From: Escherichia phage B9-1
Length of the DNA stretch: 64,000 nucleotides
Sequence record: OQ420740.1
Reading direction: 5' to 3' (one strand)
The first letter of the stretch is position 1. Each line of letters begins with the position of its first letter. The notes below the pieces were generated by a model, which saw only the letters and a list, made by a program, of their open reading frames with translations, searched no databases and was not told the DNA's origin. Positions 1 through 64,000 of the stretch are shown piece by piece. Both the position numbers and the translations under genes were made by a program.

Positions 1-2
1 TG

Positions 3-347
3 AGTAAAGACACCATCAAAAAGGCTAAAGATAATTGGGACGCAGCATACGCCGCAGGCCTAGTTTCTGAAAACCTTTTCCACTTGACCTCTACAGATGC
101 TTTCACTATTGAAAAGACGTGGATTCAAGAAGAGTTTGATGTTGTAGTAATTGGTACTGAGCAGGTCATCAAGGCTGGCTCTTGGGTTGCTAAAGTTAAA
201 TACAATAATCCTGAATTATGGGAAGCTAAGAAGGCTGGCATTGTTGGTGGCCTAAGCATTCAGGCAACAGGTAATGTTGATGAAGAGACGGGCGAAATTA
301 CCAATGTAAATTTCGGGATCAGTGTTGTAGAAGAGGGCAATGAATAA
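3..347 (+). CDS. 5-prime-truncated CDS, C-terminal part of a head morphogenesis protein (identity unresolved)
   Basis: Frame open from window edge (nt 3) to TAA 345-347; stop overlaps next ATG (TAATG); lies directly upstream of scaffold-like gene. Confidence 0.45.
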   Translation, partial: SKDTIKKAKDNWDAAYAAGLVSENLFHLTSTDAFTIEKTWIQEEFDVVVIGTEQVIKAGSWVAKVKYNNPELWEAKKAGIVGGLSIQATGNVDEETGEITNVNFGISVVEEGNE

Positions 348-1324
348 TGTCTGAAAAAACAATCACTATTAAAGAGAAGGGGATTGCCCTGTGCCATAAG
401 GCGCAAGGCTATAGCGCTAACAACAGACCTGTATCTCTTTTGATGAAGAGTGATCTTCAGCCTGAGCAGTTAACAGACGATATTGTTAAGGCACTTCGCC
501 AAGTTACTGTGGAGCTGAGTTTTGAAGAATACCTGCGTCGTTTCTTCGATATGTGGTATGACGATGCCAAAGCACTCGCACACATGCTTGGTTTTGAGAT
601 TGAAGAGGAGGCTTGGGCTAAAGAGCATCCTGATTGGGAATGGGCGCAAGCTGACGCAGAGTCTTGTATTGCATGGCTGGAAGAGCGTTGTGATAACGTG
701 ACCATTCATAAAGCTGCAAAAGAAGGCAAGCAGCTTAGTGTGGTAGATCAGTACAGTCTGTTAAAAACACAACAGATTTTTGAACAAGTAACCGCTGATC
801 TCTTCGATAAAGAAGGGAACCTGATCAAGGCGGTACAGGAACCTGCTGAGGTGGATAAAACTACCGAGGTGGATGATGTTGCAAAATCCGCAAATACCGA
901 GGAGAATCCGGTGGACGTAACCAAAACTAAAGAGTATCTGGATCTGCTGAAGCAAGTAGAAGAGCTGAAAGCAACCCAGAGTAAAGCTGAAGAAATCATC
1001 AAGGCCCAGATTGAAGTTGAAAAAGCTAAAATGCTGGCTAAGGCTCAAGCTTTAAGCTTTGTTAGTGAAGAAGATCATGCAACACTGGTTGACTTCATGC
1101 TGGAAAAAGCTAACGAACCTATCGTAGCTATGCTAGAGAAAGCTCAAGCCAAAATTAAAGAGCTTGAAGCAGAAGTGCATAAAACTAAAGAAGAGTTTGC
1201 CACCACTGAACATGGTAATGATGGCGAACCTGTTGTGGATGATATTGCAAAATCCGCAGAAGAAGTTCTTGCTGAAAACGTTGCAAAAGCACTTGCTCGT
1301 GCACGTGCAGAATCTGCCAAATAA
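347..1324 (+). CDS. head scaffolding protein (candidate)
   Basis: 325 aa, strongly E/K/A-rich helical-type composition, repeated motif VDD(V/I)AKSA near aa 180 and 298; translationally coupled; sits just upstream of capsid genes. Confidence 0.55.
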   Translation: MSEKTITIKEKGIALCHKAQGYSANNRPVSLLMKSDLQPEQLTDDIVKALRQVTVELSFEEYLRRFFDMWYDDAKALAHMLGFEIEEEAWAKEHPDWEWAQADAESCIAWLEERCDNVTIHKAAKEGKQLSVVDQYSLLKTQQIFEQVTADLFDKEGNLIKAVQEPAEVDKTTEVDDVAKSANTEENPVDVTKTKEYLDLLKQVEELKATQSKAEEIIKAQIEVEKAKMLAKAQALSFVSEEDHATLVDFMLEKANEPIVAMLEKAQAKIKELEAEVHKTKEEFATTEHGNDGEPVVDDIAKSAEEVLAENVAKALARARAESAK

Positions 1325-1344
1325 GACATTAACGGGGGAAATAA

Positions 1345-1734
1345 ATGATTACCACTCAATATTCTGATATCGTGCTCGGCAAAGTTGATTCTAGCGATGC
1401 TGGCTACAATTTTAAAGAGATGGAAATTACACTGACAGAGCATCACCACGCTGGCACGGTTGTGACCAAAGATGGTAGCATTGCCAATCAGGACGGTTCA
1501 GACGCTTACGGCGTTCTGGTGGATCGTGCTTTAATTCCAGACTCCTCTGGTAAAGTGCATATCGCTGAACCTCTTGGCACAAAGAAATATAAACTGGTTG
1601 TTGCTGTGCGTGGTGTTACTTTTGCCAAGGATAAATTGCTGGCAACTGGTGGCGCTAAAGCAGCACAGGCTGTGTTAGACAAGCTTGAGGCTCTGGGTAA
1701 CAAGGTTCAAGTCCAGACCCTTGGTGATGAGTAA
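1345..1734 (+). CDS. small capsid accessory / decoration-like protein (candidate)
   Basis: 129-aa ORF with RBS GGGGGAA before ATG, optimal codon usage, in the position lambda D occupies between scaffold and major capsid gene; fold not verified. Confidence 0.4.
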   Translation: MITTQYSDIVLGKVDSSDAGYNFKEMEITLTEHHHAGTVVTKDGSIANQDGSDAYGVLVDRALIPDSSGKVHIAEPLGTKKYKLVVAVRGVTFAKDKLLATGGAKAAQAVLDKLEALGNKVQVQTLGDE

Positions 1735-1781
1735 GCCCTAAATTGTTCGGGAAATATTTAAGTTTTACTTTGGAGAAATAA

Positions 1782-2789
1782 ATGATTACTCGTAAAGATG
1801 AATTTGGCATTGTTGATTTAGGTGCTACTCTGGAACTTGTTCCGCGCCAATTCCGACTGATTACTGGTATGGATCTGTTCGAAACCCGTCTCGGCACCTC
1901 AACGATTGCTCAGATCGAGCGTGTTGATGAAGTTGTAACCGACATTCCGGCACGCCGTCGTGGTGGTGAGCGTAACTACGTCGGTAGTGAACGTGCCCAG
2001 GTTAAAAACCTGAACATCCCGTTCTTCCCTCTGGACAAAGGCATCACTGCCGCAGATGTTCAGAACTTCCGTCGTTACTTCACCCCTGATGCTCCGAAAA
2101 CTGTTCAGGACGTAGTAACCCGCGTTGTTCGCCGTATCCGTGTTTCTCATGAAGCACTGCGTGAGAAAGCACTGTTCCAGGCTATTCTGGGTAAATCCTA
2201 TGCACCTGGTGACACCACCTGTCAGTATGACTACTACACTCTGTGGGGTGTTGAACAGAAATCTGTTGAGATTGACCCTGCAAAAGCAGATCAGGATCCT
2301 ATGGAGGTTCTGGAAGAGGCTCGTCTGCACATCGCGCTGCAAGCTGGTGATAACGCAGCTGGCTATCGCATTGTAGCTCTGTGCTCACCGGAGTTCTTCA
2401 GTGCTATTACCCATCACCCACTGGTAGAACTGGCATACACCTATTACGGCTCTGCTCAGGAACCTCTGCGTCGCCGTCTGGGTGCTGGCGGTCAAGACAG
2501 CGTATACCGCGTGTTTGAACATAAAGGTATCACCTTTATCGAAGATATCTCTGGCAATATTCCTAAGAAAGAAGCTCGCATCCTGCCGATGGGTATTGAT
2601 CAGATGTTCCAGCTGCACTTTGCTCCGGCAGATGATGTTAACGAAGCAAACACCCCTGCACAGGAACTGTACATGTGGTATAAACACTCTGCATACCTGC
2701 GTGAAGAGAAGATTGAATCTGAAACTTCAATGCTGGCAGTTAACACCCGCCCAGAGCTGGTTGTTAAAGCAACTCTGAAAGGTGACTAA
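1782..2789 (+). CDS. major capsid protein (candidate)
   Basis: 335 aa, strong RBS (GGAGAAATAAATG), strongest optimal-codon bias in window (CTG/CGT/GGT/AAA/GAA), follows scaffold, followed by strong terminator. Confidence 0.6.
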   Translation: MITRKDEFGIVDLGATLELVPRQFRLITGMDLFETRLGTSTIAQIERVDEVVTDIPARRRGGERNYVGSERAQVKNLNIPFFPLDKGITAADVQNFRRYFTPDAPKTVQDVVTRVVRRIRVSHEALREKALFQAILGKSYAPGDTTCQYDYYTLWGVEQKSVEIDPAKADQDPMEVLEEARLHIALQAGDNAAGYRIVALCSPEFFSAITHHPLVELAYTYYGSAQEPLRRRLGAGGQDSVYRVFEHKGITFIEDISGNIPKKEARILPMGIDQMFQLHFAPADDVNEANTPAQELYMWYKHSAYLREEKIESETSMLAVNTRPELVVKATLKGD

Positions 2790-2813
2790 TCACTAAGGTG
2801 ATTCATCCCATAT

Positions 2814-2848
2814 GGGGAGGGGGTTCTCCCCTCCCCTTTTTATTTATT
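2814..2848 (+). terminator. rho-independent terminator after capsid gene
   Basis: Perfect 9-bp stem GGGGAGGGG / CCCCTCCCC, loop GTTCT, then TTTTTATTTATT. Confidence 0.75.
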
Positions 2849-2869
2849 AGGGTTTAACAGGAGTGTCCC

Positions 2870-3724
2870 GTGAAGAGAGCCGTATATCCAGTCGAGTATG
2901 ATCCTCTATTAAGAGTTTTCAACAATCAGTTAAGTTTTTATCAATTTTTAGCACAATACAATCCAGAAATCAATGTTGGTTTATCAGCCCTGCTGCCACC
3001 AACAGAATTCGTTATTGGCAGTGTTCACTATCCGTGCAGAACGATTGTAGACTTCTTCGAGAAGATTGCAAAACACACAGGCCTGCCAATTGATACTGGT
3101 ATCTCAACTATCCGTATGGGTGTTATTCTTCTGTTCTTCACAGAGAACCTTGATGAAAGCACTTTAACACTGCAAAGCGGTGATGTCAATATCACACTCA
3201 CCCCGTCAGTGTTTAAAGAGGTAGATGCCGCTTTCAAAGTTTCAGTGGCAGAAGGTCATCTGTGGGACCCTGAAGGGATGCCCAAAAAAGTGACCATAAA
3301 CGATGAGCAATGCGATGTTGCTTATGCAGAAGATACCCAGACTTTCACCATTGAGTGGCCTAAGAAACGTTCCCAGGTTGTAAATCTTGGGCTGACTTCT
3401 ACAGTGGCCCCAGAACCTGAACCAGAGCCGGAGCCACCTGTAGGCCCTACTGAACCTGGTGGTGGCAGTGAGGAATCACCAGGTCCGACCGCACCGGAGG
3501 GTACGGAAGGTACTGAGCAGGATCCTGAACAGGCACAAGAATCAAGATCTTCTCACGGCGATGTTGATGCCATACTGCAGCAAGCCGCAGCTCTTAACAA
3601 CGAAGATGACAAGAGTGGTTCGAAAGATGCACTCCAAACCTTCGCTAAAGAGCACGGTGTTACCTTAAGTAAGGCAAAAACTTTCCAAAATATGATGAAA
3701 GATTTTGAGGCTGCACTGGCATAA
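2870..3724 (+). CDS. hypothetical virion protein with acidic Pro-rich linker
   Basis: 284-aa ORF, GTG start after GGAG; contains low-complexity linker APEPEPEPEPPVGPTEPGGGSEESPGPTAPEGTEGTEQDPEQ; lies between capsid gene and head-tail joining genes. Confidence 0.55.
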   Translation: MKRAVYPVEYDPLLRVFNNQLSFYQFLAQYNPEINVGLSALLPPTEFVIGSVHYPCRTIVDFFEKIAKHTGLPIDTGISTIRMGVILLFFTENLDESTLTLQSGDVNITLTPSVFKEVDAAFKVSVAEGHLWDPEGMPKKVTINDEQCDVAYAEDTQTFTIEWPKKRSQVVNLGLTSTVAPEPEPEPEPPVGPTEPGGGSEESPGPTAPEGTEGTEQDPEQAQESRSSHGDVDAILQQAAALNNEDDKSGSKDALQTFAKEHGVTLSKAKTFQNMMKDFEAALA

Positions 3725-3734
3725 TTTTGTTAAG

Positions 3735-3768
3735 GCCCCTTCCAAATCAGGAATGGGGCTTTATTTTT
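3735..3768 (+). terminator. intrinsic terminator-like hairpin
   Basis: Stem GCCCCTTCC / GGAA(t)GGGGC, loop AAATCA, followed by TTTATTTTT; overlaps the first 19 codons of the ORF-track start at 3727. Confidence 0.5.
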
Positions 3769-3783
3769 ACGAGGTATTTTCAA

Positions 3784-4404
3784 ATGGCATGGTATGAAGA
3801 TGAAGAGATTATCCCGTCACCGCCTAACCATGATGGTGTAGTCGATACCCCAGAAGAACCACCAAAAGAAGATCCTGTGCCTCCGGAACCTGATCCAGAC
3901 CAACCTCTTATCGATATTATGAGGTTATTGCTTGGCAATGTTGATGAGGAAACACTCCCTGATGAGGTAATTAAAACATTCCTTGACATGGAGAAGCTGA
4001 AACTAAACTATCCTGCAGACCCCGATAAGCTACCCCTGCTTAAGTACAATGTGCTTGTGCAGCTTGTGCGGTGGCTGATGATGCAGGAAGTTTCCAGCGG
4101 TAATGCAAGTATAACTTCTCGTCTGGAAAAAATAGGTGATGAGACCATAGAGATTCGTGGTGGATCTTCCTACGCTCAGTGGAAAGATTTTCTTGATTGG
4201 TTGCTGGCACACCCAGATTATGTAGACTCTGAGCTAGATGCTTATAGCAGAATGATTATCATCGGTGGTGTTCGTGTAGACGAGGGAATTCGGGTTAAAT
4301 TTAATGAAAACAGTAACGGCCCGTTCGATGTTCAAGGGATTACACCTATCAGTGGTCTAAATAATCAACCTCCTCGCCACCCAAGACGCAAACGCAGTTT
4401 TTAA
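3784..4404 (+). CDS. hypothetical head-tail joining protein
   Basis: In-frame ATG at 3784 downstream of the terminator hairpin (ORF-track start 3727 lies inside the hairpin); acidic Pro-rich N-terminus; position between capsid and tail genes. Confidence 0.5.
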   Translation: MAWYEDEEIIPSPPNHDGVVDTPEEPPKEDPVPPEPDPDQPLIDIMRLLLGNVDEETLPDEVIKTFLDMEKLKLNYPADPDKLPLLKYNVLVQLVRWLMMQEVSSGNASITSRLEKIGDETIEIRGGSSYAQWKDFLDWLLAHPDYVDSELDAYSRMIIIGGVRVDEGIRVKFNENSNGPFDVQGITPISGLNNQPPRHPRRKRSF

Positions 4405-4410
4405 AAATTG

Positions 4411-4439
4411 TTGCTTTTGATGTATCTTTGTGGTAAAAT
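4411..4439 (+). promoter_or_regulatory. sigma70-like promoter (-35 TTGCTT, 17-bp spacer, extended -10 TGGTAAAAT)
   Basis: TTGCTT at 4411-4416, TAAAAT at 4434-4439 preceded by TGG; same motif recurs at 7936, 23049 and 28560. Confidence 0.5.
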
Positions 4440-4457
4440 ACATTAGTGAGGAATATA

Positions 4458-4916
4458 ATGCTAAAGGTTAAATGTCAAACAAGGTTCAACCTAAAGCGTT
4501 TAGATCGCTTTTATAAAGACCTTGTGAAACTTGAAAGCAAAACAATAACCTACGGCTTTTATGATGAACCTCACCCGTCAGGCTTAAATATGGCAACATT
4601 GGCAGCTATTCACAACTTCGGTTGGAACGGGCTGCCTGTTCGCAATTTCATGGAGACGGCCTTTGCATTTCACAGCACGCAACTACAGACCTTGACAGAA
4701 AAATTGTTGAGAGCTATGGCTAGAGGATCAAGTGCAGAGGCTGTTCTTAGGCAGATGGGGGACACAGGGGCCAAAGCTATCCAGTTTGTTATTGAGGCTG
4801 GTCAGTTTAGTAACCCTACTGTTAGTGAGCAGTGGGCACAAGAGAAGGGCTTCAACGAGGCTATGCGGCATTACGATGTGCTGCTTGAATCTGCAACCTT
4901 TAAAATTGGACAGTAA
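4458..4916 (+). CDS. HK97 gp10-like head-tail connector / tail completion protein (candidate)
   Basis: ATG 4458 after GAGGA; segment TITYGFYDEPHPSGLNMATLAAIHNFGW resembles the gp10-family signature as recalled; position in head-tail joining cluster. Confidence 0.45.
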   Translation: MLKVKCQTRFNLKRLDRFYKDLVKLESKTITYGFYDEPHPSGLNMATLAAIHNFGWNGLPVRNFMETAFAFHSTQLQTLTEKLLRAMARGSSAEAVLRQMGDTGAKAIQFVIEAGQFSNPTVSEQWAQEKGFNEAMRHYDVLLESATFKIGQ

Positions 4917-4934
4917 AAATAAGGGGGTGGTTGA

Positions 4935-5360
4935 GTGGCAGCAGGTTATAAGCTGATAGGAAAGAACAGGCTAATACCTCGTAAAACATTCAAAGGTCGC
5001 CACAGAGTGTATAACAAAACAGTTGGCAGTCCTTTTGCTAACGAGGGGTTAGAACTTGAGTATGAAGAGTTTGATGTCTTAGAGTGTGTTGTGCAGCCGT
5101 TGACAGGAAGAGCAGCTAAAGATTACTCCTCCCAGATAAATCCTGAGGGTGACAGACAGTACGAGGCTTTTACAGTTTACTCCTCAACCAAGTTGTATAG
5201 TCCAGACGAAGGAACATATGCAATGGCTGATCAAATTCAACTGCCTGACATCCGTGGTGACCTGAAGTGGTTTACCGTTTTAAAATGCGATTCTTATGTC
5301 ACGTCTGGTGGTGGAAGATACAGATTTTTTGTGGTAGAAGAGCCTGAAGGAGAAAACTGA
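4935..5360 (+). CDS. hypothetical head-tail joining protein
   Basis: 141-aa ORF, GTG start after AAGGGGG; stop overlaps next start (TGATG). Confidence 0.5.
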   Translation: MAAGYKLIGKNRLIPRKTFKGRHRVYNKTVGSPFANEGLELEYEEFDVLECVVQPLTGRAAKDYSSQINPEGDRQYEAFTVYSSTKLYSPDEGTYAMADQIQLPDIRGDLKWFTVLKCDSYVTSGGGRYRFFVVEEPEGEN

Positions 5361-5911
5361 TGGAAGCTTTCGAAAAAGTTTTTTCTGATCTTGAAACAAC
5401 CATCGCTAAGCTTGTCAAGGTTGCCACAGGAAGAACTGTAGTTCTGGCAGAAAGCTCTACCATACCGAAGCCGGAAGGTGAGTTTGTACTTTTGCAAACC
5501 CTGGCGATCAATCCCACCACTTGGGAAGATAATGAGTTTCAAGATGCGGAGGGTAATGCTTACGTCACCCACAGTTACACTGTCACTTATCTGTTAACAG
5601 CTTATCGCGGCAGGGCATATGCTGCACTTAGCAGAGTATTGCAAGCAATAAACCTTCCAATGTTTTATGACAAGTATTTCCCTCTGGGGTCGTGCTTTGC
5701 CTACTCTAACAATTCGACAATTTCACCTCAAAGGGTGCCGTTGAATAAGCAGACGTATGAAAATAGAGCCACCGTAATGCTGACATTTAACGTAAGGTTT
5801 GTTGAGACAGACATTGGGGCTTTTGAGGATCTTCAGGGAATTAAGGCTGAAATAACCACACACTTCCCTTCACCCAATTCTGGTAAAGCGGTTACAGACA
5901 GTGGTCAGTAA
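5360..5911 (+). CDS. hypothetical virion protein
   Basis: 183-aa ORF translationally coupled to upstream ORF; immediately precedes sheath gene. Confidence 0.5.
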   Translation: MEAFEKVFSDLETTIAKLVKVATGRTVVLAESSTIPKPEGEFVLLQTLAINPTTWEDNEFQDAEGNAYVTHSYTVTYLLTAYRGRAYAALSRVLQAINLPMFYDKYFPLGSCFAYSNNSTISPQRVPLNKQTYENRATVMLTFNVRFVETDIGAFEDLQGIKAEITTHFPSPNSGKAVTDSGQ

Positions 5912-5926
5912 TCGTTATAATTGTGT

Positions 5927-5943
5927 AGTGTAATGATTACACT
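5927..5943. promoter_or_regulatory. perfect inverted repeat AGTGTAAT-g-ATTACACT upstream of sheath gene
   Basis: 8-bp arms with 1-nt spacer in the 72-nt gap before the sheath ATG; possible operator or mRNA hairpin. Confidence 0.3.
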
Positions 5944-5983
5944 GCGTGTTTGATATCCGTGCACAGATATTAAGAGGAAACAA

Positions 5984-7360
5984 ATGCCATATTTAGATAA
6001 AGTGGTAGATGTTACAGTTAACCTCGGAACCCAACCTATTGACACTGTAGGTTTCGAAACTCCCCTGTTCATCGCTATCCACAACAACTTTACTGAGCGA
6101 GCTCGCGTATATGCGGAGCTGGATCAGATGGTGGAAGATGGTTTCGCACAAGGCTCTGCAGCGTATGAGTTTGCAGCAAAAGCTTTTGGTGGTGTATTCC
6201 CTCCACAATATGTTATGATCGGCAGACAGGCCAAAGAAAAAACCACTGTAGACTTTAAAGGTATTGCTGCCGCAGCCGATACCGATGTCGTAATGACTAT
6301 TGCAAAAGGTGGCTACAATACCTCTCTGATAGTGCCTATCTCTGGTGGAACAGGTGCAACTCAGATTGCAGAGTCAATGAAGACTAAAATCGAAGCAGAT
6401 GATAATTTGGACGGTATCACTGTAGAGGCTGAAGAAGGTGTTATCACCATCACTGGTAACTGCACTGTTGGTTATCATACTGGTAACTATACAATCAAGA
6501 ATATTGCCAATTCTGAAAAACCTTCTACAGTAGTTGATAAGATCAATGCTGAGCGGGACAATTGGTACTTCCTGTGCCATGAAGACCACACCGACATTGA
6601 AGCATGTGCTAAGTGGGCTCAGGCCAACTACAAGCTGCACGTCTACTCTACTGCAGAAGATGTGACTGGCAAAGATAGTAACATCGCTACCAAACTGAAA
6701 GCTGCACAATATGACAGTGTTGGCATGTACGATCCTCGTGCAGATAAGGACTTCCCGGAGGGTGGTATCATAGGTGCTATGGCATCCAACGATCCGTCCT
6801 ACGGTGACAGCTTGCACTTAAAACAGATGCCAGGTGTGATTGCACCATCTCTGACTTTAACTCAGCGTATGGCTATTTGGGAAAACCACGTTAACTTCTA
6901 CAGAATGATTAACGGTGTTGGCGCTTTCTGGGAAGGTAAGTGTGCTTCAGGTCAGTATGCAGACGCTATTCGTTTTGCACACTGGATCAAGTTCAGATCT
7001 GAAGAATCCATGTTTGGGTACATGCATCGCCGCTCCAATATGGGTTTAAGCATGAAGATGTCTGATGATGATCTTCCGGTTATCAAGTCTGTTCTGATGA
7101 ACAACCCGATCAATACTGGCATTAAGAATGGCGCGATCCTGACAGGTTTTGACGAAGACAACAATGTGTTCTACGACCCGATCATCACAGTTCCTAAACG
7201 TGCAGAGATCCCAACCAATCAGTTGGCTGCTCGTGTTCTGGAAGGTGTGAAAGTAGAACTGGTGTATAACAACGCCCTGCACTTCGTTCGTATCCGGATC
7301 AACGTCCTTCTGGACAAAGTTGGTTCTAAATCCACCAATGCTGTTGCAATGACTGAATAA
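5984..7360 (+). CDS. tail sheath protein (candidate)
   Basis: 458 aa, strong RBS AAGAGGAAACAAATG, optimal codon usage; order 458 aa + 157 aa + chaperone + tape measure is the canonical sheath-tube-chaperone-TMP order of contractile tails. Confidence 0.55.
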   Translation: MPYLDKVVDVTVNLGTQPIDTVGFETPLFIAIHNNFTERARVYAELDQMVEDGFAQGSAAYEFAAKAFGGVFPPQYVMIGRQAKEKTTVDFKGIAAAADTDVVMTIAKGGYNTSLIVPISGGTGATQIAESMKTKIEADDNLDGITVEAEEGVITITGNCTVGYHTGNYTIKNIANSEKPSTVVDKINAERDNWYFLCHEDHTDIEACAKWAQANYKLHVYSTAEDVTGKDSNIATKLKAAQYDSVGMYDPRADKDFPEGGIIGAMASNDPSYGDSLHLKQMPGVIAPSLTLTQRMAIWENHVNFYRMINGVGAFWEGKCASGQYADAIRFAHWIKFRSEESMFGYMHRRSNMGLSMKMSDDDLPVIKSVLMNNPINTGIKNGAILTGFDEDNNVFYDPIITVPKRAEIPTNQLAARVLEGVKVELVYNNALHFVRIRINVLLDKVGSKSTNAVAMTE

Positions 7361-7370
7361 GGAAGACTAG

Positions 7371-7844
7371 ATGGAAACTCAAATTTTAACTCCTTATGCT
7401 TATGACCCTAAAAAGGTCAAACTGTACCTGATGCAGCAGCGTGTCACTGGCTTCGCTGCTGACACCAAGATCGTTGTTTCAAGAAACGAAGACAACATCT
7501 ACCCTCATGTTGGTGTGGATGGCGAAATGTCTGCGGCCCTGTCTCGTAACCAATCCGGTGTTATGACTGTGTCTTTGCAGAACACTTCTGTATGGAACGC
7601 TTACCTTTCTGACTGGCAGAAACAGGCATCTATTACTGGTCTGGTATTCTTCCCGGTTCTGCTGGAAGGTAGCCAGGGTCCTGGTATTGCTACAATCGGT
7701 TGGATCCAAAAACAGCCTGACCTCACTTACGGAACTGAAGTAGGTCAGCTGGACTGGGATATCGGTATTCTGGATGCATGGCTCAACCGTGACAACATCA
7801 CTGGTGCCCTCACTGGCCTCGCAGGTCTTGCAGGTATTATCTAA
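7371..7844 (+). CDS. tail tube protein (candidate)
   Basis: 157 aa, RBS AAGGAAGA, directly after sheath candidate and before chaperone/TMP; followed by terminator. Confidence 0.55.
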   Translation: METQILTPYAYDPKKVKLYLMQQRVTGFAADTKIVVSRNEDNIYPHVGVDGEMSAALSRNQSGVMTVSLQNTSVWNAYLSDWQKQASITGLVFFPVLLEGSQGPGIATIGWIQKQPDLTYGTEVGQLDWDIGILDAWLNRDNITGALTGLAGLAGII

Positions 7845-7861
7845 GGGCACACTTTAGTATA

Positions 7862-7896
7862 AGCCTCACCTTCGGGTGGGGCTTTTTTGCTTTTAT
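7862..7896 (+). terminator. rho-independent terminator after tube gene
   Basis: Stem CCTCACC / GGTGGGG (one G-T wobble), loop TTCG, then TTTTTTGCTTTTAT. Confidence 0.7.
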
Positions 7897-7935
7897 GGTT
7901 TTGACAAACTCTTTTGGATTGCTTGAAAGGTTAAA

Positions 7936-7964
7936 TTGACAATGCACCATAATCATGGTAAAAT
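7936..7964 (+). promoter_or_regulatory. sigma70-like promoter (TTGACA, 17 bp, TGGTAAAAT)
   Basis: Consensus -35 TTGACA at 7936-7941, 17-nt spacer, TAAAAT at 7959-7964 with upstream TGG; about 45 nt before chaperone gene. Confidence 0.6.
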
Positions 7965-8007
7965 ACACAAATATGGTGCACAACATGACTAATAAGGATG
8001 CTATAAA

Positions 8008-8481
8008 ATGGCTATAAACTTTAGACCTACAACAGAGATTGATTTAGCAGGGCACAACTTTGTGATCACCCACTGGGGACCGATGAAAGCAATGAAAAAC
8101 ATGCCTAAAATCGGTAAGATTGTGGCTGTCCCGCTAGGTGCTGTCGGTGGATCTATTCTCTCAGGTGGTCAAAATATGGCAGAGGTCCTTCCTACAGCCT
8201 TGGCTTACCTGTTCCAAGAACTCGATGATAACTCTATTGAAGAGTTATTTAAAATCTTGTTCGAAGATATTACCGTGGATGGTGTGGATAAGCTTAACCC
8301 TGATGTTGTGTTTGCAGGGCATTTGCTGGAGATGATTAAGCTGGCAGGTAAGGTTCTGGAGGTTAACTACGGCTGTTTTTTCACACAAGACGGTTTAGGA
8401 AGCCTTCTGGAGATGTTACAGCAGATGGGTATGATCCAGCAGGTGAACAATCTGGATCAGACTCCGGAAGAGCAGGAATAA
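8008..8481 (+). CDS. tail assembly chaperone (G-like)
   Basis: 157-aa acidic ORF between tube and tape measure genes; contains slippery heptamer T TTT TTC at 8376-8382. Confidence 0.6.
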   Translation: MAINFRPTTEIDLAGHNFVITHWGPMKAMKNMPKIGKIVAVPLGAVGGSILSGGQNMAEVLPTALAYLFQELDDNSIEELFKILFEDITVDGVDKLNPDVVFAGHLLEMIKLAGKVLEVNYGCFFTQDGLGSLLEMLQQMGMIQQVNNLDQTPEEQE

Positions 8482-8741
8482 GCAAGGTTGTTGTGAGGGC
8501 CAGTGAGTGGGCAGCCAAGAACAGTTCACTTAACTGGTTCGACTTTCTTTGGTGCAGGGTGCTCAAGAATTTCAAAGGGGAAAATTTTGAATCGCTAAAT
8601 CTTGCAGATATGGCGTATTTCCTGAAACTCTGTGAGTATCTTGATATCGAAGAATTCCTAGATACCGTCCAAAACAGGGAAATGGAGCGGGAGCAGAAGG
8701 CTGCCGCAGCTGCTGCGAAAGCTAAGCGCAGGAGAGGATAA
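8008..8741 (+). CDS. tail assembly chaperone frameshift product (G-T-like), predicted -1 slip at TTTTTTC 8376-8382
   Basis: The -1 frame is open with no stop from the slip site through 8741 and ends in a basic tail (AAAAAAKAKRRRG); matches the conserved G/GT arrangement upstream of tape measure genes. Confidence 0.45.
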
Positions 8742-8745
8742 TCTA

Positions 8746-8784
8746 AGGGCCGGATTCCTTTTCTGGGATCTGGCCCTTTTTATT
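8746..8784 (+). terminator. terminator-like / attenuator hairpin before tape measure gene
   Basis: Imperfect stem GGGCCGGAT...ATCTGGCCC followed by TTTTTATT, 12 nt before TMP ATG. Confidence 0.35.
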
Positions 8785-8795
8785 ATGAGGAAAGC

Positions 8796-11132
8796 ATGGC
8801 TACAAACAAAATAGTTGCCACAACAGTCAACAAGATTGGCTTTGAGATAGAGAACTCCTCCTACAAAAAAGCTGTAGAGAAAATTCGCAGTATTGGGAGG
8901 GAGTTCAGGAAACTGGGCGAGGATTTTAACTCAGCCAACCCAATGAGTAGATGGCAGGCAGTGGCTGTTAAAACCCAGCAAACAATGCAGCGGGTTGCCA
9001 GGCAGCAATCTCAGGCAAATGCTAAACTGCACAGGGAGAGCGTAACACAAGCCAAGAAAGAGGCTGCAGTAAGGGCTGCAATAGAACGTAGGGAGAACGC
9101 GAGACGTAAACAAGCTGTGGGTAATCTTACCGCTAAAAATCCAGAAATGGCTAGGATGCGTAAGTTCTACCAGCAGCAAGCTAAAGAGGCCAAAAAGGCT
9201 GCCAAATCTGCACCAGTGTCTTACGGCGGGTATAAGGCACCTAAGGCAAGAGTTTTGGCTAATGCCAAATCTTTCAAATATATCCCCGGTAACCCTAACA
9301 TGGGTGGTGTGGCTTCCGACCCTAATCTTGTGAAAGCTCAGACAGCGGCTATGAACCGTTACCATAGGCAGCTAAGAAGGGACAGTAAAGCTGGTATGGA
9401 TAATAGGCTTATGTCGGATCGTGAGGCAAGAAGAACCCACCTCTACAACTCTGCGATAAGACTTTCTGCCAAGTATGGGGCTGGATTCCGTGGAAGCTTG
9501 CCAGGATACTCAGAGTTAGAGTCCAGGTTTGCTCGCGGAGAGATGAAAAAGTCAACCTTTAACGCCCACCTGTCAGCTCTGCAGTCTGGGTTTAAAAGCG
9601 CCACCAGCCAAACGCTTACACTAGGCGATGCCCTGAGAGACTTACGTAGATCTGTTATTAATGCAACAGCTGCGTATACAGCTTTTTCTGGATTTGCTGC
9701 GGTGAACAGATCCGGTCACATGATGGAGGGGGCAAGTGCTGCTCTTACTGCTGTTACTGGAGATCCAAACAAAGCCAACAGTGAAGTTGCGTTTGTCCAG
9801 CAGGAGGCTATGCGTCTTGGTTTTGATCTCAAATCTGGTCTTCAGGGTTATTCTCAGATGGCGGTGAACGCCAAAAATCAGATGACAAACCAAGAGGTCC
9901 ATGAGCTATTCTCTGCATACTCACAGTATGCTGCTGCTTATGGTGCCGATGAGGTAAAATACCAGCGCGGTATTATGGCAATCCAGCAAATGCTTGGTAA
10001 AGGACAGGTAATGTCCGAAGAACTTAAGCAACAACTTGCTGAAGCGTTACCTGGGGCATATGAACCTTTTATCAAGGCCACCAAAGAGGCTTTTGGTCTT
10101 TCTGAACTCTCCATGGATCAGTTCATGGACATGATGAAGAAAGGCGAGGTTAAAACAGCCAAGATCATGAAGTATGTAGCTAAGTACATGAACGAGGCAT
10201 CTGCAGCTGGTTATGAAAGAATGCAGAAGTCTAACGTGCTGGCAGAAAACAGGCTGAAAACCTTCATCGAACTGTCTCGTCAGAAACTGTTCACCCGTTG
10301 GGCTGACGAACTAACAGAGTTCTATTATACACTGATCCGCACTGGTGAGACTTTGCAATTTGTGTGGGATGCCTCTGGTGATTTTGTTAGCGGGTTTGTG
10401 AGAGGTCTTAACTGGGTAGTTGGTGAACTGAACAACACTATAGTCAAGATCCGCATGTTTTTCCTTGAATGGGGGATTAAATGGGGATTCATAACAGCTA
10501 AGACGAAGGAATATTCTGAAGAGCTTCATGACACCTTTAGCTATGCTAAATGGGCAGGGTTTGCTGCTGCCATCATGCTGGTCGTCAACGCACTGACAAA
10601 AGGTTTTGTCATGGCATCCATGCTTGTAAAAACCTTTAAATTCCTTAGTTCTCTAAGAGGTGCAGCTGGAGCAGCAGGTGCAGCCACTGCAGAAGGATCT
10701 GGTGGCGGCGGCGCGGCAGGAAAAGGTGGAGGTGGCCTCAAAACACCTGGTGGTAAAGTTGGCATACTTGGCAAGCTGGGTATTATCGGCACAATATTAA
10801 GTGCCGGAGAGTTATTTAATGACCGTTTCAACCCGCTGAGTGAAAGAAATCAGCAACTGGATACTATCAGCGATATGATTCGCAAAGATATTATATCTGG
10901 AGGTAACGGGTTTGTTGATCCTTTGGACACCTTACCGGGCGGTACTCTTCCGTTGCCGGGTGGCCCTGGTTTTGCTTCTCAATTAAGAACTATGGAAATG
11001 CTCCCTTTAGAGATTAGTGATGGTAAAATCACGATTTCAATAGATGAGGGTGAGTTTAGCAAAATACTTGATGCAAAACTTGAGTGGGAGAACAACAAAG
11101 ATATTAACTTTATGTCAACAGATCTTTGGTAA
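8796..11132 (+). CDS. tail tape measure protein
   Basis: 778 aa after chaperone pair; long helical Q/A/K/R-rich N-terminal half, Gly-rich hydrophobic segment (GAAGAAGAATAEGSGGGGAAGKGGGG), low-expression codon usage. Confidence 0.75.
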   Translation: MATNKIVATTVNKIGFEIENSSYKKAVEKIRSIGREFRKLGEDFNSANPMSRWQAVAVKTQQTMQRVARQQSQANAKLHRESVTQAKKEAAVRAAIERRENARRKQAVGNLTAKNPEMARMRKFYQQQAKEAKKAAKSAPVSYGGYKAPKARVLANAKSFKYIPGNPNMGGVASDPNLVKAQTAAMNRYHRQLRRDSKAGMDNRLMSDREARRTHLYNSAIRLSAKYGAGFRGSLPGYSELESRFARGEMKKSTFNAHLSALQSGFKSATSQTLTLGDALRDLRRSVINATAAYTAFSGFAAVNRSGHMMEGASAALTAVTGDPNKANSEVAFVQQEAMRLGFDLKSGLQGYSQMAVNAKNQMTNQEVHELFSAYSQYAAAYGADEVKYQRGIMAIQQMLGKGQVMSEELKQQLAEALPGAYEPFIKATKEAFGLSELSMDQFMDMMKKGEVKTAKIMKYVAKYMNEASAAGYERMQKSNVLAENRLKTFIELSRQKLFTRWADELTEFYYTLIRTGETLQFVWDASGDFVSGFVRGLNWVVGELNNTIVKIRMFFLEWGIKWGFITAKTKEYSEELHDTFSYAKWAGFAAAIMLVVNALTKGFVMASMLVKTFKFLSSLRGAAGAAGAATAEGSGGGGAAGKGGGGLKTPGGKVGILGKLGIIGTILSAGELFNDRFNPLSERNQQLDTISDMIRKDIISGGNGFVDPLDTLPGGTLPLPGGPGFASQLRTMEMLPLEISDGKITISIDEGEFSKILDAKLEWENNKDINFMSTDLW

Positions 11133-11145
11133 CAAACAGCACATA

Positions 11146-11169
11146 GGGGGCTCCGGCCCCCTTTATTTT
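11146..11169 (+). terminator. rho-independent terminator after tape measure gene
   Basis: Stem GGGGGC / GCCCCC, loop TCCG, then TTTATTTTAT. Confidence 0.7.
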
Positions 11170-11176
11170 ATCGGTG

Positions 11177-11205
11177 TTGTAAAAACGGCTATTTTATGAT
11201 ACAAT
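11177..11205 (+). promoter_or_regulatory. sigma70-like promoter (TTGTAA, 17 bp, TACAAT)
   Basis: -35 at 11177-11182, -10 at 11200-11205; puts transcript start near 11212, so the ORF-track ATG 11212 is unlikely to be translated. Confidence 0.5.
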
Positions 11206-11238
11206 ATCTAGATGGTATCGGAGTGTCCTGGAGAGGTT

Positions 11239-12123
11239 ATGCCAAGCAATATAGTTGATGAAAAAGACCTGTACAAGCCTCAAGAGGTTAAATCTCCAAA
11301 GGCTGAAAAGGCAGAGCAGCAAACTGAAAGCGATGTAAAGTACACTATGTTTGTCAGTGGTCTTAACTACGGTGGTCGTAATACGGAGATGAAGGGTAAA
11401 AACTTTACTAACGATCTTGCCATTATCTTCGATCAGGTTGAGAACTACTCTTTCAAACATTCTGTTGATAAAACTAGTTTTGCAGTGGAAGATAAATCTA
11501 CCCTGTCAGACCACGCTGTAATTAAAGATGGTGTATTTTCTTTTACTGGTAGGGTAAATACATCTCCACATATAATTTATGAGCAAAACTACATTGATAG
11601 AAACACTGACTCTAAAAACCCTGCAGCATCTATGCGACCAGGCACTGCATTGGAGGCTTTGACTGAGATTATCAATAAGCGACAGTTGGTTTCTTTGGTT
11701 ACCGAGGAGAGACTTCTTGAGAACTACATCATAACCAGTCTTTCTGCCAACAAGTCTGTTGGTGAAGGCGCTGCAATGGTGTTTGATGTAGAGCTTACAG
11801 AGTTCCGCACATTCTACTTGAATAAGGTTGTTAATGCAACTGTATACAGCAATCCTAAGAAAGTAGGCAAGACCCAGCAAAAGGGCGCTGTCAACGATTG
11901 TAAGAATGGCAGTAACGTGGGTAACAAAAGGGACACAGGAGCATTTGCAGACACTGCATCCACAAATGCCGCAGAAGAATGGCAGCCATACAAATCTATG
12001 ATGTGGACGGATGAAAACGGTGTTACTCAATCTGCTGCGGATTGGTATTATCAGGAATATGGAAGACCTTCTACCATAGTCCCATCTGAGCAGGGAAACT
12101 ACAACAAAGTTAACGGAAAATAA
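11239..12123 (+). CDS. hypothetical baseplate / distal tail protein
   Basis: ATG 11239 five nt after GGAG (11230-11233); first gene after tape measure, where tail hub-associated proteins are usually encoded. Confidence 0.5.
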   Translation: MPSNIVDEKDLYKPQEVKSPKAEKAEQQTESDVKYTMFVSGLNYGGRNTEMKGKNFTNDLAIIFDQVENYSFKHSVDKTSFAVEDKSTLSDHAVIKDGVFSFTGRVNTSPHIIYEQNYIDRNTDSKNPAASMRPGTALEALTEIINKRQLVSLVTEERLLENYIITSLSANKSVGEGAAMVFDVELTEFRTFYLNKVVNATVYSNPKKVGKTQQKGAVNDCKNGSNVGNKRDTGAFADTASTNAAEEWQPYKSMMWTDENGVTQSAADWYYQEYGRPSTIVPSEQGNYNKVNGK

Positions 12124-12134
12124 GGGGGCGTGCA

Positions 12135-12515
12135 ATGGAGCTTAAAGATTGGTGCATAATCACCTTTGTGTGGGACATTGACGGCTTTCCTGATCAAACC
12201 ATGCGTGTTGTTTTAGACAATGAAACGTATGAAATGCGTATGCAATGGAATGAGAGGGATGAGTCTTGGTGGTTATCCCTTGGTCCGGTAGGTGACAGCC
12301 CTTTAGTAATCAGAAAAGTAACAGCTTGTCAAGATATCTTAGACGGACTGCATTACAGAGACGATTTACCGAAAGGTAGATTGATGGCGCTGTCGTTTAA
12401 AGATGATCAATATTGGGGCAGGGTTGGAAGATACAACCTTGGAGCAAGATCCGAGCTACAGCTTGTATACGGCACCCCAGTTGATCTTTACAAGGAACAG
12501 CAAGGGTTAGAATAA
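12135..12515 (+). CDS. hypothetical tail protein
   Basis: 126-aa ORF with RBS AAGGGGG, stop overlaps next start (TAATG). Confidence 0.5.
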   Translation: MELKDWCIITFVWDIDGFPDQTMRVVLDNETYEMRMQWNERDESWWLSLGPVGDSPLVIRKVTACQDILDGLHYRDDLPKGRLMALSFKDDQYWGRVGRYNLGARSELQLVYGTPVDLYKEQQGLE

Positions 12516-13513
12516 TGGCAGAGTACAGACGTAGAACATGGCGATTATTATTTGGTCGTCCTGTAGAGCATGGCGGTAAATCAAAAACCAATATCCCAAA
12601 ATCTGTTGAAAAGAAAGGAGAGAGTGATTCCGGAGTTTATGAGATTAGCTCGGACACTGGTGCTGCCAATATAGAGTTTGACATACAAAAGGACAATACC
12701 AAAGAGCCAAACAAAGGCTATGTGACAGTTTACAACCTGTCTGACGATACAGTTAACTATCTGGATATGCATCAAGCTGATGCTCTTGCAGTTATGTTTG
12801 AGGCTGGCTATGATAATGAGAACCAGTTGATATTCTCAGGAACTGTAGAGTTTGTTGAGGACAGATGGGAAGGTCCGACCAGAAAAACTAAGTTCATCTT
12901 TGGGGATGGCACTGAGAACATCATTAAGTGCCAAAGCACAAGGTCTTATCAGAAAGGTACACCTCTGAACTCTGTGCTTAATGACCTGCTGAAGGATATG
13001 AACTTGCCAAAAGGCAGGGTTGTTGGTTTTGGAAACCAGACTTTACAATACTCTATGGCTTTCTCTGGGAACACTGCAGAGAACCTCCGCAGGTTTGCAA
13101 GGCTGACAAACTCAACATTCAGCGTTCAGGACGGTGCTCTATATTGGACCAAGGTTGGAAAAAGGTTCAAGGACTCTGTATTTGAAATAAGTGCAGAGTC
13201 TGGGATGCACGGATCACCCACACCTAAAAACCCAGAACCTGCTAAAAAACGAAAAGCTAAAGCTGCTGCGAAAGGTGGCACAAGTAAGAAAAAGAAAAAC
13301 CCGAGAGAGGATGTTGGTCTTACTGTAACCACATGTCTTAACGGGGCTATCCTCCCAGAGTCCACCATTTATCTTAAAAGCAGGCAATACACAGGCTTCT
13401 ATAAGGTGATCACAGTCCATCATAAGGGCACCATAGAAGGCGGTGATTACACTACAGAGCTTGGCCTTGGGGAAACAATAGGTGGAGTTGTTGACAAAAC
13501 TGAGGAGGTATAA
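12515..13513 (+). CDS. baseplate hub-like protein (candidate)
   Basis: 332 aa, lysine-rich internal segment (PAKKRKAKAAAKGGTSKKKKNP), precedes spike-like gene with TAATG coupling; hub call is from position only. Confidence 0.35.
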   Translation: MAEYRRRTWRLLFGRPVEHGGKSKTNIPKSVEKKGESDSGVYEISSDTGAANIEFDIQKDNTKEPNKGYVTVYNLSDDTVNYLDMHQADALAVMFEAGYDNENQLIFSGTVEFVEDRWEGPTRKTKFIFGDGTENIIKCQSTRSYQKGTPLNSVLNDLLKDMNLPKGRVVGFGNQTLQYSMAFSGNTAENLRRFARLTNSTFSVQDGALYWTKVGKRFKDSVFEISAESGMHGSPTPKNPEPAKKRKAKAAAKGGTSKKKKNPREDVGLTVTTCLNGAILPESTIYLKSRQYTGFYKVITVHHKGTIEGGDYTTELGLGETIGGVVDKTEEV

Positions 13514-14190
13514 TGGCAATAAATAGGAAAGATGCTGCTGTAAGATCCTTTATAGAAAAAATAATGAGGGACTACCACACCAGTATCAGGGCCAGAGTTG
13601 TCAGTGTAGATTACAGTATCCCTTCTGCAGCCGTGCAGCCGATAGCTGAAACCACGTTTGATGACGGAGATGTTGAGAGATACCCTCTTATCTATGATGT
13701 TCCAATCCAGGTGATGTCTGCAAACAGTGGGAAGGCAAGGTTAACACTACCAATTAAGGCTGGGGATGTTGTAGGGTTGCAGTTTTCAGAGAGAAATGAA
13801 AACAATAACGATGATCAACAAACTCACGGCCTATTTCCAGGGTGGGCAATAACCTCTGTTCATTCAGACTCGAATGCTTTGCAGATCGATCCTGATAATG
13901 TAGAGTTATGGAATGATAGGGTTTATTTTAAGCTAACACCCTCTGGTGATTTTGAGCTTCAAACACCTGGTGGGACATTACGGTGCGACAGTAGCGGGGA
14001 GTTTTCTTTCACCAACGGGGCTGCCAATTTACGAGCTGCTGTGGATGGAAATATCAGAATGAATGGTGCCACAATAGACCCATCAGGTAGAATTATAACG
14101 GCTGCTGGTGTGGATTTGGACTCATTCTATGCAGAATATAAAGGTCATACCCACTCTTGCCCTGATGGCGAGACAAGTGGACCGCACTAA
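13513..14190 (+). CDS. baseplate central spike, gpV-like (candidate)
   Basis: 225 aa; OB-fold-like segment (LTLPIKAGDVVGLQF) and C-terminal GHTHSCPDGETSGP resembling the His-rich metal-binding apex of P2 gpV-type spikes. Confidence 0.5.
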   Translation: MAINRKDAAVRSFIEKIMRDYHTSIRARVVSVDYSIPSAAVQPIAETTFDDGDVERYPLIYDVPIQVMSANSGKARLTLPIKAGDVVGLQFSERNENNNDDQQTHGLFPGWAITSVHSDSNALQIDPDNVELWNDRVYFKLTPSGDFELQTPGGTLRCDSSGEFSFTNGAANLRAAVDGNIRMNGATIDPSGRIITAAGVDLDSFYAEYKGHTHSCPDGETSGPH

Positions 14191-14202
14191 TAGAGGGCTT
14201 GA

Positions 14203-14919
14203 ATGGCTACGCTTTATAGTGATATATTGATGGACCCACAGACAGGTGATTTGGCGATAGACAAAGGTCTTGAGTTGATAGATTCAAACCAAGTAAGTCT
14301 GCGCCAGCGCCTGTGGATGAGGTTTAATACATGGAAGGGGAGCTGGTACTTTGATGAGTTGTTTGGCTTCCCTTATATGGACTTTCTCAGTAAGAAGGTC
14401 ATGAAGACTGTTCTTGATAACAAGATTATGGAAGTGGCAAGACAAGAGCCAGATGTGCTAAACATCATAAACTTCCAGTCCACTATGGATCGAAGATCGA
14501 GGACATACCAAGCGTTCTTTGAGGTTGTTACCAAGGAGAACGAGATTGTAAGGCTGGCTTTCGTAGGTCTTGATCAGTTTACCTACCCACAGCCTGATGA
14601 CGGGGCAACCTCTCTTTGTGATGATGAAGGTTGGATTAAGTGGGCTAATAAACTGTACTACCTGATCAACTTCAGATTGCCTAGAACTGGAGATGCTACG
14701 TGGTGGAACCAGTATGCTGGTCCTGAGATGGAAAACCCGATCCCTGTAGGTTCTCTGTTGACTCAGGATAAAGATCTGCTGATGACTGATGCAGAACAAA
14801 CCATTAACCGCAATACCTGGACGCTTGCTCCAGATGAGCGCGAATATTCTGGTGTTATTGCTACCTCTAATGATGAGGCTATTGCCAACCAGTCTGGTCG
14901 TGCTATTGATGTTAACTAA
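14203..14919 (+). CDS. baseplate wedge protein, gpW/gp25-like (candidate)
   Basis: 238 aa directly after spike gene; N-terminal segment (GDLAIDKG...SLRQRLWMRFNTWKGSWYFDELFGFPY) resembles W/gp25-type baseplate proteins as recalled. Confidence 0.35.
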   Translation: MATLYSDILMDPQTGDLAIDKGLELIDSNQVSLRQRLWMRFNTWKGSWYFDELFGFPYMDFLSKKVMKTVLDNKIMEVARQEPDVLNIINFQSTMDRRSRTYQAFFEVVTKENEIVRLAFVGLDQFTYPQPDDGATSLCDDEGWIKWANKLYYLINFRLPRTGDATWWNQYAGPEMENPIPVGSLLTQDKDLLMTDAEQTINRNTWTLAPDEREYSGVIATSNDEAIANQSGRAIDVN

Positions 14920-14928
14920 GGAGAAATC

Positions 14929-15597
14929 ATGGCTGTAGCTTATCCTACAATACCAATCCCAGATCTTGAAGATGCAGAAACAGTCTTGAGTGATGACTTC
15001 TTGGTTGTCAACCAGACTGACGGGACAAGAAAGGCTAAGATTGATGATGTTGTCAATGATCTTAGCATTACTAAAATAGTTTATTTCACAGAGGGCGGTT
15101 ATCTTAAGAGCAAGAAGGATTTTGCTTATGATCCGGAAACTAAGCGCTACTACACATGGAATGGAGATTATCCTAAAATAATCCTCCCGGATTCTACTGT
15201 AGAGGGTGCCGGAGGTGTGTCTGCAAAAGCATGGTCTGTTTTTGGAGAGCTTGCTGCAACTTCTTCAGGTAGGATAGTTGATTACGGCTCTATTGGTGGT
15301 CAACTTGACATGGATCTTGACGTTGCAGACACGTTTAAAGTTCGGCTCACTTCAAACACCACAATCTCTTTTGAAAATCAAACAGAAGGGCTCGACGGAG
15401 TGGCAAGAACTATAACTGTATGCATAACGCAGACCTCGGGTGGTAACAAAGTTTATTGGCCTGACAATGTTAAATGGGCCTACGGAAGAGATCCTATCCT
15501 AACATTTACAGCTGGTGCAACAGACATTTTCAAGTTGGAAACATATGATAATGGACTAACTTGGTACGGGGCACTGATCATCGCAGGAGCTATCTAA
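14929..15597 (+). CDS. tail fibre-related protein sharing an N-terminal domain with the 1479-aa fibre
   Basis: N-terminal about 100 aa align by eye with N-terminus of ORF 18232 (DDFLVVNQTDGTRKAKIDDVV vs DDYLVVQQPDLTRRVKIGDVV; FTEGGYLKSKKDFAYDPE vs FKEGGKLNGPMDFAYFEE). Confidence 0.5.
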   Translation: MAVAYPTIPIPDLEDAETVLSDDFLVVNQTDGTRKAKIDDVVNDLSITKIVYFTEGGYLKSKKDFAYDPETKRYYTWNGDYPKIILPDSTVEGAGGVSAKAWSVFGELAATSSGRIVDYGSIGGQLDMDLDVADTFKVRLTSNTTISFENQTEGLDGVARTITVCITQTSGGNKVYWPDNVKWAYGRDPILTFTAGATDIFKLETYDNGLTWYGALIIAGAI

Positions 15598-15598
15598 G

Positions 15599-18196
15599 AT
15601 GCGTATTCAACACAACATTGATAACGTATTTCAGATGATCGAGGGGCACAGGAAGTGCCTCGATAACAACACAGGTATTACCAATCTCCCTACACAGAAC
15701 AAACTGGTAAACCAGGATGGACTTATAGCGTCAGGTTGGTCAGGAAGTAAGATAAACAATGATTGGGCAATGCATGAGTCCCAAGCTGTGTTGATTCTGG
15801 GATACATTGAGGCATACAGGGCATCAAAAAGCGATTTTTATCTAGACAGGGCCAAAGAGGCTTGGGAAGCCTACAACAGTCATCTTCTGGGCGTATATGC
15901 AGTAGAAAGTAAAATGCAAAGATTGTCCCACTACCCGTTATCCACAGATGGGGTTCCATCGCATGGTGGGTTTAAAGATGTGGTTGTGTCTTTTAACAAA
16001 GGTAGAGGAAAAATCCCAGCAGGATCCCCGACATGGGGAGAATACTTGGACAAGGCTTTTCAGGCGTATAACGGTGTTTTAGGAAGAAACACTGTAGACT
16101 CTGATGTTTACGGCGGCACAGATGCTAATCCTAATTGGACAACTTCCGGATTAAGTTGGTGGGTTGAGTGGTATATAGCATGGGATGGTAACCGCTATTG
16201 GGCCAACGGTAGCATAGCCGACAGTGGTCATACGTCTGCAGAGTTCGGCACAATCCAACTGCAAGATAAGGGTGTTACAGGCAACCATAAGGTCACCTAT
16301 TGTGTGAGATTGCCTCAAGAGCAGGGAGGATCGGTGATACCTGCTGGATCCCCTGTAATTGTAAATCCTATAAATGTGGTTGCAGACAATCAAGCCCCAG
16401 AGTTAGACGGGGAAGAGATGTGGTGTGACGCTTGCTATCAACTCTATACCTTGACAGGTGAGGAAAAGTATTACACCGCGTTTAAGCAGTCTTACAACAA
16501 GCTGCTTAATTTCAGTGATATAAATGCCTACGACAAACTGTTTAGAAAAACCACGTTAATTAAGGCACCGTTCACGGATGGTACTTGTCTCGTCGCAGGA
16601 ACAGTTCCTGTCATGAGTAGGGACAGTGACGGGTATATCAATTTTAGAATGAACGCTCGCCAGCCTTGCGAAATAATCCAAAAAGGGACTACATACAAAA
16701 TAGGCAGAGATGCTGAAATTGTTATGAATTTCGGAGGGGAAGGGGTTCTGTTCCAGCCACATTTCATCCTTAATGATGGCAACAATAACAAAAAACAGTA
16801 CAGAATAGGTGTCCCTTTCGGAGGAGCAGAGGTAACAGAAACAGTTGCCAAGGTTACTGATTTTGTAGAGGTGGTTGGTAAAGACGGTAACCCATATCTC
16901 TTGCCAAAAGAGGAAAACATTGCCGTAAGCGGTGGCGCTAGTGTTAGTATGCAGTATGATACCGACATTTACAACCACTCTGACAACTTCACCCGTTGCA
17001 ATATAGTAAAAGGCAAAGTAACTTTCAATTTTGGAAGAGAGATTTCTTTAAACTCAGTAACTTATCGATCAGATGATGAGATGGTAAGGGTCAAATTTCT
17101 TGACAAAGACCGTTGGTTATGGTATGCTGATCTATATGCCACTAATGGACAATGGATAACAGAAACTCTTACTCTGGGAGATTTTAAACTAGACCCTACA
17201 CAACCTCATCACACCGAAGAGGAGATTAAACCTTTCTTTGCTAACACCAAAGGGATCACCTCCGTAGATTTCAGTCTGAGCGACAGGCAGATAGGCAATG
17301 GCTTGTTTGATCTGTATTGCGTCAACACACTGCCGCAATTTTATATTGCTGATAGGGATGCTTACCTGATCTGGTTTAGTGTATGGATGGCAAGCAATAC
17401 AGAATCAACCGCTAAGGTTGGCGATTGTTATGTCAGAAACTACAAGCAAGGTGCATACAGGCACACGCCGGGTGTGTTCCCTGCCGGAAAGGTGATAGAT
17501 AAGGAAAATTATCTCTTAGAGGAAAGGCCAAGTTGGCCCTATCCTGGTATGCAATACCCAGCAGTCTACTGCATGGGTGCAGAAAACATAGACCGCCATA
17601 GATTGTCAAATACAATAGGCTTTCTGTATGACTCTCAAGTCTGGTATAACAATACATTTAAGACAGAGGGTCCAGTTGCCTCACGTTATGTATGGCAGAG
17701 AGGTAATGAAGGGTTGACTGGTTGGTGGGAGATGGTAGATAACTCTAAACTCCAGTCAAGATCTTTTGTTGCTGCGTGCCGCACAATATATGAGCTAAAG
17801 AAACATAAAGAGCCTGTTGATGAAAGACTATTCCTGTTCTGCCAGAAATGGGCATGGTTCCTCAACAGATTCCAGTCATCCCATTCAGGAAATTTGCCTA
17901 CAGACTTTAACACCTCTGGTGGATACTCTTATCAAGATAGAGGAGATAGGATGTGGGTGGTAGGTGAATGGCTTGCAGGTTGCTGCTGGCTAGGTCTGTG
18001 CGGGTATTCAGAAACAATACCTCAAATAGATATTGTTGTAGAAGCCTGTATGAAGCTACTGCAAAAGCACCACTTTATTAATGGGGATAATGTTTTAAAT
18101 GGCTGCTGGGCAGTTTCTGATCCGGTAGGCTATCACTCTGGCGAAATCCTTCGCGGTCTTGGCCTTTATGCTCAATACCGTGGATTGTACCTTTAA
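15599..18196 (+). CDS. large tail-associated protein, candidate polysaccharide-degrading enzyme
   Basis: 865 aa, Trp/Tyr-rich; segments such as AVLILGYIEAYRASKSDFYLDRAKEAW and CDACYQLYTLTGEEKYYTAFKQSY resemble helical-hairpin motifs of (alpha/alpha)6 glycosidase folds; coupled to the upstream adaptor-like ORF. Confidence 0.4.
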   Translation: MRIQHNIDNVFQMIEGHRKCLDNNTGITNLPTQNKLVNQDGLIASGWSGSKINNDWAMHESQAVLILGYIEAYRASKSDFYLDRAKEAWEAYNSHLLGVYAVESKMQRLSHYPLSTDGVPSHGGFKDVVVSFNKGRGKIPAGSPTWGEYLDKAFQAYNGVLGRNTVDSDVYGGTDANPNWTTSGLSWWVEWYIAWDGNRYWANGSIADSGHTSAEFGTIQLQDKGVTGNHKVTYCVRLPQEQGGSVIPAGSPVIVNPINVVADNQAPELDGEEMWCDACYQLYTLTGEEKYYTAFKQSYNKLLNFSDINAYDKLFRKTTLIKAPFTDGTCLVAGTVPVMSRDSDGYINFRMNARQPCEIIQKGTTYKIGRDAEIVMNFGGEGVLFQPHFILNDGNNNKKQYRIGVPFGGAEVTETVAKVTDFVEVVGKDGNPYLLPKEENIAVSGGASVSMQYDTDIYNHSDNFTRCNIVKGKVTFNFGREISLNSVTYRSDDEMVRVKFLDKDRWLWYADLYATNGQWITETLTLGDFKLDPTQPHHTEEEIKPFFANTKGITSVDFSLSDRQIGNGLFDLYCVNTLPQFYIADRDAYLIWFSVWMASNTESTAKVGDCYVRNYKQGAYRHTPGVFPAGKVIDKENYLLEERPSWPYPGMQYPAVYCMGAENIDRHRLSNTIGFLYDSQVWYNNTFKTEGPVASRYVWQRGNEGLTGWWEMVDNSKLQSRSFVAACRTIYELKKHKEPVDERLFLFCQKWAWFLNRFQSSHSGNLPTDFNTSGGYSYQDRGDRMWVVGEWLAGCCWLGLCGYSETIPQIDIVVEACMKLLQKHHFINGDNVLNGCWAVSDPVGYHSGEILRGLGLYAQYRGLYL

Positions 18197-18200
18197 CATA

Positions 18201-18220
18201 GGGGGCTGTTTGCCCCCTTT
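18201..18220 (+). terminator. weak terminator / attenuator hairpin
   Basis: Stem GGGGGC / GCCCCC, loop TGTTT, short T run (TTT) only. Confidence 0.3.
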
Positions 18221-18231
18221 CAGGAGAAAGA

Positions 18232-21200
18232 ATGGCTGATATTAAAGTTGTCAGAATTGAATCTCTTCCTGCCACTACCGCAGTGACAGAGGATGATTAC
18301 CTGGTTGTTCAACAACCAGACCTGACCCGTCGTGTGAAAATTGGCGATGTTGTCCATGTGGATGGGACTGTTTCTCATGTAATCTCCTTTAAGGAAGGTG
18401 GTAAGTTAAACGGCCCAATGGATTTTGCCTACTTCGAAGAGGAAGATCTATACCTGCGTTGGAAAGGCGAATTTCCACACACTGTTCCTGCACTGTCTTC
18501 ACCATATTCTGATGGTGGGATTACCGATGCTGCATGGATGGTATATACAGACCCGTCCTTAAGGGAGGAGCTGGAGTCTACCATTGGTGCGTCTATGATT
18601 ATGACAGCCGAAGGGCAGTCTGTCCAGGATGTAATGGATGTTACTGTTCAGACAGCCAACGATGCTAAAGCACTTGCACAGCGGGTAGATTTTGGTACAG
18701 TACATACTGTGGGCGATGTTGTTCACCTTGTCAACTTTGTTGGCCCTGCAGTTATTGAAGAGGGACGAACCACTAACTATCCTTCCGTAGCAGCTGGTGA
18801 AAAATTTCTGAATGGTGTGGTATCTCGTCGTGATACTACAACTGTTGATGGTATTTTCCGTGGCGCTACTTCCGGAGCCATGTATACCATTGCAGTAACA
18901 AACGGTGTGGTAACAACAAAAAGAATAGCCCTTCGTGATGAATTTAAACGCCTGGAGGCAAATAATCCAACAAGAACAGTTATCCGTGCTGGGGATGATG
19001 TAAACACAGCAGGGTACTTGCAGCTTGATGCAACAGGCCGTTGGGGTATGTGGAACCAACAGACAGCTTCGTGGCAACCTCTTGCTATAGAGCAGGGCGG
19101 CACAGGAGCTAGAGATGCCGCAGGTGCACGCATTAACCTAGGTGCTTTCTATAAGCAACGTGCAGCCCTTGAGGCAAATTTCAATATCAATAACCTGACT
19201 GGTAATCAGGATGGTGTATACTACCAGCCTATGACTGCTAATGCAACTGAGGCAAATGGTTACCCTGCGGGTTCTGGTGCGGGTCACCTAATTGTTTGGC
19301 AGAACAATGCTAACGGCGGCACAGGCTGTCGTCAGGAATACTACCCATTCTCTAACGTAGATGTTTGGTATTTGAGAACCTATCAGGCCAACACAAACCA
19401 GTGGACTGCATGGCAGCCGATGGTCAGACCTCGTAACGATGAGACCTTTAGATCGCACATCGGTCTTGGGTCTAGGAATTCTCCTACCTTCGGGCACCTT
19501 TACTTATCTCAAAGTTCTGCTGATGTCAAGTCGGCATCTGGCATTGTTAACGGGGACAAGTACAGTGCTGACGGTGTCCTTGAGCATGGGTATAGGATCT
19601 ATTCCGAGGTAAGAAACGACAATAAGGCGTGGTTAACAATCCACCTGCACAAAGGTGCAAAAGGATCTGAAACTCATAGATATTTAGGTTTCCGCGAAGA
19701 CGGCGTATTAGACTGCCCTAAATACATGCAGGTTGGGGATCTTACTGGTCAGCTGACAAACTGGGGACTCGGAGAATGGATCCGTAGTTCAGGAGCAGAA
19801 AGAGGGTTCTGGGGATCCAAGAAAGCCGCCAAGATGGTCATCTGGGATGGCGGGATGGATGAATCCGGTAATGGTACTCTAGAATGGGGTGTTTATAACA
19901 ACCGGAAGGCCAAGTGGGAACCTTTACCTCAAGCCGCAGGTGGTACTGGGGCTACAACTCTAGCAGATGCTCAGAATCTGTTCAAAGTTCCTATAGCAGC
20001 AGGTGTAAAAGACTTCTTAACACTGCCAAGAACCGCAGGAATGGAAGATGGGAAATACTACCCGATCATCGTCAGAACAGATCCGTACTATGCTCCAGCA
20101 ACTGGCACTGATATTACCATAGTTACCAGATCGTCATCTGGAAATGACCCTATGAACTGTGCTACCTTACAGTGTCACTATAGAACTGGAGGATGGACAG
20201 ACAGAGGAGGCTCTTTCTACGGGGTAGTAAATTTCTACCAGAATGAAAAAGCAATTCTTGGGATGGTTGCTCCAACAAGGGGTAAACAAGAGTATGTTGC
20301 TTTCTATGTGGAGGCTCGTGCTTTCCCTGTCAGCATATACGCAAGTAGAAATGTTGTCGAAGTGTTTACCAGAGAGCAAGATTATCAGGTCGGCTCTGTA
20401 ACAAACAATCAGGACGGTGTTAAGTTCGTTTCACCTCTCCAGTCGGCAGACTTGAATCTTGCTATTCTTGGAGATAACAATACAAACACCAGACCTATTG
20501 TTGACTTCAAAGGCACCTCTGGGTTCTACACTGGCGGCGGCACACAGTGGCACTATATAGGCACTGCTGAGCGCTATGCAGTGATGAGCAAAATGAACAT
20601 GCCAAAAGTCGAGCTATGGGCAGACGGTCTTGACTATTTGTGCTACGGCAGTCCTAGAAAGGCGTTATTCTCTAATGCAGGATTCCAGTGTGCATCAGAC
20701 GGGACAGAAGACCTGACTAACGGTACGTTTACCTCTAAATGCGGTAATGGTGCTGGCCTCAAAGGACAGGCAGAGTTCAGATCTACTCCAGAAGCTGGTC
20801 AAGTTATTGTTCGTGATGTTGTAGGTTCTGCTCACAGATTCTACAATTTCAACAAAGATGGTACTTTCTCAGCACCGGGTGGTTTTGTATGTCATACTGG
20901 TGCAGATTGGAACAATCAGTTCGGGAATAATAATCCGTCCAAAATACTGGCTGGCAATGTCAACGGACCTGAAGGTTCAATGGTTGTTGGCGGGTTGTCT
21001 GTGGCATTTTCTGGAAACTATGCTTTCCAGATGGCAGGCCGTTTAGATCAGCTGTACACCCGTTCCATAGAGCAGGGTAACCACAGAGCGTGGAACAAAG
21101 TTATTCAGCACCGTGGTCAAGGGTTGGGTACTAGTGACCTTAACGATTACAAAGCGGATCGCGAAGGTATTTACCATCAAGAGGCAAATGCCAACGCCAC

Positions 21201-22671
21201 AGCGGAAAGACACTATCCACCAGGGCAGCAGATGGCTGGTACGCTGATCGTGCTTAGAAACTCTGCCAACGAGGGTACTGGGTGTGTCCAGATATATAAA
21301 ATGTATCTTGGTGGGACGTGGGAAAGGTATTATAATAACACTGGCAGTGGGATGAACTGGAGCCCTTGGAAGAGAACTAGCTTCCCAGAAAGTACAACTG
21401 CCCCAGTTATGCCAGATCTGTGGCTACCTTTAACCTCTAACCTGAAACCTGTGTTAGGTGAGGGGGAGATGATCTTCTCCAGACCTTCTACCGCAACCTA
21501 TTTCACTAAGCGTGGTGTTATGGCTGTTGCACAAGCAAACCAACCACGTTTCGAAAGAGATGGGCTGCTTATTGAAGGGCAAAGGACAAACCTAATGCTT
21601 AATAGTGAGGACCCAAGTAAGTGGGGGGCAAGTCAACAGATCACTGTTGGTAGCACTGTAACAAACACTAATGGAACAAAAGGTGCAAGATTTACAGTAA
21701 ACACCATATCCGGTGTAGAAACAACAGCGTTAAACCTAGCTACGGTTCCAGCCACCAGGGGTGCCGATGTAACAGGTGCTGAGAAATTCTGTACTGGGTC
21801 TATTATTGCAAGGGGCGGTAAAGCTCACCAAAGACTGCGTGTAAGATTCGACATGTACGACGGGTCCACCACAGTATTTCAAGGTGATGCTTATGTCAAC
21901 CTGTCAACACTTGAAGTTAAAACAACAGGTGTCGCAGCTGGGAGAATTAAAGTAAAAGCTGAGAGATGGCAAACAGCCGGACCTGCTTGGATAAGAGTTG
22001 TTGCTACGTTTGAGGCAGTGGACTCTGACATGAATATTGGGTGCCAGTTCCAGATTGCCCCACCGGATGGTTCTCAACATGCCGTAGGGGATTGGGTTGA
22101 CGTCGCAATACCTCAGTTTGAGTTAGGATCTTGTGAGTCCTCGTTTATCCCTACAGGGTCTTCACCAGTGACTAGGGCAGCAGACCTTTGTAAATTCCCA
22201 ATGACTGATAATTTAGCACCTAGACCGTTCACCATCGCCGCTACGGTGGATGCCAACTGGAGAGGTTGGGGAAAAGCTCCTAACGCAGCTCCTAGAGTTA
22301 TTGATACAGAGGGCCACCAATCAGGTGCTGCATTTATCATGGGATTTGGCTCTGCAGCAAATATTGCAGAAGATGGTTATCCATATTGTGATATTGGCGG
22401 TTCAAACAGACGTGTCTATGAGATGGCTAAAACACGTAAATTGAAAATTGGGTTCAGGATAAAAGATGACGGTAAAACCTGCTCTTTTGCTAACGGATTG
22501 GTGAGTACGGAAACGCAATCTTCTTGGGAATTCCTGGCAGGAGGCGCTCTCATCCGTCTCGGAGGTCAAACGGCGACAGGTGAAAGACATTTGTTTGGTC
22601 ATATTAAAGATGTAAGAGTTTGGAACTCTGCATTGACCGACACCCAGCTTATGATGGAGAGTGTTGAATAA
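18232..22671 (+). CDS. long tail fibre protein with internal repeats and LamG-like C-terminal domain
   Basis: 1479 aa; N-terminal domain shared with ORF 14929; two copies of a 60-aa repeat (19237-19425, 21181-21377); two QGGTGA motifs; C-terminus ...HLFGHIKDVRVWNSALTDTQL resembles the LamG/concanavalin-like signature. Confidence 0.6.
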   Translation: MADIKVVRIESLPATTAVTEDDYLVVQQPDLTRRVKIGDVVHVDGTVSHVISFKEGGKLNGPMDFAYFEEEDLYLRWKGEFPHTVPALSSPYSDGGITDAAWMVYTDPSLREELESTIGASMIMTAEGQSVQDVMDVTVQTANDAKALAQRVDFGTVHTVGDVVHLVNFVGPAVIEEGRTTNYPSVAAGEKFLNGVVSRRDTTTVDGIFRGATSGAMYTIAVTNGVVTTKRIALRDEFKRLEANNPTRTVIRAGDDVNTAGYLQLDATGRWGMWNQQTASWQPLAIEQGGTGARDAAGARINLGAFYKQRAALEANFNINNLTGNQDGVYYQPMTANATEANGYPAGSGAGHLIVWQNNANGGTGCRQEYYPFSNVDVWYLRTYQANTNQWTAWQPMVRPRNDETFRSHIGLGSRNSPTFGHLYLSQSSADVKSASGIVNGDKYSADGVLEHGYRIYSEVRNDNKAWLTIHLHKGAKGSETHRYLGFREDGVLDCPKYMQVGDLTGQLTNWGLGEWIRSSGAERGFWGSKKAAKMVIWDGGMDESGNGTLEWGVYNNRKAKWEPLPQAAGGTGATTLADAQNLFKVPIAAGVKDFLTLPRTAGMEDGKYYPIIVRTDPYYAPATGTDITIVTRSSSGNDPMNCATLQCHYRTGGWTDRGGSFYGVVNFYQNEKAILGMVAPTRGKQEYVAFYVEARAFPVSIYASRNVVEVFTREQDYQVGSVTNNQDGVKFVSPLQSADLNLAILGDNNTNTRPIVDFKGTSGFYTGGGTQWHYIGTAERYAVMSKMNMPKVELWADGLDYLCYGSPRKALFSNAGFQCASDGTEDLTNGTFTSKCGNGAGLKGQAEFRSTPEAGQVIVRDVVGSAHRFYNFNKDGTFSAPGGFVCHTGADWNNQFGNNNPSKILAGNVNGPEGSMVVGGLSVAFSGNYAFQMAGRLDQLYTRSIEQGNHRAWNKVIQHRGQGLGTSDLNDYKADREGIYHQEANANATAERHYPPGQQMAGTLIVLRNSANEGTGCVQIYKMYLGGTWERYYNNTGSGMNWSPWKRTSFPESTTAPVMPDLWLPLTSNLKPVLGEGEMIFSRPSTATYFTKRGVMAVAQANQPRFERDGLLIEGQRTNLMLNSEDPSKWGASQQITVGSTVTNTNGTKGARFTVNTISGVETTALNLATVPATRGADVTGAEKFCTGSIIARGGKAHQRLRVRFDMYDGSTTVFQGDAYVNLSTLEVKTTGVAAGRIKVKAERWQTAGPAWIRVVATFEAVDSDMNIGCQFQIAPPDGSQHAVGDWVDVAIPQFELGSCESSFIPTGSSPVTRAADLCKFPMTDNLAPRPFTIAATVDANWRGWGKAPNAAPRVIDTEGHQSGAAFIMGFGSAANIAEDGYPYCDIGGSNRRVYEMAKTRKLKIGFRIKDDGKTCSFANGLVSTETQSSWEFLAGGALIRLGGQTATGERHLFGHIKDVRVWNSALTDTQLMMESVE

Positions 22672-23003
22672 TGAATACTTTTACCCTTGGGTTTACTGGT
22701 AGGGAGGATTTTAACGGTTTCATGGACGAAATCGGCTTTTACGAGAATGAGGTGTTGCAAAACACCCTTCTTGTAGAGGTTGTCGGGTTCATTTACACAG
22801 AAACTGAAGACACTTATGAGGCCGAGGATGAGTTTGGCAACATGGTTGTCTACCCAGTTTGCGAGAAAAGTAAATTGTTTTATGTCAACGTTCTGGCTCT
22901 GGACGAAGATGCAGAAAATATCATCTCTAAAAGCGGAAAAATTGTAGATCCGATAAGGTTGAACATGTTCGACCCATCAGTATCTACCTTGGAAGCACTT
23001 TAA
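22671..23003 (+). CDS. hypothetical small acidic protein, possible fibre chaperone
   Basis: 110-aa ORF overlapping fibre stop (TAATGA), followed by terminator. Confidence 0.4.
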   Translation: MNTFTLGFTGREDFNGFMDEIGFYENEVLQNTLLVEVVGFIYTETEDTYEAEDEFGNMVVYPVCEKSKLFYVNVLALDEDAENIISKSGKIVDPIRLNMFDPSVSTLEAL

Positions 23004-23016
23004 AGTATAAAGTATT

Positions 23017-23047
23017 GCCCTCGCTTCGGCGAGGGCTTTTTGTTTGT
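23017..23047 (+). terminator. rho-independent terminator
   Basis: Stem GCCCTCGC / GCGAGGGC, loop TTCG, then TTTTTGTTTGT. Confidence 0.75.
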
Positions 23048-23048
23048 A

Positions 23049-23077
23049 TTGCGTATTAACTTAAAATCTGGTAAAAT
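23049..23077 (+). promoter_or_regulatory. sigma70-like promoter (TTGCGT, 17 bp, TGGTAAAAT)
   Basis: -35 at 23049-23054, -10 TAAAAT at 23072-23077 preceded by TGG; about 30 nt upstream of ORF 23109. Confidence 0.55.
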
Positions 23078-23108
23078 AACTATCATAATTGTTTAACCTG
23101 GAGGCATA

Positions 23109-23699
23109 ATGTTTTTATGGGAAAGACCTAGATATCTTCCAGATATTAGATTGGAGTTGCTGGCAGATATTGTTACGTTTAAAAGCCCGTTTACAGGTAA
23201 GACGCAAAAAGTAACCTATGCCACGCCCAACTGGAAAGGAACTTTGACGGTTTCCAATATAAGTGAGTCCCAGCTATTGGAGCTTAAAAGTTTTGTTGAT
23301 CAGGTTTACAAAGATGGAAACATTTTTCTTATCAAGGCTTATGGTCATTCAGTTACTTCCAATGAGCCAATCGCTCTAGGACCAACTGGTAATGACGATT
23401 TTTTGAAGACGGTTGGTTGGGAACCGAACAGAGATATAGTCAGGGCTGGGGATAAAATATCTGTCAATGATGAGTTGAAAGTTGTGACATCCTCAGTGCG
23501 AAGTGATGGTGTGGGGGCAGCTGTTATAAACATATCACCAAGACTTAGAAAACCTATTGCCGCAGGGGATACTATGAAGATAATAACTCAATCTCCGAAG
23601 GGTAGATTTCATATCAGGGATCTCTATAAGATTAAGCAAAAGGTTGATGCTATGCAGAAAGGTGATAATATAGTTATCAACTTTTTTGAGGATTTCTAA
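23109..23699 (+). CDS. distal tail protein (first gene of lambda/GTA-like tip cassette, candidate)
   Basis: 196-aa ORF with RBS GGAGG; first of a 196/183/141/1279-aa set whose sizes and order resemble GTA g12-g15 and lambda M-L-K-J. Confidence 0.4.
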   Translation: MFLWERPRYLPDIRLELLADIVTFKSPFTGKTQKVTYATPNWKGTLTVSNISESQLLELKSFVDQVYKDGNIFLIKAYGHSVTSNEPIALGPTGNDDFLKTVGWEPNRDIVRAGDKISVNDELKVVTSSVRSDGVGAAVINISPRLRKPIAAGDTMKIITQSPKGRFHIRDLYKIKQKVDAMQKGDNIVINFFEDF

Positions 23700-23700
23700 G

Positions 23701-24252
23701 ATGATAAGAGCGCCATTAGATAATTTATTTCTTGAAAAGCTAGAGCTTGATAGTGTTGAGATCTTAATTGCCGCAAAGCTAGAGCTGCCAACAGGAACTG
23801 TCAGGGTGTGCTCAGGCACTGGTGTTGTGGTGATTGAGGGGCAGCATTTTATAGGGATAGGTGGATCAGCAACATTGACTGCTGTATCTGAGAAAGATGC
23901 CACCAACTTTGGGTCTGTGGTAGCAACATTGAACGGGTTTGATCCCAAGTATGTAGGTGATCTGCTGAAGACGGAGTATTCGGGTTGTCGTGCCACGTTG
24001 TATATCACGGCTATGGAGAATGGTTTACCTGTTACAACCAATGGCTTGTTTGACGGCCTTATAACAGACATGGCTATTCAGACAGGGGAGAATAGTGCTT
24101 TGTCCATATCCATATCTTCCATCTTCAACAGCTGGTTAAGAGGTTTTCCTTATCGATACACAGAGGAGAGCCATAGCTCAAGAAACGATAATGACAGATT
24201 TTTTAAATATGTGGATCAGGTGGCAAGCCGCCCGATCATTTGGGAGGTTTAA
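23701..24252 (+). CDS. distal tail protein (gpL / DUF2163-like position)
   Basis: ATG 23701 right after upstream stop; 183 aa; Gly-rich beta-type composition; call is from position only. Confidence 0.35.
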   Translation: MIRAPLDNLFLEKLELDSVEILIAAKLELPTGTVRVCSGTGVVVIEGQHFIGIGGSATLTAVSEKDATNFGSVVATLNGFDPKYVGDLLKTEYSGCRATLYITAMENGLPVTTNGLFDGLITDMAIQTGENSALSISISSIFNSWLRGFPYRYTEESHSSRNDNDRFFKYVDQVASRPIIWEV

Positions 24253-24677
24253 TGAGCACACACCCTCGTTTAGTGGACTGGCAAGAAAGATTGTGGAAAG
24301 TGTTTGACGAAGAAGCCACCGTCCCGTTTGAATGGGGATTCCACGATTGCTGCACTTTTGCGGCTAAGTGTGTTGATGCCCAATACGGAACAGATTTTCT
24401 TTCTAACTTTGAAGGAACGTATAAAACAGAGTTGGAAAGCAAAAGATGGTGCATGCTTCGTTTCAAAACCACACATCTGCCTACTATTTTTGATCTCTTT
24501 TTGACTCGACTGGATACTCCTAAACAGGTTCAGCGTGGTGATATTGTTATTTTCGAAGGTCTGAACGGGCTCACCGCTGGTGTGTTCTGGAACAACCAGA
24601 TTTGGGCGAAAGGTGATAAAGGGATCTTTATGTTCGACATGAAAGATTCTATCGTTGTTGATGTCTGGAGGTATTAA
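24252..24677 (+). CDS. small NlpC/P60-like tail protein (gpK / GTA g14-like, candidate)
   Basis: ATG 24252 overlaps upstream stop (TAATG); contains WGFHDCCTF (candidate catalytic Cys in a D-C context) and GDIVIFEG; about 141 aa as for phage NlpC-family tail peptidases. Confidence 0.35.
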   Translation: MSTHPRLVDWQERLWKVFDEEATVPFEWGFHDCCTFAAKCVDAQYGTDFLSNFEGTYKTELESKRWCMLRFKTTHLPTIFDLFLTRLDTPKQVQRGDIVIFEGLNGLTAGVFWNNQIWAKGDKGIFMFDMKDSIVVDVWRY

Positions 24678-27600
24678 TGCCAATTGCAATGATTGATAAC
24701 ATCGTTGCTTCTGCAAGATCTTCGAGCTATGACTGGAACGCATCCAAGGCAGCTCTGGCTGACAGCCTGAACACTGTTACCACCAGAACCCTTGATAAGA
24801 TTTTCGAAGGCAACAAATCTTACAGAAGTCAACAAGATAGACAAAAACTTCTCAGATCTTCTGCTGCACCTTGCTCTGTAGTATATGGGAAGACACGCAC
24901 ATCTGGATTGCTTGCGTTTTTAGAGCAGGACAGGGACAGAACCCTTCATTGTGCTATTGTTCTTGCCAATCATCCCTTGGAAGGTATAGAAGATATACTT
25001 ATCGACGGTAATCCTATTTCCTCGTATGGGGATTTGGTATCGTGGGAGTTGCATAATGACAGGAAAACCTCTGATCCTTTCATGGGCACACACTGCCCTT
25101 CGTGGTCACCAGACATGATAGGTAGAGGGATCAGTTGGCTACGTGCCAGCTTTAAGTTTGACCCTAACAAGTTTCCTTTTGGGTTGCCAAACGTTACACT
25201 CGTCAAGGTTGGTAAAAAATGTTATGATCCTCGTATCAGTAAAGAGGTGTATACCAACAACGCTGCCTTGGTGATTCTGGACTATCTAAGAACGTACCTT
25301 AAATGTCCTGACGAAACCATCAACTGGGAGTCCTTCAAGGAAGCTGCCAACATATGCGACGAGGCTGTAAAAAACGCGGACGGAACCAGTGAGCGCCGTT
25401 ACACCATTAATGGTGAGTTCGACATGGACGAAGCACCAGCAAGTATTATGGCAGAAATGCTGAAGGCTTGTGGTGCAGACCTTAGCTATGTAGCTGGCAA
25501 ATACGGTCTGCTGGTAGGTGCATACTATGGCCCGGCAACAATGACACTGAGTGAGGACTGTGTTTGCGGTGAGGTTAAGATCTATCCTGAAGCCTCCTTC
25601 GACAAAAGATCAAACACAATAACTGGGAGATTCACCAGTCCAACCAAAGGGTATTCTGAAACAGACTTCCCATCGGTGTTCGTACCTGAATGGGTAGAGA
25701 AGGACGGAGAAAGAAAGATAATTGATATAGATTATCGTTTTGTTACCAGTCCTTATCAGGCTCAGCGTGTTTCCGCAATATTCTTAAGACGTGCCAGAGC
25801 TGGCAGGATTATTGAAGTAACCTGCAATATGAGGGGTTTTAAATTTAAGCCTGGGCGTTACGTTACGATGGACCTCCCAAGTATTGGTATAGTGGGCCAA
25901 GAAATGAGGGTTCTTGAATGGGAGTTCACCAAAAAGGGCGGTGTCAAGGTAAAACTCCGTCAAGATGCTAAAGAGTGGAATGATGCCACAGGGCAACTTC
26001 CGGATTCTGGAGATGTGGATATTCCGATATCCCCGTCCGGTGTAGCTCAACCGCAAAACTTCAGATACTCTGTTCTTCAAGCTGGGGAAGTAACTCATGG
26101 TGTTTTGGCTTGGGACAACGTTGGAACTTATGCTCAAAATATTGTGCAGGTAAGAAAGAACGGAGAGATTATTTGGACAGCACAAACAGTCGAGCAGTTT
26201 GTCCGCGTAGAAGGATTGACCAAAGGGTCATACACAGCAACCGTGGTTGCAACATCTTATAAGGGTGGTGTATCTCCAGAAGCCTACTGCGAGTTCAACA
26301 TTCAAGCACCTGAAGCTCCTGTTTCTGTAGAAGTTAAGCAGGGATACTTTGCTATCACCTTGATTCCGCACAGCAGGGACTTAGCAAGTGTAAGCACCCA
26401 GTATGATTTTTGGACATCTGGTATGACAAGGTTGCCGGACACAAGTGATGCAACCGTTACTTCAAAAGCCACCCGTATGGGTGTTGGTTCAACTTGGACA
26501 TCTGAAGGTCTGCAGAACGATAAGATTTATTATTGGTATATTCGAACCACAAACGCTTTTGGTAGTTCTCAGTTTGTAGAATGCGCTGCACGCTGCTACA
26601 CCTCTATTGAAGATTTGATGCCTCAGATAGATGCTGAATTTAAAAAGACAGAAACTTATAAAGAGTTGATGAGCACTTTAGATTCCTCTATCGAGGAGGT
26701 TGAAAATCGTGTCACAGAGCTTAACAAGTACATGGACGGAAGGGTAGATGAGGCATTCCAACAACTTGGAGATAGGATAGGTGCGGTAGTTACAGAGACA
26801 ACTCAGAAGTTTGAGGATGTCAATGGAAATATCACAGCTCTGGATAGGAAACTTGTTGCTGCACAGAACAAGTTCACCAACGATCTGAACACTGAAAGTG
26901 GAAGACTGGCATCCCTGATCGAGACAACCAATAAAGCAACCACTGATCTTCTGAACAAAAAGACAGAGGCTTTAGACGAGAAATTGGTTGCAGCCAAAGG
27001 GGAGTTGGTAGAACAAATAAGTGGTGTGGAGAGCGGATACCTTGCCGGAGATAAAACTCTAGATGGCAAGATCAATACCCAGAGAACGGAACTTGATGCA
27101 AGCATCTTAAGCACCAACCAGGCGACAGTGGATCTTCTCAACAGGACATCTGAAACTCTGGATCAAAAGATCAGTCAGACAAACGCGACGGTATCTAAGA
27201 ACTATACCACCCTTGATGGTAAGATAACTACCGCAAAAACTGATCTCAATACCTTGATTGCCAATACCAACAAGGCCACCACAGATTTGTTGAATCAGAA
27301 AACCTCTGCACTGTCGGAGCAGATAACTTCTGCACGTGGGGAAATTTCTACCAACAAACAGGCGATTAAGGATTTAGATGGGAAGCTGACCTCCACAAAA
27401 ACAGCACTGGACGCTACAATCTCCGATACCAACAAAGCAACCGTGGATCTTATTAACGGCACAGCGTCAGCTATTCGTCAAGAACTTGCTGTTGCTAAGC
27501 AGGAGATCATTGATGATGTCGGTGATGTGTCAGAGCTTAGAGCTGCAGTAGCTACAACATCTAAGGCTGTGACAGACTTAGAGGGCAAAGTAAATGCTCA

Positions 27601-28516
27601 ATGGGGCACAAAAATACAGGTAGACTCCGCAGGGAATAAGTATGTGGCAGGTATCCAGTTAGGCATGGAAGGCTCTGGAGGCCAAGTTCAGTCATATTTC
27701 ATGGTTAGCGCAAACAACTTTGCGGTATACAACCCAGGCAATGGAACAGCAACCCTTGCTTTCGCAATCAAGAACAACCAAGCGTTCTTGAAAGACGCTT
27801 TTATAGAGAACGGCACGATCTCTTCTGCCAAGATCGCGCAAGAAATTTCGTCAAACAACTACGATGGCAATGGGTACCACAAATACGGTTGGTATATTAA
27901 CAAGAACGGGCACGCCCAGTTTATGGATGTGTGGGTGAAAGGTAACATCAACGCTAGTGCAGGTAACTTCACAGGGGCAGTTAACGCCACCAGTGGTACC
28001 TTCCGTGGGGATGTTTATGCCAACAATGGTAGCTTTAGAGGGACCATAGATGCAACAGGAGGTACATTCCGTGGACGTGTAGAAGCTTCCGTTATCCGTG
28101 CTAACCAGTTCGAAGGTGCGATTGTTGCACACAGGACTTACGGAGATTGTGCTCCAGTATATAACTCGCAGCAAAGGGTTTGCCGTTGGAGGTGGAGATA
28201 TGTGGACAACGTGCAAGGCCAAGGTAAAAACGTAACATTCTTCTTTAAACTGAACGGTACACTTGCTAATTCTCAATTAAACGCGTGGATAGCAGGTCAT
28301 CAGCTGCTTGCTGGCAAGAAGTATTTTAATAACAACGATGGCATGTGTGCAGTTGGGATAACAGGTCTAGGTGAACAAACTATAGACATTATTATCGAGA
28401 TTTACACACCCTGGTCAACAGGGAACGTGACAGGAGTTACAATATCTTGTCCTACAGTCGTTGTAAGTCGTTCTAACTCAAGTTTCCAGGGACCTTGGAA
28501 CGAGTCTCACGACTAA
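24677..28516 (+). CDS. central tail fibre / host-specificity protein, lambda J-like (candidate)
   Basis: 1279 aa; four tandem 45-aa repeats in a helical stalk (about 26830-27600); C-terminal segment QWGTKIQVDSAGNKYVAGIQLG...FMVSANNFAVYNPGNG resembles the conserved region of J-type host-specificity proteins as recalled. Confidence 0.5.
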   Translation: MPIAMIDNIVASARSSSYDWNASKAALADSLNTVTTRTLDKIFEGNKSYRSQQDRQKLLRSSAAPCSVVYGKTRTSGLLAFLEQDRDRTLHCAIVLANHPLEGIEDILIDGNPISSYGDLVSWELHNDRKTSDPFMGTHCPSWSPDMIGRGISWLRASFKFDPNKFPFGLPNVTLVKVGKKCYDPRISKEVYTNNAALVILDYLRTYLKCPDETINWESFKEAANICDEAVKNADGTSERRYTINGEFDMDEAPASIMAEMLKACGADLSYVAGKYGLLVGAYYGPATMTLSEDCVCGEVKIYPEASFDKRSNTITGRFTSPTKGYSETDFPSVFVPEWVEKDGERKIIDIDYRFVTSPYQAQRVSAIFLRRARAGRIIEVTCNMRGFKFKPGRYVTMDLPSIGIVGQEMRVLEWEFTKKGGVKVKLRQDAKEWNDATGQLPDSGDVDIPISPSGVAQPQNFRYSVLQAGEVTHGVLAWDNVGTYAQNIVQVRKNGEIIWTAQTVEQFVRVEGLTKGSYTATVVATSYKGGVSPEAYCEFNIQAPEAPVSVEVKQGYFAITLIPHSRDLASVSTQYDFWTSGMTRLPDTSDATVTSKATRMGVGSTWTSEGLQNDKIYYWYIRTTNAFGSSQFVECAARCYTSIEDLMPQIDAEFKKTETYKELMSTLDSSIEEVENRVTELNKYMDGRVDEAFQQLGDRIGAVVTETTQKFEDVNGNITALDRKLVAAQNKFTNDLNTESGRLASLIETTNKATTDLLNKKTEALDEKLVAAKGELVEQISGVESGYLAGDKTLDGKINTQRTELDASILSTNQATVDLLNRTSETLDQKISQTNATVSKNYTTLDGKITTAKTDLNTLIANTNKATTDLLNQKTSALSEQITSARGEISTNKQAIKDLDGKLTSTKTALDATISDTNKATVDLINGTASAIRQELAVAKQEIIDDVGDVSELRAAVATTSKAVTDLEGKVNAQWGTKIQVDSAGNKYVAGIQLGMEGSGGQVQSYFMVSANNFAVYNPGNGTATLAFAIKNNQAFLKDAFIENGTISSAKIAQEISSNNYDGNGYHKYGWYINKNGHAQFMDVWVKGNINASAGNFTGAVNATSGTFRGDVYANNGSFRGTIDATGGTFRGRVEASVIRANQFEGAIVAHRTYGDCAPVYNSQQRVCRWRWRYVDNVQGQGKNVTFFFKLNGTLANSQLNAWIAGHQLLAGKKYFNNNDGMCAVGITGLGEQTIDIIIEIYTPWSTGNVTGVTISCPTVVVSRSNSSFQGPWNESHD

Positions 28517-28525
28517 CCTTTAAAG

Positions 28526-28550
28526 CCCCGCTTCGGCGGGGTTTATTTTT
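28526..28550 (+). terminator. rho-independent terminator
   Basis: Stem CCCCGC / GCGGGG, loop TTCG, then TTTATTTTT. Confidence 0.75.
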
Positions 28551-28559
28551 ATGCTCAGA

Positions 28560-28588
28560 TTGACTATTGTTACAAAATTTGGTAAAAT
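28560..28588 (+). promoter_or_regulatory. sigma70-like promoter (TTGACT, 17 bp, TGGTAAAAT)
   Basis: -35 at 28560-28565, -10 at 28583-28588; followed by GGAGGAG RBS and GTG start at 28622. Confidence 0.55.
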
Positions 28589-28621
28589 ACCTTGTAGAGA
28601 TTTTCATACCGGAGGAGTGAC

Positions 28622-30112
28622 GTGGCTAAGTATGGATTGACAGAGGCTGGTTTCGTTATACCAACTCTAAATGACCTAATCGTTGAAACTAAGCAAAGCC
28701 TGATCCGTGCTTTTGGCGAAAACTTCAACGTACAAAGTAACTCCGTTGCAGATAAGCTGACCACTATCTTCAACGAGCGAGAGTATCAACTTATTCTTAT
28801 GGCAGCATCTGTATACGCATCGCAGACGCTGTATGGGGCAGAAGGTATTTACCTTGATGAACTTCTTGGAAGGCAAGGTATTTATCGAAGAGGCCGTTCT
28901 AAATCATCAGGTACTTGCCAGTTGACAATTAACACAACTGTGCCGTACAATATGATTTATGATTCCAAAACCTACACGCTGGACAGTGGCAACTTTGTTC
29001 TTAGCAACGATGTGCAGGTGGCGGGAAATCTTATTGCTCACAGAATAAACGCTCCAGACCTAAGAATTGGGAAATACAACTTTCAAATTACCAACCAGAC
29101 AGATGGAAGTATCAAAACAAAAAGTCTGGTTTTAACAGATAAGGCTCTGGACTCTTCTGATTTGCCAAGCTTTTACGGCGAGATTAAGCAATTCATTGTC
29201 GATAATACAACCCTGCTGAATGATGATTTAATTCAGATAGATATGTTGACAGGGACGTTGTGGATAGGGTACAATTCGAATCTTGATCAAGTTGGACTTA
29301 ATAGCAGGGTAGATTTCAGAGTATCCCCGATTGTAGGGGAAAGAACTATCACCCTAGATGTTATCGCTAACGAGGCTGGTGAGCTGTCAAGAGAGGCAGA
29401 AACCGTGACAACAATGTCACCTACTCCCAGTGGATTTATCAAGCTTACCAACCGAGAAAGATTCAATGAGGGCAGGGATGTTGAGAAAGACTCTGAGTAT
29501 CGCCTAAGAGCTTCCAGCACTAAGCAGTTAACATCTAAAGCTACCCGCCCTGCAATTCTTAGCGCTGTAAGCGAGGTGAAAGGTGTTGAGAAAGTAAGAG
29601 TGTTCTCCAACAACACCGATAAAACGGATGCGAAAGGTATACCACCTTATAAGTTTCAAGTGGTGGTGTTTGGTGGTGCAACAGAGGATATCTGTCAGGC
29701 GCTGTATCAAACCATAGCTTGCACAAACAGAACTTATGGGAATATCTTCTACGATATTACCACATCGGACGGTCAGACTGAAAGGATTTATTACTCCAAG
29801 GCAAATACCTACCGCCTAGATGTAAGAATTACCTACTCAGGTGCTGCGCTTTCCACAACCGAAAAAGATGCCATTGTAGAGGCTCTTTTGCAGGTTGTTA
29901 ACGGACTGGATGTTGCAGATACGTTGTACAATATTCAATTGGTTGGTGCTGCATCGGCTGCTGTGTCAATAGGCAGATTTAACAGACTTGTAATTCAAGT
30001 CAAACCTGTGGGGGCCTCTGATGAAGCTTACACCACAAACGATATTGTTGCAAACATGACTGAGGTGTTTGATCTAGACGAAAGTAATATAACTTTCCAA
30101 CAAACTATTTAA
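28622..30112 (+). CDS. baseplate J-like wedge protein (candidate)
   Basis: 496 aa, GTG start; N-terminal MAKYGLTEAGFVIPTLNDL and later AEGIYLDELLGRQGIYRRGRSKSSG resemble the Baseplate_J family pattern; followed by gpI-like and fibre genes as in P2/Mu. Confidence 0.45.
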   Translation: MAKYGLTEAGFVIPTLNDLIVETKQSLIRAFGENFNVQSNSVADKLTTIFNEREYQLILMAASVYASQTLYGAEGIYLDELLGRQGIYRRGRSKSSGTCQLTINTTVPYNMIYDSKTYTLDSGNFVLSNDVQVAGNLIAHRINAPDLRIGKYNFQITNQTDGSIKTKSLVLTDKALDSSDLPSFYGEIKQFIVDNTTLLNDDLIQIDMLTGTLWIGYNSNLDQVGLNSRVDFRVSPIVGERTITLDVIANEAGELSREAETVTTMSPTPSGFIKLTNRERFNEGRDVEKDSEYRLRASSTKQLTSKATRPAILSAVSEVKGVEKVRVFSNNTDKTDAKGIPPYKFQVVVFGGATEDICQALYQTIACTNRTYGNIFYDITTSDGQTERIYYSKANTYRLDVRITYSGAALSTTEKDAIVEALLQVVNGLDVADTLYNIQLVGAASAAVSIGRFNRLVIQVKPVGASDEAYTTNDIVANMTEVFDLDESNITFQQTI

Positions 30113-30123
30113 GGCGGTGAGAT

Positions 30124-30810
30124 ATGGCAGAGATTAAGTCGGATGTCAACCACATCCACACTCTGCCAGATTTTGTTCAGGGAGGTCTTGATTACCTCCC
30201 TGGGGATTTTCTGGCTGAGAAGGTTAATTTAGTCACATTCTTAACCGTGTACCTTAAAAGGTTGGAGAATGTTGATAAAATGCTGGTAGGCTTGGCTGAA
30301 GGAAGACTGCTTAACAATGCCAGCGGGAGATACCTTGACGAAGTTGGTAATCAACTTGGTATTCTTAGGAATGGTCTTTCAGACGCGGATTTTCGTGCTA
30401 CGCTGATTATTCAGCAGGCAGCATCATCAAGAGGTGGTACTCGCGAAGATGTCATCTCCACCTTACGACAGTTGTTCGGAAGAGATAATTTCGATACGTG
30501 GAAAGGTGACAATTTCAGGTTTGACATAAACATTAGAAAAACTTGCTTTGACATATTGCAGTCTATCGACCAGATCTTAGATATGCTGCCATTGCCTTGT
30601 CATTTGCGTCTTACGGAGTCGCAAGGGCAAGCTTTTGGTTTTGAAGGAGACTCTACAGCTCTCGGCTTCGGATCAGTGTGGGAAGAAAACCAGTTCGGGG
30701 TTGGTGGGCTGGCTACTTTGCTATATGTTCCTGACGTAAGACCTGATTGGGATACCACAACTATTTATTGTGAAAGTATTACAGTAAACGCAACTAGACA
30801 GGAGGGTTAA
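30124..30810 (+). CDS. baseplate/tail protein, gpI (DUF2313)-like (candidate)
   Basis: 228 aa after J-like gene; motif YLDEVGNQLGILRNG resembles the conserved L-D-x-W/V-G-x-x-L-G core of P2 gpI-type proteins. Confidence 0.35.
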   Translation: MAEIKSDVNHIHTLPDFVQGGLDYLPGDFLAEKVNLVTFLTVYLKRLENVDKMLVGLAEGRLLNNASGRYLDEVGNQLGILRNGLSDADFRATLIIQQAASSRGGTREDVISTLRQLFGRDNFDTWKGDNFRFDINIRKTCFDILQSIDQILDMLPLPCHLRLTESQGQAFGFEGDSTALGFGSVWEENQFGVGGLATLLYVPDVRPDWDTTTIYCESITVNATRQEG

Positions 30811-32882
30811 TGGCAACAGCTGTTTTTAAACCTTACCGTGATTACTCTACGATGGCTGCACGGTTTCATTACCGCACAGTTCAGGATACTGCAGTTCCGG
30901 GTAGGGATTATGATCATGTTGAGGGTGATGTAACTATCCCGGTTGGGGCAACCAGTATTGAGATCCCTGTAGAAATTGTTGACAAATTGCCAAACAGGTT
31001 GCCAAGAAGCTTCTTTATGGAGTTTTCATCAAACTCCCAAGGGGTTATGATTGGAACACAAAGAGCGAAATGTACAATAGTTTCAGATGAGAATCTTGAC
31101 AGAATATCTTGGGATACCGTTGAGGAGAGAATGTTTCACCCAAGATACTGGGTTACAACCACGCAGCAGACTGAAAGCACCTGTATTGTTGCGGATAATA
31201 ACTGCTGTATTAACCGTTTAGTGTCAAGAACATATGGAGGCATGGCTGGGTGCATTTGGGAAACAGTTGACAAGTATGACCATTTCGGCATTGGATTTGA
31301 TGATCACTACGAGATGAGAAACACCAAGCTTTGGTTCAGAATGTCAATAACCAATGCCAGCAACTTCTCCACCCCTGAAAAGATGATTATGACTGTAGAC
31401 CTTGTTGATGGTACAATCATCTATGTTCCTTTAGCTCAATATGCTGTCAGCATCTCAGAGGATAAGAATGTTGCAGAAATTCATATTGATTTCGAGGACT
31501 GCGTCGGGATGGACCAGAACAACAACATGATGGGTGTTGATCCTCGGCAGGTGAGAAGGATTTTAATACCGCTTATGCCTAAAGATTGGGTAAGTAATAG
31601 CACAGACCCAAGAACGGAAAATGTAGAGTGTGAGCTGCGTCTAGATCTGCTTCAGCCGGACACAGGCTGGAAAATGATGCAACTTAACAATATCCAGGTG
31701 AAAGAGCACGACGTCGGGATCTGCACAGCATATGACGATATGTGGAACGTATCCCCTTTAAGGGTGTTGAGCAATATCAAGCGTCTGGGCTATACCGGAA
31801 CCATAAATCATTATGTTGGTATGAGTCATTATTATGACTACACATGGTCAGGAACCCAATGGTCTATAAACAAAACAGGAGCTCTAAACGCTGCAGCTTA
31901 TAAATGGCATGATGATTTTATGTACAATGCCAAACGACATGACTTCGACGTTATGCAGTCTGTAAGCTTTGAGCTTTATAGCGATGCCTGCCCGTTGGAA
32001 TGGACCCAGAGAGACTGGAACGATAACTATGCTAAAACAGGCTATACGCCTTGTAGTTACCTCCTGTCTCCAACCATTGAAGAGGGTATGAATTTCCTTA
32101 CTGCAGTATTTAAGAATTTTGCATCAGCCGCTATGAGAAACAACCTGCCAGTGATTATGCAGATTGGTGAACCGTGGTGGTGGTTCAATACCGATACTCG
32201 TAAGCCTTGTATTTATGACTACCCTACAAAGCAGGCGTTTTATGATGAGACTGGTGAATATGCACTAGACATTGGGACTATTGACGATCCTAAAACTGGC
32301 GGTGTTTATGACAAGTATGTAGCATTTTGTCGTGGTAAGCTTGGCGCTCGTATTGTAGCCATTTCAAAGGCAATAAAAGCACACGCTGCATCGGCTCAGA
32401 TGACAGCTTTACTGTTTTTCCCCACTATTATGGAAACCGAGCTTACGCAAAAACTGAACCTTGCTGACCAATATAAAAAGGAAGCAGGTGCTCTTGATTT
32501 CTTCTGCACTGAGTGCTACGATTGGGTGATGCAGGGAGGTATTGAAAAGGCAAAAGAGTCTGTAAACATACCTATCGTTAAGTTAGGTTGGAAACCGTCT
32601 GAAATACAATACCTTGCAGGGTTCGTTCCTAGCAAAGAGCTTGCTCCGGTATATGGCTACGACCCAACCAGGAATTACCAAGAATTTTTATGGAGATGTA
32701 TTTGCGGAAACATGGCAACTATAGAGTATAGATACCCTGAGGTAAAACAGTATGTGTGGGCATACCCGCAAGTAATGTCTGACAGCATCACTGTTACCGC
32801 CAGAGATTCTACCGTTCTGCACATGGGGCAGGTTGCTCTAAAAGGGTATGTAGAAGATGTTGTTCCGCCAGACTTCTCATAA
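30810..32882 (+). CDS. tail-associated protein with N-terminal Calx-beta-like domain and large enzymatic-looking domain
   Basis: 690 aa; aa 14-58 (AARFHYRTVQDTAVPGRDYDHVEGDVTIPVGATSIEIPVEIVD) matches the Calx-beta pattern; remainder Trp/Tyr/Asp-rich. Confidence 0.45.
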   Translation: MATAVFKPYRDYSTMAARFHYRTVQDTAVPGRDYDHVEGDVTIPVGATSIEIPVEIVDKLPNRLPRSFFMEFSSNSQGVMIGTQRAKCTIVSDENLDRISWDTVEERMFHPRYWVTTTQQTESTCIVADNNCCINRLVSRTYGGMAGCIWETVDKYDHFGIGFDDHYEMRNTKLWFRMSITNASNFSTPEKMIMTVDLVDGTIIYVPLAQYAVSISEDKNVAEIHIDFEDCVGMDQNNNMMGVDPRQVRRILIPLMPKDWVSNSTDPRTENVECELRLDLLQPDTGWKMMQLNNIQVKEHDVGICTAYDDMWNVSPLRVLSNIKRLGYTGTINHYVGMSHYYDYTWSGTQWSINKTGALNAAAYKWHDDFMYNAKRHDFDVMQSVSFELYSDACPLEWTQRDWNDNYAKTGYTPCSYLLSPTIEEGMNFLTAVFKNFASAAMRNNLPVIMQIGEPWWWFNTDTRKPCIYDYPTKQAFYDETGEYALDIGTIDDPKTGGVYDKYVAFCRGKLGARIVAISKAIKAHAASAQMTALLFFPTIMETELTQKLNLADQYKKEAGALDFFCTECYDWVMQGGIEKAKESVNIPIVKLGWKPSEIQYLAGFVPSKELAPVYGYDPTRNYQEFLWRCICGNMATIEYRYPEVKQYVWAYPQVMSDSITVTARDSTVLHMGQVALKGYVEDVVPPDFS

Positions 32883-32894
32883 TCAGGAGATAAA

Positions 32895-33935
32895 ATGTCA
32901 AAACCTAGTTTTCCATTAGAGATTTGGGCAGAGGAGGATCAGGTTCTGCCTAACACCCACAGACAGAACAGGCTACGCCCGATTGATGATTTGTGGAGAA
33001 AAGGTTGGGATCTTGGTCAAAAGCCGTCATGTGAAGAACTTAACTATATTTTCAATATGCTCGGGACTTGGGCAAAATATATTGCTGACGAGCAGATCCC
33101 AGCCCAAGAAGGCCGTTATCTGGTACGTGATAATAACCTAAGTGATCTTTTGAACATTCCTGTTGCCCGTAGAAACCTTGGGATTATTACTAAGGAAGAG
33201 GCAGACACCAGGTATGTAAAAGTTACAGGCGATACAATGACAGGCCCCTTAGGTTTGCAGCGTATCAACTTTAAAGCTGCTGAGACAGATAAGGCTTGGA
33301 TAGAGACAACTATTGGCCCAGATAAGACAACTCTCGACTTTGGGTTAAGTGATAACACTGGGGCGTTTGATGATGGTGGCACATCTACAGTAGATGCGTT
33401 TCGTTGGAGATTCCAGCCAACTCAGCCAGATATTAATCCAGAGTTCACTTTGATGTACCTGAACGCGATCACGGCTAACCGTGCGCTGTTGAAAGTGGTA
33501 GGTAATGTTGAAGTTGTCGATAACATGCGGTGTAACAACCTTACCATTAGCAGCACAGCAACATTCACCAACTGTAATGTGGCTAGTCAGTTGACAGCTG
33601 GGTCCGTTTATGTTAATGGCGGCGCAAGTTGTGACAGTATGGTTGTAAGAAGCCAGCATTGTGTTGTCGGTAACAGAAATGTGGTGCGCTCTGTGAATGG
33701 AGTGACGGCTAACGGTAACGGCGATGTAACGATCACCATCCCGCAGACAGGGGTACAGGATATCAGAATCGGTGCAAGACTTGTTGATGGTGTTTCTGAA
33801 TCTCCAGTTCGCAACGGCTACGTTGTCACAGGTTGGCATTTTGGTGATAAAAAAGAGATGCGTGGTTCAACCTACTGGGCAGGACCTTTACAAAAACTTG
33901 TAAACGGTCAATGGATCACTGTTAATTATGCGTAG
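32895..33935 (+). CDS. tail fibre protein, paralogue A (P2 gpH-like C-terminus)
   Basis: 346 aa; paralogous to ORF 34948 in N-terminal region; C-terminus LQKLVNGQWITVNYA resembles the conserved fibre C-terminus (P2 gpH ...IQKYINGTWYNVAQV as recalled). Confidence 0.55.
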   Translation: MSKPSFPLEIWAEEDQVLPNTHRQNRLRPIDDLWRKGWDLGQKPSCEELNYIFNMLGTWAKYIADEQIPAQEGRYLVRDNNLSDLLNIPVARRNLGIITKEEADTRYVKVTGDTMTGPLGLQRINFKAAETDKAWIETTIGPDKTTLDFGLSDNTGAFDDGGTSTVDAFRWRFQPTQPDINPEFTLMYLNAITANRALLKVVGNVEVVDNMRCNNLTISSTATFTNCNVASQLTAGSVYVNGGASCDSMVVRSQHCVVGNRNVVRSVNGVTANGNGDVTITIPQTGVQDIRIGARLVDGVSESPVRNGYVVTGWHFGDKKEMRGSTYWAGPLQKLVNGQWITVNYA

Positions 33936-33949
33936 ATCGGAGGACTAGC

Positions 33950-34534
33950 ATGAAAATACTTCAAGAGTTTAAACTTTACCAACCGGGATCTGGCGAATAC
34001 CACACCAACAAGGAGACCAAGGAGCTGACTCCTCAGGAGGTTGAGGATTACACAGCATACACTGGATATTTTTTACGTAATGATGATGGCGATTGGTATG
34101 TGCAATCACGAACACTGCGACAAGAAAATCCAGGCTGTATCTTCTTACTTGTTGACGAGAAGGGTATTCTTAAGACATCTACAGAAGAACCTGATGCCTT
34201 GTGGCCTGCTCCGGGTCTTCGTGTGGTTATCGCCAAAAAAGAAGAGGTACCAGAAAACATTATGCTCCACCACGACGCTTTGCGTTTAGTTGGTGATGAA
34301 TTTGTCACAGACAATGAATTCTTTGTTCAACAGGCAGAGGGTGTCATAGAGACAGAACTTGCTTGGGCTACTGCTAGAATTGGTGCCTATCAAGACATGA
34401 TTGACCTTGAATACGATCTTACTGATGACCAAAAACGCAACATCAGAGATTTGAAAATGTACAGGGTAAAACTTCTTGAAATAGATACATCTAAAGCCCC
34501 TGACATTTTCTTCCCGGAACGACCTACCCTCTAA
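33950..34534 (+). CDS. tail fibre assembly protein (Tfa-like chaperone)
   Basis: 194 aa directly after fibre paralogue A; C-terminal LAWATARIGAYQDMIDLEYDLTDDQKRNIRDLKMYRVKLLEID...FFPERP resembles the Tfa family conserved region. Confidence 0.5.
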   Translation: MKILQEFKLYQPGSGEYHTNKETKELTPQEVEDYTAYTGYFLRNDDGDWYVQSRTLRQENPGCIFLLVDEKGILKTSTEEPDALWPAPGLRVVIAKKEEVPENIMLHHDALRLVGDEFVTDNEFFVQQAEGVIETELAWATARIGAYQDMIDLEYDLTDDQKRNIRDLKMYRVKLLEIDTSKAPDIFFPERPTL

Positions 34535-34545
34535 GAGGAGGTGTT

Positions 34546-34860
34546 GTGGAGTTGGATTTGGCGGCATTGTACGGTATCTGCATGGGTACCGTTGTCCCGA
34601 TCTGTGTATGGGCTTTCAACCAGTGGCACACCAAATGGAAAGGCATTTCCAAGAGGTTGGATGAGCTGGAGAAAGACCTCATTTTAGTGAAAAATAGCAT
34701 GGTTACAAAAGATAGACTTGATTCCATTATTGAAACCCGGTTAAGTAAGCTAGAGGCTGATATCAACGACCTTAAGCAAGATGTCAGGACAGATGTCTCC
34801 GGTATCAGAGCTGATGTGCAAAAGATTTTACACATGCTTGTAGAGCATAGTAAAAGGTAA
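34546..34860 (+). CDS. small membrane protein with N-terminal hydrophobic segment and charged helical domain
   Basis: GTG start after GAGGAGG; aa 5-27 hydrophobic (LAALYGICMGTVVPICVWAF), remainder charged helical-type; 104 aa; followed by terminator. Confidence 0.45.
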   Translation: MELDLAALYGICMGTVVPICVWAFNQWHTKWKGISKRLDELEKDLILVKNSMVTKDRLDSIIETRLSKLEADINDLKQDVRTDVSGIRADVQKILHMLVEHSKR

Positions 34861-34870
34861 ACAAAGGCCA

Positions 34871-34900
34871 GAACGGCAAGGATGCCGTTCTTGCATTTTG
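34871..34900 (+). terminator. rho-independent terminator
   Basis: Stem GAACGGCA / TGCCGTTC, loop AGGA, then TTGCATTTTGTT. Confidence 0.5.
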
Positions 34901-34919
34901 TTCTCTAAAGTGTTAAAAT
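34891..34919 (+). promoter_or_regulatory. sigma70-like promoter (TTGCAT, 17 bp, TAAAAT) overlapping terminator tail
   Basis: -35 at 34891-34896, -10 at 34914-34919; upstream of fibre paralogue B. Confidence 0.4.
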
Positions 34920-34947
34920 AGTCCTTAAGGAATTTTCTCAGGAGAAC

Positions 34948-35994
34948 GTGATGACTAAACCAGTTATCCCTCTTGATATTTGGGCCAATCAGGATGTTGT
35001 GCTTGAAAATACGGGAGAATTGAATAAGTCCCAACCAAAAAAAGAAGAGAGATTGAAAGGTTGGGATATGACACAAAGAGTGGCATGTGAAGTTGTTAAC
35101 TTTGAACTTCACATGCTTTCTGCGTGGTTAAAGCATTTAACAGAAGATGTTGTCCCAGGATGGGATAATAGATTCTTAAGGGTCACTAATAATCTGGCAG
35201 ACGTTCCAGACAAAGCTGCTGCACGTCAAGTTCTCAATGTATACTCGCCTGAAGAAATGGATGACCTTTATGTTGACAAGACTGGAGACACAATGATCCA
35301 GACTCAAACTTTAGGTCTTCAAAGAATTGAGTTTGCATCTGCGTCAACAGACAATGCGGCGATATACACCACCATAACTCCAGACAAGACGATGATGGAT
35401 TTCTGGATTATGGACAACATCGGTGGCGCTGACGGCACAGACCTTGATGATCCTTCTCACCAAATAGACGGTTTCCGTTGGAGATTTCAACCTTCTGGTG
35501 GGCAGCCTGTGTTTTCGGCTATGAAGCTCAATGCTATAACTGCCAACCGTGCAAGACTGGCTATCCAAGGAAATCTTGAATGCAATGATGCAAAAAGCTC
35601 CTCTGCAAATGCCAATGCGGTAACGATACCAAGAGCCACTGTTAATGGACAACAATCCTGCGGCAGCGCTCAAATAGGTGGAAGAGTAGATTGTAACGAT
35701 AAAACCGCCAGGGGTCAATATGCAACAGTTGGTGGGAGAAACGTGGTCCGCAGGGTAAATGGTAGTAGCGCAGATAGCAGTGGTAACCTTACTATCCCTA
35801 TGCCTAGTAGGGGTGTTGAAGATGTAAGGATAGCAAACCGTTTCAGAACCACCTACAGAGAATCAAGAGTATACCCTGGGCATGTAATGTGCTCCGGCAA
35901 TTACGCCTATAAACACCCGTATCAAGGTGACTATTGGACTGGTGCTATTCAAAAATTTGTAAACGGTCAATGGATCACGATATCTTATGCTTAA
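34948..35994 (+). CDS. tail fibre protein, paralogue B
   Basis: 348 aa; N-terminus MMTKPVIPLDIWANQDVVLENTGELN parallels MSKPSFPLEIWAEEDQVLPNTHRQN of paralogue A; C-terminus IQKFVNGQWITISYA. Confidence 0.55.
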   Translation: MMTKPVIPLDIWANQDVVLENTGELNKSQPKKEERLKGWDMTQRVACEVVNFELHMLSAWLKHLTEDVVPGWDNRFLRVTNNLADVPDKAAARQVLNVYSPEEMDDLYVDKTGDTMIQTQTLGLQRIEFASASTDNAAIYTTITPDKTMMDFWIMDNIGGADGTDLDDPSHQIDGFRWRFQPSGGQPVFSAMKLNAITANRARLAIQGNLECNDAKSSSANANAVTIPRATVNGQQSCGSAQIGGRVDCNDKTARGQYATVGGRNVVRRVNGSSADSSGNLTIPMPSRGVEDVRIANRFRTTYRESRVYPGHVMCSGNYAYKHPYQGDYWTGAIQKFVNGQWITISYA

Positions 35995-36003
35995 AGAGGG
36001 TAA

Positions 36004-36270
36004 ATGAAATTAACTCAGTTTTTATGGGGGTTGGTTGCGGCATCTGATGACCCTACGAAAGTGTCCCAATCTAAGCTATGGTCAAACATAGGCATGGCAG
36101 TGATGACTGGGGTGTTTATTCATATGGGGTACAATGATACGCTTCCTGAATGGTATGCGTGGATATACGCACCTTCGGTAGCTTGCCCCCAGCTTATTAG
36201 CAAATTCATCTCGCTCCGGTGGGGTTGCCAGCACCCTGACCACGTTAAAAACGAAGAGCAAAAAGCTTAA
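36004..36270 (+). CDS. small hydrophobic protein (holin-like topology, speculative)
   Basis: 88 aa; two hydrophobic stretches (LWSNIGMAVMTGVFIHMGY; WYAWIYAPSVACPQLISKFISL) and a charged C-terminus (HPDHVKNEEQKA). Confidence 0.4.
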   Translation: MKLTQFLWGLVAASDDPTKVSQSKLWSNIGMAVMTGVFIHMGYNDTLPEWYAWIYAPSVACPQLISKFISLRWGCQHPDHVKNEEQKA

Positions 36271-36279
36271 GGAGAAATC

Positions 36280-38025
36280 ATGGCGCAAGACATGACAAGC
36301 TTTGAGCAGGCGGTAGATCAAGTAATTGTTGATTCTGAACGTTTGCACTTGGTTGTCAACGGCAACGCTGTGGATGAAGTTGTCGTAGAGGATGGGACCA
36401 CTATCCCTACGGTACGAAAAGCCATGCTTGACAACCTTTATTTTAAAACGCCACCGATCCCTTGGGCGTATGGTGCATCCACAACAGTTTTTAACCAGTT
36501 GTATGAGTTTAAAGGGGATACAGGCACTCAGTGGTGGTACGCCCCCGCAGCATCAAAATCTAACCCGGTTAGGATGCCAGCAGATCCTTCACAATCTCCG
36601 AACTGGAGATTATACACCGATTCTGCAGTAATGGCAAAATACTACGCAAAACTTAACAGCCCAAGGTTCGAAGGTGACCCGAGAGTACCTACACCTCCGA
36701 TGGATGATAAGTCAGAGTCTATAGCAAACACAGAGTTTGTTGTTGACTATGTGGATAGCATATTTAAAGCCATGGAGGGGATGAAAGTTACTGTAGGATC
36801 TTTGGTGGTAAAAGGTCTTACAGAACTTGCCAACACCATAGTTGGGGGCACCCTTACCTTACACGGACCTGTTAATGGAGCAGATTCTACTGCACGCTTC
36901 AGGAACCTAATCCTTACGGCAAATACTTCTACACTAACTTTTGCGTGGAGCGATCCTAAGCATGCAGACTGGAGAAGCACAGAGCTGCAACCTCATGAAG
37001 TATCAACTCACAGAGTTATAGCTGACACTATAACTTCTGGGAAACCAGTGGCTAATAACAACGATGTGCATTTTGATGGTCTAGGTAATAACTTTTTTGA
37101 CTACGTGTACATTCGTGGTAATGCCATGAAGGCAGCCACCGAACCGACATTGCAGGTTGATGGGACCACTAGGGTTAAGAACCTTGAGGTGACAGGCACC
37201 GTTACAGGGATAACCTACTCTGTAGATGGCACCATGATCTACCCTAGCTATATTGAAAGCACGGGAGATGCACTGATCAATGGAGATTTAGAGGTTGGTG
37301 GATCTATAGTCATTCGTGGCACAGCATCTGTCCAGAACATATCTTTAAATACTCTGAGGGTGAATGAGCGTGCCACTTTTGAAGGAGAGGGGCTTACAGC
37401 CAACAAAGGTGTAATTACCGAGCTGACAACCACCACTCTAACTGCAACAACTGCAAACTCTGAAAACTGCAACGTTACCAGAAACTTGCAGGTAAATGGA
37501 GATGTTAGTTTAAACGCAGCAGGGACGGGCACTACCTACCTTCACAACCTTGAAATATCAGGTACAGTGACTGGGTGGCTGCCAGACTTCTCTAATGTCA
37601 ACTTTGTCTGTAATGGCATTAACTCCAGTGGCAAGATAACCACCTCTCAAGAAATTGAAGCTGGTAAAACTATTACTGCCCCTGCTTTCCATGCAGGGAA
37701 GGTGGAGTTTGACTTAGAGGAGGCTGACGCATCTAGTGGGACATGGACACCTAACGGGCAGGCCAATATGTATGTTGTCCACGCGAAAGGGGATTTTACA
37801 ATAGGGCAATGGCCTGGAACATCGGCTGAAGATAAACCTTACCCGTTCACTGCAATCATCTATGTCATTCAAGATGCTGTAGGCCACAACGTGACTTTAC
37901 ACGATAAATATGCCATACTGTCGGCTACTCCTGTTATTAACAACAAAGCCAACAGTGTCACCTTGCTACAATTGACATATTGTGGTGTTGGTGATATTGT
38001 GGATGTGGTTATTGCACAACGTTAA
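36280..38025 (+). CDS. tail fibre protein (581 aa)
   Basis: RBS AAGGAGAAATCATG; Thr/Gly/Asn/Val-rich beta-type composition with short repeated motifs (LTATTANSEN, GTVTGITYSVDG, ISGTVTGWLPD); within fibre cluster. Confidence 0.5.
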   Translation: MAQDMTSFEQAVDQVIVDSERLHLVVNGNAVDEVVVEDGTTIPTVRKAMLDNLYFKTPPIPWAYGASTTVFNQLYEFKGDTGTQWWYAPAASKSNPVRMPADPSQSPNWRLYTDSAVMAKYYAKLNSPRFEGDPRVPTPPMDDKSESIANTEFVVDYVDSIFKAMEGMKVTVGSLVVKGLTELANTIVGGTLTLHGPVNGADSTARFRNLILTANTSTLTFAWSDPKHADWRSTELQPHEVSTHRVIADTITSGKPVANNNDVHFDGLGNNFFDYVYIRGNAMKAATEPTLQVDGTTRVKNLEVTGTVTGITYSVDGTMIYPSYIESTGDALINGDLEVGGSIVIRGTASVQNISLNTLRVNERATFEGEGLTANKGVITELTTTTLTATTANSENCNVTRNLQVNGDVSLNAAGTGTTYLHNLEISGTVTGWLPDFSNVNFVCNGINSSGKITTSQEIEAGKTITAPAFHAGKVEFDLEEADASSGTWTPNGQANMYVVHAKGDFTIGQWPGTSAEDKPYPFTAIIYVIQDAVGHNVTLHDKYAILSATPVINNKANSVTLLQLTYCGVGDIVDVVIAQR

Positions 38026-38034
38026 TATATCTGA

Positions 38035-38059
38035 CCGCTCCTGACGGGGCGGTTTTCTT
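38035..38059 (+). terminator. terminator-like hairpin
   Basis: Stem CCGCTCC / GGGGCGG (one G-T wobble), loop TGAC, then TTTTCTT. Confidence 0.45.
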
Positions 38060-38073
38060 ATCTGGAGAACACA

Positions 38074-41000
38074 ATGCTTCCAATCCCTTTGCTAAAACTT
38101 GGTCGTCATTTCCTCGATAAGAGGGGTGGAGTTAAGGAACTTGCTGTTCTGTCATACCCAATAGACAACAGTGACGGTACAAGCACTACAGTAGCTTATG
38201 TAAATAGCTTAGCTATACTTTTTGACGACGGTCAGCTTAATATTACTGGCTATAACAAGTTCGGGGAGTGTCGCACTGGGGATCGTAACCCTATAAACTA
38301 CCCGAGCGAGACGGCCTGGAATGTCGATCATGTGTGGAGAGCAGACCGTGCGTTTGTGATCCGGACTTTTGATAACCAGTTTTTCTACATCGGCTGCACT
38401 GCAGGTCTTATCGGATCCACTGCGGCAGGTGGTAACGATGTTTGCGTAAACGAGTGGACACCTCTTCCGGAACAGATTGTTCAAGGATTGCACCTTGACA
38501 CCCACCCAGAGCGCCTTATCGAGGTAATGGGTGGTATTAACAACACTGTTTGGGTTATGGCAGAGGCTGAGGGTGACGGCATTTTACACCTGTACGGGTC
38601 TGGTAACAACACCTACGGATCTTTACATGTAGATAAGAACCAGCATGCAACTCCTGTAAAGATTGGTGAAACATCAGAAAATCCTGAAACAGGCCCTTGG
38701 AAAAACCCAAGTATCAACTGCGAGGTGCATGACAACTCTGTTATTTTCGGTGGTCCTAGAGGTTTCTGGATTGCTGGGTACGACTTTCTGAGAAACAATA
38801 GTAGAAACACTCTCGTTTGGCCTCCTGCTCAGATTACCCGTGACGATTTGAGAGGAATTCCTGCAGATGAGGAGTGGAAAGGGTTCATGTGCGGTCCGAA
38901 TGGGGCAGTGGTTGCAACACAAAGAATGCACAGACCTGATGACCAACAACTTGTTAACGTATTTTATGGTCAAAACGTTTGGGGAGATGATACCTGGCGT
39001 GCTTTGAATATAACCTACACCCATGAGGTGATAATGGCTCGTGGGTACGGCACAAGTGGCATTTTCTTCAACAATGGTACTAAGCAGTATCGTGGCTTCT
39101 CTCGAAACCTGTGCAACGATATTGGCGCACAATCTGCAAACAATAATCCCCGTGCCGATTTTGTTCATTACCAGGCCCTTGCTACGGCCAAATATGTTGA
39201 GCAACGTTTGCCAGTTAGCTGGACAGAGAGTGTTTATTTCCAAGGCATCCATAGAGAAGGTTTTTTAGGGACCTTTACTGTTGTTAATGGTAAACTTTGG
39301 TGGTCAGGTATCCCAAGGGGAAGTTTTGCAGGCTCTAATAACCTGTTTGGCGGTAGACTTAATAGTCAAGGGTTCACAGAGGTTCCTGAGAATTGGTATA
39401 AAAATGTCCCAGTAGATAGTTGGGGTGTTGATGATATTTTTGACGTTAACGGTGTTAGCAGCGTTAGCAATATTTACATTGGTGACACGGTCAAGATGAA
39501 ATTGAAGCCTCAGCCAGAGGGGGCTACGTTCATTATTGACAAGATTGAGCTGGTAAATGCTGCGGGTACGGTTGTTACAGATGCAAATTACCAATTCTCC
39601 ACCAACTGGAACCACGGCGGGGCCAACGAAGTTGTTGTTACTCAGTATAACAGGAATGTTAACAGACGTGGCCTGTACTCTGTAAAAATAACCTATCATG
39701 ACAAGCATGGCACAGGAAGAACTCACACGACAAGGACTTTGAACTGGAACACCATAGTTCCTGCGTATCCTTCTGACGGTAAGTGGCATACCGTTGGTAG
39801 AAACAAGCAGTTCCATGTTAACGATACTGTATACTTCGGGCTGAATGGGACTCAGCCTGCGGTAGAAGGAGATACATCGTATATGGTCCGACTCCACAGA
39901 ATGGATGCTGGATCAGTCACCTATGATGTTACCCAAGAGATTTATGATCAGAGACGAAATACCTACAACAACTTAGTGCAGACACAGGCCGTATGGGAGT
40001 TCAACCCTAACGGCAGAGGCGGTAAAATGTTGCAGGTTAACGAGCAAAACGGAACGTCGTTGACTGTCCACGAACACCCAGACCCTTGGCCTGATCCTGG
40101 AAAACCTCACCCAGGTGCTCGTACACTGAAAATTGTCAGCCATGATGCAGGATATTTCGGAATACGCTGGGAAGCCACAGTAAGATATGCAGACGGGACA
40201 ACAAACAACATAGGGATTACACTTGGAGGCACCAGTGAAGATAGCTCTCTGAAAATTGCCTACACCCCTAGGGGCATCTCTATTGATAATATGGATGTTG
40301 TTCGCAATGGTTACGGCGATGTGAATGTCAAAGTTACTCTTGGCGAACATCTTGGTGGGGAAAGGATCATCATGTATGCCTTTGATCATGACCCGCGAAC
40401 CAATGGAACTTATGCAAATCAGGCATGGAGTTACCTGATAAATGCACCTGAGCCGAATACTAAAGAGTTCTACTACGGTATGAAGCGAGATGTATGCAAG
40501 AAAACAGGAACACATGACTGGATTGCTATCTGCGTTAAAGATGAGCGCACAGCTTGGGATGAGCCTGTTAATAGATGGTTCATAGGTATTCCTACCAGAA
40601 GCGATAAGTATATCGCAGAATACATTGTGTGCATGGGCGGTACCAACCTAAATATGTGTTGGAACGAAGATGCAAACAAATACTCTGATTATGACTATAT
40701 GAGAGATTACTCTTGTAATCAGTGGTTTAACCAATCAACAGGGTATCCTCCACGACAGGCGAGAGTAAACCCTGCAATCTTTACAGATACGCAGGTTTTC
40801 TTGACAAAACAGGCCAACGAGGTTCAGACCTTCAAGAACAAATACGACCCTAACAAGTGGTTTTATAACTGTTATGGCGCATTTTTCTGGGGTCCTGGCG
40901 AACTGCCTAATGGAGGATCTTGCTTCGAGGCTGCAACTTACGCCAGTGACAGGTTCATGGGGCAGGTTAAGAAGTACAAGATAATCCCAGGGCCTGAAAC

Positions 41001-43710
41001 TTTAGGCAACGCTGTTGACCCATATATCATCATGACAGCACTAAGATCGAACATGGACGGAACATCCATATCTATGCAAGTTCCAGTAACAAACGGGTAC
41101 AAACGTGTTGTGATGATCATTAAGTGCGACTTAATAGGTAAGCAAGTTCTTGCAGAAAACGGAACCTCAACACATCTATTCGAGACTGCTCTGCATTATC
41201 AGTTTGCTGATTCACCTTTTGCAGGGGATAAGAGAATATCTGATACAGACAACACTCGATGCAAGAAATTTATGCTTGGTGGTGGATGGTGGTGGTATGA
41301 ATTTGATTTAACAGACAAATTCACTGACACGTCTAAAGTGGTGACAGGGCTTCGTCTAGATCTTGGCGAAAACATGCACAAAAGTGTTTGTGATGGCACC
41401 TACGGTGACCCAACAATCTACTTAAAGTATGTCTCTTTTGAGCATCCGGAAGATGTTGTTTACGGTCCAAAACTGAGATTGTTTGGCAGTTGGATTGCAA
41501 AAGACAGGGTAGGCATGGGTAAAAAGGTAAGAGGGTTCTTGGTTGATGCAGGAACAGAAGACATGCTGGTTAATGCAGTGTGGCCTGAATTACCTGGGAC
41601 TCAGTGGGATAACTCAGCCAAGTCCATAAACTGGTTCAACATTCACAGAGCTATGTGGACAACTAACTGCTACCTGTGGAAAGAGTTGAATGACGGCGCT
41701 TTCGGGTTTACAGGTGGCAGAAGAATGGCAATCATTTGCTGGACAACGCTGCAAAGATGTTATGACCATGACTACGAGATTGGGGGTAGGGCATGGAAAA
41801 ATATTAGGGATAGAATCATAACTAACTTCGCAGACCCTAATGGTGGTGGAGCGTATGGCTTCGACTGCAGCAGGCTCATCCATTTGAACGGGTCCTCTGC
41901 ATATAAGAAAGAGGGTTACTCTGGATCTATGATTGAGTGGGGCCTGGTGAAAGATGCTCGCGTATTGATGGGTCAACAACTTGCTGCTGCAATAGGACCT
42001 AACGCAGTGCAGTCTGTTAAACCAGCGTGGTTCGATATCCCAATATGGTCATCTGGAACACCAGGAACTGCGGCAATCAACCCTACCACTGGGGATCTGG
42101 AAATCTCTTGGGAGGACTTGAAGCAGGTTGGTGGCTGGGATAAGACAGGCTACCAGGTACAATGGTGGAGATCTGACGGATCGTTAGCGGCTGATGAGTT
42201 TGTTAAGGACAATTTCTACACTATGTCCTCTGCAAAAGCACAGCAATTGTTTGGTCAGGCAACTCCGTCAACGATCACCATGTCCATGTGCTGTAAAGAC
42301 AACAGGACTGGAGCCCTGGGACCAAGGGTTGCTAAAGTTTTCTCAGGTATTAAATGGAATCTCCCTGTTCAAAGTGTTTCATGGAAGCAAATAGGTGATA
42401 ACAAGCTGCTGGTTACTCCTGCCTGTCAGTTCAACGCAACTCTTAACGTTGATCCTGCTGTTGCGGCAAACTCAGCTAAAGCTTCTGACTTCTCTGTGTC
42501 TAACACTGCTATGGCAGATGTGAGGAAGATTGATACACTGAATGCCAGAATTACCTGTAAAAACACTTATGGCACATTCCAGATCATCAACAACTTCACA
42601 GATGCTGATTCTAAGGTAGTGAGGACAGCAAGCCAGACTATGCAGTTGGGAACTCTGGCATACTCTGCCTTGATCACTGAACAATCTCCTACCCTTCAGG
42701 GTGGGGGTGTTGGTAAGTTGATCACAACACCTGTGTGGAAGCCAAATGAGTGGGTTGTGTTTGATTTGACTGTAGACTTCTCCAGTGACAATAACTGGAC
42801 ATGGGTAAGGAATTGCTTGTCACAGTTGATGGGTGGTCCAAGCTCTGTTAGTGATAGCCACGACTCTACTGACCCGAGCGTGTTCCAGGTGGGTAAAACT
42901 CACCCAGAAACTGGGGCACAGTTGCCTGACAGGAAGTATGCTTTGGTTTGCATCTCTTACGGAAAAGCAGATGTCACCTTCTCAGGGACGCACACTTATA
43001 ACGGAACTTACAACTTCTCAAGGAAGTATAGTCTCAAGGCTGGTAACATTATAGATGAAGTTGGTGCGTTGTATAACCCAGGTAACGGCATAGGGATTGT
43101 GGGTGGTAAACTGCAGATGCAGGAACCTTCTATTACCCCTTCCAATGTGTCTGGGATTAGAAAGACTTGGGAAAGCAGTAATACCAACATTGCAACAGTG
43201 GATGCTACCACAGGGCTGGTAACATTTAAAGCCCCTGGTAATGTCACTATAAAGTTTGTAGTTACTGATGATGCAGGGCGCAAAACGTCTTCAACATCTT
43301 TTACTGTCAAACAGATGACACCACAGTGGAGAATGTGGATAGGTACAGCAACAAACGGGGCATACCCTAATCCGGCAGGTACTTCTGGTATGAAGACTTT
43401 CTCTACAAGCAAACCGATGGAGTACGGCAGCGGTCCTAAGGTAGGGCAGATGGTGTACTTTGGTGCGTATATTCCTGAAATTATAGGGCTTCCGAGAAGT
43501 CAGCTTCAGTTGCTGTTTGGGGCTGGTGTTGACGATCTTGCCACTTTCGGGTATAGCGACAACATCGAGGCTGCAAGGAGTTCAGGATGGGTAGGGTTCA
43601 GAATGGAGTCTGGAAAGGAAGGCAGGATTCTAGGGACAGCCTCTATAGGTGTTATGTTCCCTGGTGACCAGCAGTATCGTCTGGAAGCCTACGCGACTTT
43701 CTCTCTTTAA
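38074..43710 (+). CDS. giant virion-associated protein with RCC1-like repeats and C-terminal Ig-like (Big_2-type) domain
   Basis: 1878-aa uninterrupted ORF; N-terminal 400 aa carry recurring G-x-N-x-x-G motifs (YNKFGECRTGD, LYGSGNNTYGSLHV, VFYGQNVWGDDT, GSNNLFGGRLNSQGF); segment at 43141-43312 (IATVDATTGLVTFKAPGNVTIKFVVTDDAGRKTSSTSFTV) matches Big_2 pattern. Confidence 0.55.
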   Translation: MLPIPLLKLGRHFLDKRGGVKELAVLSYPIDNSDGTSTTVAYVNSLAILFDDGQLNITGYNKFGECRTGDRNPINYPSETAWNVDHVWRADRAFVIRTFDNQFFYIGCTAGLIGSTAAGGNDVCVNEWTPLPEQIVQGLHLDTHPERLIEVMGGINNTVWVMAEAEGDGILHLYGSGNNTYGSLHVDKNQHATPVKIGETSENPETGPWKNPSINCEVHDNSVIFGGPRGFWIAGYDFLRNNSRNTLVWPPAQITRDDLRGIPADEEWKGFMCGPNGAVVATQRMHRPDDQQLVNVFYGQNVWGDDTWRALNITYTHEVIMARGYGTSGIFFNNGTKQYRGFSRNLCNDIGAQSANNNPRADFVHYQALATAKYVEQRLPVSWTESVYFQGIHREGFLGTFTVVNGKLWWSGIPRGSFAGSNNLFGGRLNSQGFTEVPENWYKNVPVDSWGVDDIFDVNGVSSVSNIYIGDTVKMKLKPQPEGATFIIDKIELVNAAGTVVTDANYQFSTNWNHGGANEVVVTQYNRNVNRRGLYSVKITYHDKHGTGRTHTTRTLNWNTIVPAYPSDGKWHTVGRNKQFHVNDTVYFGLNGTQPAVEGDTSYMVRLHRMDAGSVTYDVTQEIYDQRRNTYNNLVQTQAVWEFNPNGRGGKMLQVNEQNGTSLTVHEHPDPWPDPGKPHPGARTLKIVSHDAGYFGIRWEATVRYADGTTNNIGITLGGTSEDSSLKIAYTPRGISIDNMDVVRNGYGDVNVKVTLGEHLGGERIIMYAFDHDPRTNGTYANQAWSYLINAPEPNTKEFYYGMKRDVCKKTGTHDWIAICVKDERTAWDEPVNRWFIGIPTRSDKYIAEYIVCMGGTNLNMCWNEDANKYSDYDYMRDYSCNQWFNQSTGYPPRQARVNPAIFTDTQVFLTKQANEVQTFKNKYDPNKWFYNCYGAFFWGPGELPNGGSCFEAATYASDRFMGQVKKYKIIPGPETLGNAVDPYIIMTALRSNMDGTSISMQVPVTNGYKRVVMIIKCDLIGKQVLAENGTSTHLFETALHYQFADSPFAGDKRISDTDNTRCKKFMLGGGWWWYEFDLTDKFTDTSKVVTGLRLDLGENMHKSVCDGTYGDPTIYLKYVSFEHPEDVVYGPKLRLFGSWIAKDRVGMGKKVRGFLVDAGTEDMLVNAVWPELPGTQWDNSAKSINWFNIHRAMWTTNCYLWKELNDGAFGFTGGRRMAIICWTTLQRCYDHDYEIGGRAWKNIRDRIITNFADPNGGGAYGFDCSRLIHLNGSSAYKKEGYSGSMIEWGLVKDARVLMGQQLAAAIGPNAVQSVKPAWFDIPIWSSGTPGTAAINPTTGDLEISWEDLKQVGGWDKTGYQVQWWRSDGSLAADEFVKDNFYTMSSAKAQQLFGQATPSTITMSMCCKDNRTGALGPRVAKVFSGIKWNLPVQSVSWKQIGDNKLLVTPACQFNATLNVDPAVAANSAKASDFSVSNTAMADVRKIDTLNARITCKNTYGTFQIINNFTDADSKVVRTASQTMQLGTLAYSALITEQSPTLQGGGVGKLITTPVWKPNEWVVFDLTVDFSSDNNWTWVRNCLSQLMGGPSSVSDSHDSTDPSVFQVGKTHPETGAQLPDRKYALVCISYGKADVTFSGTHTYNGTYNFSRKYSLKAGNIIDEVGALYNPGNGIGIVGGKLQMQEPSITPSNVSGIRKTWESSNTNIATVDATTGLVTFKAPGNVTIKFVVTDDAGRKTSSTSFTVKQMTPQWRMWIGTATNGAYPNPAGTSGMKTFSTSKPMEYGSGPKVGQMVYFGAYIPEIIGLPRSQLQLLFGAGVDDLATFGYSDNIEAARSSGWVGFRMESGKEGRILGTASIGVMFPGDQQYRLEAYATFSL

Positions 43711-43722
43711 CAAGTAGTAGAT

Positions 43723-43753
43723 AAAAAAGGGGCCAAATGGCCCCTTTCTTTTT
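43723..43753. terminator. bidirectional rho-independent terminator at strand switch
   Basis: Stem GGGGCC / GGCCCC, loop AAAT, flanked by AAAAAA upstream and TTTCTTTTT downstream; converging plus and minus blocks meet here. Confidence 0.75.
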
Positions 43754-43757
43754 ATAG

Positions 43758-43958
43758 TTAGTAATACTCCCAACATGCCCCATCTTCAGACGGCTTGACG
43801 CGCTTACCTTTATGGTCAACATAGGTATAGCCACAACCTTCACAAATAACAGGTGCTGCATAGCCTTCCTTCCACTGATCCTCAGTGATCAGACCTTCCA
43901 AATCTTTGCAGTCAAAGCCAAACAACTCTTCAGAGCAATCTTTACAAAAATCAGCCAT
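43758..43958 (-). CDS. small zinc-ribbon-like protein
   Basis: 66 aa with Cys pairs (CKDCSEE...CKD and CEGCGY); last gene of minus block before terminator. Confidence 0.45.
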   Translation of the reverse strand: MADFCKDCSEELFGFDCKDLEGLITEDQWKEGYAAPVICEGCGYTYVDHKGKRVKPSEDGACWEYY

Positions 43959-43961
43959 TTC

Positions 43962-44444
43962 TCAGTCCTCGCATTTAACAAATTTTTCTACAGATCCACC
44001 AAGCACAGCTTGTTGTTTGATGGCACTTTCTTCTTCATAGTGGATAGACTTATGTGCCGTACCTCCGAACTTACCTGTGTGGAAGGTGTGCACCCAAATC
44101 TCTTTGGGAAGGGATTTATTCTCTTCTTCCACCAATTCCCACATACCCCACAAGTGATCTGTGATATCTTTGATGAAATACCCCTCGCCGAGGTTTGTAT
44201 TCACACTATAGGCCGATTCGTGATCTCCACAAATATAACGGAAGGCAGTGTACTCCTTCCCAGGTGTGAAGTGGGTATCCATCAGTATAGCTGTTAGAGA
44301 ATTAGGGTCTCGAAAGCCCAAGAACTTTAGTTTAACAATTTCGACGTTCACACTTGCAAGATTATCCATGACAATCTCCTCTGCTTGGTTGATGAGATAA
44401 TCATATATAAATCTGGTGTTGATGTCAAGCTTAATTTTAAGCAA
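43962..44444 (-). CDS. hypothetical protein
   Basis: 160-aa ORF in minus-strand early-type block; no recognisable motif. Confidence 0.5.
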   Translation of the reverse strand: MLKIKLDINTRFIYDYLINQAEEIVMDNLASVNVEIVKLKFLGFRDPNSLTAILMDTHFTPGKEYTAFRYICGDHESAYSVNTNLGEGYFIKDITDHLWGMWELVEEENKSLPKEIWVHTFHTGKFGGTAHKSIHYEEESAIKQQAVLGGSVEKFVKCED

Positions 44445-44532
44445 TTTGAGAGGGTATTTTATTTAGAAGGGTAATCACACAGAGGCAGGTAGTTTATGAA
44501 GGCATAGGCCTCGTTTGAGGCCTTAAAATAGG

Positions 44533-44916
44533 TTACGACGATACCTTGACAGATTTATCTGATAAAGCTGGGAAACCTAAAGCAGCACCAAGACCGCCAT
44601 ACGCTATCCACCACTGGAGTTCATCGTGGCACCATTTTCCAATCAAGAAGGTGCTGTAGTAGCGGGTCAGTATCTTGGCATATGCTTTAGGATCTGCATT
44701 CTCCGGTATGATAATGCTTGGTGGGCGTTTGTTATGACCACAGCAGCAGTTTAAGGTCTTCAATCCTGCCGCCCATAGGCTCATGATAGGTTTAGCCATG
44801 CACTTATCAAGGCACACACGTTTTTTGCCGTCACGGAGCTTTTTAGGCACATCAACGATAACATTTGGATGCTTGGCACCTTTCACTTTCCAATTATAAG
44901 ATTTACACTTGCACAT
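44533..44916 (-). CDS. cysteine-rich hypothetical protein
   Basis: 127 aa with clustered Cys (MCKCKSY, CLDKC, LNCCCGH) and hydrophobic C-terminus; RBS GGAGAC before ATG. Confidence 0.45.
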   Translation of the reverse strand: MCKCKSYNWKVKGAKHPNVIVDVPKKLRDGKKRVCLDKCMAKPIMSLWAAGLKTLNCCCGHNKRPPSIIIPENADPKAYAKILTRYYSTFLIGKWCHDELQWWIAYGGLGAALGFPALSDKSVKVSS

Positions 44917-44946
44917 TTAGTCAGTCTCCATCTAGAAAGCCATATT

Positions 44947-45117
44947 TTACTTAAAGTCTTTGTCACCTATTACGATTGCACGAATCCACTCATTGTGATG
45001 CTCAATGGATGTAAGGTGTAACATAATGCAGTGATTGTCATTACCAAACACGGCTCGATAAGCCTTAGCAGCACCATGATATAACTTCCACATCACGTAA
45101 TGGTATCTTCGTTTCAT
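44947..45117 (-). CDS. small hypothetical ORF (56 aa), absent from ORF track
   Basis: ATG overlaps stop of upstream HAD-like gene (ATGA at 45114-45117); fills an otherwise 197-nt gap; hand translation MKRRYHYVMWKLYHGAAKAYRAVFGNDNHC... to TAA at 44947-44949. Confidence 0.3.
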   Translation of the reverse strand: MKRRYHYVMWKLYHGAAKAYRAVFGNDNHCIMLHLTSIEHHNEWIRAIVIGDKDFK

Positions 45118-45593
45118 GGTTCTTTCTCCGGTTCAGGATCTGGATAATCTTCAATAATAAAGGGCCATCCGTTACGCTTAGCGTCAGACTTATACTCAAT
45201 CTCCTTCATTGCAAACTCTAACTGATTCTTAGCCGGAATGCAAGCTGGAGAATCATCAACCCAGATGTCTGGGTAGATATCAAACTGCGCCAGATAAGCG
45301 GCCTTCTGAACGCCTTCAGTATAAAACACTCCAACATCTAACTCCTTGCGCCAGTATTCGATGTCCACGTTGTCTTGAGTGATGAATCGGAAAGTCACAA
45401 GATAGACTGTCCACCCTTCCTTCTTCAGGTCCTTAATAAGGCGGGAGAAGATGAAAGGGCTCGCATTAAACGTTCCATCAAAGTCGATAGCAATGATGTG
45501 GGTGCCGTGACGAGTCTCATATGGATTGCTCGTGGTGAGATTGCTGTAGTTGAAAGGTACTTCTTCTCCGCAGTAGCTGTAGTCCATATTCAC
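45114..45593 (-). CDS. HAD-superfamily phosphatase-like protein
   Basis: 159 aa; motif I IAIDFDGTF (D-x-D-G-T) and later WVDD acidic motif typical of HAD phosphatases or nucleotidases. Confidence 0.5.
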   Translation of the reverse strand: MNMDYSYCGEEVPFNYSNLTTSNPYETRHGTHIIAIDFDGTFNASPFIFSRLIKDLKKEGWTVYLVTFRFITQDNVDIEYWRKELDVGVFYTEGVQKAAYLAQFDIYPDIWVDDSPACIPAKNQLEFAMKEIEYKSDAKRNGWPFIIEDYPDPEPEKEP

Positions 45594-45865
45594 ACCTTCT
45601 CGTTGATAAATTTACGGGCGGTTTGGTGAGTTGTTTCTGCTGTCTTCAGAATGATATTAATTTTATTGTCAAGATCATTCATCTCAGCAGTTAATTCAGG
45701 AATCTCTCCAGCATGCATGGTGAAATCATACATAGACATACCCAGGATCTCATTGATTCGGCGGTTGCATTCTGCAGCACGTTGGTTCATTTTCCAAGCT
45801 AACACTAGAGCCTCTTGCGTAGCCTCTAGTGCAAAGTCTAATACGTCAGCTTCTTCTTTCGTCAT
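45590..45865 (-). CDS. hypothetical protein
   Basis: 91-aa ORF, start overlaps downstream gene; helical-type composition. Confidence 0.45.
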   Translation of the reverse strand: MTKEEADVLDFALEATQEALVLAWKMNQRAAECNRRINEILGMSMYDFTMHAGEIPELTAEMNDLDNKINIILKTAETTHQTARKFINEKV

Positions 45866-45921
45866 CTCAGTCTCTCTTGTTGTATTGTTGATAGGTGTAT
45901 GAATGCTTTATAACTCACCTT

Positions 45922-46488
45922 TTATTCAAACTGCAATAGCAAATCCACTACCGCGCTAGGTCTGTCAACAAACTCACCGGGTCCACATGCCCACAGAGGG
46001 TATCCGTCTACATACCGCCAAATCCAACCTGCAGTGTGGAGTTCTAGCAGGGCAGTACCGTCCTTACTGTCAACCACTCTTTCCCACAGTGTTGGGCAGC
46101 GAAGCTTGAGGATCGGATCCCCTCCCTTATACCCATCCATGTAGATACCCATTGCAAAGTTCAGCATCATCTTTTTGTGCACTGACCTCTTACTGAGGGT
46201 GCTCATCACTTCCTCTTTGTGGATGTTTGTAAGCTTCTCCTTGGCTACCTGCAGATCGTTGCAGCCATTGTTCAGAAGATCTTCCAGACACTTGACCCGA
46301 AGGTCGTGAATATCTTTGTCGTGCACCGTTGGTACAGGGTCGTAGCGATATAGCACTGTTGATACAAGGTTGCTCGGGTGTGGGTCTGACAGCAACCCAT
46401 AACCCCAATACTCCTCTGTATCTGAAAGGACAAGACACCCAATGTCTCTGTCAAGCTTTCCTGTGTTGTAAGCCACATTGACCGCCAT
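45922..46488 (-). CDS. hypothetical protein
   Basis: 188-aa ORF in minus block; no recognisable motif. Confidence 0.5.
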   Translation of the reverse strand: MAVNVAYNTGKLDRDIGCLVLSDTEEYWGYGLLSDPHPSNLVSTVLYRYDPVPTVHDKDIHDLRVKCLEDLLNNGCNDLQVAKEKLTNIHKEEVMSTLSKRSVHKKMMLNFAMGIYMDGYKGGDPILKLRCPTLWERVVDSKDGTALLELHTAGWIWRYVDGYPLWACGPGEFVDRPSAVVDLLLQFE

Positions 46489-46490
46489 AA

Positions 46491-46736
46491 TTATAGCTCC
46501 ACTAGCAAAGTGCTCTCAAAATGCCTCTCATGCAGACCACTATAAGGAACCACTTCCACAACACCGTCGCGGATGTATGGAGTCATCATGGTGACATAAT
46601 CACCGAACGGGTTGGCATTATCACTAACCACGACCACATGCTGCCCCTCCTTGGCAGAGTGCCAGATAGATCTGCACTTCATCATGTGTTCGAGAGCGCC
46701 AGGTAAAATCTTGTTACGTTCTTTACGGGTCTTCAT
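46491..46736 (-). CDS. hypothetical protein
   Basis: 81-aa ORF, tightly packed with neighbours. Confidence 0.45.
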   Translation of the reverse strand: MKTRKERNKILPGALEHMMKCRSIWHSAKEGQHVVVVSDNANPFGDYVTMMTPYIRDGVVEVVPYSGLHERHFESTLLVEL

Positions 46737-47182
46737 AACAGATATAGCTCCTTATGAAAGTGGGCTTTCAATTTCTCACCGAGAAACTTCTTGATACCTT
46801 CCTCTAAAGTGTTTTCGATGTAGTCCAGCTTAACTGCTTCGATAGACATATCATAGATCGCCAGCTCTAAGCTGTCAAGTCCCATCATAGCATGAACCAT
46901 AAGATTTTCATCTTCAGATACATTCAGGGGACTTCCTATAACATCTGGAGGCAGAATAGTTTCCCAATTATTCTGGGCGGTAGATCTCCCGCCATCCACC
47001 TTACGTCTCAGCTCGAATGTATTCTTAGTGTAGAACACTTCATAAGAAACGATACGACTGTCACTCTCATAATAGACGAAGTTCAAGTAGGAGCCCAGCC
47101 GTAGTCGGCAAACTTCTACCCCAAACCATTGTTTCTTATAAGAATTCAGGCTAATGCTGTCGCATTCACGTTTGCTCAACAC
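46733..47182 (-). CDS. hypothetical protein
   Basis: 149-aa ORF; stop overlaps next gene start. Confidence 0.5.
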   Translation of the reverse strand: MLSKRECDSISLNSYKKQWFGVEVCRLRLGSYLNFVYYESDSRIVSYEVFYTKNTFELRRKVDGGRSTAQNNWETILPPDVIGSPLNVSEDENLMVHAMMGLDSLELAIYDMSIEAVKLDYIENTLEEGIKKFLGEKLKAHFHKELYLL

Positions 47183-47198
47183 GGCTCTCTCCTTCTTG

Positions 47199-47432
47199 TT
47201 AATCTTCGTAAATAATGATTTCTGCTTTAGGTTTTCGTGCTTTCAGGTCCAGCTCTATCCAGTGCACCATCGCTGTTTCAAGAAAAACAGCCTGGATGCA
47301 TCCGTCTTCAGCGTGCCCTACCAGCATAACAAGATCTTCACATTCATCATCTGCATCACGGACATACAAGATCTCTCCAGATTCAAAGTCTTTCACAACC
47401 TGATTGCTGGATAATTTACGAATTTTTGCCAT
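47199..47432 (-). CDS. small protein, diverged member of tandem paralogue family
   Basis: 77 aa; pattern MAKIRKLSSNQ...FESGEILYVRDADDECEDLVMLV parallels the 87-aa paralogues upstream. Confidence 0.45.
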   Translation of the reverse strand: MAKIRKLSSNQVVKDFESGEILYVRDADDECEDLVMLVGHAEDGCIQAVFLETAMVHWIELDLKARKPKAEIIIYED

Positions 47433-47433
47433 A

Positions 47434-47697
47434 TCAGAAACCCTCTAAAAAGCTCTTGTAGAAAATAATCTCAGTATCCACACCAGTCACGATCTTGTCG
47501 TTCCTGATTTCATCTGTAAGATAGGTGTCAAAACGCAGCACCTGTGTGGTATTGTCACACATCCACTCGGCTGTTACCATGGCAAAAATCTTAGCATCTT
47601 CATTATCTGGTGTAAATGTCACCACCTCACCGCATTTAAACTTTTCGATAGGTTGCGTGTTAGCTTTTGGTTCTGCAATGGTGATTTTCGTGGTCAT
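47434..47697 (-). CDS. small protein, tandem paralogue 3
   Basis: 87 aa; shares length and motifs with 47697..47960 and 47960..48223. Confidence 0.5.
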   Translation of the reverse strand: MTTKITIAEPKANTQPIEKFKCGEVVTFTPDNEDAKIFAMVTAEWMCDNTTQVLRFDTYLTDEIRNDKIVTGVDTEIIFYKSFLEGF

Positions 47698-47960
47698 TAT
47701 TCTCCTCCTTCTTTTGAATAGCTTGTCTCTCCAAGGATGGTAATTTTGGTGTCAAGCTCTGTAACTTTCATGTTTGGTGGCAGATCGTACAACTCATTAT
47801 TTTCTAAATCGAACCCCCATACACAATGTTCCCCTGTTTTGACAATCATAACTATGTTTTGAATGCCGTCTCCGTCACAACTTACCACGGTCCCACATGG
47901 AAAACTGTCTGCACGCTTTTTGTTCTTCACTTTAGAATTGAATACAATGCTAGTAGCCAT
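47697..47960 (-). CDS. small protein, tandem paralogue 2
   Basis: 87 aa (MATSIVFNSKVKNKKRADSFPCGTVV...ITILGE); start/stop overlap with neighbours. Confidence 0.5.
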   Translation of the reverse strand: MATSIVFNSKVKNKKRADSFPCGTVVSCDGDGIQNIVMIVKTGEHCVWGFDLENNELYDLPPNMKVTELDTKITILGETSYSKEGGE

Positions 47961-48223
47961 TATTGTTCCTCCACCATAACTTCGCCAAGAATTTCTATGC
48001 AGGCATCCATTTCTGTAACAACCAAGGTGTGAGGTAGTTCTGCAAACACCTTTCTGAACAGGTCAAATACCCCAACATATATGTTTGCAGGATGTGATCT
48101 CACAACAAGTGCTGTATTCACATCTCCAAGTTCATCAACAAACATCACCACAGTACCTGGAGCTACTGAAGACAGATACTTCTTAGTTTTACGGTTGGAT
48201 GCAAATTTTAACTCTGTTGCCAT
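47960..48223 (-). CDS. small protein, tandem paralogue 1
   Basis: 87 aa (MATELKFASNRKTKKYLSSVAPGTVV...IEILGE); RBS AGGAGG before ATG. Confidence 0.5.
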   Translation of the reverse strand: MATELKFASNRKTKKYLSSVAPGTVVMFVDELGDVNTALVVRSHPANIYVGVFDLFRKVFAELPHTLVVTEMDACIEILGEVMVEEQ

Positions 48224-48238
48224 AAATAATCTCCTCCT

Positions 48239-49720
48239 TTATTTAACGTACTCGATTAATTCCACAGTTCTCCCAAAGCTAGGGATATAATTTTTATTAT
48301 ACCCTTCGGTGAGAACCCATAAAGTATCGTACTTTTTCCACTTGTTGTCAACAGCCTTTTGTTCAAAGTTATGCTCAAAGTATAGGTCGGTAAGGACGAT
48401 GACATCTTTTGCATTTGGTATGTTAGCATCCAGATACTCGAACACGCAGGCGGCTGTTGTGCCCCATGTTGAGTGGACCTCATAGTTGATCATCTCATCG
48501 ATGTTACCGCGAGTGTATACTTTAACCTCTCCAACCTCGGTTGACCAACAGAACATCGTAACCTTAAACTCTTTATACAAATTGCACAACCCGGTGATCT
48601 CATTGAACATTTTCTTTAAAGTTCTTTGTGAGATCGATCCAGAAACGTCTAAAGCCACCACAATATCTATAGTGTTTTCCGGATTACGACCAGGAACAAT
48701 AACGTGCTGATTCTTGTTTATAGCTCCAACTTTTCGCATTGTGGTGGTCAAAGACCCAGATCGGCGACCCGGTTTTCTGTAGGTTAACTCAGCCTTCCTT
48801 TTAGATAACATACGTTGCTTAATAATATCTATATAATTGATTACAGGCTTGCCTCTGTTTTTGACAAACTCGCGCACCGCCTCGGGGCAACGACCTCCTG
48901 AAGCTTGCATTGCTGCTTCCAACATGTCACCAGAGTCCTGCATGGCCTGATCTTTATCCGATTGACTGATTACTGGTTGCGGCTGATCATACCCCATAGC
49001 CTTTCCAAGATCATCACTAGTGCCACCGTTCCCGCTCATGTGATCATCGGTTTGTCGTTTATCTCCTTGGGAGTTCTCTCCTTTACCGTTCTTACTTTTA
49101 CCGCTATTCTGATCTCTTTGTTTATCAAGAACTGCATAGACGTTCTCAGCAATCCATCCATGAAACTTCATGTCGCAGTAGCAACTAGCTAAGAAGCCAA
49201 AAGGCTTACCTTTTACGAACTCAGTGCTTTTCCCCTTCGGGAAGAAAACACAAGGAGGCTTGCTAAAGTCAACCACAAGACCTGTGTTGATAACGTGATC
49301 ACAAGCAATATTGAACAGTTCCGGCTCAAAGCTTTTACCACGGACCAGATGATCACAGATAATATGCCCCACCTCATGTGACAGAAGAAAGGCCACCTCT
49401 TTCACAGATTTTGGGGAATAGAAAACCTCAGCCATCTCAAACTGCTTGTCAGTCAGAGATGCTTTAAGAATGGTTTTACGCTCATCTGCCAACCCCATAA
49501 TGAACTCAGGGCTGTAGTAGATGCGTTTATGGTCTGTTGCCATAGTGGAGCACCATGTGTGGTTTTCTACGAACTGCAACCCTGACAACAGTGTGCCATA
49601 AAACGGCAGCTTTTCAAGAAGGTACATGCGAGCGGCCTGCAGCATTCGCAAGGCATCATCTTTTTGTGCGGTAATGATTTCTGAACTTCTGCTATCCATT
49701 AAAACTCCAGAAGGGGCCAT
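48239..49720 (-). CDS. metallopeptidase-like (HExxH) plus von Willebrand factor A domain protein
   Basis: 493 aa; N-terminal region has LSHEVGHIICDH (HExxH); C-terminal region has MIDAS-type DVSGSIS in IDIVVALDVSGSISQ; this architecture typically partners with MoxR-type AAA+ ATPases. Confidence 0.6.
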   Translation of the reverse strand: MAPSGVLMDSRSSEIITAQKDDALRMLQAARMYLLEKLPFYGTLLSGLQFVENHTWCSTMATDHKRIYYSPEFIMGLADERKTILKASLTDKQFEMAEVFYSPKSVKEVAFLLSHEVGHIICDHLVRGKSFEPELFNIACDHVINTGLVVDFSKPPCVFFPKGKSTEFVKGKPFGFLASCYCDMKFHGWIAENVYAVLDKQRDQNSGKSKNGKGENSQGDKRQTDDHMSGNGGTSDDLGKAMGYDQPQPVISQSDKDQAMQDSGDMLEAAMQASGGRCPEAVREFVKNRGKPVINYIDIIKQRMLSKRKAELTYRKPGRRSGSLTTTMRKVGAINKNQHVIVPGRNPENTIDIVVALDVSGSISQRTLKKMFNEITGLCNLYKEFKVTMFCWSTEVGEVKVYTRGNIDEMINYEVHSTWGTTAACVFEYLDANIPNAKDVIVLTDLYFEHNFEQKAVDNKWKKYDTLWVLTEGYNKNYIPSFGRTVELIEYVK

Positions 49721-49732
49721 TGGCCCCTGTCA

Positions 49733-50722
49733 TTATTTAACGTGCTTGAAAATACCAGCCAACTCGGTCATTGTCATGCGAGTGGTCTTCATAAGGTCTG
49801 TCATAGCCTTCTCCATGATTGGAGATACTACCATGAAGTTACCTTTGGTGAAACCTTTGTTCCAGTCGGTAACTAATAGGGGTTTAAGTCCGGCACCGAG
49901 ACGTTCACCAGTTAAAGCACAACATTTTCGAATGTATGTGCTCTTAAACTGGCTGAATGACAGATCAACTTTCATACCTGCATCGTAGAACGTCTGGCAA
50001 TAGAAAGTGTAAGCTTTGGCAATCTCAACATCGTCAGGCAGTGCAGGAACCTCTTCTGTAAGCTCTTCTTCGACCCCTTGAGGCTCTTTTTCCTCTTCGT
50101 AAGCCTGTTGCGTCATCTCTTCAATCTCCTCTACTACAGGCTCGTTTACAATGTCAGAAATGTGCTTGTTGGCTCCACGATTAGCCATGAAGTTTTTAAA
50201 ATCCTGCATTGGTGACATATCTTCCTCCCATTCTTCGTCAAAGAGTGCTAGTTTATCCTCTTCCGTTCCATATTGCAAGATGAAATCTTCAAAAGTGTAA
50301 TCACCTTTCAATTTCTCCATACGCTCTTCGCTCAGGTGGAGCATCATCTGCTGGACAATTTTTCGATCAGTTTTGTCTTTAATCAAGACTGCGGTCTTTT
50401 TATCTACCAGGCAGTCCTTTAGGGAGTTGCATCTCAATCCCACCACACAACAATTATCAACCGCATAAGGACCTTCATCATCTATCCGCTCCAGAGATGG
50501 GTAGAAAGGATTTCCCAGTCCGTTTTCATCTGTGTGCATGTCGAAAGGTATAAGGGTATAGTCGCATACTCCCTCTCCTAAAAGTTTTTTACCAAATAGG
50601 AGATATTCTTCCCATGACAGGTTGAACTCTATATCCCGTTTCCGTGCGTTATTCTGTTTGCGTCTGTATTTTTTGAGCAAGCGCTCTAACTCTTCTGGTG
50701 TATAATATTTTTCAAGATTCAT
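49733..50722 (-). CDS. HNH-like nuclease domain protein
   Basis: ATG at 50722 chosen because the ORF-track TTG at 50782 is the -35 of the minus promoter; segment FDMHTDENG...PSLERIDDEGPYAVDNCCVVGLRCNSLK resembles phage HNH endonuclease cores. Confidence 0.45.
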   Translation of the reverse strand: MNLEKYYTPEELERLLKKYRRKQNNARKRDIEFNLSWEEYLLFGKKLLGEGVCDYTLIPFDMHTDENGLGNPFYPSLERIDDEGPYAVDNCCVVGLRCNSLKDCLVDKKTAVLIKDKTDRKIVQQMMLHLSEERMEKLKGDYTFEDFILQYGTEEDKLALFDEEWEEDMSPMQDFKNFMANRGANKHISDIVNEPVVEEIEEMTQQAYEEEKEPQGVEEELTEEVPALPDDVEIAKAYTFYCQTFYDAGMKVDLSFSQFKSTYIRKCCALTGERLGAGLKPLLVTDWNKGFTKGNFMVVSPIMEKAMTDLMKTTRMTMTELAGIFKHVK

Positions 50723-50753
50723 GAGTTGTCTCTTGTTCTCTGTGGGTGGAGAA

Positions 50754-50782
50754 ATCTTACCAAGTGCCTGAGAAGATGTCAA
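50754..50782 (-). promoter_or_regulatory. sigma70-like promoter for minus-strand block (TTGACA, 17 bp, TAAGAT)
   Basis: On minus strand: TTGACA (50782-50777), 17-nt spacer, TAAGAT (50759-50754); about 35 nt upstream of ATG at 50722. Confidence 0.5.
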
Positions 50783-50795
50783 CCTGAAAAACGTG

Positions 50796-50824
50796 TTGAC
50801 TTTACTCTAAATCCACGATATAGT
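50796..50824 (+). promoter_or_regulatory. sigma70-like promoter for plus-strand early block (TTGACT, 17 bp, TATAGT)
   Basis: -35 at 50796-50801, -10 at 50819-50824; RBS AGGAG and ATG 50865 downstream; back-to-back with minus promoter. Confidence 0.55.
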
Positions 50825-50864
50825 GCACCCATTCAAAAGAAAACTAACATAGGAGCACTTACTC

Positions 50865-51764
50865 ATGACAAATCTTAACAGTTTTAGCACCAGGTGGAAA
50901 CAAGATATCACAACCAATCTCTCAGCAGGTGATATCCTTTCTGCAATTTACGAGGCTTTGGATGATAAAGCTACTTCAAAATCGGTTTGTACTAATCCGC
51001 TAATCCCTGTAGTGATGAAGGTAATTGAGCGGAGGTTGGTATCTGGGTCCGATAAGTGGACATACCTTGATAATGGAGGGCATACTTACTCCAACGGATA
51101 TGTTGATATAAAAGTGGAATACGCAGTATCATACCGCCGGAGCGGTTCTGTAACTTTCAACTTCTCTGGAGGTTTCCGATCTCTGGCAACTTCACCTTTT
51201 GTTTCCTCAGAGGAGAAGTATGAGCTGCCATTTCTTTGGATGATGGCTAACGCGACAGGAAAAACCCCCGTTAGCATCCGAGTAAAATACAACTACAACG
51301 GATCTAGTAAGATCTATGCCGAGAGTGTCTCAGCAAGTTTTTATTTTGTGATGGGGGATGGAATCCTCAAACATATAAAGATGTGCGATATGCATGATGT
51401 TATAAATGAAGTGACTGATAAGAATGTCCTAGTGAAAGACCTCAATAATTTTTATACACCTGGAGACTATTACGTCAACCGCCCACTGTGCATCTTTAAT
51501 GCCGCACACCCTTTAGGTGAGTATTTGATCGCCAATAGCGATATTGCCAATAATCGCTTCGAGGTAGCAAGAGTACAGAATGAGGTGTTGACATCTTGCA
51601 AGAGCGGTGATAAGTTTACCGAAGAAGAGATGGGTGTTTTAGAGATGATGGGATATAAGTGTAGCCTTTGGGTAGATGAGGTGTTTAATGACGGCATCTA
51701 TGGACAGGATATTTACCCACTAAAGAAGTATACTGATTCCAGTTTAATTTACGCGGGGATTTGA
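50865..51764 (+). CDS. hypothetical protein
   Basis: 299-aa ORF, first gene after plus promoter; no recognisable motif. Confidence 0.5.
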   Translation: MTNLNSFSTRWKQDITTNLSAGDILSAIYEALDDKATSKSVCTNPLIPVVMKVIERRLVSGSDKWTYLDNGGHTYSNGYVDIKVEYAVSYRRSGSVTFNFSGGFRSLATSPFVSSEEKYELPFLWMMANATGKTPVSIRVKYNYNGSSKIYAESVSASFYFVMGDGILKHIKMCDMHDVINEVTDKNVLVKDLNNFYTPGDYYVNRPLCIFNAAHPLGEYLIANSDIANNRFEVARVQNEVLTSCKSGDKFTEEEMGVLEMMGYKCSLWVDEVFNDGIYGQDIYPLKKYTDSSLIYAGI

Positions 51765-52039
51765 CTATGATGAAGTCATGTGGTAGTGTATATTATGTTG
51801 GTGAGAATGTTCAGGCAGATAGTGTGTGGAAATCCATTAAGTCCACCACCGATGATGCCTTCTTGAGCGGATCATGTTTCCCCAATCCTGGGGACATTCT
51901 CCCTTACCCTGGGGATTTTGTTGTCAATAAGATGGACGGTTACACCGTGTGCCTGATGGTTGAAAAAATCTTTTTAGACACTAGACACAATCACCGTCTT
52001 GTGTTAAAATTTCAAGAATGTAAAATGACAGTTGCCTAA
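51761..52039 (+). CDS. hypothetical protein
   Basis: 92-aa ORF overlapping upstream stop. Confidence 0.45.
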   Translation: MTMMKSCGSVYYVGENVQADSVWKSIKSTTDDAFLSGSCFPNPGDILPYPGDFVVNKMDGYTVCLMVEKIFLDTRHNHRLVLKFQECKMTVA

Positions 52040-52051
52040 GGAGGCCTACCA

Positions 52052-52408
52052 ATGTCTAAAGTTACTTATCGTGCAGCTATTTACTGCAATGAGCAACCAA
52101 TCAATAGTGATGGTCACTGCTTTTTTAAAGAAAATCAGTTGGGCTGTATTGCCCTCCCTGATGAAGGGGAAGGTTATATGATTGCATTGACAGGGTTTGA
52201 GCCTGAAGCCTTGGAAGCCAATCTGGACTACCTGGTAGAGAAGGGTGCTGCAGACTTGGTTGCCAATGGCCTCTCCATAAGCCTTGAAGAAGTGGAGCGC
52301 TTCATGGGCAATTACCGTGTAGTGCGTGAGTTTACTGTCGAGGTGGAAACTCCAGAGTGGGGTGGTACTGAAACTAATGCTGAAGAAAAAGAAGAGGAGG
52401 CAGAATAA
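52052..52408 (+). CDS. small acidic protein
   Basis: 118 aa, strongly acidic C-terminus (ETNAEEKEEEAE); RBS AAGGAGG. Confidence 0.5.
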   Translation: MSKVTYRAAIYCNEQPINSDGHCFFKENQLGCIALPDEGEGYMIALTGFEPEALEANLDYLVEKGAADLVANGLSISLEEVERFMGNYRVVREFTVEVETPEWGGTETNAEEKEEEAE

Positions 52409-52665
52409 TGAAAGTGCAAATCTTAACTAATGCCGAGAAGATGTTTATCGAAGATACGCCTTTTGAAACTGGTGAGCTACAGTTTGTATATTTTGTTGAC
52501 TTAGATAAGGTTTTTCCTGCGCTGAATCTGGGTTTGGAGAAAGTACCTTATAAAACTCTATGCCAGGTTGTCCGTGCCTTAGCGGCAGATGGAGAGTTCC
52601 ACACCTTTGAAGATATCCAGACCTATGGGTATCTTGAACTGCAACGAGAAGAAGAGGTAGACTGA
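52408..52665 (+). CDS. small acidic protein
   Basis: 85 aa, acidic (ends LQREEEVD); ATGA-type coupling to upstream ORF. Confidence 0.5.
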   Translation: MKVQILTNAEKMFIEDTPFETGELQFVYFVDLDKVFPALNLGLEKVPYKTLCQVVRALAADGEFHTFEDIQTYGYLELQREEEVD

Positions 52666-52667
52666 TA

Positions 52668-53048
52668 ATGGCCCAGTGGAAGACAACAGTTGACCTTCAT
52701 GATCAGTGGTTAGGACGCATAACTGAAGACGGGAAACTGGTAGAGTGGGACAACAAACATGTTAGCGAGTTGGCAAGTATTGTGGCTGGCAAGTTACGCT
52801 CCAAGTTCCCTGAACAGCTGGATCCTGATAGTTCAAAGTTCGATCCTGAGTTGGAGGATGTTGTATACTACTTCGATACCGTTGATGACTACGACGCGTG
52901 GTTTGCAGCACGGGAGCTTTACCCACAAGGCTCTGCTATGCGCAAGATGGAAGAAGATTATCCTCCGTGTGAGCAATTCAATAGTGCAATGACTTGCCTC
53001 TATGATTGGGCAGATAAGAACCTTGTCTGGATTCGGACTGCATTTTAG
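52668..53048 (+). CDS. hypothetical protein
   Basis: 126-aa ORF; no recognisable motif. Confidence 0.5.
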   Translation: MAQWKTTVDLHDQWLGRITEDGKLVEWDNKHVSELASIVAGKLRSKFPEQLDPDSSKFDPELEDVVYYFDTVDDYDAWFAARELYPQGSAMRKMEEDYPPCEQFNSAMTCLYDWADKNLVWIRTAF

Positions 53049-53092
53049 TGGGTAGGGATGGCGGCAAGGATGCTGCTTAAGGAGCAGTAGAG

Positions 53093-53362
53093 ATGTTATA
53101 CCAGCAGTACGAACTTCGTGCAGAAAAAGAATTAAATTTTGACAAAGATATTCACAGATATTATTATGGGAAAGTTAGAGGGCAAGCAAGAAAGTGTACT
53201 CCAACACTCTTTTATGCCAGCAGACGACTAGCGCCAGAAGAGGCAACAGCAGAAAGGGTTGCATATGGCTGGAGAGTTGCGTATGATATTGACAGATCCG
53301 ATGTGATGTCTGTTTTGGAAAACTTTGAAAACACTTACACACAAGTAGAGGACTTTTACTAA
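53093..53362 (+). CDS. hypothetical protein
   Basis: 89-aa ORF; stop overlaps ATPase start. Confidence 0.45.
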   Translation: MLYQQYELRAEKELNFDKDIHRYYYGKVRGQARKCTPTLFYASRRLAPEEATAERVAYGWRVAYDIDRSDVMSVLENFENTYTQVEDFY

Positions 53363-54546
53363 TGTCAAGAAACGTATTCGAAAGTGGTCAAATCACTGTC
53401 CGCGAGTTGCCAGCTATTATTCAATTTGCCCAGCGTCATAACCGATCTGTCCTGATTTTAGGACCGATGGGCGTGGGGAAGAGCCAGGTGATGAAGCAGA
53501 TTGCTGATAGTATGTTCGGTGAGCGAGATGACAACCTTGTTGACGTGCGACTGTCAGATAAAGACCCTGCTGACTTATCTGGGCTACCTATCCCTGTAGA
53601 GTCGGATGGGACTACACGTACAGTGTTTGCAATTCCAGAATTTTGGCCTGCAGATCCGGACTGGAGCGGAATTATCTTTCTAGACGAGCTTACTCATGCA
53701 GATAACTACCTGCAGAAGGTTGCAATGCAAATTATGCTCGACCACAAGTGCGGCACCTATGCATTTCCTAAGGGCTCTGTTTTTGTAGCTGCAGGTAACC
53801 GTGCTACAGACGGTGCTGTTCTTTCGGCGCTCGAAGCTCCTCTAGCTAACCGCTTTATCATTGTAGAAGTTACAAGCAGTGCAGAGGTGTTTATTGAGGA
53901 CTATGCATTCCTTAATGGGGTGCACTCCTCTGTAATTGGATATCTGAAAAGAGTCCCATCAGCCATTGATAATTATGAGGCCATGGCTGAGATTAATTGT
54001 CCATCTTTTGCCACACCGCGATCTTGGGTTGCTGCATCTGACATCTTGCACGATTTTGACAGCGGTATTATTTCTGACGCTATGGCCCGTGTCCTTCTAC
54101 AAGGTGCCATTGGTCACACTGCAGCGGTAGAAATTTGGACCTACCACACCAAGAAACGAAACTTGCCAGAAATCGGTCGGATTATGGCAGGAGGCTGCAA
54201 AGAATATGTAGGTCCTAAGCAGCCAGACATCTTGTGGATTCTGGGGTCTGAAGGTTGTATCGCTATTCGTAATATGATGGAAAATGCAAGTATCTCCGAC
54301 GAAGATCTCGTCAGCTGTGTGGCAAACTTCCTTGATTTCCTTTGGGAAAATTTCAAGGATGAGAACCGAGACTTTGTATTCTCAGTCTTTATGGCGATGA
54401 TGAAACCTAACGCCTTAGGAAATGCCTTACTTATTGGTAAAGGCAGGGACAAGATCGTTGCTCAGCTGATCAAAGCATACCCAAACCTGATGAAGATTGT
54501 AAAAGAGTTTGGTGAAGAGTTTAGCGCCATTTTAGCTAAAGCTTGA
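53362..54546 (+). CDS. AAA+ ATPase, MoxR/CbbQ/CobS-like
   Basis: 394 aa; Walker A GPMGVGKS (aa 34-41), Walker B IIFLDELTHAD; size and motif spacing typical of MoxR-type ATPases that pair with vWA proteins. Confidence 0.65.
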   Translation: MSRNVFESGQITVRELPAIIQFAQRHNRSVLILGPMGVGKSQVMKQIADSMFGERDDNLVDVRLSDKDPADLSGLPIPVESDGTTRTVFAIPEFWPADPDWSGIIFLDELTHADNYLQKVAMQIMLDHKCGTYAFPKGSVFVAAGNRATDGAVLSALEAPLANRFIIVEVTSSAEVFIEDYAFLNGVHSSVIGYLKRVPSAIDNYEAMAEINCPSFATPRSWVAASDILHDFDSGIISDAMARVLLQGAIGHTAAVEIWTYHTKKRNLPEIGRIMAGGCKEYVGPKQPDILWILGSEGCIAIRNMMENASISDEDLVSCVANFLDFLWENFKDENRDFVFSVFMAMMKPNALGNALLIGKGRDKIVAQLIKAYPNLMKIVKEFGEEFSAILAKA

Positions 54547-54555
54547 GGAGGTTGT

Positions 54556-54936
54556 ATGGCTAAAGTAGGTAAGCGGGGAAACTACTTGGTGGTATTGACC
54601 GAGGAGCCGGAGAAGGAGTACGAATGCAGCTCCGCTTGTGTGATCGATATCCGAGAAAAAGATGTGGATGAAATCTGGTTTAAAATACTGGACGCTTGCG
54701 ACAGCAGTGACTATTTCTTCATCTATGTCAACGATAAAGCGGGGTTCTTCCATGACGATGGGGAATTACCGTATGAAATCTATGAACTTGTAGAGGCTTG
54801 CCATCGTGGAGATGCGGAGTTGTTTGGTCTACGGCTGAAAAGCGGTAAATTCTTCTATCAAGATGAATGCATGAATCTTCACAACTTCGTAGAGGGGACT
54901 TGCAACGATGGAGAGATTTTGGCACACTACGATTAA
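54556..54936 (+). CDS. hypothetical protein
   Basis: 126-aa ORF with RBS GAGGAGG; followed by terminator. Confidence 0.5.
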   Translation: MAKVGKRGNYLVVLTEEPEKEYECSSACVIDIREKDVDEIWFKILDACDSSDYFFIYVNDKAGFFHDDGELPYEIYELVEACHRGDAELFGLRLKSGKFFYQDECMNLHNFVEGTCNDGEILAHYD

Positions 54937-54949
54937 TTTCTAAGACACA

Positions 54950-54977
54950 CCCCGCTTCGGCGGGGATTTTCTATTTG
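54950..54977 (+). terminator. rho-independent terminator
   Basis: Stem CCCCGC / GCGGGG, loop TTCG, then ATTTTCTATTT. Confidence 0.7.
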
Positions 54978-54985
54978 GAGCTATT

Positions 54986-55486
54986 GTGAAAATTAAAATC
55001 TTTGCTATTATTTTGAGCGCATTTTTATCGCTGCCTGTTGTTGCAGCACCAAAACAAAAAGTATATCACACTTGCAAGCCGTCGGATACTAAGGAAAACA
55101 TTCTAGCATGCAATATCTACAGGGAGGCTAGAGGGGATGGCACGATGGGTATGCTGGCATCCGGATTTGCCACACTAAACAGGAAATCTCACCCCAAATA
55201 CCCAGACACTATAAGAAAGATTGTCTACCAACCTAACCAGTTTTCGTGGACAAACCACGGCAAAACTTTTAAGGTGACAGAAAAAGATTCATGGGATCAC
55301 GCTAAAAGTCTTGCAAAGATGCTTCTAAAGGTCTATAATAACAACCATGTTGCATACATGGCTATGGATATAACAGGCGGAGCAACACACTACCATACAA
55401 CAAAAGTACGACCGAAATGGGCAAAAAAGATGCAGAGGACAGCTCAATTCGGGAGCCATATCTACTACAAGGAGCGCAATAAATGA
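54986..55486 (+). CDS. secreted cell-wall hydrolase, SleB/Hydrolase_2-like (candidate endolysin)
   Basis: GTG start after GGAG; N-terminal signal-peptide-like segment (MKIKIFAIILSAFLSLPVVAAP); motif CNIYREARGDG...ATLNRKSHPKYP...QPNQFSW matches the SleB-type pattern. Confidence 0.55.
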   Translation: MKIKIFAIILSAFLSLPVVAAPKQKVYHTCKPSDTKENILACNIYREARGDGTMGMLASGFATLNRKSHPKYPDTIRKIVYQPNQFSWTNHGKTFKVTEKDSWDHAKSLAKMLLKVYNNNHVAYMAMDITGGATHYHTTKVRPKWAKKMQRTAQFGSHIYYKERNK

Positions 55487-57465
55487 TTGTAAACAGCAAT
55501 GAAACTAAAGCGGTGCTAACTGGGAATATGGAGGTAACCAGGGGATCAATTTCTCTGAACAAAGAGACTTTTGGGCTAATCATCAAAGGGATTTATGAAG
55601 ATAAGGTACTGGCAAGCTGCCGTGAACCGATCTTCAATGCTGTGGACTCACATGTTGAGTCTGGACGAGGTGATGTACCGATCATCATTCACTCTCCTAC
55701 AGACCTTGAACCATACTTCTTTGTGCAGGACGTTGGATTAGGCATGTCAGAAGAGATGGTCCGTAACACTTTCATGAACCTAGGTGAGTCGACCAAGCGC
55801 AACAGCAACGCTCTGGTAGGCAATAAAGGTGTTGGTTCAAAGGCCCCGTTCAGCATGGTGGACACTTTCGATGTAATCAGTGTGCACAACGGTGTGGAAA
55901 GCACATACCTATTGTTCTTGGACCAGGGTATCCCAAATGTCACCAAGATCCGTGAGCGGAAGACTGAAGAGCACAACGGGGTAAAAGTTCAGTTTCATGT
56001 TAAGAAAGAGCATGTTCTGAAATATCGCACCGCTATTGCATCATGCCTGCGCTATGCAAAATTTCCGTTCACTGTCACCGACCCGATGACGAGCAAGATG
56101 CTGGAGGGAGACAAAGTAGAGGCGCAGTATTATTATGAAAAAGATGGTTGGAAGATGACCATCCTGAAGGGTTATACCAGCTCTGACGAGAGTCGTGTGG
56201 TAATGGGTCACCAACCTTACCGTTCTAAGTTCCTGGAGACACTAATAGATTATCCTGCAATTTGTGTAGAGATCCCTATCGGAGATTGCAATATTAACCC
56301 AGGGCGTGAATGGACCATAGAAGGTCACGACGATGGTGGATTCCAAGAGCGTTTGGAAGCTTTTGTCAAAGAAGGCATTCGCCTTCGTGGAGCAGAAGTT
56401 GTTGCAGAACTGGAGACAGCAAAAACATCCTCAGAAGCACGCGAGATGATGAAGAACAGTGGAGTGTTCGGGCACATCTTCGGTAAGAATTTTATGTATG
56501 ACCGCTGGGAAGAAACAGGGCTAGGAAATTTGGGGGACTGCGAGATCTTCGCTGGCGGCTTAAATAAAGGCCGCATAGGTTACGCCTGCTACGGAAAGGT
56601 AGAATTCTTACGGGGAGTTTATTTAGTATTTAACGACGGAGACGGCAAATATAACCGGAATAAGTGTAACTACTTAAGCGAGATTACCGGACGCAACGTT
56701 TTCTATTGCCGTAACACGGATCTGGTGAAAGAGTTTAAAGAGGCGGCACACCATCCGTTTTTTGCAGATACGGTCAAATTGTTATCGGAGCTTCCACGCC
56801 GACCTACGAAGAAAGGTGAAACCAAAACCCGTTACGAACCAGGCTATTGGGTTAAAAAACTTGAGAAGGATGGTTACTTCCGGCGTGAGCGTATTACTAA
56901 GGCAGAGTTCAGGAAGATTAAGCACTGCATACCGTATGAGGGGGATATCCAACGCGGAAGTTGTTGGCTAGGGCAGATGAGCAACATCTACCAGCAAGAT
57001 TATGACCGTGTGCGTTCGGCACTCCAGATTCCTGAAGGGGAAGATCTGTACCTGGTGTCGGAATCTCGTCTGCTTTGGACTGATCCTGATTGCCAATATG
57101 TTACAGAGAAGAATGTGGAACATTTGTTGAAAGAGGATGCTTGGAAATTCTTACTAACTCGCGCAGCAAATGAAACTTCATATGACAGCCTGTACAGACA
57201 GTTAGGTAAAATTATCCCCATGCAGGATTTTGGAAGTTATCGGCCACATTTCCACAAGTGGGAAGGTAGCACCACGTGGAAGTACGGTGAGCTAAATCAT
57301 CGTGCCAAAATCTTAATCGCCAACCGGGTTAAGTGCGGGAAGGCCTATATTGCAAGATTGGAAAAGAAATATCCACTTTTGAAGCATGTAGGCTTGAAAT
57401 ATTGGGACACTCCTGCTATGATTGAATACCGTGAACTGATTGATACAAAGAATAACATCAAATAA
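55483..57465 (+). CDS. rIIA: rIIA-like protein (GHKL/Bergerat-fold ATPase domain at N-terminus)
   Basis: 660 aa; N-box-like REPIFNAVDSH, G1 box VQDVGLGMS, G2 box GNKGVGSKAPFS in the first 130 aa; immediately followed by an rIIB-like gene. Confidence 0.65.
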   Translation: MIVNSNETKAVLTGNMEVTRGSISLNKETFGLIIKGIYEDKVLASCREPIFNAVDSHVESGRGDVPIIIHSPTDLEPYFFVQDVGLGMSEEMVRNTFMNLGESTKRNSNALVGNKGVGSKAPFSMVDTFDVISVHNGVESTYLLFLDQGIPNVTKIRERKTEEHNGVKVQFHVKKEHVLKYRTAIASCLRYAKFPFTVTDPMTSKMLEGDKVEAQYYYEKDGWKMTILKGYTSSDESRVVMGHQPYRSKFLETLIDYPAICVEIPIGDCNINPGREWTIEGHDDGGFQERLEAFVKEGIRLRGAEVVAELETAKTSSEAREMMKNSGVFGHIFGKNFMYDRWEETGLGNLGDCEIFAGGLNKGRIGYACYGKVEFLRGVYLVFNDGDGKYNRNKCNYLSEITGRNVFYCRNTDLVKEFKEAAHHPFFADTVKLLSELPRRPTKKGETKTRYEPGYWVKKLEKDGYFRRERITKAEFRKIKHCIPYEGDIQRGSCWLGQMSNIYQQDYDRVRSALQIPEGEDLYLVSESRLLWTDPDCQYVTEKNVEHLLKEDAWKFLLTRAANETSYDSLYRQLGKIIPMQDFGSYRPHFHKWEGSTTWKYGELNHRAKILIANRVKCGKAYIARLEKKYPLLKHVGLKYWDTPAMIEYRELIDTKNNIK

Positions 57466-57475
57466 GGAGACCAAG

Positions 57476-58681
57476 ATGATTTTCATCTACGAACATTTCA
57501 AAACTCGTAAAGAAGCACGTGACCGCCGTGCAGAACTTGAGAAGAAGGGTTTCACATGCGCTATTGAGAAAGGTAACACAACCTGGACACTGGCAGTAGG
57601 TGCCCCAGAGTTGTTCGATCCTGACCGTGACAGCGTCTGCTACACCCGTGAGGATTTTGAAACCCGTGAAGAGGCCCGTTTATTTCGATATGGGCTGGAA
57701 GATAACGGTAAGTACGCCATGATCTTAGATTTAGGAGAAGGTTCCGTTAAACGTTGGGGTGTGGTATATCCACTGTGTGTTGTTCACGGTGTAGGGTTCA
57801 CTGGGGTAGCAATCAAGTCAGAAGAACCTTTAGTAGAAGTAAAAGACCCGGTGCTGGAGGTGGTGAGCAGTGTGTCTCAGCAACAGACCCGAAGCATCGA
57901 GCCTTTGGTGGTTATTTGCGGGGAACTCCTCCAGATCACCTGCAACGAAGGTATTTTTGAAATTCGCCGCAGTGAAAGTGAGGAAGTTTACCAGAAAGTC
58001 TTCGACCATATCTCTGTTCAGGAATATGACGAGGCAATTGGTGAAATCCTTGTCTGGCTGGAACGCAAGAATGAGTTCACCACACTTGCAGACAACCTGA
58101 TCATGAAAGATGGTAAGCTCTACTACTACGGTGTAGAGATGCGATCCACCATTGCAAAGAAAATTGAGAAAGATTATGCAGACGGAACACTGGATGACCG
58201 CTATGTGAAATTCCTCGTTCGCCTGCTACGCAATCCTTCTGCAAAATCTGTAAACATGCTCTACGATTTTATGCAGGCAAACGACATTCAGATTGCAGAA
58301 GATGGTCGAATCATTTGCTACAAAGGGGTTCAGTTTAACGGCGACAAGTGGGTGGATTGGCACAGTGGTAAAGTCCCACAATACCAGGGGGCTTTTGTAT
58401 CCATGCCTCGTAACTTTGTAGAGGATGATCCGGAAGCTGCATGCTCTTATGGCCTGCACTGTGCCAGCAAAGAGTATGCAAAGAGCTACGGAACTGTGAT
58501 GACGGTTATGGTTGACCCTGCCGATGTAGTTAGTGTACCTTACCAACACAACAGCGCCAAGTGCCGTGCATGCCGCTACGAAATCGTAGTAGCTCCAGAA
58601 TCGCGCAAAGATGGCGACCCAATTGAGTACGTGGTTGACCGCGACGGTAATACTATCGACATTATCTACGAGGAGGCGTAA
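57476..58681 (+). CDS. rIIB: rIIB-like protein
   Basis: ATG 57476 five nt after AAGGAGA (ORF-track TTG 57440 lies inside rIIA); C-terminal motifs LYDFMQANDIQIAEDG, ACSYGLHCASKEY and AKCRACRYEIVV parallel conserved T4 rIIB motifs as recalled. Confidence 0.6.
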   Translation: MIFIYEHFKTRKEARDRRAELEKKGFTCAIEKGNTTWTLAVGAPELFDPDRDSVCYTREDFETREEARLFRYGLEDNGKYAMILDLGEGSVKRWGVVYPLCVVHGVGFTGVAIKSEEPLVEVKDPVLEVVSSVSQQQTRSIEPLVVICGELLQITCNEGIFEIRRSESEEVYQKVFDHISVQEYDEAIGEILVWLERKNEFTTLADNLIMKDGKLYYYGVEMRSTIAKKIEKDYADGTLDDRYVKFLVRLLRNPSAKSVNMLYDFMQANDIQIAEDGRIICYKGVQFNGDKWVDWHSGKVPQYQGAFVSMPRNFVEDDPEAACSYGLHCASKEYAKSYGTVMTVMVDPADVVSVPYQHNSAKCRACRYEIVVAPESRKDGDPIEYVVDRDGNTIDIIYEEA

Positions 58682-60051
58682 TGGAAAAAGGGCAGTACGA
58701 TGTAGGCACAGATGCTGCCCTTGTTGCAATCATGAGCGGTGAGAATGTCTTCGTAAGTGGACCTGGTGGAACCGGGAAGACATATCTTATCAACATGATC
58801 CAGTCCATGTATGGAGACTCTTGCATAACGGTTGCCCCGACAGGGGTAGCCGCTTTAAACGTTAATGGAGCAACAGCGCACCGAACTTTCGATCTTGCCG
58901 CAGGTGTGAGCATGGAGTCAGACTGGACAGCAATAAGGGCAAAAACAGCAAAGCCTCTGAAAAGCAAGGCATTTACCATCCTGATTATCGATGAAATCTC
59001 TATGATCCGTGCTGACAAGTTCATAGAGATGGATAGAAAACTCCGCTTTCTTCGGAAAAATGACAAACCTTTCGGAGGCATTCAGGTGTTATTGTTTGGA
59101 GATTTCTACCAAGCACCTCCAGTTGTCTCTTCTATGGAGAAAGAAGCCTACTTCAACTTCTACCACACAGACCTGTGTTGCTATACAGAATCTTGGGAGG
59201 ATCTTAATCTTCACAACATAGCCTTAGTAGACCAGTTCCGTCAGGAATCTGTTCGCTTCGCCACAATGTTGAACTGTGTTCGTGAAGGTCGTCGCATAAA
59301 AGAGGTTGTAGCAGAGCTTAACACTCGTTGCTATCATGGTGGTGTCCCAACAGATGCCTTGACCATCTGTGCCACCAATAAGCAAGCAGAGGAGGTGAAC
59401 AGACGTTTCTATGATGCCATCAAGGCCCCAGAGAAGACCTACATTGGTAAAATGAAAGGTAAGTTCCCTTCCACACTACCTGTGGAGCAGGAAATGAGGC
59501 TGAAGATAGGGATGAAGGTTATGATAACCTCAAACGATGTTGACCCTACTCACAAAGTTCCGTATTATGTTAACGGGACACGTGCCACAGTGGTAAAATT
59601 CAAGACCAAATCCGTAGTAGTTGAGCTAGAAGACGGAACACAGGTTGAAATTGAGCCAAGATTGTGGGAGAATAACGAGTACAAACCTTCCCAGAGGTAC
59701 AATATTGCCGAAAGGAAGATGGAGAAGTTCATAGAGAGGGTTGTGATCGGGTCTTATGAGCAACTTCCTTTGAAATCTGGGTACGCAGTAACATCGCATA
59801 AAAGTCAAGGACTTACGTTAGATTGTTACAACCTAGACCTCGGAAAGAACGGAGCTTTCTCTCCCGGAATGACGTATGTTGCCTTGAGTCGGGTTAAGAC
59901 GATACAAGGAATAAACTTGTTGCGTCCATTAAGAGAGGTGGATATTATTGTTGACCCGAGAGTCGTAGAGTTTTATAATACAACTTTCCCTGGCTTAGAC
60001 GAGAAAGTCAGGAAAGATTTTGAAACTAGAGCAGAAAAGGGGGACGTATGA
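58681..60051 (+). CDS. Dda-like SF1B DNA helicase
   Basis: 456 aa; Walker A GPGGTGKT, Walker B ILIIDEISM, C-terminal helicase motif VTSHKSQGLTLD and VALSRV; coupled to rIIB stop (TAATG). Confidence 0.75.
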   Translation: MEKGQYDVGTDAALVAIMSGENVFVSGPGGTGKTYLINMIQSMYGDSCITVAPTGVAALNVNGATAHRTFDLAAGVSMESDWTAIRAKTAKPLKSKAFTILIIDEISMIRADKFIEMDRKLRFLRKNDKPFGGIQVLLFGDFYQAPPVVSSMEKEAYFNFYHTDLCCYTESWEDLNLHNIALVDQFRQESVRFATMLNCVREGRRIKEVVAELNTRCYHGGVPTDALTICATNKQAEEVNRRFYDAIKAPEKTYIGKMKGKFPSTLPVEQEMRLKIGMKVMITSNDVDPTHKVPYYVNGTRATVVKFKTKSVVVELEDGTQVEIEPRLWENNEYKPSQRYNIAERKMEKFIERVVIGSYEQLPLKSGYAVTSHKSQGLTLDCYNLDLGKNGAFSPGMTYVALSRVKTIQGINLLRPLREVDIIVDPRVVEFYNTTFPGLDEKVRKDFETRAEKGDV

Positions 60052-60389
60052 GTTTGTGGAGAAATATCGTTAACTACGTGTGTGGCAATCCGACTCCTGA
60101 AGAGAAGGATGTTGTGATTCACGATTTTACTAAAAGATCTCGTGAAAAAGATCTACTGCTAACAAAGGTGACTGATAAAGATCCTGCAGTAGGGGACTGG
60201 GCAGGTTTTGCGTTTACATCGGACAAATACACCTTTAACAAAGGTGACTACCTTGTTGTGGATTTTAACGAAGATATTGAGGGTGCTGAACCTTACTATC
60301 AAACCCTTATTGTTGCAGGGTGTGTTGATCTCTCTGCAGGCATGCACAGTTTGATTCTTTTTGAGCTTGACTCTGAAGACCTTGAGTAG
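60048..60389 (+). CDS. hypothetical protein
   Basis: 113-aa ORF overlapping helicase stop (ATGA). Confidence 0.5.
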   Translation: MSLWRNIVNYVCGNPTPEEKDVVIHDFTKRSREKDLLLTKVTDKDPAVGDWAGFAFTSDKYTFNKGDYLVVDFNEDIEGAEPYYQTLIVAGCVDLSAGMHSLILFELDSEDLE

Positions 60390-60406
60390 TAAGATGTGAG
60401 TATAAA

Positions 60407-60424
60407 GGGGAGGCACTCCTCCCC
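60407..60424. other. GC-rich hairpin without downstream T-tract
   Basis: GGGGAGG-CACT-CCTCCCC; followed by ACAAAAAC on plus strand; a T-run lies on the minus-strand side. Confidence 0.3.
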
Positions 60425-60450
60425 ACAAAAACTAAGGAGAGCACCAAACG

Positions 60451-61794
60451 ATGAGTAAAACCAAATTAGAACTTACCTGGATAGGTAAGAACGAGCGCAA
60501 AAAGCTAGAGCCTCACATTTTGCGAGAAGATTCGAGCAAGTCTTATCACGCCAGTAAAAAGGTGACCGAAAACGATATTTTTGATAATAAACTGATTTTT
60601 GGAGATAACTTACTGGCATTGAAGGCACTAGAGCAAGAGTATGCAGGCAAAGTGAAGTGTGTTTACATAGACCCGCCATTTAATACCGGAAGGGATTTTG
60701 AGCACTACGATGATAGCCTGGAGCACTCCATTTGGCTGGGCTTAATGCGGGACAGATTAGAAATAATTCGTAATCTGCTAAGCGATGATGGAGTGATATT
60801 CGTTCACTTAGATGACTGCGAAATGGCTTATTTAAAAGTCTTGATGGACGAGATTTTTGGTCGTGCAAATCAGTTAAATACCATATCGATGACTACAAAT
60901 TGCCCTTCAGGCTTTAAGGCAACAGGAACTACAGTTTTCTCCACAGCAAACTTTTTGCTTGTATATGCAAAAGATCGTACCAAGAAACCACTTAACAAAA
61001 TCTATATACCTAAAGAGTATGATACGGGATATAACAAATATCTATTAAACCCAGATGACCATTATAAAAGTTGGACGTGGTGCGGTATTGCCGATGCGTT
61101 TGCAAAGGCCAATGGCTATAAAGATACAAAAGAAGCCAAGAAAAAACTGCCTGATACATTTGATGATGAATTAGCACAATTTGCAATTGATAATGCAGAA
61201 CGTGTATTTCAATCCGTTGCAATTGGCGGTGGTGCCAAAATAAAGAGAAAAGAAACTATCGAGAAGTCAAAGAAAGATAGGGATAAGGTTTATGTACATC
61301 CAAATGAGGATGTCGAAGGCTTTTATATCGCAAATGGTAGGCAAATGGTCTTTTATTCCAATAGGCTTTTGGAAATTGACGGTGAGATGCAGCCTGCTGA
61401 ACTAATAACTGATGTTTGGACTGACATTAGTTGGAATGGAATAGCAAATGAAGGGGGCGTTAGTTTCAAAAATGGAAAAAAACCTGAAGCGCTTTTGAAG
61501 CGGATTTTAAAAATGTGTACGCGAGAAGGAGATTTAGTATTGGATTCATTCGGCGGTTCGGGGACTACTGCTGCTGTAGCTCACAAGATGAAAAGACGTT
61601 GGATCTCTGTTGAGCTAGGAGATCATTGTCATACCCATATTATTCCACGCTTGCAAAAAGTGATCGATGGTGAAGATCAAAGTGGTATTTCTAAATCTGT
61701 AAACTGGCAAGGTGGTGGGGGCTTTCGTTATTACAAACTTGCCCAGAACTTAGTTGTGAAAGATAAGCTTGACTCAGAAGAAGATTTAGAGTAA
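60451..61794 (+). CDS. DNA N6-adenine (or N4-cytosine) methyltransferase, beta-class amino-MTase
   Basis: 447 aa; motif IV VYIDPPFNTG (DPPF) precedes AdoMet-binding motif I LDSFGGSGTTA; no adjacent restriction gene seen, so likely orphan. Confidence 0.7.
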   Translation: MSKTKLELTWIGKNERKKLEPHILREDSSKSYHASKKVTENDIFDNKLIFGDNLLALKALEQEYAGKVKCVYIDPPFNTGRDFEHYDDSLEHSIWLGLMRDRLEIIRNLLSDDGVIFVHLDDCEMAYLKVLMDEIFGRANQLNTISMTTNCPSGFKATGTTVFSTANFLLVYAKDRTKKPLNKIYIPKEYDTGYNKYLLNPDDHYKSWTWCGIADAFAKANGYKDTKEAKKKLPDTFDDELAQFAIDNAERVFQSVAIGGGAKIKRKETIEKSKKDRDKVYVHPNEDVEGFYIANGRQMVFYSNRLLEIDGEMQPAELITDVWTDISWNGIANEGGVSFKNGKKPEALLKRILKMCTREGDLVLDSFGGSGTTAAVAHKMKRRWISVELGDHCHTHIIPRLQKVIDGEDQSGISKSVNWQGGGGFRYYKLAQNLVVKDKLDSEEDLE

Positions 61795-61850
61795 TATTTA
61801 AAATATCGAAGGAGAGGTCTACTCTTAACACAAGATAAGGAGAACACCGA

Positions 61851-62156
61851 ATGATGAAGCGTTATAAACCATATACTTTTGAAATCGATTTCGAACTTGA
61901 CAATATGCTCACTGTAGAGGCTCAGGCAGTTGTCCAGTTGCCAGATCCAGAGTGCCGTGATTCTGATGTTGATTATTATGGATTTAGACAGATTACTGAT
62001 GTGCATGTTTACCACAACGGAGAAGAGGTGGATTTTCACCAACTGCCGAACGATATGCGCCACTCGATTTACAAACGGGCAGCACGTGAACTAGAGTCCT
62101 ATCTGGATGCAGCAACAACAGCGGCTGCATTTGCTGAAGAGACAGGAGGTTTCTGA
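61851..62156 (+). CDS. hypothetical protein
   Basis: 101-aa ORF with RBS AAGGAGA. Confidence 0.5.
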   Translation: MMKRYKPYTFEIDFELDNMLTVEAQAVVQLPDPECRDSDVDYYGFRQITDVHVYHNGEEVDFHQLPNDMRHSIYKRAARELESYLDAATTAAAFAEETGGF

Positions 62157-62551
62157 TGATTACAGATGTGAAGATTATCCAATACCACCTAACCAAATTA
62201 GAAGATGCTGAAAAAGAGCTTTCAGAAGTTCTGAACAGTGGGTATACTTTACTGACATGCTCCTGTTCAGACACATACATTGTGTGGACACTTGCTAAGA
62301 AGGAAGAACCAGCAGGAATCTTGGTGCCAAACCCTAAGATTATTAGTGAGGTGGACGACTACTCTCAGGATGGCCTACCAGAAGGCTGGGAAACATGGGA
62401 AGGTGGTGAAAACCCTGCACCAGGTAAGTGGGTAAAATACAAACTACGTAGCGGTGCACAGTATGCTGACTACTCTGATGACCTAGACTGGAGTCACTCT
62501 TCACCAGGATCATCTGCAAGTGCATATGATATTGTTGCTTTTCAGGAATAA
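62156..62551 (+). CDS. hypothetical protein
   Basis: 131-aa ORF, start overlaps upstream stop. Confidence 0.5.
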   Translation: MITDVKIIQYHLTKLEDAEKELSEVLNSGYTLLTCSCSDTYIVWTLAKKEEPAGILVPNPKIISEVDDYSQDGLPEGWETWEGGENPAPGKWVKYKLRSGAQYADYSDDLDWSHSSPGSSASAYDIVAFQE

Positions 62552-62563
62552 GGAGAGAGTGTT

Positions 62564-63046
62564 ATGTCAGATTTTATGTGGAAGGTAGGCTACGCTGCTC
62601 CCGAGATGTGCAAGGCCTGCTTTGTGAAAATAGGCCGCGAGGATATCGACAAAGTTATCTTTAAGTTTCGTGATGTGGCTGTAATCGGCAACCGAGTGCT
62701 TAAGCACTTAAAAAATCTGAAACTCACCAAAAAGAAATTCTTCGGGCTTTTTGAAGAGAAAGTTGATGCTTGGACCCATTGCATTCAGGAAGCTAAATCT
62801 CACTACAGTGCTATTGTTACTCCAGAACGGGTAGCCAAGATGGAAGGATTCATCAACAGCACGGAGTTTGAGTGCTTAAAAGCTGCCCTTGATAGTTATC
62901 CAAAGTGCCTCAAACATCTCGACAAGTATGTAGAAGAGGATGGGGAAATGTATCTCACTCTGGATGCATACTATGAGATGCAAGAAATTTTAAATTTAGA
63001 TTTGACATTGGTATCCACCGAGTATACAATAGGTATCCGGGTTTAA
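62564..63046 (+). CDS. hypothetical protein
   Basis: 160-aa ORF with RBS AAGGAGAGAG; followed by terminator. Confidence 0.5.
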   Translation: MSDFMWKVGYAAPEMCKACFVKIGREDIDKVIFKFRDVAVIGNRVLKHLKNLKLTKKKFFGLFEEKVDAWTHCIQEAKSHYSAIVTPERVAKMEGFINSTEFECLKAALDSYPKCLKHLDKYVEEDGEMYLTLDAYYEMQEILNLDLTLVSTEYTIGIRV

Positions 63047-63051
63047 CACTA

Positions 63052-63080
63052 GGCCCTGCCCGAAAGGGTGGGGCTTTTTG
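63052..63080 (+). terminator. rho-independent terminator
   Basis: Stem CCCTGCCC / GGGTGGGG (two G-T wobbles), loop GAAA, then CTTTTTGC. Confidence 0.6.
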
Positions 63081-63097
63081 CATTAGGAGACAGCAAA

Positions 63098-63862
63098 TTG
63101 AAATTTATCTACAAAGAACACTACCACAAAGGTGTTGTGTGGAGTCTATTTGACGGGTCTGGTGGTGCAGTTATTGACTGGGCAAAAGCTGGATATCTGT
63201 GCCTGTGCTTTAACGCAGAAGGTGCTGACCATGGCAGTTATGCAGAGGTGATAACCGATCATCCCAACATTCACTACGTGGATTATTGGATTGACCCGTG
63301 GTTCCCTCAAGAAACTTTTTGCATGTACCCAGCTCCAGACTTTATTCTTGCATTTCCTCCGTGCACGCATTTAGCAGTATCAGGTGCTGCACATTTTAAG
63401 AAAAAGCTGGCTAAGGACCCTCTGATTCAAATTAATGCTGTAAAAGATGCTCGGGTTGCAGAAGAGTTGGGAGAGATTTACGATTGCCCGTGGCATGTAG
63501 AGAATCCTGTGGGAGTTATGTCCACACTGTGGCGAAAACCTGATTACCGTTTTCATCCTTCAGATTATGGCGGGTATTTACCGGAGGATGATGTAAACCC
63601 CTGGTTTCCTGAATTTATAGCTCCACGGGATGCCTACCCAAAAATAACTTGCGGTTGGATAGGCAATGGATTTATAATCCCCGCCACAAAACCTGTCCCG
63701 CAAATAGTTGATGTGGTTAGTGGTTATTCCATGCAACACGCTAAGCTAGGTGGAAAGAGTGCAAGGACGAAGATGATTCGAAGCCTTACACCACGTGGCT
63801 GGGCAAGAGCTGTATTCTTAGCAAACGAGCCTGCAGTAAGGAGAAGAATTAATGGGCAGTAA
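63098..63862 (+). CDS. divergent DNA cytosine-5 methyltransferase-like protein
   Basis: In-frame TTG at 63098 seven nt after AGGAGA (ORF-track start 63068 lies in terminator stem); motif I-like LFDGSGG, catalytic-like FPPCTHLAVSG (Pro-Cys), ENV-like HVENPVGV. Confidence 0.4.
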   Translation: MKFIYKEHYHKGVVWSLFDGSGGAVIDWAKAGYLCLCFNAEGADHGSYAEVITDHPNIHYVDYWIDPWFPQETFCMYPAPDFILAFPPCTHLAVSGAAHFKKKLAKDPLIQINAVKDARVAEELGEIYDCPWHVENPVGVMSTLWRKPDYRFHPSDYGGYLPEDDVNPWFPEFIAPRDAYPKITCGWIGNGFIIPATKPVPQIVDVVSGYSMQHAKLGGKSARTKMIRSLTPRGWARAVFLANEPAVRRRINGQ

Positions 63863-64000
63863 ATTCATGGCATCTGCATACAACCGTTTCGGTGAGCCAA
63901 ACCCGAAAGCAACTAAGTATAAAAGTGGGGGAAGTGTGAAACGAGACTATCGTGATGAAAAAGAAGTTGAAACTGTAGAGACTGTTTTAGAAAATACTAA
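63851..64000 (+). CDS. 3-prime-truncated hypothetical CDS
   Basis: ATG 63851 after AGGAGAAG, overlapping upstream stop; frame open to window end. Confidence 0.4.

What the first reader, a model, noticed from the sequence alone, without database searches (positions are those of the whole stretch)
8376..8741. Candidate programmed -1 ribosomal frameshift in the tail assembly chaperone
A classical slippery heptamer T TTT TTC sits in frame at 8376-8382, 33 codons before the chaperone stop. The -1 frame is open from there to 8741 and ends in a basic tail. This is the conserved G/GT mechanism found before tape measure genes.
Basis: partly seen in the sequence, partly recalled or inferred. Interest (0 to 1): 0.45.

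Follow-up and report, generated by a model that had tools for sequence, protein, structure and literature searches.

The report
Unannotated tail-chaperone frameshift in rV5-like phage
This rV5-like E. coli phage almost certainly makes a short and a long form of its tail assembly chaperone by a -1 ribosomal slip at T TTT TTC, the well-known lambda G/GT trick, which public annotations of this phage group have missed.

Summary
T TTT TTC lies at 8376-8382 in the X XXY YYZ register of the tail assembly chaperone gene (8008-8481). The -1 frame opens three codons upstream, at 8367, and runs to a stop at 8739-8741. A slip there would give a 244-aa fusion.

The window is a Vequintavirus (rV5/FV3-like myophage). 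The chaperone lies between the tail tube and tape measure genes.

Comparative evidence supports the frameshift:
- The heptamer is invariant and the -1 frame is open for 92-128 codons in every complete Vequintavirinae, Stephanstirmvirinae, Felixounavirus and Aeromonas-phage locus examined.
- The preceding residue varies (Cys, Ser, Pro) but its codon always ends in T.
- Among 33 invariant degenerate codon columns, only the two Phe codons of the heptamer and one Gly codon just downstream use a single codon.
- Several genera have no ATG/GTG/TTG upstream of the conserved -1 domain, yet that stretch evolves like coding sequence.
- A distant relative uses G GGA AAG instead.

No conserved stimulatory hairpin was found at the usual spacing. 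None of the 21 public records examined annotates the slippage.

Verdict: a real but ordinary new member of the G/GT class. There is no experimental proof.

The parts
7371..7844 (+). Tail tube gene (context, upstream neighbour)
   Evidence: Pfam KPP10_Orf10 at 4e-09 and phrog_280. Annotated 'tail tube protein' or 'virion structural protein' in relatives.
7861..7884 (+). Terminator-like hairpin with T-run after the tube gene
   Evidence: 10-pair stem followed by TTTTGCTTTT.
7936..7964 (+). Sigma-70-like promoter (TTGACA, 17 nt, TAAAAT, with extended -10 TG) ahead of the chaperone gene
   Evidence: 11 of 12 consensus matches. The rV5 records carry a promoter feature in this region (H41/H50).
8008..8481 (+). 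Frame-0 tail assembly chaperone, short form (TAC-N, gpG analogue): 157 aa, 17.2 kDa, pI 4.5
8358..8362 (+). Shine-Dalgarno-like GGAGG, 13 nt 5' of the heptamer; a possible upstream stimulator (inferred)
   Evidence: Sequence. GAGG is kept at the same spacing in Avunavirus, L029, L026 and Stephanstirmvirinae, but not in Mydovirus (GAAGA) or most Certrevirus (GAAGT).
8364..8366 (+). Last stop codon (TAA) of the -1 frame; the -1 ORF opens at 8367, three codons before the heptamer
8376..8382 (+). Slippery heptamer T TTT TTC, the proposed -1 shift site (P site TTT to TTT, A site TTC to TTT)
   Evidence: Present in every complete Vequintavirinae, Stephanstirmvirinae, Felixounavirus and Aeromonas-phage locus examined. 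Single-codon usage at F124 and F125.
8382..8481 (+). Dual-coding overlap: frame 0 encodes the acidic 32-aa tail of the short form; the -1 frame encodes a Gly/Ser/Asp-rich linker beginning H-T-R-R-F-R
   Evidence: Codon-position periodicity is flattened here, 1085/745/1173 against 770/417/1351 upstream. G129 GGT is invariant.
8382..8741 (+). -1 frame extension: 119 codons plus stop. The long form (TAC-NC, gpGT analogue) is join(8008..8382,8382..8741), 244 aa, 27.1 kDa
   Evidence: phrog_10409 at 8.5e-51 covers only the last 82 aa.
8478..8738 (+). Conserved C-terminal ('T-like') domain with a basic tail: ISKVV..A..(W/Y)A.K(N/H)SSL.WFD(F/Y)LWC(R/K)...
   Evidence: tblastn finds it in 282 phage records. 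In the 42 codons after the frame-0 stop, substitutions concentrate at codon position 3.
8493..8495 (+). GTG used by annotators as the start of a separate 82-aa ORF; only a weak AAGG lies 5 nt upstream; not conserved
   Evidence: In the complete loci tabulated, the codon at this position (Val in Vequintavirus, Leu/Gln/Glu elsewhere) is not a start codon outside Vequintavirus.
8745..8778 (+). Terminator-like hairpin directly after the -1 ORF stop. It bounds the transcription unit after the extension, not after the frame-0 stop
   Evidence: 14-pair stem followed by TTTATTATGA. phiTE has an annotated terminator at the same place.
8796..11132 (+). Tape measure protein gene (context, downstream neighbour)
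   Evidence: Pfam TMP_3 at 3.5e-18 and phrog_5255 at E = 0.

Best explanation
The window carries the tail module of an rV5-like myophage (Vequintavirus). One transcript, from the promoter near 7936-7964 to the terminator at 8745-8778, encodes the tail assembly chaperone. Most ribosomes read 8008-8481 and make the 157-aa acidic short form. A minority slip back one base when the TTT and TTC codons of T TTT TTC (8376-8382) sit in the P and A sites. Both tRNA-Phe re-pair with TTT, and translation continues in the -1 frame to 8741. This gives a 244-aa long form: the first 125 residues of the chaperone, a flexible Gly/Ser/Asp-rich linker, and a conserved domain of about 86 aa with a basic end.

By analogy with lambda gpG/gpGT and P2 gpE/E+E', both forms would coat the tape measure protein, and the extra domain would recruit the tail tube protein. 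The slip sets the ratio of the two forms.

Shown here: the sequence architecture and its strong evolutionary conservation. Inferred: that slippage happens, its efficiency, and the protein functions.
For: Identity and context:
- The locus is 97-99% identical to rV5/FV3-like phages.
- The chaperone matches Pfam Phage_TAC_15 at 1.3e-23. The gene order is sheath, tube, chaperone, tape measure.

Conservation of the architecture:
- T TTT TTC is in register and the -1 frame is open for 116-128 codons in all 6 annotated genera and all 24 viral-contig loci. One short contig is cut off.
- The same holds in all 18 metagenome loci retrieved with N-terminal peptide patterns only, which are unbiased for the site. 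One short contig is cut off here too.
- The heptamer sits at the homologous position in Stephanstirmvirinae, Felixounavirus, an Aeromonas phage and Serratia phage Kashira. These are sister clades at about 29-37% chaperone identity.

Nucleotide-level selection:
- Among 12 diverse chaperone genes there are 33 invariant-residue degenerate columns. All 29 upstream of the site use at least 2 synonymous codons. Only F124 (TTT), F125 (TTC) and G129 (GGT) use one.
- The residue before Phe-Phe changes (Cys TGT, Ser TCT or AGT, Pro CCT), but its codon always ends in T.

No independent start:
- In Mydovirus, Henunavirus, L017 and the Certrevirus clade, the first ATG/GTG/TTG in the -1 frame lies 11-30 codons after the conserved NSSL.W(F/Y)DYL motif.
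- The 42 codons after the frame-0 stop still show differences of 20/13/69 at codon positions 1/2/3 in those start-less lineages.
- Gene callers give the downstream ORF 43-102 aa with many different starts. No in-frame fused form exists among 1.84 billion representatives.

Other support:
- Rheinheimera phage Barba16S has G GGA AAG, the lambda heptamer, in the same overlap instead of T TTT TTC.
- The -1 ORF opens only 3 codons before the heptamer, and the terminator follows the -1 stop.
- U/pyrimidine-homogeneous heptamers with a UUY A-site codon are frameshift-prone in E. coli (PMC4066793).
- The G/GT mechanism is established for lambda and is widely conserved (PMC5009743).
- The same frameshift has been argued for the related Vandenendeviridae and Andersonviridae (PMC12846349).
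Against: - There is no protein-level evidence. The rV5 genomics and proteomics paper mentions no frameshift, chaperone or tape measure.
- None of the 21 public records inspected annotates slippage.
- No convincing stimulator was found. The local fold 5-9 nt downstream is no better than shuffles (z = +0.6). The 100-nt fold starts 19 nt downstream (z = -1.7). The consensus structure is only -4.3 kcal/mol. Rfam has nothing.
- The SD-like GGAGG is not conserved across genera.
- In this genus a GTG at 8493 with a weak AAGG could permit some independent initiation.
- A single-sequence AlphaFold model was unusable (pLDDT 38), so the fold of the extra domain is unknown.
Confidence: 0.85

Rival explanations
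1. Transcriptional slippage: RNA polymerase occasionally adds one extra U while copying the T6 run (8376-8381). Ordinary translation of those mRNAs then yields the same 244-aa protein.
For: The shift site is a homopolymer run, and a one-base insertion gives exactly the same product (sequence). Only a few percent of long form may be needed, by analogy with lambda's 30:1 ratio (PMC5009743).
Against: Efficient bacterial slippage is described for runs of about 9 A or T (PMC5009743). This run is exactly 6 T followed by C in every relative, and it has never lengthened. It always sits in the X XXY YYZ register. A distant relative uses G GGA AAG, which is not a homopolymer and works only by tRNA re-pairing.
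Confidence: 0.07
2. Two separate genes: the downstream ORF is translated on its own from GTG 8493 as an 82-aa protein, as most public annotations imply, and the heptamer is incidental.
For: GTG 8493 has a weak AAGG 5 nt upstream. Many records annotate an 82-aa CDS, some with a ribosome binding site. PHROGs holds it as its own family, phrog_10409.
Against: The start is not conserved. Sister genera have no start codon until well inside the conserved domain, yet the preceding codons are under coding constraint. The conserved ISKVV motif lies upstream of the GTG. Annotated lengths vary (82, 88, 71, 51, 60, 43 aa, or nothing). This model does not explain the synonymous-site invariance of the heptamer.
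Confidence: 0.04
3. Chance or artefact: the heptamer and open -1 frame are coincidental, or a homopolymer sequencing error splits what is really one long ORF.
For: In-register heptamers are common: 83 in the window's ORFs of at least 100 aa.
Against: Only 3 of those 83 have a -1 extension over 100 codons. One of the other two is an ATGA-coupled neighbouring gene. 117 phage records cover at least 80% of the 901-base region at 95% identity or more. All of the roughly 60 loci examined, from different laboratories and from metagenomes, have exactly six T. They also have a frame-0 stop 12-36 codons downstream of the heptamer and a conserved frame-0 tail.
Confidence: 0.02

Closest known systems
Phage lambda gpG/gpGT programmed -1 frameshift (Levin et al. 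1993; Xu et al. 2004, 2013, 2014, as summarised in PMC5009743)
   Same: Two overlapping ORFs lie between the major tail (tube) gene and the tape measure gene. The shift occurs at an X XXY YYZ heptamer. The short form is abundant and the long form, with an extra C-terminal domain, is rare. No strong RNA stimulator is evident. Neither product is expected in virions.
   Different: - The heptamer is T TTT TTC rather than G GGA AAG.
- By my recollection the shift site in lambda lies much closer to the end of G. Here it lies 32 sense codons before the frame-0 stop, so about 100 nt are dual-coding and the short form has its own 32-aa acidic tail.
- The host virion is a contractile-tailed myophage.
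- There is no detectable sequence similarity to gpG or gpT.
Phage P2 gpE/gpE+E' frameshift in the FETUD tail operon (Christie et al. 2002; recalled from memory, not read here)
   Same: It is a myovirus tail chaperone pair upstream of the tape measure gene. By my recollection it uses a T-rich heptamer (T TTT TTG). Efficiency is reported as 2-3 times that of lambda (PMC5009743).
   Different: The protein family is different, since no P2-type chaperone family appeared in the Pfam or PHROGs hits. The last base of the heptamer differs. Here the chaperone unit has its own promoter and terminator.
Predicted TAC-N/TAC-NC -1 frameshift of Vandenendeviridae (Pseudomonas phage Adele) and Andersonviridae (PMC12846349, 2025)
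   Same: These are related virion modules: that paper groups Vequintavirinae with these clades. The downstream 'hypothetical protein' is routinely mis-annotated, the -1 frame is uninterrupted in all genomes, and there is a conserved T-run motif (GTTTTT) near the 3' end of TAC-N. My own check found T TTT TTC at the homologous spot in Felixounavirus skuden and G GTT TTT in Pseudomonas phage XD2.
   Different: In the passages I read, that paper does not report the frameshift for Vequintavirinae. Here the motif is a full canonical heptamer, and the analysis adds synonymous-site and start-codon evidence.
E. coli dnaX -1 frameshift (A AAA AAG with an upstream SD-like element and a downstream hairpin)
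   Same: It is a -1 shift on a homopolymeric heptamer in E. coli ribosomes. The window has a GGAGG 13 nt upstream. This is within the 10-14 nt range I recall as stimulatory (Larsen et al. 1994, from memory).
   Different: There is no hairpin at 5-9 nt. The SD-like element is not conserved among genera. The expected efficiency is low rather than about 50%.

Membership tests
G/GT-type tail assembly chaperone with programmed -1 frameshift | Gene pair located between the major tail/tube gene and the tape measure gene | tested here: met
   Tube 7371-7844, chaperone 8008-8481, -1 ORF to 8741, tape measure 8796-11132. The same order holds in all annotated relatives.
G/GT-type tail assembly chaperone with programmed -1 frameshift | Upstream ORF is a tail assembly chaperone | tested here: met
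   Pfam PF21822 Phage_TAC_15 at 1.3e-23 (84 bits, cut-off 22); phrog_3840 'tail assembly chaperone' at 9.9e-69. This rests on family names, not on tested function.
G/GT-type tail assembly chaperone with programmed -1 frameshift | Canonical slippery heptamer X XXY YYZ in frame-0 register inside the overlap of the two ORFs | tested here: met
   T TTT TTC at 8376-8382. The overlap window is 8367-8481, and this is the only such heptamer in the gene.
G/GT-type tail assembly chaperone with programmed -1 frameshift | Downstream ORF in the -1 frame lacks its own conserved start and ribosome binding site | tested here: met
   No ATG/GTG/TTG lies before the conserved domain in Mydovirus, Henunavirus, L017 or the Certrevirus clade. 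The Vequintavirus GTG 8493 is genus-specific with a weak AAGG.
G/GT-type tail assembly chaperone with programmed -1 frameshift | Shift site and two-ORF arrangement conserved among diverged relatives, beyond what protein coding requires | tested here: met
   Searches show invariance in about 60 loci. Codon usage is single-codon only at the heptamer and G129. The residue before it changes while the T is kept.
G/GT-type tail assembly chaperone with programmed -1 frameshift | Both a short and a frameshifted long protein are made in a fixed ratio, and both are needed for tail assembly | not testable with these tools
   This needs proteomics or genetics. No report was found in the searchable literature.
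G/GT-type tail assembly chaperone with programmed -1 frameshift | The common N-domain binds the tape measure protein, and the extension binds the tail tube protein | not testable with these tools
   The single-sequence structure model failed (pLDDT 38). No PDB relative was found.
dnaX/IS-type stimulated -1 frameshift | Stable hairpin or pseudoknot 5-9 nt 3' of the heptamer | tested here: not met
   The fold of 8383-8440 has z = +0.6. The best structure starts 19 nt downstream, with z = -1.7. The consensus fold is -4.3 kcal/mol. There is no Rfam hit.
dnaX/IS-type stimulated -1 frameshift | SD-like element about 10-14 nt 5' of the heptamer | tested here: inconclusive
   GGAGG at 8358-8362 has 13-nt spacing in the window. 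It is kept in some genera and lost in Mydovirus and most Certrevirus.
Transcriptional slippage site | Long homopolymer run (about 8-9 or more A/T) whose length, not register, matters | tested here: not met
   The run is exactly T6 in all loci and always in register. Barba16S uses the non-homopolymeric G GGA AAG. Runs of 9 are cited for bacterial slippage.

The most novel reading that the evidence does not exclude
Frameshift efficiency may be set by a long-range mRNA helix rather than a local hairpin.

In the sister genera Seunavirus, Mydovirus, Henunavirus, Avunavirus and Certrevirus, bases +6 to +12 after the heptamer (GACGGT) pair with ACCGTC lying 4-10 nt beyond the frame-0 stop, about 100 nt away. 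Two pairs show compensatory changes. 79.5% of cells are paired, against 17-50% when the partner is slid, and 0 of 500 shuffles reach the covariation score.

Such a helix starts at the ideal spacer distance. Ribosomes terminating at the frame-0 stop would open it, which could couple the short:long ratio to ribosome traffic.

The window's own genus has deleted the homologous 3' arm. Only a different, untestable closing helix is predicted there (8384-8397 with 8478-8495, z about -1.9).
Probability: 0.12. Interest if true: 0.45.

Novelty: new member of a known kind. Interest (0 to 1): 0.2.

Why it matters
The practical value is annotation. The -1 domain occurs in 282 deposited phage genomes (Vequintavirinae and Stephanstirmvirinae). 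Many of these are therapy or biocontrol candidates against E. coli O157, Salmonella, Klebsiella and Cronobacter. None of the 21 records I opened annotates the slippage. They list a truncated 'hypothetical protein' or nothing where the C-terminal domain of the long chaperone is encoded. The correct feature in this window is join(8008..8382,8382..8741) with ribosomal slippage.

Biologically, the same T TTT TTC at the same position is shared by rV5-like, phi92-like and FelixO1-like myophages and by an Aeromonas phage. The frameshift is therefore ancestral to a large group of virulent myoviruses. It also gives a clean E. coli system for studying a stimulator-poor U UUU UUC site with an unusually long (about 100 nt) dual-coding overlap. 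It does not change the understanding of the mechanism.

Tried and rejected
- Local downstream stimulator: folds of 8383-8440 and 8383-8482 and the RNAalifold consensus of 12 genera gave no significant structure at 5-9 nt. Rfam at a permissive threshold found only two chance hits.
- Structure of the long form: AlphaFold2 on the single fusion sequence gave pLDDT 37.8 and was discarded without a fold search.
- PDB sequence searches of both parts found nothing meaningful.
- In-frame fused homologue (Rosetta-stone test): HMMER against 1.84 billion representatives found only 43-102 aa fragments. A few 700-1300 aa proteins also matched, but these are DUF285/leucine-rich-repeat proteins and were rejected as compositional matches.
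- Outer and inner segments of the long closing stem predicted in Seunavirus (CGAAA/UUUCG and UUUCGC/GCGGAG): synonymous changes in L004, L029, L050 and L059 break the outer one. Only the middle helix was kept as a lead.
- The other long -1 extension in the window that I followed up (AAAGGGG at 60036) is simply the ATGA-overlapping next gene, 60048-60389.
- Literature: searches for rV5, PVP-SE1, Vequintavirinae or Vequintavirus together with frameshift found no prior description for this subfamily. The library lacks most subscription journals, so absence is not proof.

Full report
**What is there**

The window matches rV5/FV3-like Escherichia myophages (genus Vequintavirus) at 97-99% nucleotide identity across 7900-8800. 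The local gene order is as follows:
- tail sheath, 5984-7360
- tail tube, 7371-7844
- a 157-aa ORF, 8008-8481
- an open -1 frame running to 8741
- tape measure protein, 8796-11132

The 157-aa ORF is a tail assembly chaperone by family assignment: Pfam Phage_TAC_15 at 1.3e-23 and phrog_3840 at 1e-68. A strong sigma-70-like promoter (7936-7964, 11 of 12 matches) lies upstream of the chaperone ORF. Terminator-like hairpins at 7861-7884 and 8745-8778 bracket the chaperone and the -1 ORF together. The downstream terminator sits just after the -1 stop, not after the frame-0 stop.

**Check of the observation**

The codons are TGT TTT TTC (C123 F124 F125), so T TTT TTC at 8376-8382 is in the X XXY YYZ register. 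The -1 frame opens at 8367, after the TAA at 8364-8366, three codons before the heptamer. From 8382 it runs for 119 codons to the stop at 8739-8741. The fusion join(8008..8382,8382..8741) is 244 aa and 27.1 kDa, against 17.2 kDa for the short form. It ends in a basic tail, KAKRRRG.

This is the only in-register heptamer in the gene. Of 83 in-register heptamers in all ORFs of at least 100 aa in the window, three have a -1 extension over 100 codons. One of the other two is an ATGA-coupled neighbouring gene; the other, in a 118-aa ORF on the opposite strand, was not followed up. TTTTTTC is under-represented in the window, with 9 found against 18.3 +/- 4.4 expected.

**Comparative evidence**

I examined about 60 related loci:
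- 21 annotated GenBank/RefSeq records
- 24 IMG/VR contigs
- 18 metagenome contigs, retrieved with N-terminal peptide patterns that cannot bias the shift site

In every complete Vequintavirinae locus, T TTT TTC is present in register at the homologous position, and the -1 frame is open for 116-128 codons. This covers Vequintavirus, Seunavirus, Mydovirus, Henunavirus, Avunavirus, Certrevirus and Serratia phage Kashira, down to about 37-43% chaperone identity.

The same heptamer at the same position (...NY/F-G-x-F-F...) occurs outside the subfamily, at about 29-35% chaperone identity, with -1 extensions of 92-128 codons:
- Stephanstirmvirinae: PHB05, phi1_175008 and ZCKP1
- Felixounavirus skuden
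- Aeromonas phage PhAER-4

Three results show selection on the nucleotides rather than on the protein.
- First, 12 diverse chaperone genes give 33 invariant-residue degenerate codon columns. All 29 upstream of the site use two to four synonymous codons. Only F124 (TTT), F125 (TTC) and G129 (GGT) use a single codon.
- Second, the residue preceding Phe-Phe varies (Cys TGT, Ser TCT or AGT, Pro CCT), but its codon always ends in T, which preserves the heptamer.
- Third, Rheinheimera phage Barba16S has lost T TTT TTC. It carries G GGA AAG, the lambda heptamer, 19 codons before its stop, with a 93-codon -1 extension.

**The downstream ORF is not an independent gene**

In the window a GTG at 8493 with a weak AAGG could start an 82-aa protein, and many records annotate it that way. 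That start is specific to this genus. In Mydovirus, Henunavirus, L017 and the Certrevirus clade, the first ATG/GTG/TTG in the -1 frame lies 11-30 codons after the conserved NSSL.W(F/Y)DYL motif.

The 42 codons after the frame-0 stop still evolve as coding sequence in those lineages. Differences at codon positions 1/2/3 are 20/13/69. The conserved ISKVV motif also lies upstream of the GTG.

Annotators give the downstream ORF 82, 88, 71, 51, 60 or 43 aa, or nothing at all. None of the 21 records has a joined CDS. A full HMMER scan of 1.84 billion representative proteins found only 43-102 aa fragments with different N-termini and no in-frame fused form.

**The overlap**

The shift site lies 32 sense codons before the frame-0 stop, so about 100 nt are read in two frames. 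Frame 0 there encodes a conserved, acidic, helix-like tail (G.(L/F)..L...LG....V..LD). The -1 frame encodes a conserved R-F-R followed by a Gly/Ser/Asp-rich linker. Codon-position periodicity is flattened in this zone: 1085/745/1173, against 770/417/1351 just upstream. This is consistent with dual coding or with relaxed constraint on the frame-0 tail.

**Stimulators**

No significant structure lies at the canonical 5-9 nt spacing. The fold of 8383-8440 has z = +0.6. The 100-nt fold has z = -1.7 and begins 19 nt downstream. The consensus fold of 12 genera is -4.3 kcal/mol. Rfam has nothing.

A GGAGG at 8358-8362 sits 13 nt upstream, within the range I recall as stimulatory for dnaX. It is lost in Mydovirus and most Certrevirus, so its role is uncertain. 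In E. coli, heptamers with a UUY A-site codon and all-pyrimidine X and Z are among the frameshift-prone class, and 39 of the 64 motifs tested (61%) shifted above background without a stimulator (PMC4066793). A low-efficiency shift without a stimulator, as in lambda, is therefore plausible.

**A lead noticed on the way**

In the sister genera, but not in Vequintavirus, bases +6 to +12 after the heptamer (GACGGT) are complementary to ACCGTC lying 4-10 nt past the frame-0 stop.
- Compensatory changes occur in Hena1 (GGCGGT/ACCGCC) and in the Certrevirus clade (GAGCGG/CCGCTC).
- 79.5% of cells are paired, against 17-50% when the partner is slid.
- 0 of 500 shuffles reach the covariation score.

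The independent events are few. Both arms are coding. L017 and Kashira break the helix. The window has deleted the homologous 3' arm. I report it as a hypothesis only.

**Mechanism and rivals**

The best explanation is -1 programmed ribosomal frameshifting at T TTT TTC. It would produce a major 157-aa form and a minor 244-aa form of the tail assembly chaperone, working like lambda gpG/gpGT (PMC5009743). My confidence is 0.85.

- Transcriptional slippage on the T6 run would give the same protein (confidence 0.07). It is disfavoured by the fixed length of six, the fixed register, and the G GGA AAG replacement in Barba16S. Bacterial slippage is described for runs of about nine.
- Independent initiation at GTG 8493 as the sole route (0.04) and chance or sequencing artefact (0.02) are contradicted by the comparative data.

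**Comparison with what is known, and novelty**

The G/GT frameshift is a textbook feature of long-tailed phages. A 2025 paper argues for the same event, with a conserved GTTTTT motif, in the related Vandenendeviridae and Andersonviridae. It notes that it was suspected in Mooglevirus annotations (PMC12846349).

I found no statement of it for rV5-like phages. The rV5 paper does not mention it, nor do the other searches. No deposited record I opened annotates it. It is therefore a new, well-supported member of a known kind. It is useful for correcting annotation across 282 records that carry the -1 domain, and it shows that the site is ancestral to a large myophage group. It is not surprising to a specialist. 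Interest: 0.2.

**Limits**

All evidence is comparative and sequence-based. The efficiency, the existence of the fusion protein and the binding partners are untested. The structure prediction failed for lack of an allowed alignment. The literature library omits most subscription journals.

Noticed in passing
L003:1555-1560 with 1652-1657 (PVP-SE1), and equivalent positions in L004-L007, L022-L027, L029, L050, L054, L059; absent from window 8389-8394: A candidate long-range helix in sister genera pairs GACGGT, 7 nt after the heptamer, with ACCGTC just after the frame-0 stop, about 100 nt away. Two pairs switch between G-C and A-U. 79.5% of cells are paired against 17-50% when slid. There are few independent events, and both arms are coding.
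   Followed up: partly
window 8384-8397 with 8478-8495, enclosing 8402-8473: RNAfold of 8383-8500 predicts a closing helix (CACAA/UUGUG, GAC/GUU, GUUUA/UAAGC). It joins the bases right after the heptamer to the frame-0 stop and GTG 8493 region, around an inner two-helix structure. The z-score is about -1.9. It is not conserved in the 70%-identity relative L011 and cannot be tested by covariation.
   Followed up: partly
L038:1230-1236 (Rheinheimera phage Barba16S): A distant homologue of the chaperone has G GGA AAG, the lambda G/GT heptamer, instead of T TTT TTC. It lies 19 codons before the stop, with a 93-codon -1 extension. This looks like a replacement of one slippery site by another.
   Followed up: partly
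L037:1200-1215 (Pseudomonas phage XD2, Pakpunavirus-like): The homologous position reads TCG GTT TTT ACT (G GTT TTT). This is not a perfect X XXY YYZ heptamer. It matches the 'GTTTTT' motif reported for Vandenendeviridae in PMC12846349.
   Followed up: no
window, whole (both strands): TTTTTTC occurs 9 times against 18.3 +/- 4.4 expected from dinucleotide shuffles. Only two copies are on the + strand, and only the one at 8376 is in the slippery register. This suggests general avoidance of the motif in coding sequence.
   Followed up: no
window 60036-60389: AAAGGGG lies three codons before the stop of ORF 58681-60051, with a 115-codon -1 ORF. It is explained by the next gene, 60048-60389, starting at an ATGA overlap. 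It is not a frameshift candidate.
   Followed up: yes
public records of relatives (e.g. L002 2094-2342, L003 1662-1928, L006 1524-1739, L007 1588-1743, L061 721-852, L062 704-942): The -1 extension is annotated inconsistently across 21 records, as separate ORFs of 82, 88, 71, 51, 60, 43 or 31+43 aa, or not at all, and never as a joined CDS. The PVP-SE1 CDS begins at a position that is not ATG, GTG or TTG by my count.
   Followed up: partly
window 1-64000: ARAGORN finds no tRNA genes in the window, so any phage-encoded tRNA that could influence decoding at the Phe codons is not in this stretch.
   Followed up: no

Follow-up and report, generated by a model that had tools for sequence, protein, structure and literature searches.

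Baseplate genes and transcription units

The 64,000-nucleotide stretch of Escherichia phage B9-1 analysed here (the window; OQ420740.1) belongs to an rV5-like Vequintavirus with 90-97% identity to more than 110 GenBank phages, and all the features described below lie on its plus strand. A terminator hairpin located 3' of the tape-measure gene (11145..11162), corresponding to rV5 t049/P048, marks the start of a transcription unit that extends from the tail tube initiator to the ORF at 22671. The first genes of this unit encode the tube initiator (303 aa, 11212..12123; Pfam Dit_like, 7e-23), with a homologous gene in the corresponding place in CR3, SPLA5a and pEp, the baseplate plug (126 aa, 12135..12515; Pfam Pam3_gp18, 9e-18), the baseplate hub (332 aa, 12515..13513; phrog_196 'baseplate hub', 2e-83), a central spike of the gp138/gpV type (225 aa, 13513..14190; Pfam Gp138_N, 1.4e-9) sharing 46-61% identity with the spike gene of relatives, and a sheath initiator of the W/gp25 type (238 aa, 14203..14919). 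The latter matched the PhiTE structures PDB 9mjn/9cuy (5e-61) and phi92 gp139 (3e-16), and the alignment revealed about 60 additional aa at its C-terminus. The core resumes 13.7 kb beyond the W stop at 14919 with baseplate wedge 2 of the J/gp6 type (496 aa, 28622..30112; 'wedge 2', 1e-158; phi92 gp145, 9e-56; Pfam Baseplate_J) and wedge 1 of the I/gp7 type (228 aa, 30124..30810; 'wedge 1', 2.5e-67; phi92 gp146), followed by a 690-aa fibre with TIM-barrel domains of the non-contractile tail sheath protein (NCTSP; 30810..32882; Pfam, 1e-79), whose Phapecoctavirus homolog lies inside the W-J gap, and by a short tail fibre (346 aa) with its Tfa chaperone (194 aa; 32895..34534; Caudo_TAP, 8e-12; Bas49 annotation).

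The baseplate core, with its genes in the order just given from tube initiator to chaperone, is of the FelixO1/P2/Mu type. The V, W, J and I identities proposed in an earlier sequence-only reading were borne out by Gp138_N at 13513 and by matches at 14203, 28622 and 30124 anchored on the solved phiTE and phi92 structures; all the ORFs it named are present where it placed them, and its estimate of about 13.7 kb between W and J agrees with the distance given above. The phi92 cryo-EM assignments, in which the tube initiator is gp135, back these core-gene identities (PMC13450770). The baseplates of phiTE (PDB 9cuy/9mjn) and phi92 (PDB 21vq; PMC13450770) have the same core parts in the same order, up to the Mu-like short fibre, but phiTE-type proteins belong to a genus with contiguous W and J, where the sheath initiator has 177 aa, and phi92 carries other fibre genes (gp140-144) at this site.

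The first transcription unit ends at an intrinsic terminator (23017..23049; hairpin 23017-23036 plus T-run; rV5 t041), after which a late-type promoter box, TGGTAAAATA (23069..23078), matching rV5 P040, precedes a four-gene unit (cassette 2) closed by another intrinsic terminator (28523..28553; hairpin 28523-28544 plus T-run). Both terminators and the promoter of cassette 2 had been recognized from the sequence, and the terminator hairpins proved genuine. A second promoter, overlooked at that time, lies 3' of the second terminator and serves the J and I genes of the wedge/fibre unit (TTGACT-17-TAAAAT, 28560..28589; rV5 P036), overlapping a copy of TGGTAAAATA at 28580. The window contains four copies of this decamer, all of them on the plus strand, against 0.19 expected by chance, and rV5 P040, P036 (upstream of gene 36) and t041 are predicted elements (PMC3606486 Table S4). 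Cassette 2 is thus placed between two copies of a terminator/late-promoter element.

The W-J junction and the upstream fibre genes

W adjoins J in three genera of Vequintavirinae, represented by Certrevirus CR3, Henunavirus pEp_SNUABM_01 (Erwinia) and Septuagintavirus W70, and also in two outgroups, Vibrio 5P1c and FelixO1, while the content of the W-J gap is different in every genus compared. The CR3 and pEp junctions contain a terminator and a TG(A/G)TAAAATA late-promoter box, and the same combination is found before J in SPLA5a and flanking cassette 2 on both sides. Since the gap of insert-free relatives already has these elements, the inserts occupy a long-standing border between transcription units, and the earlier view of a single operon split by insertion has to be abandoned, although its interpretation of the 13.7 kb as inserted DNA agrees with the synteny. 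The analysis confirmed that the baseplate genes are interrupted by extra host-recognition genes, and supports both the secondary insertion of the 13.7 kb and a modular gain of host-recognition hardware.

The upstream part of the insert (cassette 1) begins with a fibre adaptor (222 aa, 14929..15597; Pfam Tail_spike_N, 3e-10; phrog_7760) that has homologs at the same W-J site in SPLA5a (41% identity) and Phapecoctavirus. It is followed by an 865-aa fibre or enzyme-like protein (15599..18196), assigned from its homologs and from Bas49, where the annotation is that of a glycosidase-domain lateral tail fibre; its full-length homologs, with 34-35% identity, are likewise found between W and J in SPLA5a and Phapecoctavirus. 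The long fibre (1479 aa, 18232..22671) also has an N-terminal Tail_spike_N domain, known from TSP1/gp66 of the CBA120 and G7C branched tailspike adaptors, with which the adaptor and the long fibre have only this N-terminal domain in common. The distal 420 aa of the long fibre are common to side tail fibres of 9g-like siphoviruses, residues 1060-1478 sharing 41-45% identity with the side-fibre C-termini of L021, L023 and L025. Besides, the small ORF that closes the cassette (110 aa, 22671..23003) is homologous to a 92-aa ORF directly 3' of the 9g-like side tail fibre gene; it goes with one long-fibre allele only, as a partner of that allele's tip, and is missing where the fibre C-terminus is a Peptidase_S74 domain.

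Cassette 1 lacks its own promoter, which had escaped the earlier reading, and follows W after a gap of 9 nt; it shares a transcription unit with the hub, spike and W genes and cannot be described as self-contained. The presence of the adaptor and 865-aa genes between W and J in Seunavirus and Phapecoctavirus indicates that part of cassette 1 is old or was repeatedly exchanged. Its polarity is ambiguous, as the Phapecoctavirus homologs could also reflect ancestral genes that Certrevirus, Henunavirus and Septuagintavirus later lost.

A complete siphovirus tail-tip module between W and J

Cassette 2, whose four-gene content had gone unnoticed, is a complete siphovirus tail-tip module. Its first gene encodes a distal tail protein, Dit (196 aa, 23109..23699; phrog_1302, 5e-49), whose AlphaFold model (pLDDT 86) matched T5 pb9 (Foldseek E 1e-8, TM 0.62). 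The second product, a hub protein of the gpL/GTA-g13 type (183 aa, 23701..24252), was assigned by its fold and by 40% identity to HdSG1_00037; the model (pLDDT 75) matched the N-terminal hub domain of T5 pb3 and lambda gpL, as well as the T1 tip, the RcGTA virion and the R4C baseplate. It lacks the conserved C-terminal tail of about 11 residues present in all siphovirus homologs, including the 9g-like ones, which fits a changed partner and could alternatively reflect a changed function. In the gpK/g14 position lies a DUF6950 protein (141 aa, 24252..24677; Pfam DUF6950, 6e-34) with 45% identity to HdSG1_00038 and invariant DCC and QRGD motifs. The last gene (1279 aa, 24677..28516; rV5 gp37) encodes a lambda-J-like hub and central fibre (Pfam Ig_J, Ig_J_second and Phage_Tail_Tip; lambda gpJ 8iyk, 4e-28; NCBIfam lambda_TipJ, 7e-44), the N-terminal half of which matches siphovirus hub and 'megatron' proteins; its length alleles differ only in the coiled-coil shaft, and the hub is conserved at 98-100%. 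Cassette 2 is therefore more than the fibre cassette of the sequence-only description.

The module shares the Dit fold (T5 pb9) and the gpL/pb3-N-terminal/GTA hub fold with the tips of lambda (gpM-gpL-gpK-gpI-gpJ), T5 (pb9/pb3/pb4) and RcGTA (g12-g15), and Ig-like and tail-tip domains with lambda gpJ, and its gene order (Dit, hub, small protein, large J/megatron) is that of the siphovirus loci compared. In relation to lambda, sequence similarity is restricted to the fibre half of J, no gpI equivalent is present, and gpK is replaced by the DUF6950 protein, in which no histidine is invariant. The cassette is collinear with the four genes directly 3' of the tape-measure gene in Salmonella SW-37, Vibrio 1243 and the 9g-like Nonagvirus HdSG1 (genes 00036-00039; 196, 194, 144 and 1042 aa against 196, 183, 141 and 1279 aa here), with 31, 40, 45 and 48% identity to the respective HdSG1 products, the last over residues 48-787 of the J-like protein. 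The shaft exceeds that of HdSG1 J by about 230 aa, and the last 130 aa are unrelated; moreover, the 9g-like module follows the tape-measure gene and lies on the tail axis, whereas here it is found between myovirus baseplate genes under its own late promoter.

In non-rV5 IMG/VR loci the module was collinear and had no rV5 myovirus genes nearby in all 77 cases (two of these contigs end after its second gene), and in most of them an ORF of 800-1200 aa ends just upstream of Dit. Among the myoviruses examined, cassette 2 occurs in the genus Vequintavirus only, with about 115 records reaching ≥80% identity compared with about 117 records having the Vequintavirus-type wedge 2; it was not found in Seunavirus, Mydovirus, Henunavirus, Certrevirus, Plateaulakevirus or Phapecoctavirus, including a scanned phi92-like Phapecoctavirus genome, nor does the phi92 paper mention any genes resembling a tail tip (PMC13450770). 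This distribution and the collinearity with siphovirus modules uphold the earlier suggestion that receptor-binding hardware was acquired in modular fashion. An internal duplication was ruled out, since cassette 2 is not similar to either the initiator or the hub of the phage itself. The closest donor relatives share only 31-48% identity, and our literature search found no paper describing the capture of this module.

In about 115 genomes the four genes are all intact, and they evolve under strong purifying selection similar to that of core baseplate genes (dN/dS 0.007-0.063). A Dit ring normally builds on the end of a tail tube and needs a tape-measure protein, and neither tape-measure nor tube genes travel with the cassette, a point against the assembly and docking of an off-axis cone. 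By virion mass spectrometry, rV5 gp37 was detected in purified virions with a good fully tryptic peptide, although weakly (4 peptides, 5 spectra and 4.2% coverage, from a run yielding only 19 protein identifications), and gp38-40 (Dit, L-like and DUF6950) are absent from that paper's list of detected virion proteins. Additionally, only three fibres were placed in the cryo-EM work on Bas49 and Bas54, in which that of cassette 2 is not reported (PMC12143355).

Alternative explanations and proposed scenario

It could be argued that contiguous W and J in Certrevirus, Henunavirus and Septuagintavirus result from deletion of fibre genes and that the rV5 lineage gained no insert. In agreement with this, Seunavirus and the distant Phapecoctavirus have full-length homologs of the adaptor and the 865-aa protein between W and J, with an identity in Phapecoctavirus (35%) equal to that of core genes (hub 36%, wedge 2 32%); phi92 gp140-144 likewise lie between gp139 and gp145, and phiA009 has an 825-aa gene at the site. 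However, the contiguous outgroups FelixO1 and Vibrio 5P1c, the genus-by-genus variation of the gap and the restriction of cassette 2, with its closest relatives in siphoviruses, to one genus confine deletion at most to the adaptor/865-aa part, and as a general explanation we regard it as unlikely.

Two further alternatives concern what cassette 2 builds. It is quite improbable that it forms no virion structure, being either a decaying relic or an intracellular system, for example one poisoning the tail-tip assembly of co-infecting siphoviruses. The failure to locate it in cryo-EM maps, the weak detection of gp37 alone, and the LL12/BASEL genetics, which account for K-12 infection by way of a glycan receptor plus the LPS core and need no porin-type receptor, would be in line with this idea; against it stand the intact, constrained genes, the late (structural) promoter box, the gp37 peptide and shaft-length alleles typical of exposed fibres, which together exclude a decaying relic. 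The least probable arrangement, in our judgement, is a coaxial central fibre under the baseplate, with a Dit/hub cone enclosing the spike and acting as a receptor sensor that helps to trigger contraction. In T5 and lambda the tail-tip assembly is the trigger of irreversible binding, the module is complete (Dit, L-like and J-like hub) as a closed cone needs, and a six-fold Dit ring agrees with the baseplate symmetry. Nevertheless, the axis already holds the initiator, hub and spike of the phage itself, the partner of a Dit ring is a tube-like ring, which the hub/spike underside would probably not offer, no central cone is reported in the Bas49/Bas54 baseplate maps, and K-12 infection depends on the LPS core, a dependence attributed to the short fibres.

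We consider it likely that the phage combines a myovirus core, in which the W-J boundary is a docking site for modules, with a tail-tip module captured from a 9g/GTA-type siphovirus and carried as a baseplate-borne appendage. According to this scenario, the boundary, with its terminator and late promoter, would have served the rV5 lineage as a docking site for host-recognition modules. A first module (adaptor, 865-aa protein and long fibre, with or without the small ORF), partly common to Seunavirus and phi92-like phages, may have been appended to the upstream unit, its long-fibre tip being exchanged with side fibres of 9g-like siphoviruses. The second, an autonomous late transcription unit, would have been acquired horizontally, leaving behind the donor's tape-measure and tube genes. 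Its four products may assemble a siphovirus-style cone (Dit ring, L and J hub) bearing a coiled-coil fibre whose C-terminal domain would bind a host surface molecule, and this cone would ride on the myovirus baseplate, away from the tail axis, as an extra receptor-binding appendage.

The rV5-like tail locus and its core baseplate genes

Phage B9-1 belongs to the genus Vequintavirus (rV5-like phages), since more than 110 GenBank phage genomes match positions 13000-31000 at 90-97% identity, with 110 records covering at least 80% of the region and vB_EcoM-ECP26 being the closest nucleotide match (97% identity). The gene order is identical in the window and in the annotated genomes of EmilHeitz (Bas49) and HMD-6. 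The rV5-like phages are broad-host-range E. coli myoviruses that are isolated very often, have been heavily sequenced and are candidates for therapy and food safety, and their fibre locus is often called a 'Swiss army knife'. The phage and its genes were already known, as was the general idea of a large locus with multiple fibres. Eighteen unannotated GenBank records titled 'Campylobacter phage' (e.g., MG065655 C2 and MG065654 C15) share about 92% identity with the window region over 18 kb and look like rV5-like coliphages that were mislabelled or co-isolated. Besides, HMD-6 carries an additional 541-aa ORF (7303-8928) between the tail tube and assembly chaperone genes, which may be a mobile element and is absent from the window (cf. 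7844-8008) and from EmilHeitz. In the window, GC skew and AT skew change sign at 44000-51000; the ORFs of this block, which comes after the 1878-aa fibre gene, are on the minus strand, and its transcription runs the other way.

The sequence-only reading had described this locus as a P2/Mu-type baseplate operon split by two self-contained fibre cassettes. All of the ORFs that it named are present at their coordinates, and profile searches upheld its core assignments. ORF 13513 is the spike gene (Pfam Gp138_N, 1.4e-9), with the hub gene (phrog_196, 2e-83) immediately upstream and the tube initiator and plug genes also preceding it. The W gene (14203-14919; phrog_120) encodes the sheath initiator, matching those of PhiTE (PDB 9mjn/9cuy, 5e-61), phi92 gp139 (3e-16) and Pam3 gp21 (0.003). 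The Baseplate_J (gp6/J) and gpI/gp7-type wedge genes lie side by side: J (28622-30112) matches wedge 2 of solved baseplates (1e-158), phi92 gp145 (9e-56) and Pfam Baseplate_J (4e-9), while I (30124-30810) matches wedge 1 of solved baseplates (2.5e-67) and phi92 gp146. The cryo-EM assignments of phi92 gp135 to gp139 and gp145/gp146 correspond to these core genes (PMC13450770). The proposed separation of 13.7 kb also held, with the W stop at 14919 and the J start at 28622; thus, the W-J adjacency of the P2/Mu/FelixO1-type core is not found in the window.

Siphovirus tail-tip genes in cassette 2

The second cassette (23109-28516), proposed as a fibre cassette, does have its own promoter and terminator, but its content is not limited to a fibre and corresponds instead to a four-gene siphovirus tail-tip module. 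Its largest product, a 1279-aa protein (hereafter J-like, not to be confused with wedge gene J), contains the Pfam domains Ig_J, Ig_J_second and Phage_Tail_Tip and matches lambda gpJ in the PDB (4e-28) and NCBIfam lambda_TipJ (7e-44), with a weak direct Pfam match to the hub domain Phage-tail_3 (E 0.09). Residues 34-787 align with siphovirus J proteins of the type combining an N-terminal hub and a C-terminal fibre. The three small proteins gave no matches in sequence searches of the PDB, either singly or as four-sequence profiles, and fold comparison was therefore used for the 196-aa and 183-aa proteins. Modelled with AlphaFold (pLDDT 86), the 196-aa protein matches T5 pb9, a Dit protein, over its full length (E 1e-8, TM 0.62), and it also matches Dit of R4C, Chi and JBD30. 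For the 183-aa protein (model pLDDT 75), the structural matches were the N-terminal hub domain of T5 pb3 (1e-6), lambda gpL (7.5e-5), an RcGTA virion chain (1.6e-4), the T1 tip (1.7e-4) and the R4C baseplate, and some of its homologs are labelled DUF2163 in UniRef. The 141-aa protein (24252-24677) is a DUF6950 member in the gpK/g14 position, and a sequence search of the PDB with it gave no match. It is named 'cell wall hydrolase' in some genomes. Across four diverse homologs, the DCC and QRGD motifs are invariant and there is no invariant histidine, which makes it doubtful, judging from the alignment, that this protein would be an active peptidase.

In an all-phage search, the best relatives of the J-like protein outside Vequintavirus were siphoviruses. 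The J protein of Nonagvirus HdSG1, a 9g-like siphovirus, shares 44% identity over 88% of the length, and that of Salmonella SW-37 shares 46% over residues 34-709; the N-terminal half of the J-like protein is also matched by 47-kb Vibrio siphoviruses and by 'megatron' proteins of alphaproteobacterial phages. Since these matches reach the N-terminal half, the hub half is conserved and not the fibre half alone. Of the full-length relatives of the rV5 J-like protein, HdSG1 J (gene at 11848-14976) is the closest, and the BASEL study could not match the central-fibre receptor module of HdSG1, JenK1 and HdK1 to a known receptor. In HdSG1, genes of 196, 194 and 144 aa directly follow the tape-measure gene and precede the J gene, their equivalents in the window being 196, 183 and 141 aa long, and all four cassette 2 genes proved homologous and collinear by tblastn (31, 40, 45 and 48% identity). 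SW-37 and Vibrio 1243 showed the same collinear four-gene pattern. With the Dit protein as sole query, only near-identical rV5-like proteins came back, and usable homolog depth came from using alignments of the siphovirus homologs as queries.

The same arrangement recurs in IMG/VR, where 77 of 80 loci with a relative of the 183-aa protein are collinear contigs of 5-84 kb (mostly 20-60 kb; two of them end after the second module gene) and the other three are rV5-like. None of the 77 carries homologs of the rV5 sheath, tube or wedge proteins within 10 kb of the module, and most of them have an ORF of 800-1200 aa whose end lies just upstream of Dit. In siphovirus loci the homologous module follows the tape-measure gene, whereas cassette 2 has a fibre gene on one side and the wedge genes on the other, is 12 kb away from the myovirus tape-measure gene and stands behind its own promoter. 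J-like proteins of at least 80% identity occur in about 115 phage records, compared with about 117 with a Vequintavirus-type wedge 2, and cassette 2 occupies the same site in a more divergent lineage of rV5-like phages, whose 183-aa protein is 87% identical. The module was absent by tblastn from the other myovirus genera examined. Origin by duplication within the genome, from the initiator and hub genes of the phage itself, was considered and rejected, as neither phmmer nor blastp gave a match. The siphovirus homologs, the confinement to one of the myovirus genera examined and the exclusion of internal duplication together indicate transfer from a siphovirus to a myovirus, into the ancestor of one genus, from a donor that is not closely sampled. 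GC content is about 44.5% in the window and in the HdSG1 locus alike, and neither base composition nor GC3 sets cassette 2 apart as foreign; with equal GC in both, composition cannot test transfer.

The W-J junction and cassette 1

The two hairpin terminators proposed around cassette 2 are real (23017-23036 and 28523-28544, each followed by a T-run), and the promoter placed ahead of it is a phage late-type box, TGGTAAAATA, at 23069-23078. This decamer occurs four times in the window (4431, 7956, 23069 and 28580), always on the plus strand, with 0.19 copies expected by chance. One of these copies lies in a promoter that the sequence-only reading had missed (28560-28588), which follows the second terminator and drives the J and I genes. 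The boxes ahead of cassette 2 and the wedge genes and the first terminator correspond to P040, P036 and t041, respectively, predicted for rV5 (PMC3606486 Table S4). Cassette 1 (14929-23003), which comprises a 222-aa adaptor, an 865-aa protein, a 1479-aa long fibre and the small ORF 22671, is not self-contained as had been supposed: it has no promoter of its own, the adaptor starts 9 nt past W, and the following genes are packed or overlapping.

Relatives at graded distance were compared with wedge 2 as the anchor, Klebsiella Mydovirus being compared by tblastn as its record annotation was unusable. W adjoins J in Cronobacter CR3 (Certrevirus), in Erwinia pEp_SNUABM_01 (Henunavirus; pEp hereafter), in Escherichia W70 (Septuagintavirus; consecutive genes W70_113-115, PMC11370258) and in two outgroups, Vibrio 5P1c and FelixO1. 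Elsewhere, the gap between W and J holds an adaptor, an 865-aa homolog and a colanidase-like gene (SPLA5a, Seunavirus), an adaptor, an 865-aa homolog, a 690-aa fibre homolog, a tailspike and two small genes (Phapecoctavirus), a single unrelated 825-aa gene (phiA009) or gp140-144 (phi92; PMC13450770). In CR3 and pEp, the gap of about 90 nt is taken up by a hairpin terminator and T-run, a TGATAAAATA box and a Shine-Dalgarno sequence; these parts also stand ahead of J in SPLA5a, and this architecture is common to both flanks of cassette 2 in the window, related genera having TGATAAAATA at the equivalent position where the window has TGGTAAAATA. The claim of one split baseplate operon therefore fails, because a terminator and a late-promoter box already separate W and J in insert-free genomes and no single operon was broken. 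Rather, one late transcription unit has long ended and another begun at this junction, and each lineage loaded different host-recognition genes there, cassette 1 having joined the end of the upstream unit and cassette 2 being bracketed by two copies of the boundary element.

Modular gain of receptor-binding genes, the other part of the original proposal, stands for cassette 2, which is confined to one of the genera examined, while the polarity of the adaptor/865-aa pair is uncertain. The main rival, which bears on cassette 1 only, is that this pair is old and was lost from the genera with contiguous W and J; it may be so, since the identity of the pair to its Phapecoctavirus counterparts (35%) is that of the core genes there. 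The N-termini of both the adaptor and the fibre are TSP1/gp66 N-terminal domains, and the distal 420 aa of the fibre share 41-45% identity with the side tail fibre C-termini of 9g-like contigs, in which a 92-aa ORF homologous to ORF 22671 follows the side fibre gene. ORF 22671 (22671-23003) is found only with the 1479-aa allele; where the fibre is instead the 1265-1272-aa allele ending in Peptidase_S74 (e.g., rV5 gp41), the ORF is absent and the Dit gene comes directly next. The small ORF is therefore an allele-specific partner of the fibre tip, and the alleles exchange a tip with a separate partner ORF for a tip with a built-in chaperone domain. Arrival of ORF 22671 with cassette 2 was rejected, as its 9g-like homologs follow the side-fibre gene and not the tip module and it is absent with the S74-type allele. 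The insert has counterparts to the two devices with which 9g-like siphoviruses recognise their hosts, namely the side-fibre tip and the central tail tip.

The sheath initiator of the window extends about 60 aa past the conserved 'TWWN.W' end, and such an extension occurs in every lineage with fibre genes inserted after W (238 aa in the window, 205 in SPLA5a, 208 in Phapecoctavirus and 203 in phiA009; the PDB chain of phi92 gp139 has 211) and is missing where W adjoins J (177 aa in CR3, pEp and phiTE, 184 in Vibrio 5P1c and 139 in FelixO1). It may serve to dock the adaptor, whose gene lies immediately downstream; the taxa compared are few and not independent. The 690-aa fibre (30810-32882) has a Pfam 'non-contractile tail sheath protein' N-terminal domain and TIM-barrel domains, and it follows wedge 1 in the window whereas its Phapecoctavirus homolog lies inside the W-J gap. 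Moreover, the wedge 1 gene of pEp (21493-23682) encodes about 730 aa compared with the usual 215-228 or so, with wedge 1 homology limited to the first 225 aa or thereabouts, and appears to have a fibre-like domain fused on.

Within the literature covered, which was incomplete, we did not find the terminator/promoter junction between W and J described as an insertion site. It represents a natural landing pad between the sheath initiator and wedge genes and could be used for equipping phages of this group with additional receptor-binding modules.

Use and possible assembly of the tail-tip module

The four cassette 2 genes sit behind a late-type promoter and are under purifying constraint, with dN/dS of 0.007-0.063 relative to EmilHeitz and HMD-6 (at dS of 0.13-0.79), indistinguishable from the 0-0.04 of the core baseplate genes. 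As all four genes are kept under selection, the whole cone would seem to be needed, beyond the fibre alone. The rV5 counterpart of the J-like protein, gp37, has exactly 1279 residues and was detected in purified virions in the rV5 study, but weakly (4 peptides, 5 spectra; 19 proteins in all were identified in that run); gp38-40 do not appear in that paper's list of detected virion proteins. An intracellular, non-structural role for cassette 2 is conceivable but unsupported. Among alleles of the J-like protein, the hub (residues 1-650) is 98-100% conserved, while identity is lower over residues 650-950, a stretch with weak Pfam coiled-coil matches, where indels of 14 and 88 aa occur; relative to HdSG1 J, the shaft has about 230 more residues and the final 130 aa of the protein are unrelated. 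To judge from these alignments, the J-like protein varies as an exposed fibre would, having a conserved end for anchoring and a putative receptor-binding tip of its own. Additionally, the 183-aa protein is without the conserved C-terminal 11 or so residues found in all siphovirus homologs, which would fit the loss of a siphovirus-specific partner.

The four products probably assemble in siphovirus style, with a Dit ring and an L/J hub, a long trimeric shaft and a C-terminal binding domain, and they would then be attached to the myovirus baseplate as one more appendage for receptor binding. A cone placed axially, under the spike, is unlikely because the tail axis is already taken by the phage's own initiator, hub and spike. 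In the cryo-EM study of Bas49 and Bas54, three fibres were placed and density on the head of the TC8 fibre was left unassigned (PMC12143355); we speculate that it is a candidate site for the Dit/hub cone. It is a long shot, although conceivable, that rV5-like phages build a full siphovirus-type cone off any tail tube, as a second receptor sensor feeding baseplate triggering and docked perhaps on a fibre head. If true, a whole tail organelle would have been transferred between phage morphotypes, with a Dit ring working off-axis.

Overall, the original observation of an interrupted baseplate locus was sound and its interpretation partly so, the tail-tip content of cassette 2 being a deeper level that it had not seen. 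Automatically assigned names for these genes in GenBank include 'central tail fiber J', 'tip attachment protein J' and 'distal tail protein', and the closest published remark is that the N-terminal region of one Vequintavirinae fibre is often found in central tail fibers (PMC12143355). A description of the four genes as a complete siphovirus tail tip captured by a myovirus was not found in the literature, of which our coverage was incomplete. One unplaced 'lateral fibre' belongs to a conserved four-gene siphovirus tail-tip module, which explains the trouble that fibre-modelling tools have with its N-terminus, and the Dit/hub cone gives structural biologists a concrete object to seek. More broadly, multi-protein tail organelles, beyond fibre tips, can pass between non-contractile and contractile phages.

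Follow-up and report, generated by a model that had tools for sequence, protein, structure and literature searches.

Gene content and organization of the block

The window analyzed here is a 64,000-nt stretch of DNA from Escherichia phage B9-1. Within it, a block of 28,782 bp (45.0% of the window) contains eight large ORFs of 865, 1479, 1279, 690, 346, 348, 581, and 1878 aa, all on the + strand, which reproduces exactly the ORF lengths given in the initial annotation and bears out its estimate of ∼29 kb, or 45% of the window. Together the eight ORFs account for 22.4 kb, or 78%, of the block, and ten smaller genes fill the other 5.9 kb. Three of these encode tail-tip proteins and two encode wedge proteins; the rest are an adapter gene, a fibre chaperone gene, a small cassette ORF, and two small ORFs that carry a membrane-protein annotation in phage rV5 (Table 1). 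ORFs of 350–1900 codons at 44% G+C are far above chance expectation, and each of the eight matches a PHROG family in the tail category at E ≤ 1e-160. Five predicted hairpin terminators split the block into five modules, A–E. Beyond the last hairpin, the ORF list and GC skew place the genes on the opposite strand. Upstream of the block, B9-1 has genes for a sheath, a tape measure, and a hub of its own, indicative of a contractile tail.

Table 1. Modules, genes, and putative regulatory sites of the block (positions are those of the window)
Feature	Position	Strand	Counterpart	Content or evidence
Module A	14929-23003	+		adapter, 865-aa glycosidase-like protein, 1479-aa fibre, 110-aa companion ORF
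222-aa adapter-type tail fibre protein	14929-15597	+	rV5 gp43	Pfam Tail_spike_N E 3e-10; phrog_7760 tail fibre E 3e-118
865-aa tail protein	15599-18196	+	rV5 gp42; phi92 gp141 orthologue	predicted six-hairpin glycosidase-like fold
1479-aa variable lateral tail fibre	18232-22671	+	rV5 gp41 locus; RBPseg TC12	Tail_spike_N residues 46-103, E 3e-10
110-aa ORF accompanying lectin-head allele	22671-23003	+		phrog_1361 E 4e-25
Terminator-like hairpin, end of module A	23017-23036	+		8-bp stem, 7 G-C pairs, then TTTTTGTTTG
Module B	23109-28516	+		Dit-like protein, tail protein, DUF6950 protein, J-like 1279-aa protein
196-aa Dit-like "distal tail protein"	23109-23699	+	rV5 gp40	phrog_1302 distal tail protein, E 5e-49
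183-aa tail protein	23701-24252	+	rV5 gp39	phrog_2048 tail protein, E 1e-67
141-aa DUF6950 protein	24252-24677	+	rV5 gp38	Pfam DUF6950, E 6e-34
1279-aa lambda-J-like central-tail-fibre homologue	24677-28516	+	rV5 gp37	phrog_31 central tail fibre J, E 7e-163
Terminator-like hairpin, end of module B	28523-28544	+		9-bp stem, 6 G-C pairs, T-run
Promoter-like site after module B hairpin	28560-28588	+		TTGACT-17-TAAAAT, TG upstream
Module C	28622-34860	+		two wedge proteins, 690-aa protein, short tail fibre 1, chaperone, small ORF
496-aa baseplate wedge subunit	28622-30112	+	rV5 gp36; phi92 gp145	Pfam Baseplate_J; phrog_6
228-aa baseplate wedge protein	30124-30810	+	rV5 gp35; phi92 gp146	phrog_4056 baseplate protein, E 2e-103
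690-aa conserved, putative glycan-binding tail protein, N4-type TIM barrel	30810-32882	+	rV5 gp34; phi92 gp142	TIM-barrel_NCTSP E 1e-79
346-aa short tail fibre 1	32895-33935	+	rV5 gp33; RBPseg TC1; phi92 gp147 (fibre III)	phrog_4465 E 3e-171
194-aa tail fibre assembly chaperone	33950-34534	+	rV5 gp32; phi92 gp148	Pfam Caudo_TAP E 8e-12; phrog_136
104-aa small ORF	34546-34860	+	rV5 gp31 (annotated membrane protein, 1 TMD, Table S3)	phrog_5345
Terminator-like hairpin, end of module C	34870-34891	+		
Module D	34948-38025	+		short tail fibre 2, small ORF, 581-aa long-fibre base
348-aa short tail fibre 2	34948-35994	+	rV5 gp30	phrog_4465 E 7e-164
88-aa small ORF	36004-36270	+	rV5 gp29 (annotated "membrane protein")	ORF list; rV5 annotation
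581-aa putative wedge-anchored long-tail-fibre base	36280-38025	+	rV5 gp28	phrog_4549; phiTE match
Promoter-like site near end of module D	37972-38000	+		TTGACA-17-TATTGT, TG upstream
Terminator-like hairpin, end of module D	38033-38054	+		9-bp stem, 6 G-C pairs
Module E	38074-43710	+		1878-aa RCC1/Ig-like giant protein
1878-aa giant protein	38074-43710	+	rV5 gp27	putative RCC1-like start, Ig-like (Big_2) C-terminal region
Terminator-like hairpin ending late structural block	43726-43747	+		9-bp stem, 6 G-C pairs, T-run

Two queries spanning the block were 97.3 and 97.8% identical in DNA sequence to phage vB_EcoM-ECP26 and were covered to at least 80% by 108 and 107 phage records, respectively. 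The same genes, in the same order and on the same strand, make up the fibre loci of ECP26, EmilHeitz (Bas49), and rV5 (gp27–gp43). The encoded proteins are 96–100% identical to their orthologues in ECP26 and EmilHeitz and 95–99.6% identical to those of rV5, the swapped tip of one fibre excepted. The block thus very probably comprises the baseplate-periphery and host-recognition genes of an E. coli phage with a contractile tail, a Vequintavirus of the rV5 type. That it is instead bacterial or prophage DNA, or a chimera arising from assembly, is exceedingly improbable. This explanation was considered only because some parts are siphophage-like, and no supporting evidence was found; against it, the gene order and junctions recur in more than 100 independently sequenced, deposited complete phage genomes, and base composition is even along the block.

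Fibre, enzyme-like, and glycan-binding proteins

The Tail_spike_N domain of the 222-aa adapter is the N-terminal domain of CBA120 TSP1 and G7C gp66. The N terminus of the adapter is 38% identical to that of the 1479-aa fibre, and its C-terminal half is akin to phi92 gp140 (41% identity over residues 109–222). The 1479-aa fibre, which has PDB matches to tailspike N termini and a weak Laminin_G_3 match at residues 1422–1472, is 96.8% identical to the EmilHeitz fibre, whose lectin-like head has been fitted into cryo-EM density (PMC12143355); both phages carry the same lectin-head allele. Residues 1–1049 are 91% identical to rV5 gp41. By contrast, residues 1050–1479 were not present in rV5, the fibre of which ends in a peptidase S74 domain, and residues 1060–1478 are 34% identical to the C terminus of siphophage JenP2 gp23. 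The protein is thus predicted to consist of an N-terminal branching adapter and a distal lectin-like head allele of ∼430 aa, this distal part being the only difference from the type phage rV5 apart from the accompanying 110-aa ORF. The latter is found in ECP26 and EmilHeitz and missing from rV5; among the 66 matching records, 35 covered head allele and ORF to at least 80%. In JenP2, a 92-aa ORF follows the homologous fibre gene, and the 110-aa product is possibly a chaperone or tip partner.

Because the CBA120-type branching domain is common to the adapter and the 1479-aa fibre, module A probably forms a branched appendage. In CBA120 (Kuttervirus) and G7C this domain makes the branch points of the tailspikes. 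Unlike in those phages, no β-helix tailspike catalytic domain was detected in the B9-1 block. The 865-aa protein is predicted to form a six-hairpin (α/α)6 glycosidase-like barrel with a β-sandwich insert (mean pLDDT of 70, from only 7 sequences). Its assignment as a fibre was rejected, the predicted fold being globular and enzyme-like rather than fibre-shaped.

The 346- and 348-aa proteins are 43% identical and are paralogous Mu-type short fibres. At its N terminus the former matches the short tail fibre of phiTE (9cuy_c, E 1e-19) and at its C terminus Mu GpS (5yvq), and it also matches phi92 gp147; density for this fibre class is present in Bas49 and Bas54 (PMC12143355). Residues 8–325 of the 581-aa protein, probably of RBPseg class TC8, match the phiTE long tail fibre (9cuy_g, E 4e-79), the N-terminal helix bundle of which binds wedge 2A and the sheath initiator (PMC11972413). 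The N and C termini are 46 and 50% identical to the N terminus of phi92 gp150 and the C terminus of gp151, respectively, and the phrog_4549 family accounted for 996 spectra in W70 virions. This long-fibre base would therefore be expected, by homology, to dock on the wedge and sheath initiator. The parts common to B9-1 and phiTE (Certrevirus, Vequintavirinae; 9cuy/9mjn), namely the N-terminal ∼320 residues of the long fibre and the first ∼108 residues of the short fibre, are those that dock there. The distal receptor-binding parts are unlike, and phiTE is flagellotropic with far fewer fibre genes.

In module C, the two wedge proteins and the chaperone are 32, 29, and 31% identical to phi92 gp145, gp146, and gp148, respectively. 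The 690-aa protein is 42% identical to phi92 gp142, matches the structure of N4 Gp64 (9lc0, E 2e-24), and also contains NCTSP_N (E 7e-13) and Calx-beta domains. It shares the NCTSP N-terminal domain and TIM barrel with Gp64/Gp65 of phage N4 (non-contractile sheath). In N4, however, these belong to a podophage tail rather than a myophage baseplate, and the N-terminal Calx-beta domain is additional in B9-1. Recognition of ECA or the N4 glycan receptor (NGR) has been tied to this domain in both the N4 and rV5-like groups, and NGR is bound by a deacetylase-domain fibre (bioRxiv 10.64898/2026.04.02.716166). The 690-aa protein is accordingly proposed as a putative receptor-binding protein for the ECA/NGR surface glycan.

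Siphovirus-type tail-tip set and the giant protein

Module B is a complete siphovirus-type tail-tip set. Its four genes correspond in order and approximate size to JenP2 gp17–gp20 (Queuovirinae), with identities of 34% (Dit-like protein, gp17), 38% (183-aa protein, gp18; gene start set per orthologue annotation), 45% (DUF6950 protein, gp19), and 50–53% (1279-aa protein, J). The last also contains Phage_Tail_Tip (E 2e-38), Ig_J_second (E 1e-30), and Ig_J domains and matches lambda J (8iyk, E 4e-28) and the F2-pyocin fibre in the PDB, where a sequence search gave no relatives of the Dit-like protein. In siphophages, the tip module comes after the tape measure gene and caps a non-contractile tail, whereas in B9-1 it lies 12 kb downstream of that gene, alongside a sheath and the phage's own hub and spike.

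Given that B9-1 already encodes a tube initiator, hub, and spike, that phi92 does without these genes in the 90 kb examined, and that no density in Bas49 or Bas54 has been assigned to them, module B might be regarded as a nonfunctional remnant, with no role in the virion, of recombination with a siphophage. This is very unlikely. All four ORFs are intact and 96–99% identical across ECP26, EmilHeitz, and rV5; about 120 Vequintavirus records carry a full-length J-like gene, which falls into two allele groups; and the module has its own terminator and a position among late genes. Furthermore, four gp37 peptides, one of them good tryptic, were reported from rV5 virions. The rV5 mass spectrometry table, which also includes gp34, the 690-aa counterpart, and gp27, is shallow, and it lists peptides of comparable quality for non-structural proteins such as rIIA and RNA ligase; detection of gp27, gp34, and gp37 is therefore weak.

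The 1878-aa protein has a Big_2 domain at residues 1682–1733 (E 1e-8), intimin Ig matches, and a match to phrog_15684; residues 1–225 share 36% identity with an RCC1-like region in P0023, from which an RCC1-like start is inferred. An AF2 model of residues 1–1200 had a pLDDT of 43, too low for use. Some records label the protein a lateral tail fibre.

It is conceivable, though rather unlikely, that certain of the large proteins do not act as receptor binders attached to the virion. In that case, the 865-aa protein could be a depolymerase that is soluble or loosely bound, and the 1878-aa protein an accessory adhesin with no host-range role or a decoration of the head, neck, or tail. The globular enzyme fold predicted for the former is consistent with this, as is the match of the giant C terminus to phrog_215, a "structural protein with Ig domain" in the category "head and packaging". 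The giant gene also resembles a separate transcription unit, with a promoter-like site and terminators on either side; neither counterpart was placed in the Bas49 and Bas54 density; and the three gp27 peptides from rV5 were non-tryptic and low-scoring. Since the ECP26 orthologue, unlike the intact B9-1 gene, has an amber codon at position 617, the giant protein may be dispensable. On the other hand, the 865-aa gene lies between adapter and fibre genes within one terminator-bounded module, and its orthologue phi92 gp141 occupies the same position and is annotated as a tail protein. Moreover, virions of phage W70 (Vequintavirinae) were found to contain RCC1-like proteins, and the giant gene differs allelically among relatives, suggestive of host-driven selection.

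Composition of the apparatus and a proposed route of infection

The "multivalent adsorption apparatus" of phi92 (Justusliebigvirus, gp140–gp151) shares with B9-1 orthologues of gp140, gp141, gp142, and gp145–gp148, together with the N-terminal gp150 anchor and the terminal parts of gp151. The logic of several co-expressed fibres on one wedge is the same. B9-1 is without the endosialidase (gp143) and the colanidase catalytic part (gp150) of phi92. In turn, it has the 1479-aa fibre, the 1878-aa protein, the Dit-J module, and a second short-fibre paralogue as additions; for none of these four did the comparison with 90 kb of phi92, which took in the entire tail gene block, give a match.

The earlier proposal of a multivalent apparatus for several glycans is partly supported. 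Cryo-EM of the close relatives Bas49 and Bas54 shows only three fibre densities (RBPseg classes TC1, TC8, and TC12; PMC12143355) against nine annotated fibre genes, with none assigned to the 865-, 690-, 1279-, and 1878-aa counterparts. Multi-fibre recognition agrees with the known rV5-like fibre block, but eight fibres is too many, given an enzyme-like protein, a paralogous pair, and a fibre base among the candidates. The distinct binding or enzymatic domains claimed initially hold for six of the eight proteins; the short-fibre pair are paralogues, and the giant protein offers only its Ig-like domain and inferred RCC1-like start. The eight proteins most likely represent about three lateral fibre assemblies plus short fibres, rather than eight separate fibres.

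The following mechanism has been shown stepwise in close relatives and would apply to B9-1 on the basis of 96–100% identity. The 690-aa protein would first bind a conserved surface glycan, initially reported as ECA and later as NGR; relatives possess three lateral fibre sets and depend on wecB (ECA) (PMC8594841). The variable 1479-, 1279-, and 1878-aa proteins and the glycosidase-like 865-aa protein would then handle strain-specific O-antigens or capsules. The Mu-type short fibres would next bind LPS outer-core glucose irreversibly, relatives being dependent on the LPS core via conserved short fibres (PMC8594841). Finally, the signal from this binding would pass via the wedge to the sheath initiator, on both of which the short and long fibres dock in phiTE (PMC11972413), and trigger contraction, as modeled in phi92 (PMC13450770). 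Being almost identical to that of phages characterized by genetics and cryo-EM, the multi-fibre gene block is genuine but typical of its family, and this "Swiss army knife" is not novel because it is a published hallmark of the rV5-like subfamily and of phi92.

Identity and layout of the tail-fibre locus

The ORF list contained all eight large reading frames that the initial annotation had put forward as fibre or spike candidates (865, 1479, 1279, 690, 346, 348, 581 and 1878 aa), each on the plus strand, and their lengths and coordinates were confirmed exactly. The block at 14929-43710 spans 28,782 bp, which is indeed 45.0% of the window; the eight large ORFs fill 22.4 kb, and the other 5.9 kb holds ten smaller genes. 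Because each of the eight matched a PHROG family of the tail category (E at most 1e-160), they are real genes and not chance reading frames. Genes for tail sheath, tube, tape measure and baseplate hub were found upstream of the block, and the tail is therefore contractile.

The block was compared with phage records in two queries, 14929-38000 and 38000-44000. These matched 127 and 121 records, respectively, nearly all of them from Vequintavirus (rV5-like myophages), with query coverage of at least 80% in 108 and 107 of them. DNA identity to vB_EcoM-ECP26 was 97.3 and 97.8%, respectively, and the same gene order was present in ECP26, EmilHeitz (Bas49) and the type phage rV5. In a comparison of 17 proteins, identity to the ECP26 and EmilHeitz orthologues was 96-100% throughout. 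Against rV5 the proteins were 95-99.6% identical, the sole exception being the 1479-aa fibre together with the 110-aa ORF that follows it. Both the high nucleotide identity and the full synteny of a Vequintavirus locus were thus observed, as was the concentration of allelic variation in the three largest genes: apart from those for the 1479-, 1279- and 1878-aa products, all other proteins were 96-100% identical. Judged from its sequence, the block belongs with the Vequintavirus tail-fibre loci in every feature that could be tested.

Eighteen unannotated GenBank records named 'Campylobacter phage' (host Campylobacter jejuni; e.g. MG065655 and MG065662) were ∼93% identical over the full locus length. 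These are probably E. coli Vequintaviruses deposited under the wrong host.

Five strong terminator-like hairpins split the block into five modules, which are listed in the table. Scans for RNAs and repeats yielded neither a tRNA or Rfam family nor a tandem repeat. Next to the two short-fibre genes, the cluster also conserves two small ORFs, of 104 and 88 aa, whose rV5 counterparts carry the annotation of membrane proteins.

Features of the tail-fibre block and its surroundings (window positions)
Feature	Position	Content or remark
Tape measure gene	8796-11132	
Module A	14929-23003	222-aa adapter, 865-aa protein, 1479-aa variable fibre, 110-aa ORF
Lectin-like distal part of the 1479-aa fibre with the following ORF	21400-23003	∼420 aa and 110 aa
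Terminator-like hairpin	23017-23036	strong
Module B (Dit-J module)	23109-28516	Dit-like 'distal tail protein', tail protein, DUF6950 protein, 1279-aa protein with lambda-J domains
Terminator-like hairpin	28523-28544	strong
Module C	28622-34860	two wedge proteins (orthologues of phi92 gp145 and gp146), 690-aa protein, short tail fibre 1 (346 aa), Caudo_TAP chaperone, small ORF
104-aa ORF	34546-34860	rV5 gp31
Terminator-like hairpin	34870-34891	strong
Module D	34948-38025	short tail fibre 2 (348 aa), 88-aa ORF, 581-aa protein
88-aa ORF	36004-36270	rV5 gp29
Promoter-like site	37972-38000	before the giant gene
Terminator-like hairpin	38033-38054	strong; flanks the giant gene
Module E	38074-43710	1878-aa protein alone
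RCC1-like region of the 1878-aa protein	38074-38750	residues 1-225
Terminator-like hairpin	43726-43747	strong; flanks the giant gene

Fibres, glycan-binding protein and predicted enzyme

The Tail_spike_N domain (PF18668) of the CBA120 and G7C branched tailspikes was detected in both the 222-aa adapter and the 1479-aa fibre (E 3e-10 in each case), so that two proteins of module A carry the Tail_spike_N/gp10-like adapter domain that those systems place on at least two receptor-binding proteins. No pectate-lyase or beta-helix tailspike domain, of the kind that forms the tailspike bodies of CBA120 and G7C, was detected in any block protein. The enzyme-like folds found in the block were an (alpha/alpha)6 barrel and a TIM barrel. 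The former, characteristic of the six-hairpin glycosidase superfamily, was assigned to the 865-aa protein, which shares 8-14% sequence identity with the structure-matched enzymes and for which the homologue search returned six relatives only, a number that limits model quality. This protein had no sequence match in the PDB, and relaxed Pfam scans of it and of the 581-, 346- and 348-aa proteins added nothing reliable. Its modelled fold makes the 865-aa protein a predicted glycosidase-like enzyme of the six-hairpin type and not a fibre.

Over residues 1-1049, the 1479-aa fibre shares 91% identity with rV5 gp41, whereas the last ∼430 residues and the next 110-aa ORF have no counterpart in rV5, whose fibre ends in a peptidase S74 domain instead of the lectin-like head found in the window. 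The window allele is the 'lectin-like head' allele of EmilHeitz, and of the 66 records that matched the tip cassette, 35 covered at least 80% of it. The lectin-like distal ∼420 aa are also 34% identical to the C terminus of the lateral fibre gp23 of the siphophage JenP2 (positions 10365-11899 of its record), and a small ORF follows the fibre gene in both phages (110 aa in the window, 92 aa in JenP2). From these sequence likenesses, the tip looks like a cassette common to myophages and siphophages.

In module C, the 690-aa protein contains an N4-type TIM barrel (Pfam TIM-barrel_NCTSP, E 1e-79; N4 Gp64 structure, E 2e-24) and is 98% identical to rV5 gp34 and 42% identical to phi92 gp142. It supplies the conserved lateral fibre with an N4-like sugar-deacetylase/TIM-barrel domain that marks Vequintavirus. 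The two short tail fibres of modules C and D are Mu GpS-like paralogues (43% identical), with a C-terminal match to Mu GpS (5yvq) for the 346-aa fibre, and the 194-aa protein encoded between them has a Caudo_TAP chaperone domain, an arrangement likewise described for Vequintavirus (PMC8594841). Over its first ∼320 residues, the 581-aa protein matches the phiTE long tail fibre (E 4e-79), in which the corresponding part is a helix bundle that docks onto the wedge and sheath initiator (PMC11972413).

The core of the apparatus of phi92, a Justusliebigvirus, is present in the block as orthologues of gp140-142 and gp145-148 in matching order. Identities determined by tblastn were 29-42%, with 23% over the full length for the 348-aa paralogue. 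The phi92 endosialidase gp143 had no match in the block, and the colanidase gp150 matched over its first ∼110 residues only, which it has in common with the 581-aa protein; its catalytic part is absent from the block. Conversely, four parts of the block go beyond the phi92 set: short tail fibre 2, the Dit-J module, the 1479-aa fibre and the 1878-aa giant protein. None of the four was matched in the 90 kb of phi92 sequence that was searched.

Three co-expressed fibre sets of six trimers each have been seen on the wedge of phi92 (PMC13450770) and of the close relatives Bas49 and Bas54 (PMC12143355). In cryo-EM maps of the latter two phages, three fibres were fitted close to the baseplate (the short fibre, TC1; TC8; and a variable fibre, TC12, in RBPseg fibre classes), compared with nine annotated fibre genes (PMC12143355). 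The mass spectrometry table for rV5 (PMC3606486, Additional file 5) lists 19 proteins only. From this cluster it includes gp41 (the counterpart of the 1479-aa fibre) with good tryptic peptides and gp34, gp37 and gp27 (690, 1279 and 1878 aa) with few, mostly poor ones; rIIA, RNA ligase and other non-structural proteins are listed with poor peptides of similar quality (PMC3606486). The text of the same paper claims gp30, 32, 33, 36, 42, 43, 45 and 49 by total proteomics, but none of these is in its table. Virions of the related phage W70 contain two of the families abundantly, those of the 581-aa protein and the short-fibre N terminus, and three RCC1-like proteins were detected in them too. A 'proteomics' paper on E. 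coli O177 phages was discarded as virion evidence, being in silico only.

The reading of the block as a multivalent adsorption apparatus is right in kind and was already established knowledge, but it was overstated in number and in exceptionality. Eight independent fibres were rejected, the 865-aa protein being enzyme-like and three fibres having been fitted in Bas49 and Bas54. A novel or exceptional block for the family was likewise rejected; its genes have 96-100% identical counterparts in phages that are already published and have been studied structurally.

The Dit-J module and the giant protein

The four genes of module B are colinear with gp17-gp20 of JenP2 (34, 38, 45 and 50% identity), and J-specific Pfam domains are present in the 1279-aa protein. 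Gene order (Dit, tail protein, small protein, J) and homology are thus those of a siphovirus tail tip. In siphoviruses, however, such a module directly follows the tape measure gene and closes a non-contractile tail, and neither is true in the window: the tape measure gene lies 12 kb upstream of the Dit-J module, and sheath, tube and hub are present. Two identity groups of the J-like gene, at least 95% and 80-90%, were observed among the records. The three small proteins of the module had no sequence match in the PDB, and the module was not found in the phi92 tail gene block.

Homology to J is already recorded in the rV5 annotation. The description of the Bas49 and Bas54 maps (PMC12143355) gives no position or stoichiometry for the Dit-J module, and the literature search returned no paper on its structural role and no high-resolution Vequintavirus structure. 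It is a tentative and rather doubtful proposal that module B might represent an entire siphovirus tail tip, made of a Dit-like protein, a J-like trimer and two small tip proteins, captured and mounted on a myophage baseplate. If so, the captured tip unit would be an appendage type unseen in any solved myophage baseplate.

The sole Pfam domain in the 1878-aa protein is a Big_2 Ig-like domain near the C terminus. Residues 1-225 are 36% identical to an RCC1-like region of a distant relative and contain repeated G-x-N-x-Y-G-x-x-G motifs; the motifs and the identity together suggest a putative beta-propeller at the N terminus. An AF2 model of residues 1-1200 from a 17-sequence alignment had a mean pLDDT of 43 and was left out of the fold search. 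As a possible phi92 counterpart, gp15, an unplaced fibre candidate in the phi92 paper, was rejected, since it has 114 aa only and no match.

The giant gene was 80-95% identical in most matching records. In ECP26 (32147-37783 of its record), a single TAT-to-TAG change at codon 617 breaks the gene into two CDS, both annotated 'Ig-like domain protein'; the window copy is intact. The ECP26 stop is either a sequencing error or a sign that the phage does not need the full-length giant protein for growth in culture. The flanking hairpins, together with a promoter-like site before the gene (TTGACA-17-TATTGT with an upstream TG), suggest that it may be transcribed apart from the other fibre genes.

Proposed working and significance

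The following steps have been shown in close relatives, and for the window we infer them from near-identity. Vequintavirinae depend on wecB, which has been read as use of enterobacterial common antigen (ECA) via the conserved deacetylase-domain fibre (PMC8594841); a 2026 preprint assigns the same protein family, with phi92 gp142 as exemplar, to the N4 glycan receptor, NGR (bioRxiv 10.64898/2026.04.02.716166). The 690-aa protein, as the conserved deacetylase-domain fibre, would bind a surface glycan, either ECA or NGR. When gp147 (fibre III), the phi92 orthologue of the short fibre, binds, it swings, and the signal passes to the wedge, then to the sheath initiator and on to contraction (PMC13450770). 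On binding, the short fibres here would likewise signal to the sheath initiator by way of the wedge and so trigger contraction. Products of the variable genes (1479, 1279 and 1878 aa) are presumed to engage glycans that differ between strains (PMC8594841).

The multi-fibre host-recognition block is already known, and the window adds nothing new to that picture, since each gene has a 96-100% identical published counterpart. The useful yield is a cleaner parts list, comprising five terminator-bounded modules and the 865-aa protein as a predicted glycosidase-like enzyme, not a fibre. It also draws attention to two components still to be placed in the virion, the siphovirus-type Dit-J module and the RCC1/Ig-like giant. 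Multi-fibre apparatus of the rV5 and phi92 type is of practical interest because it underlies broad host range, and phages that carry it are candidates for therapy and host-range engineering.
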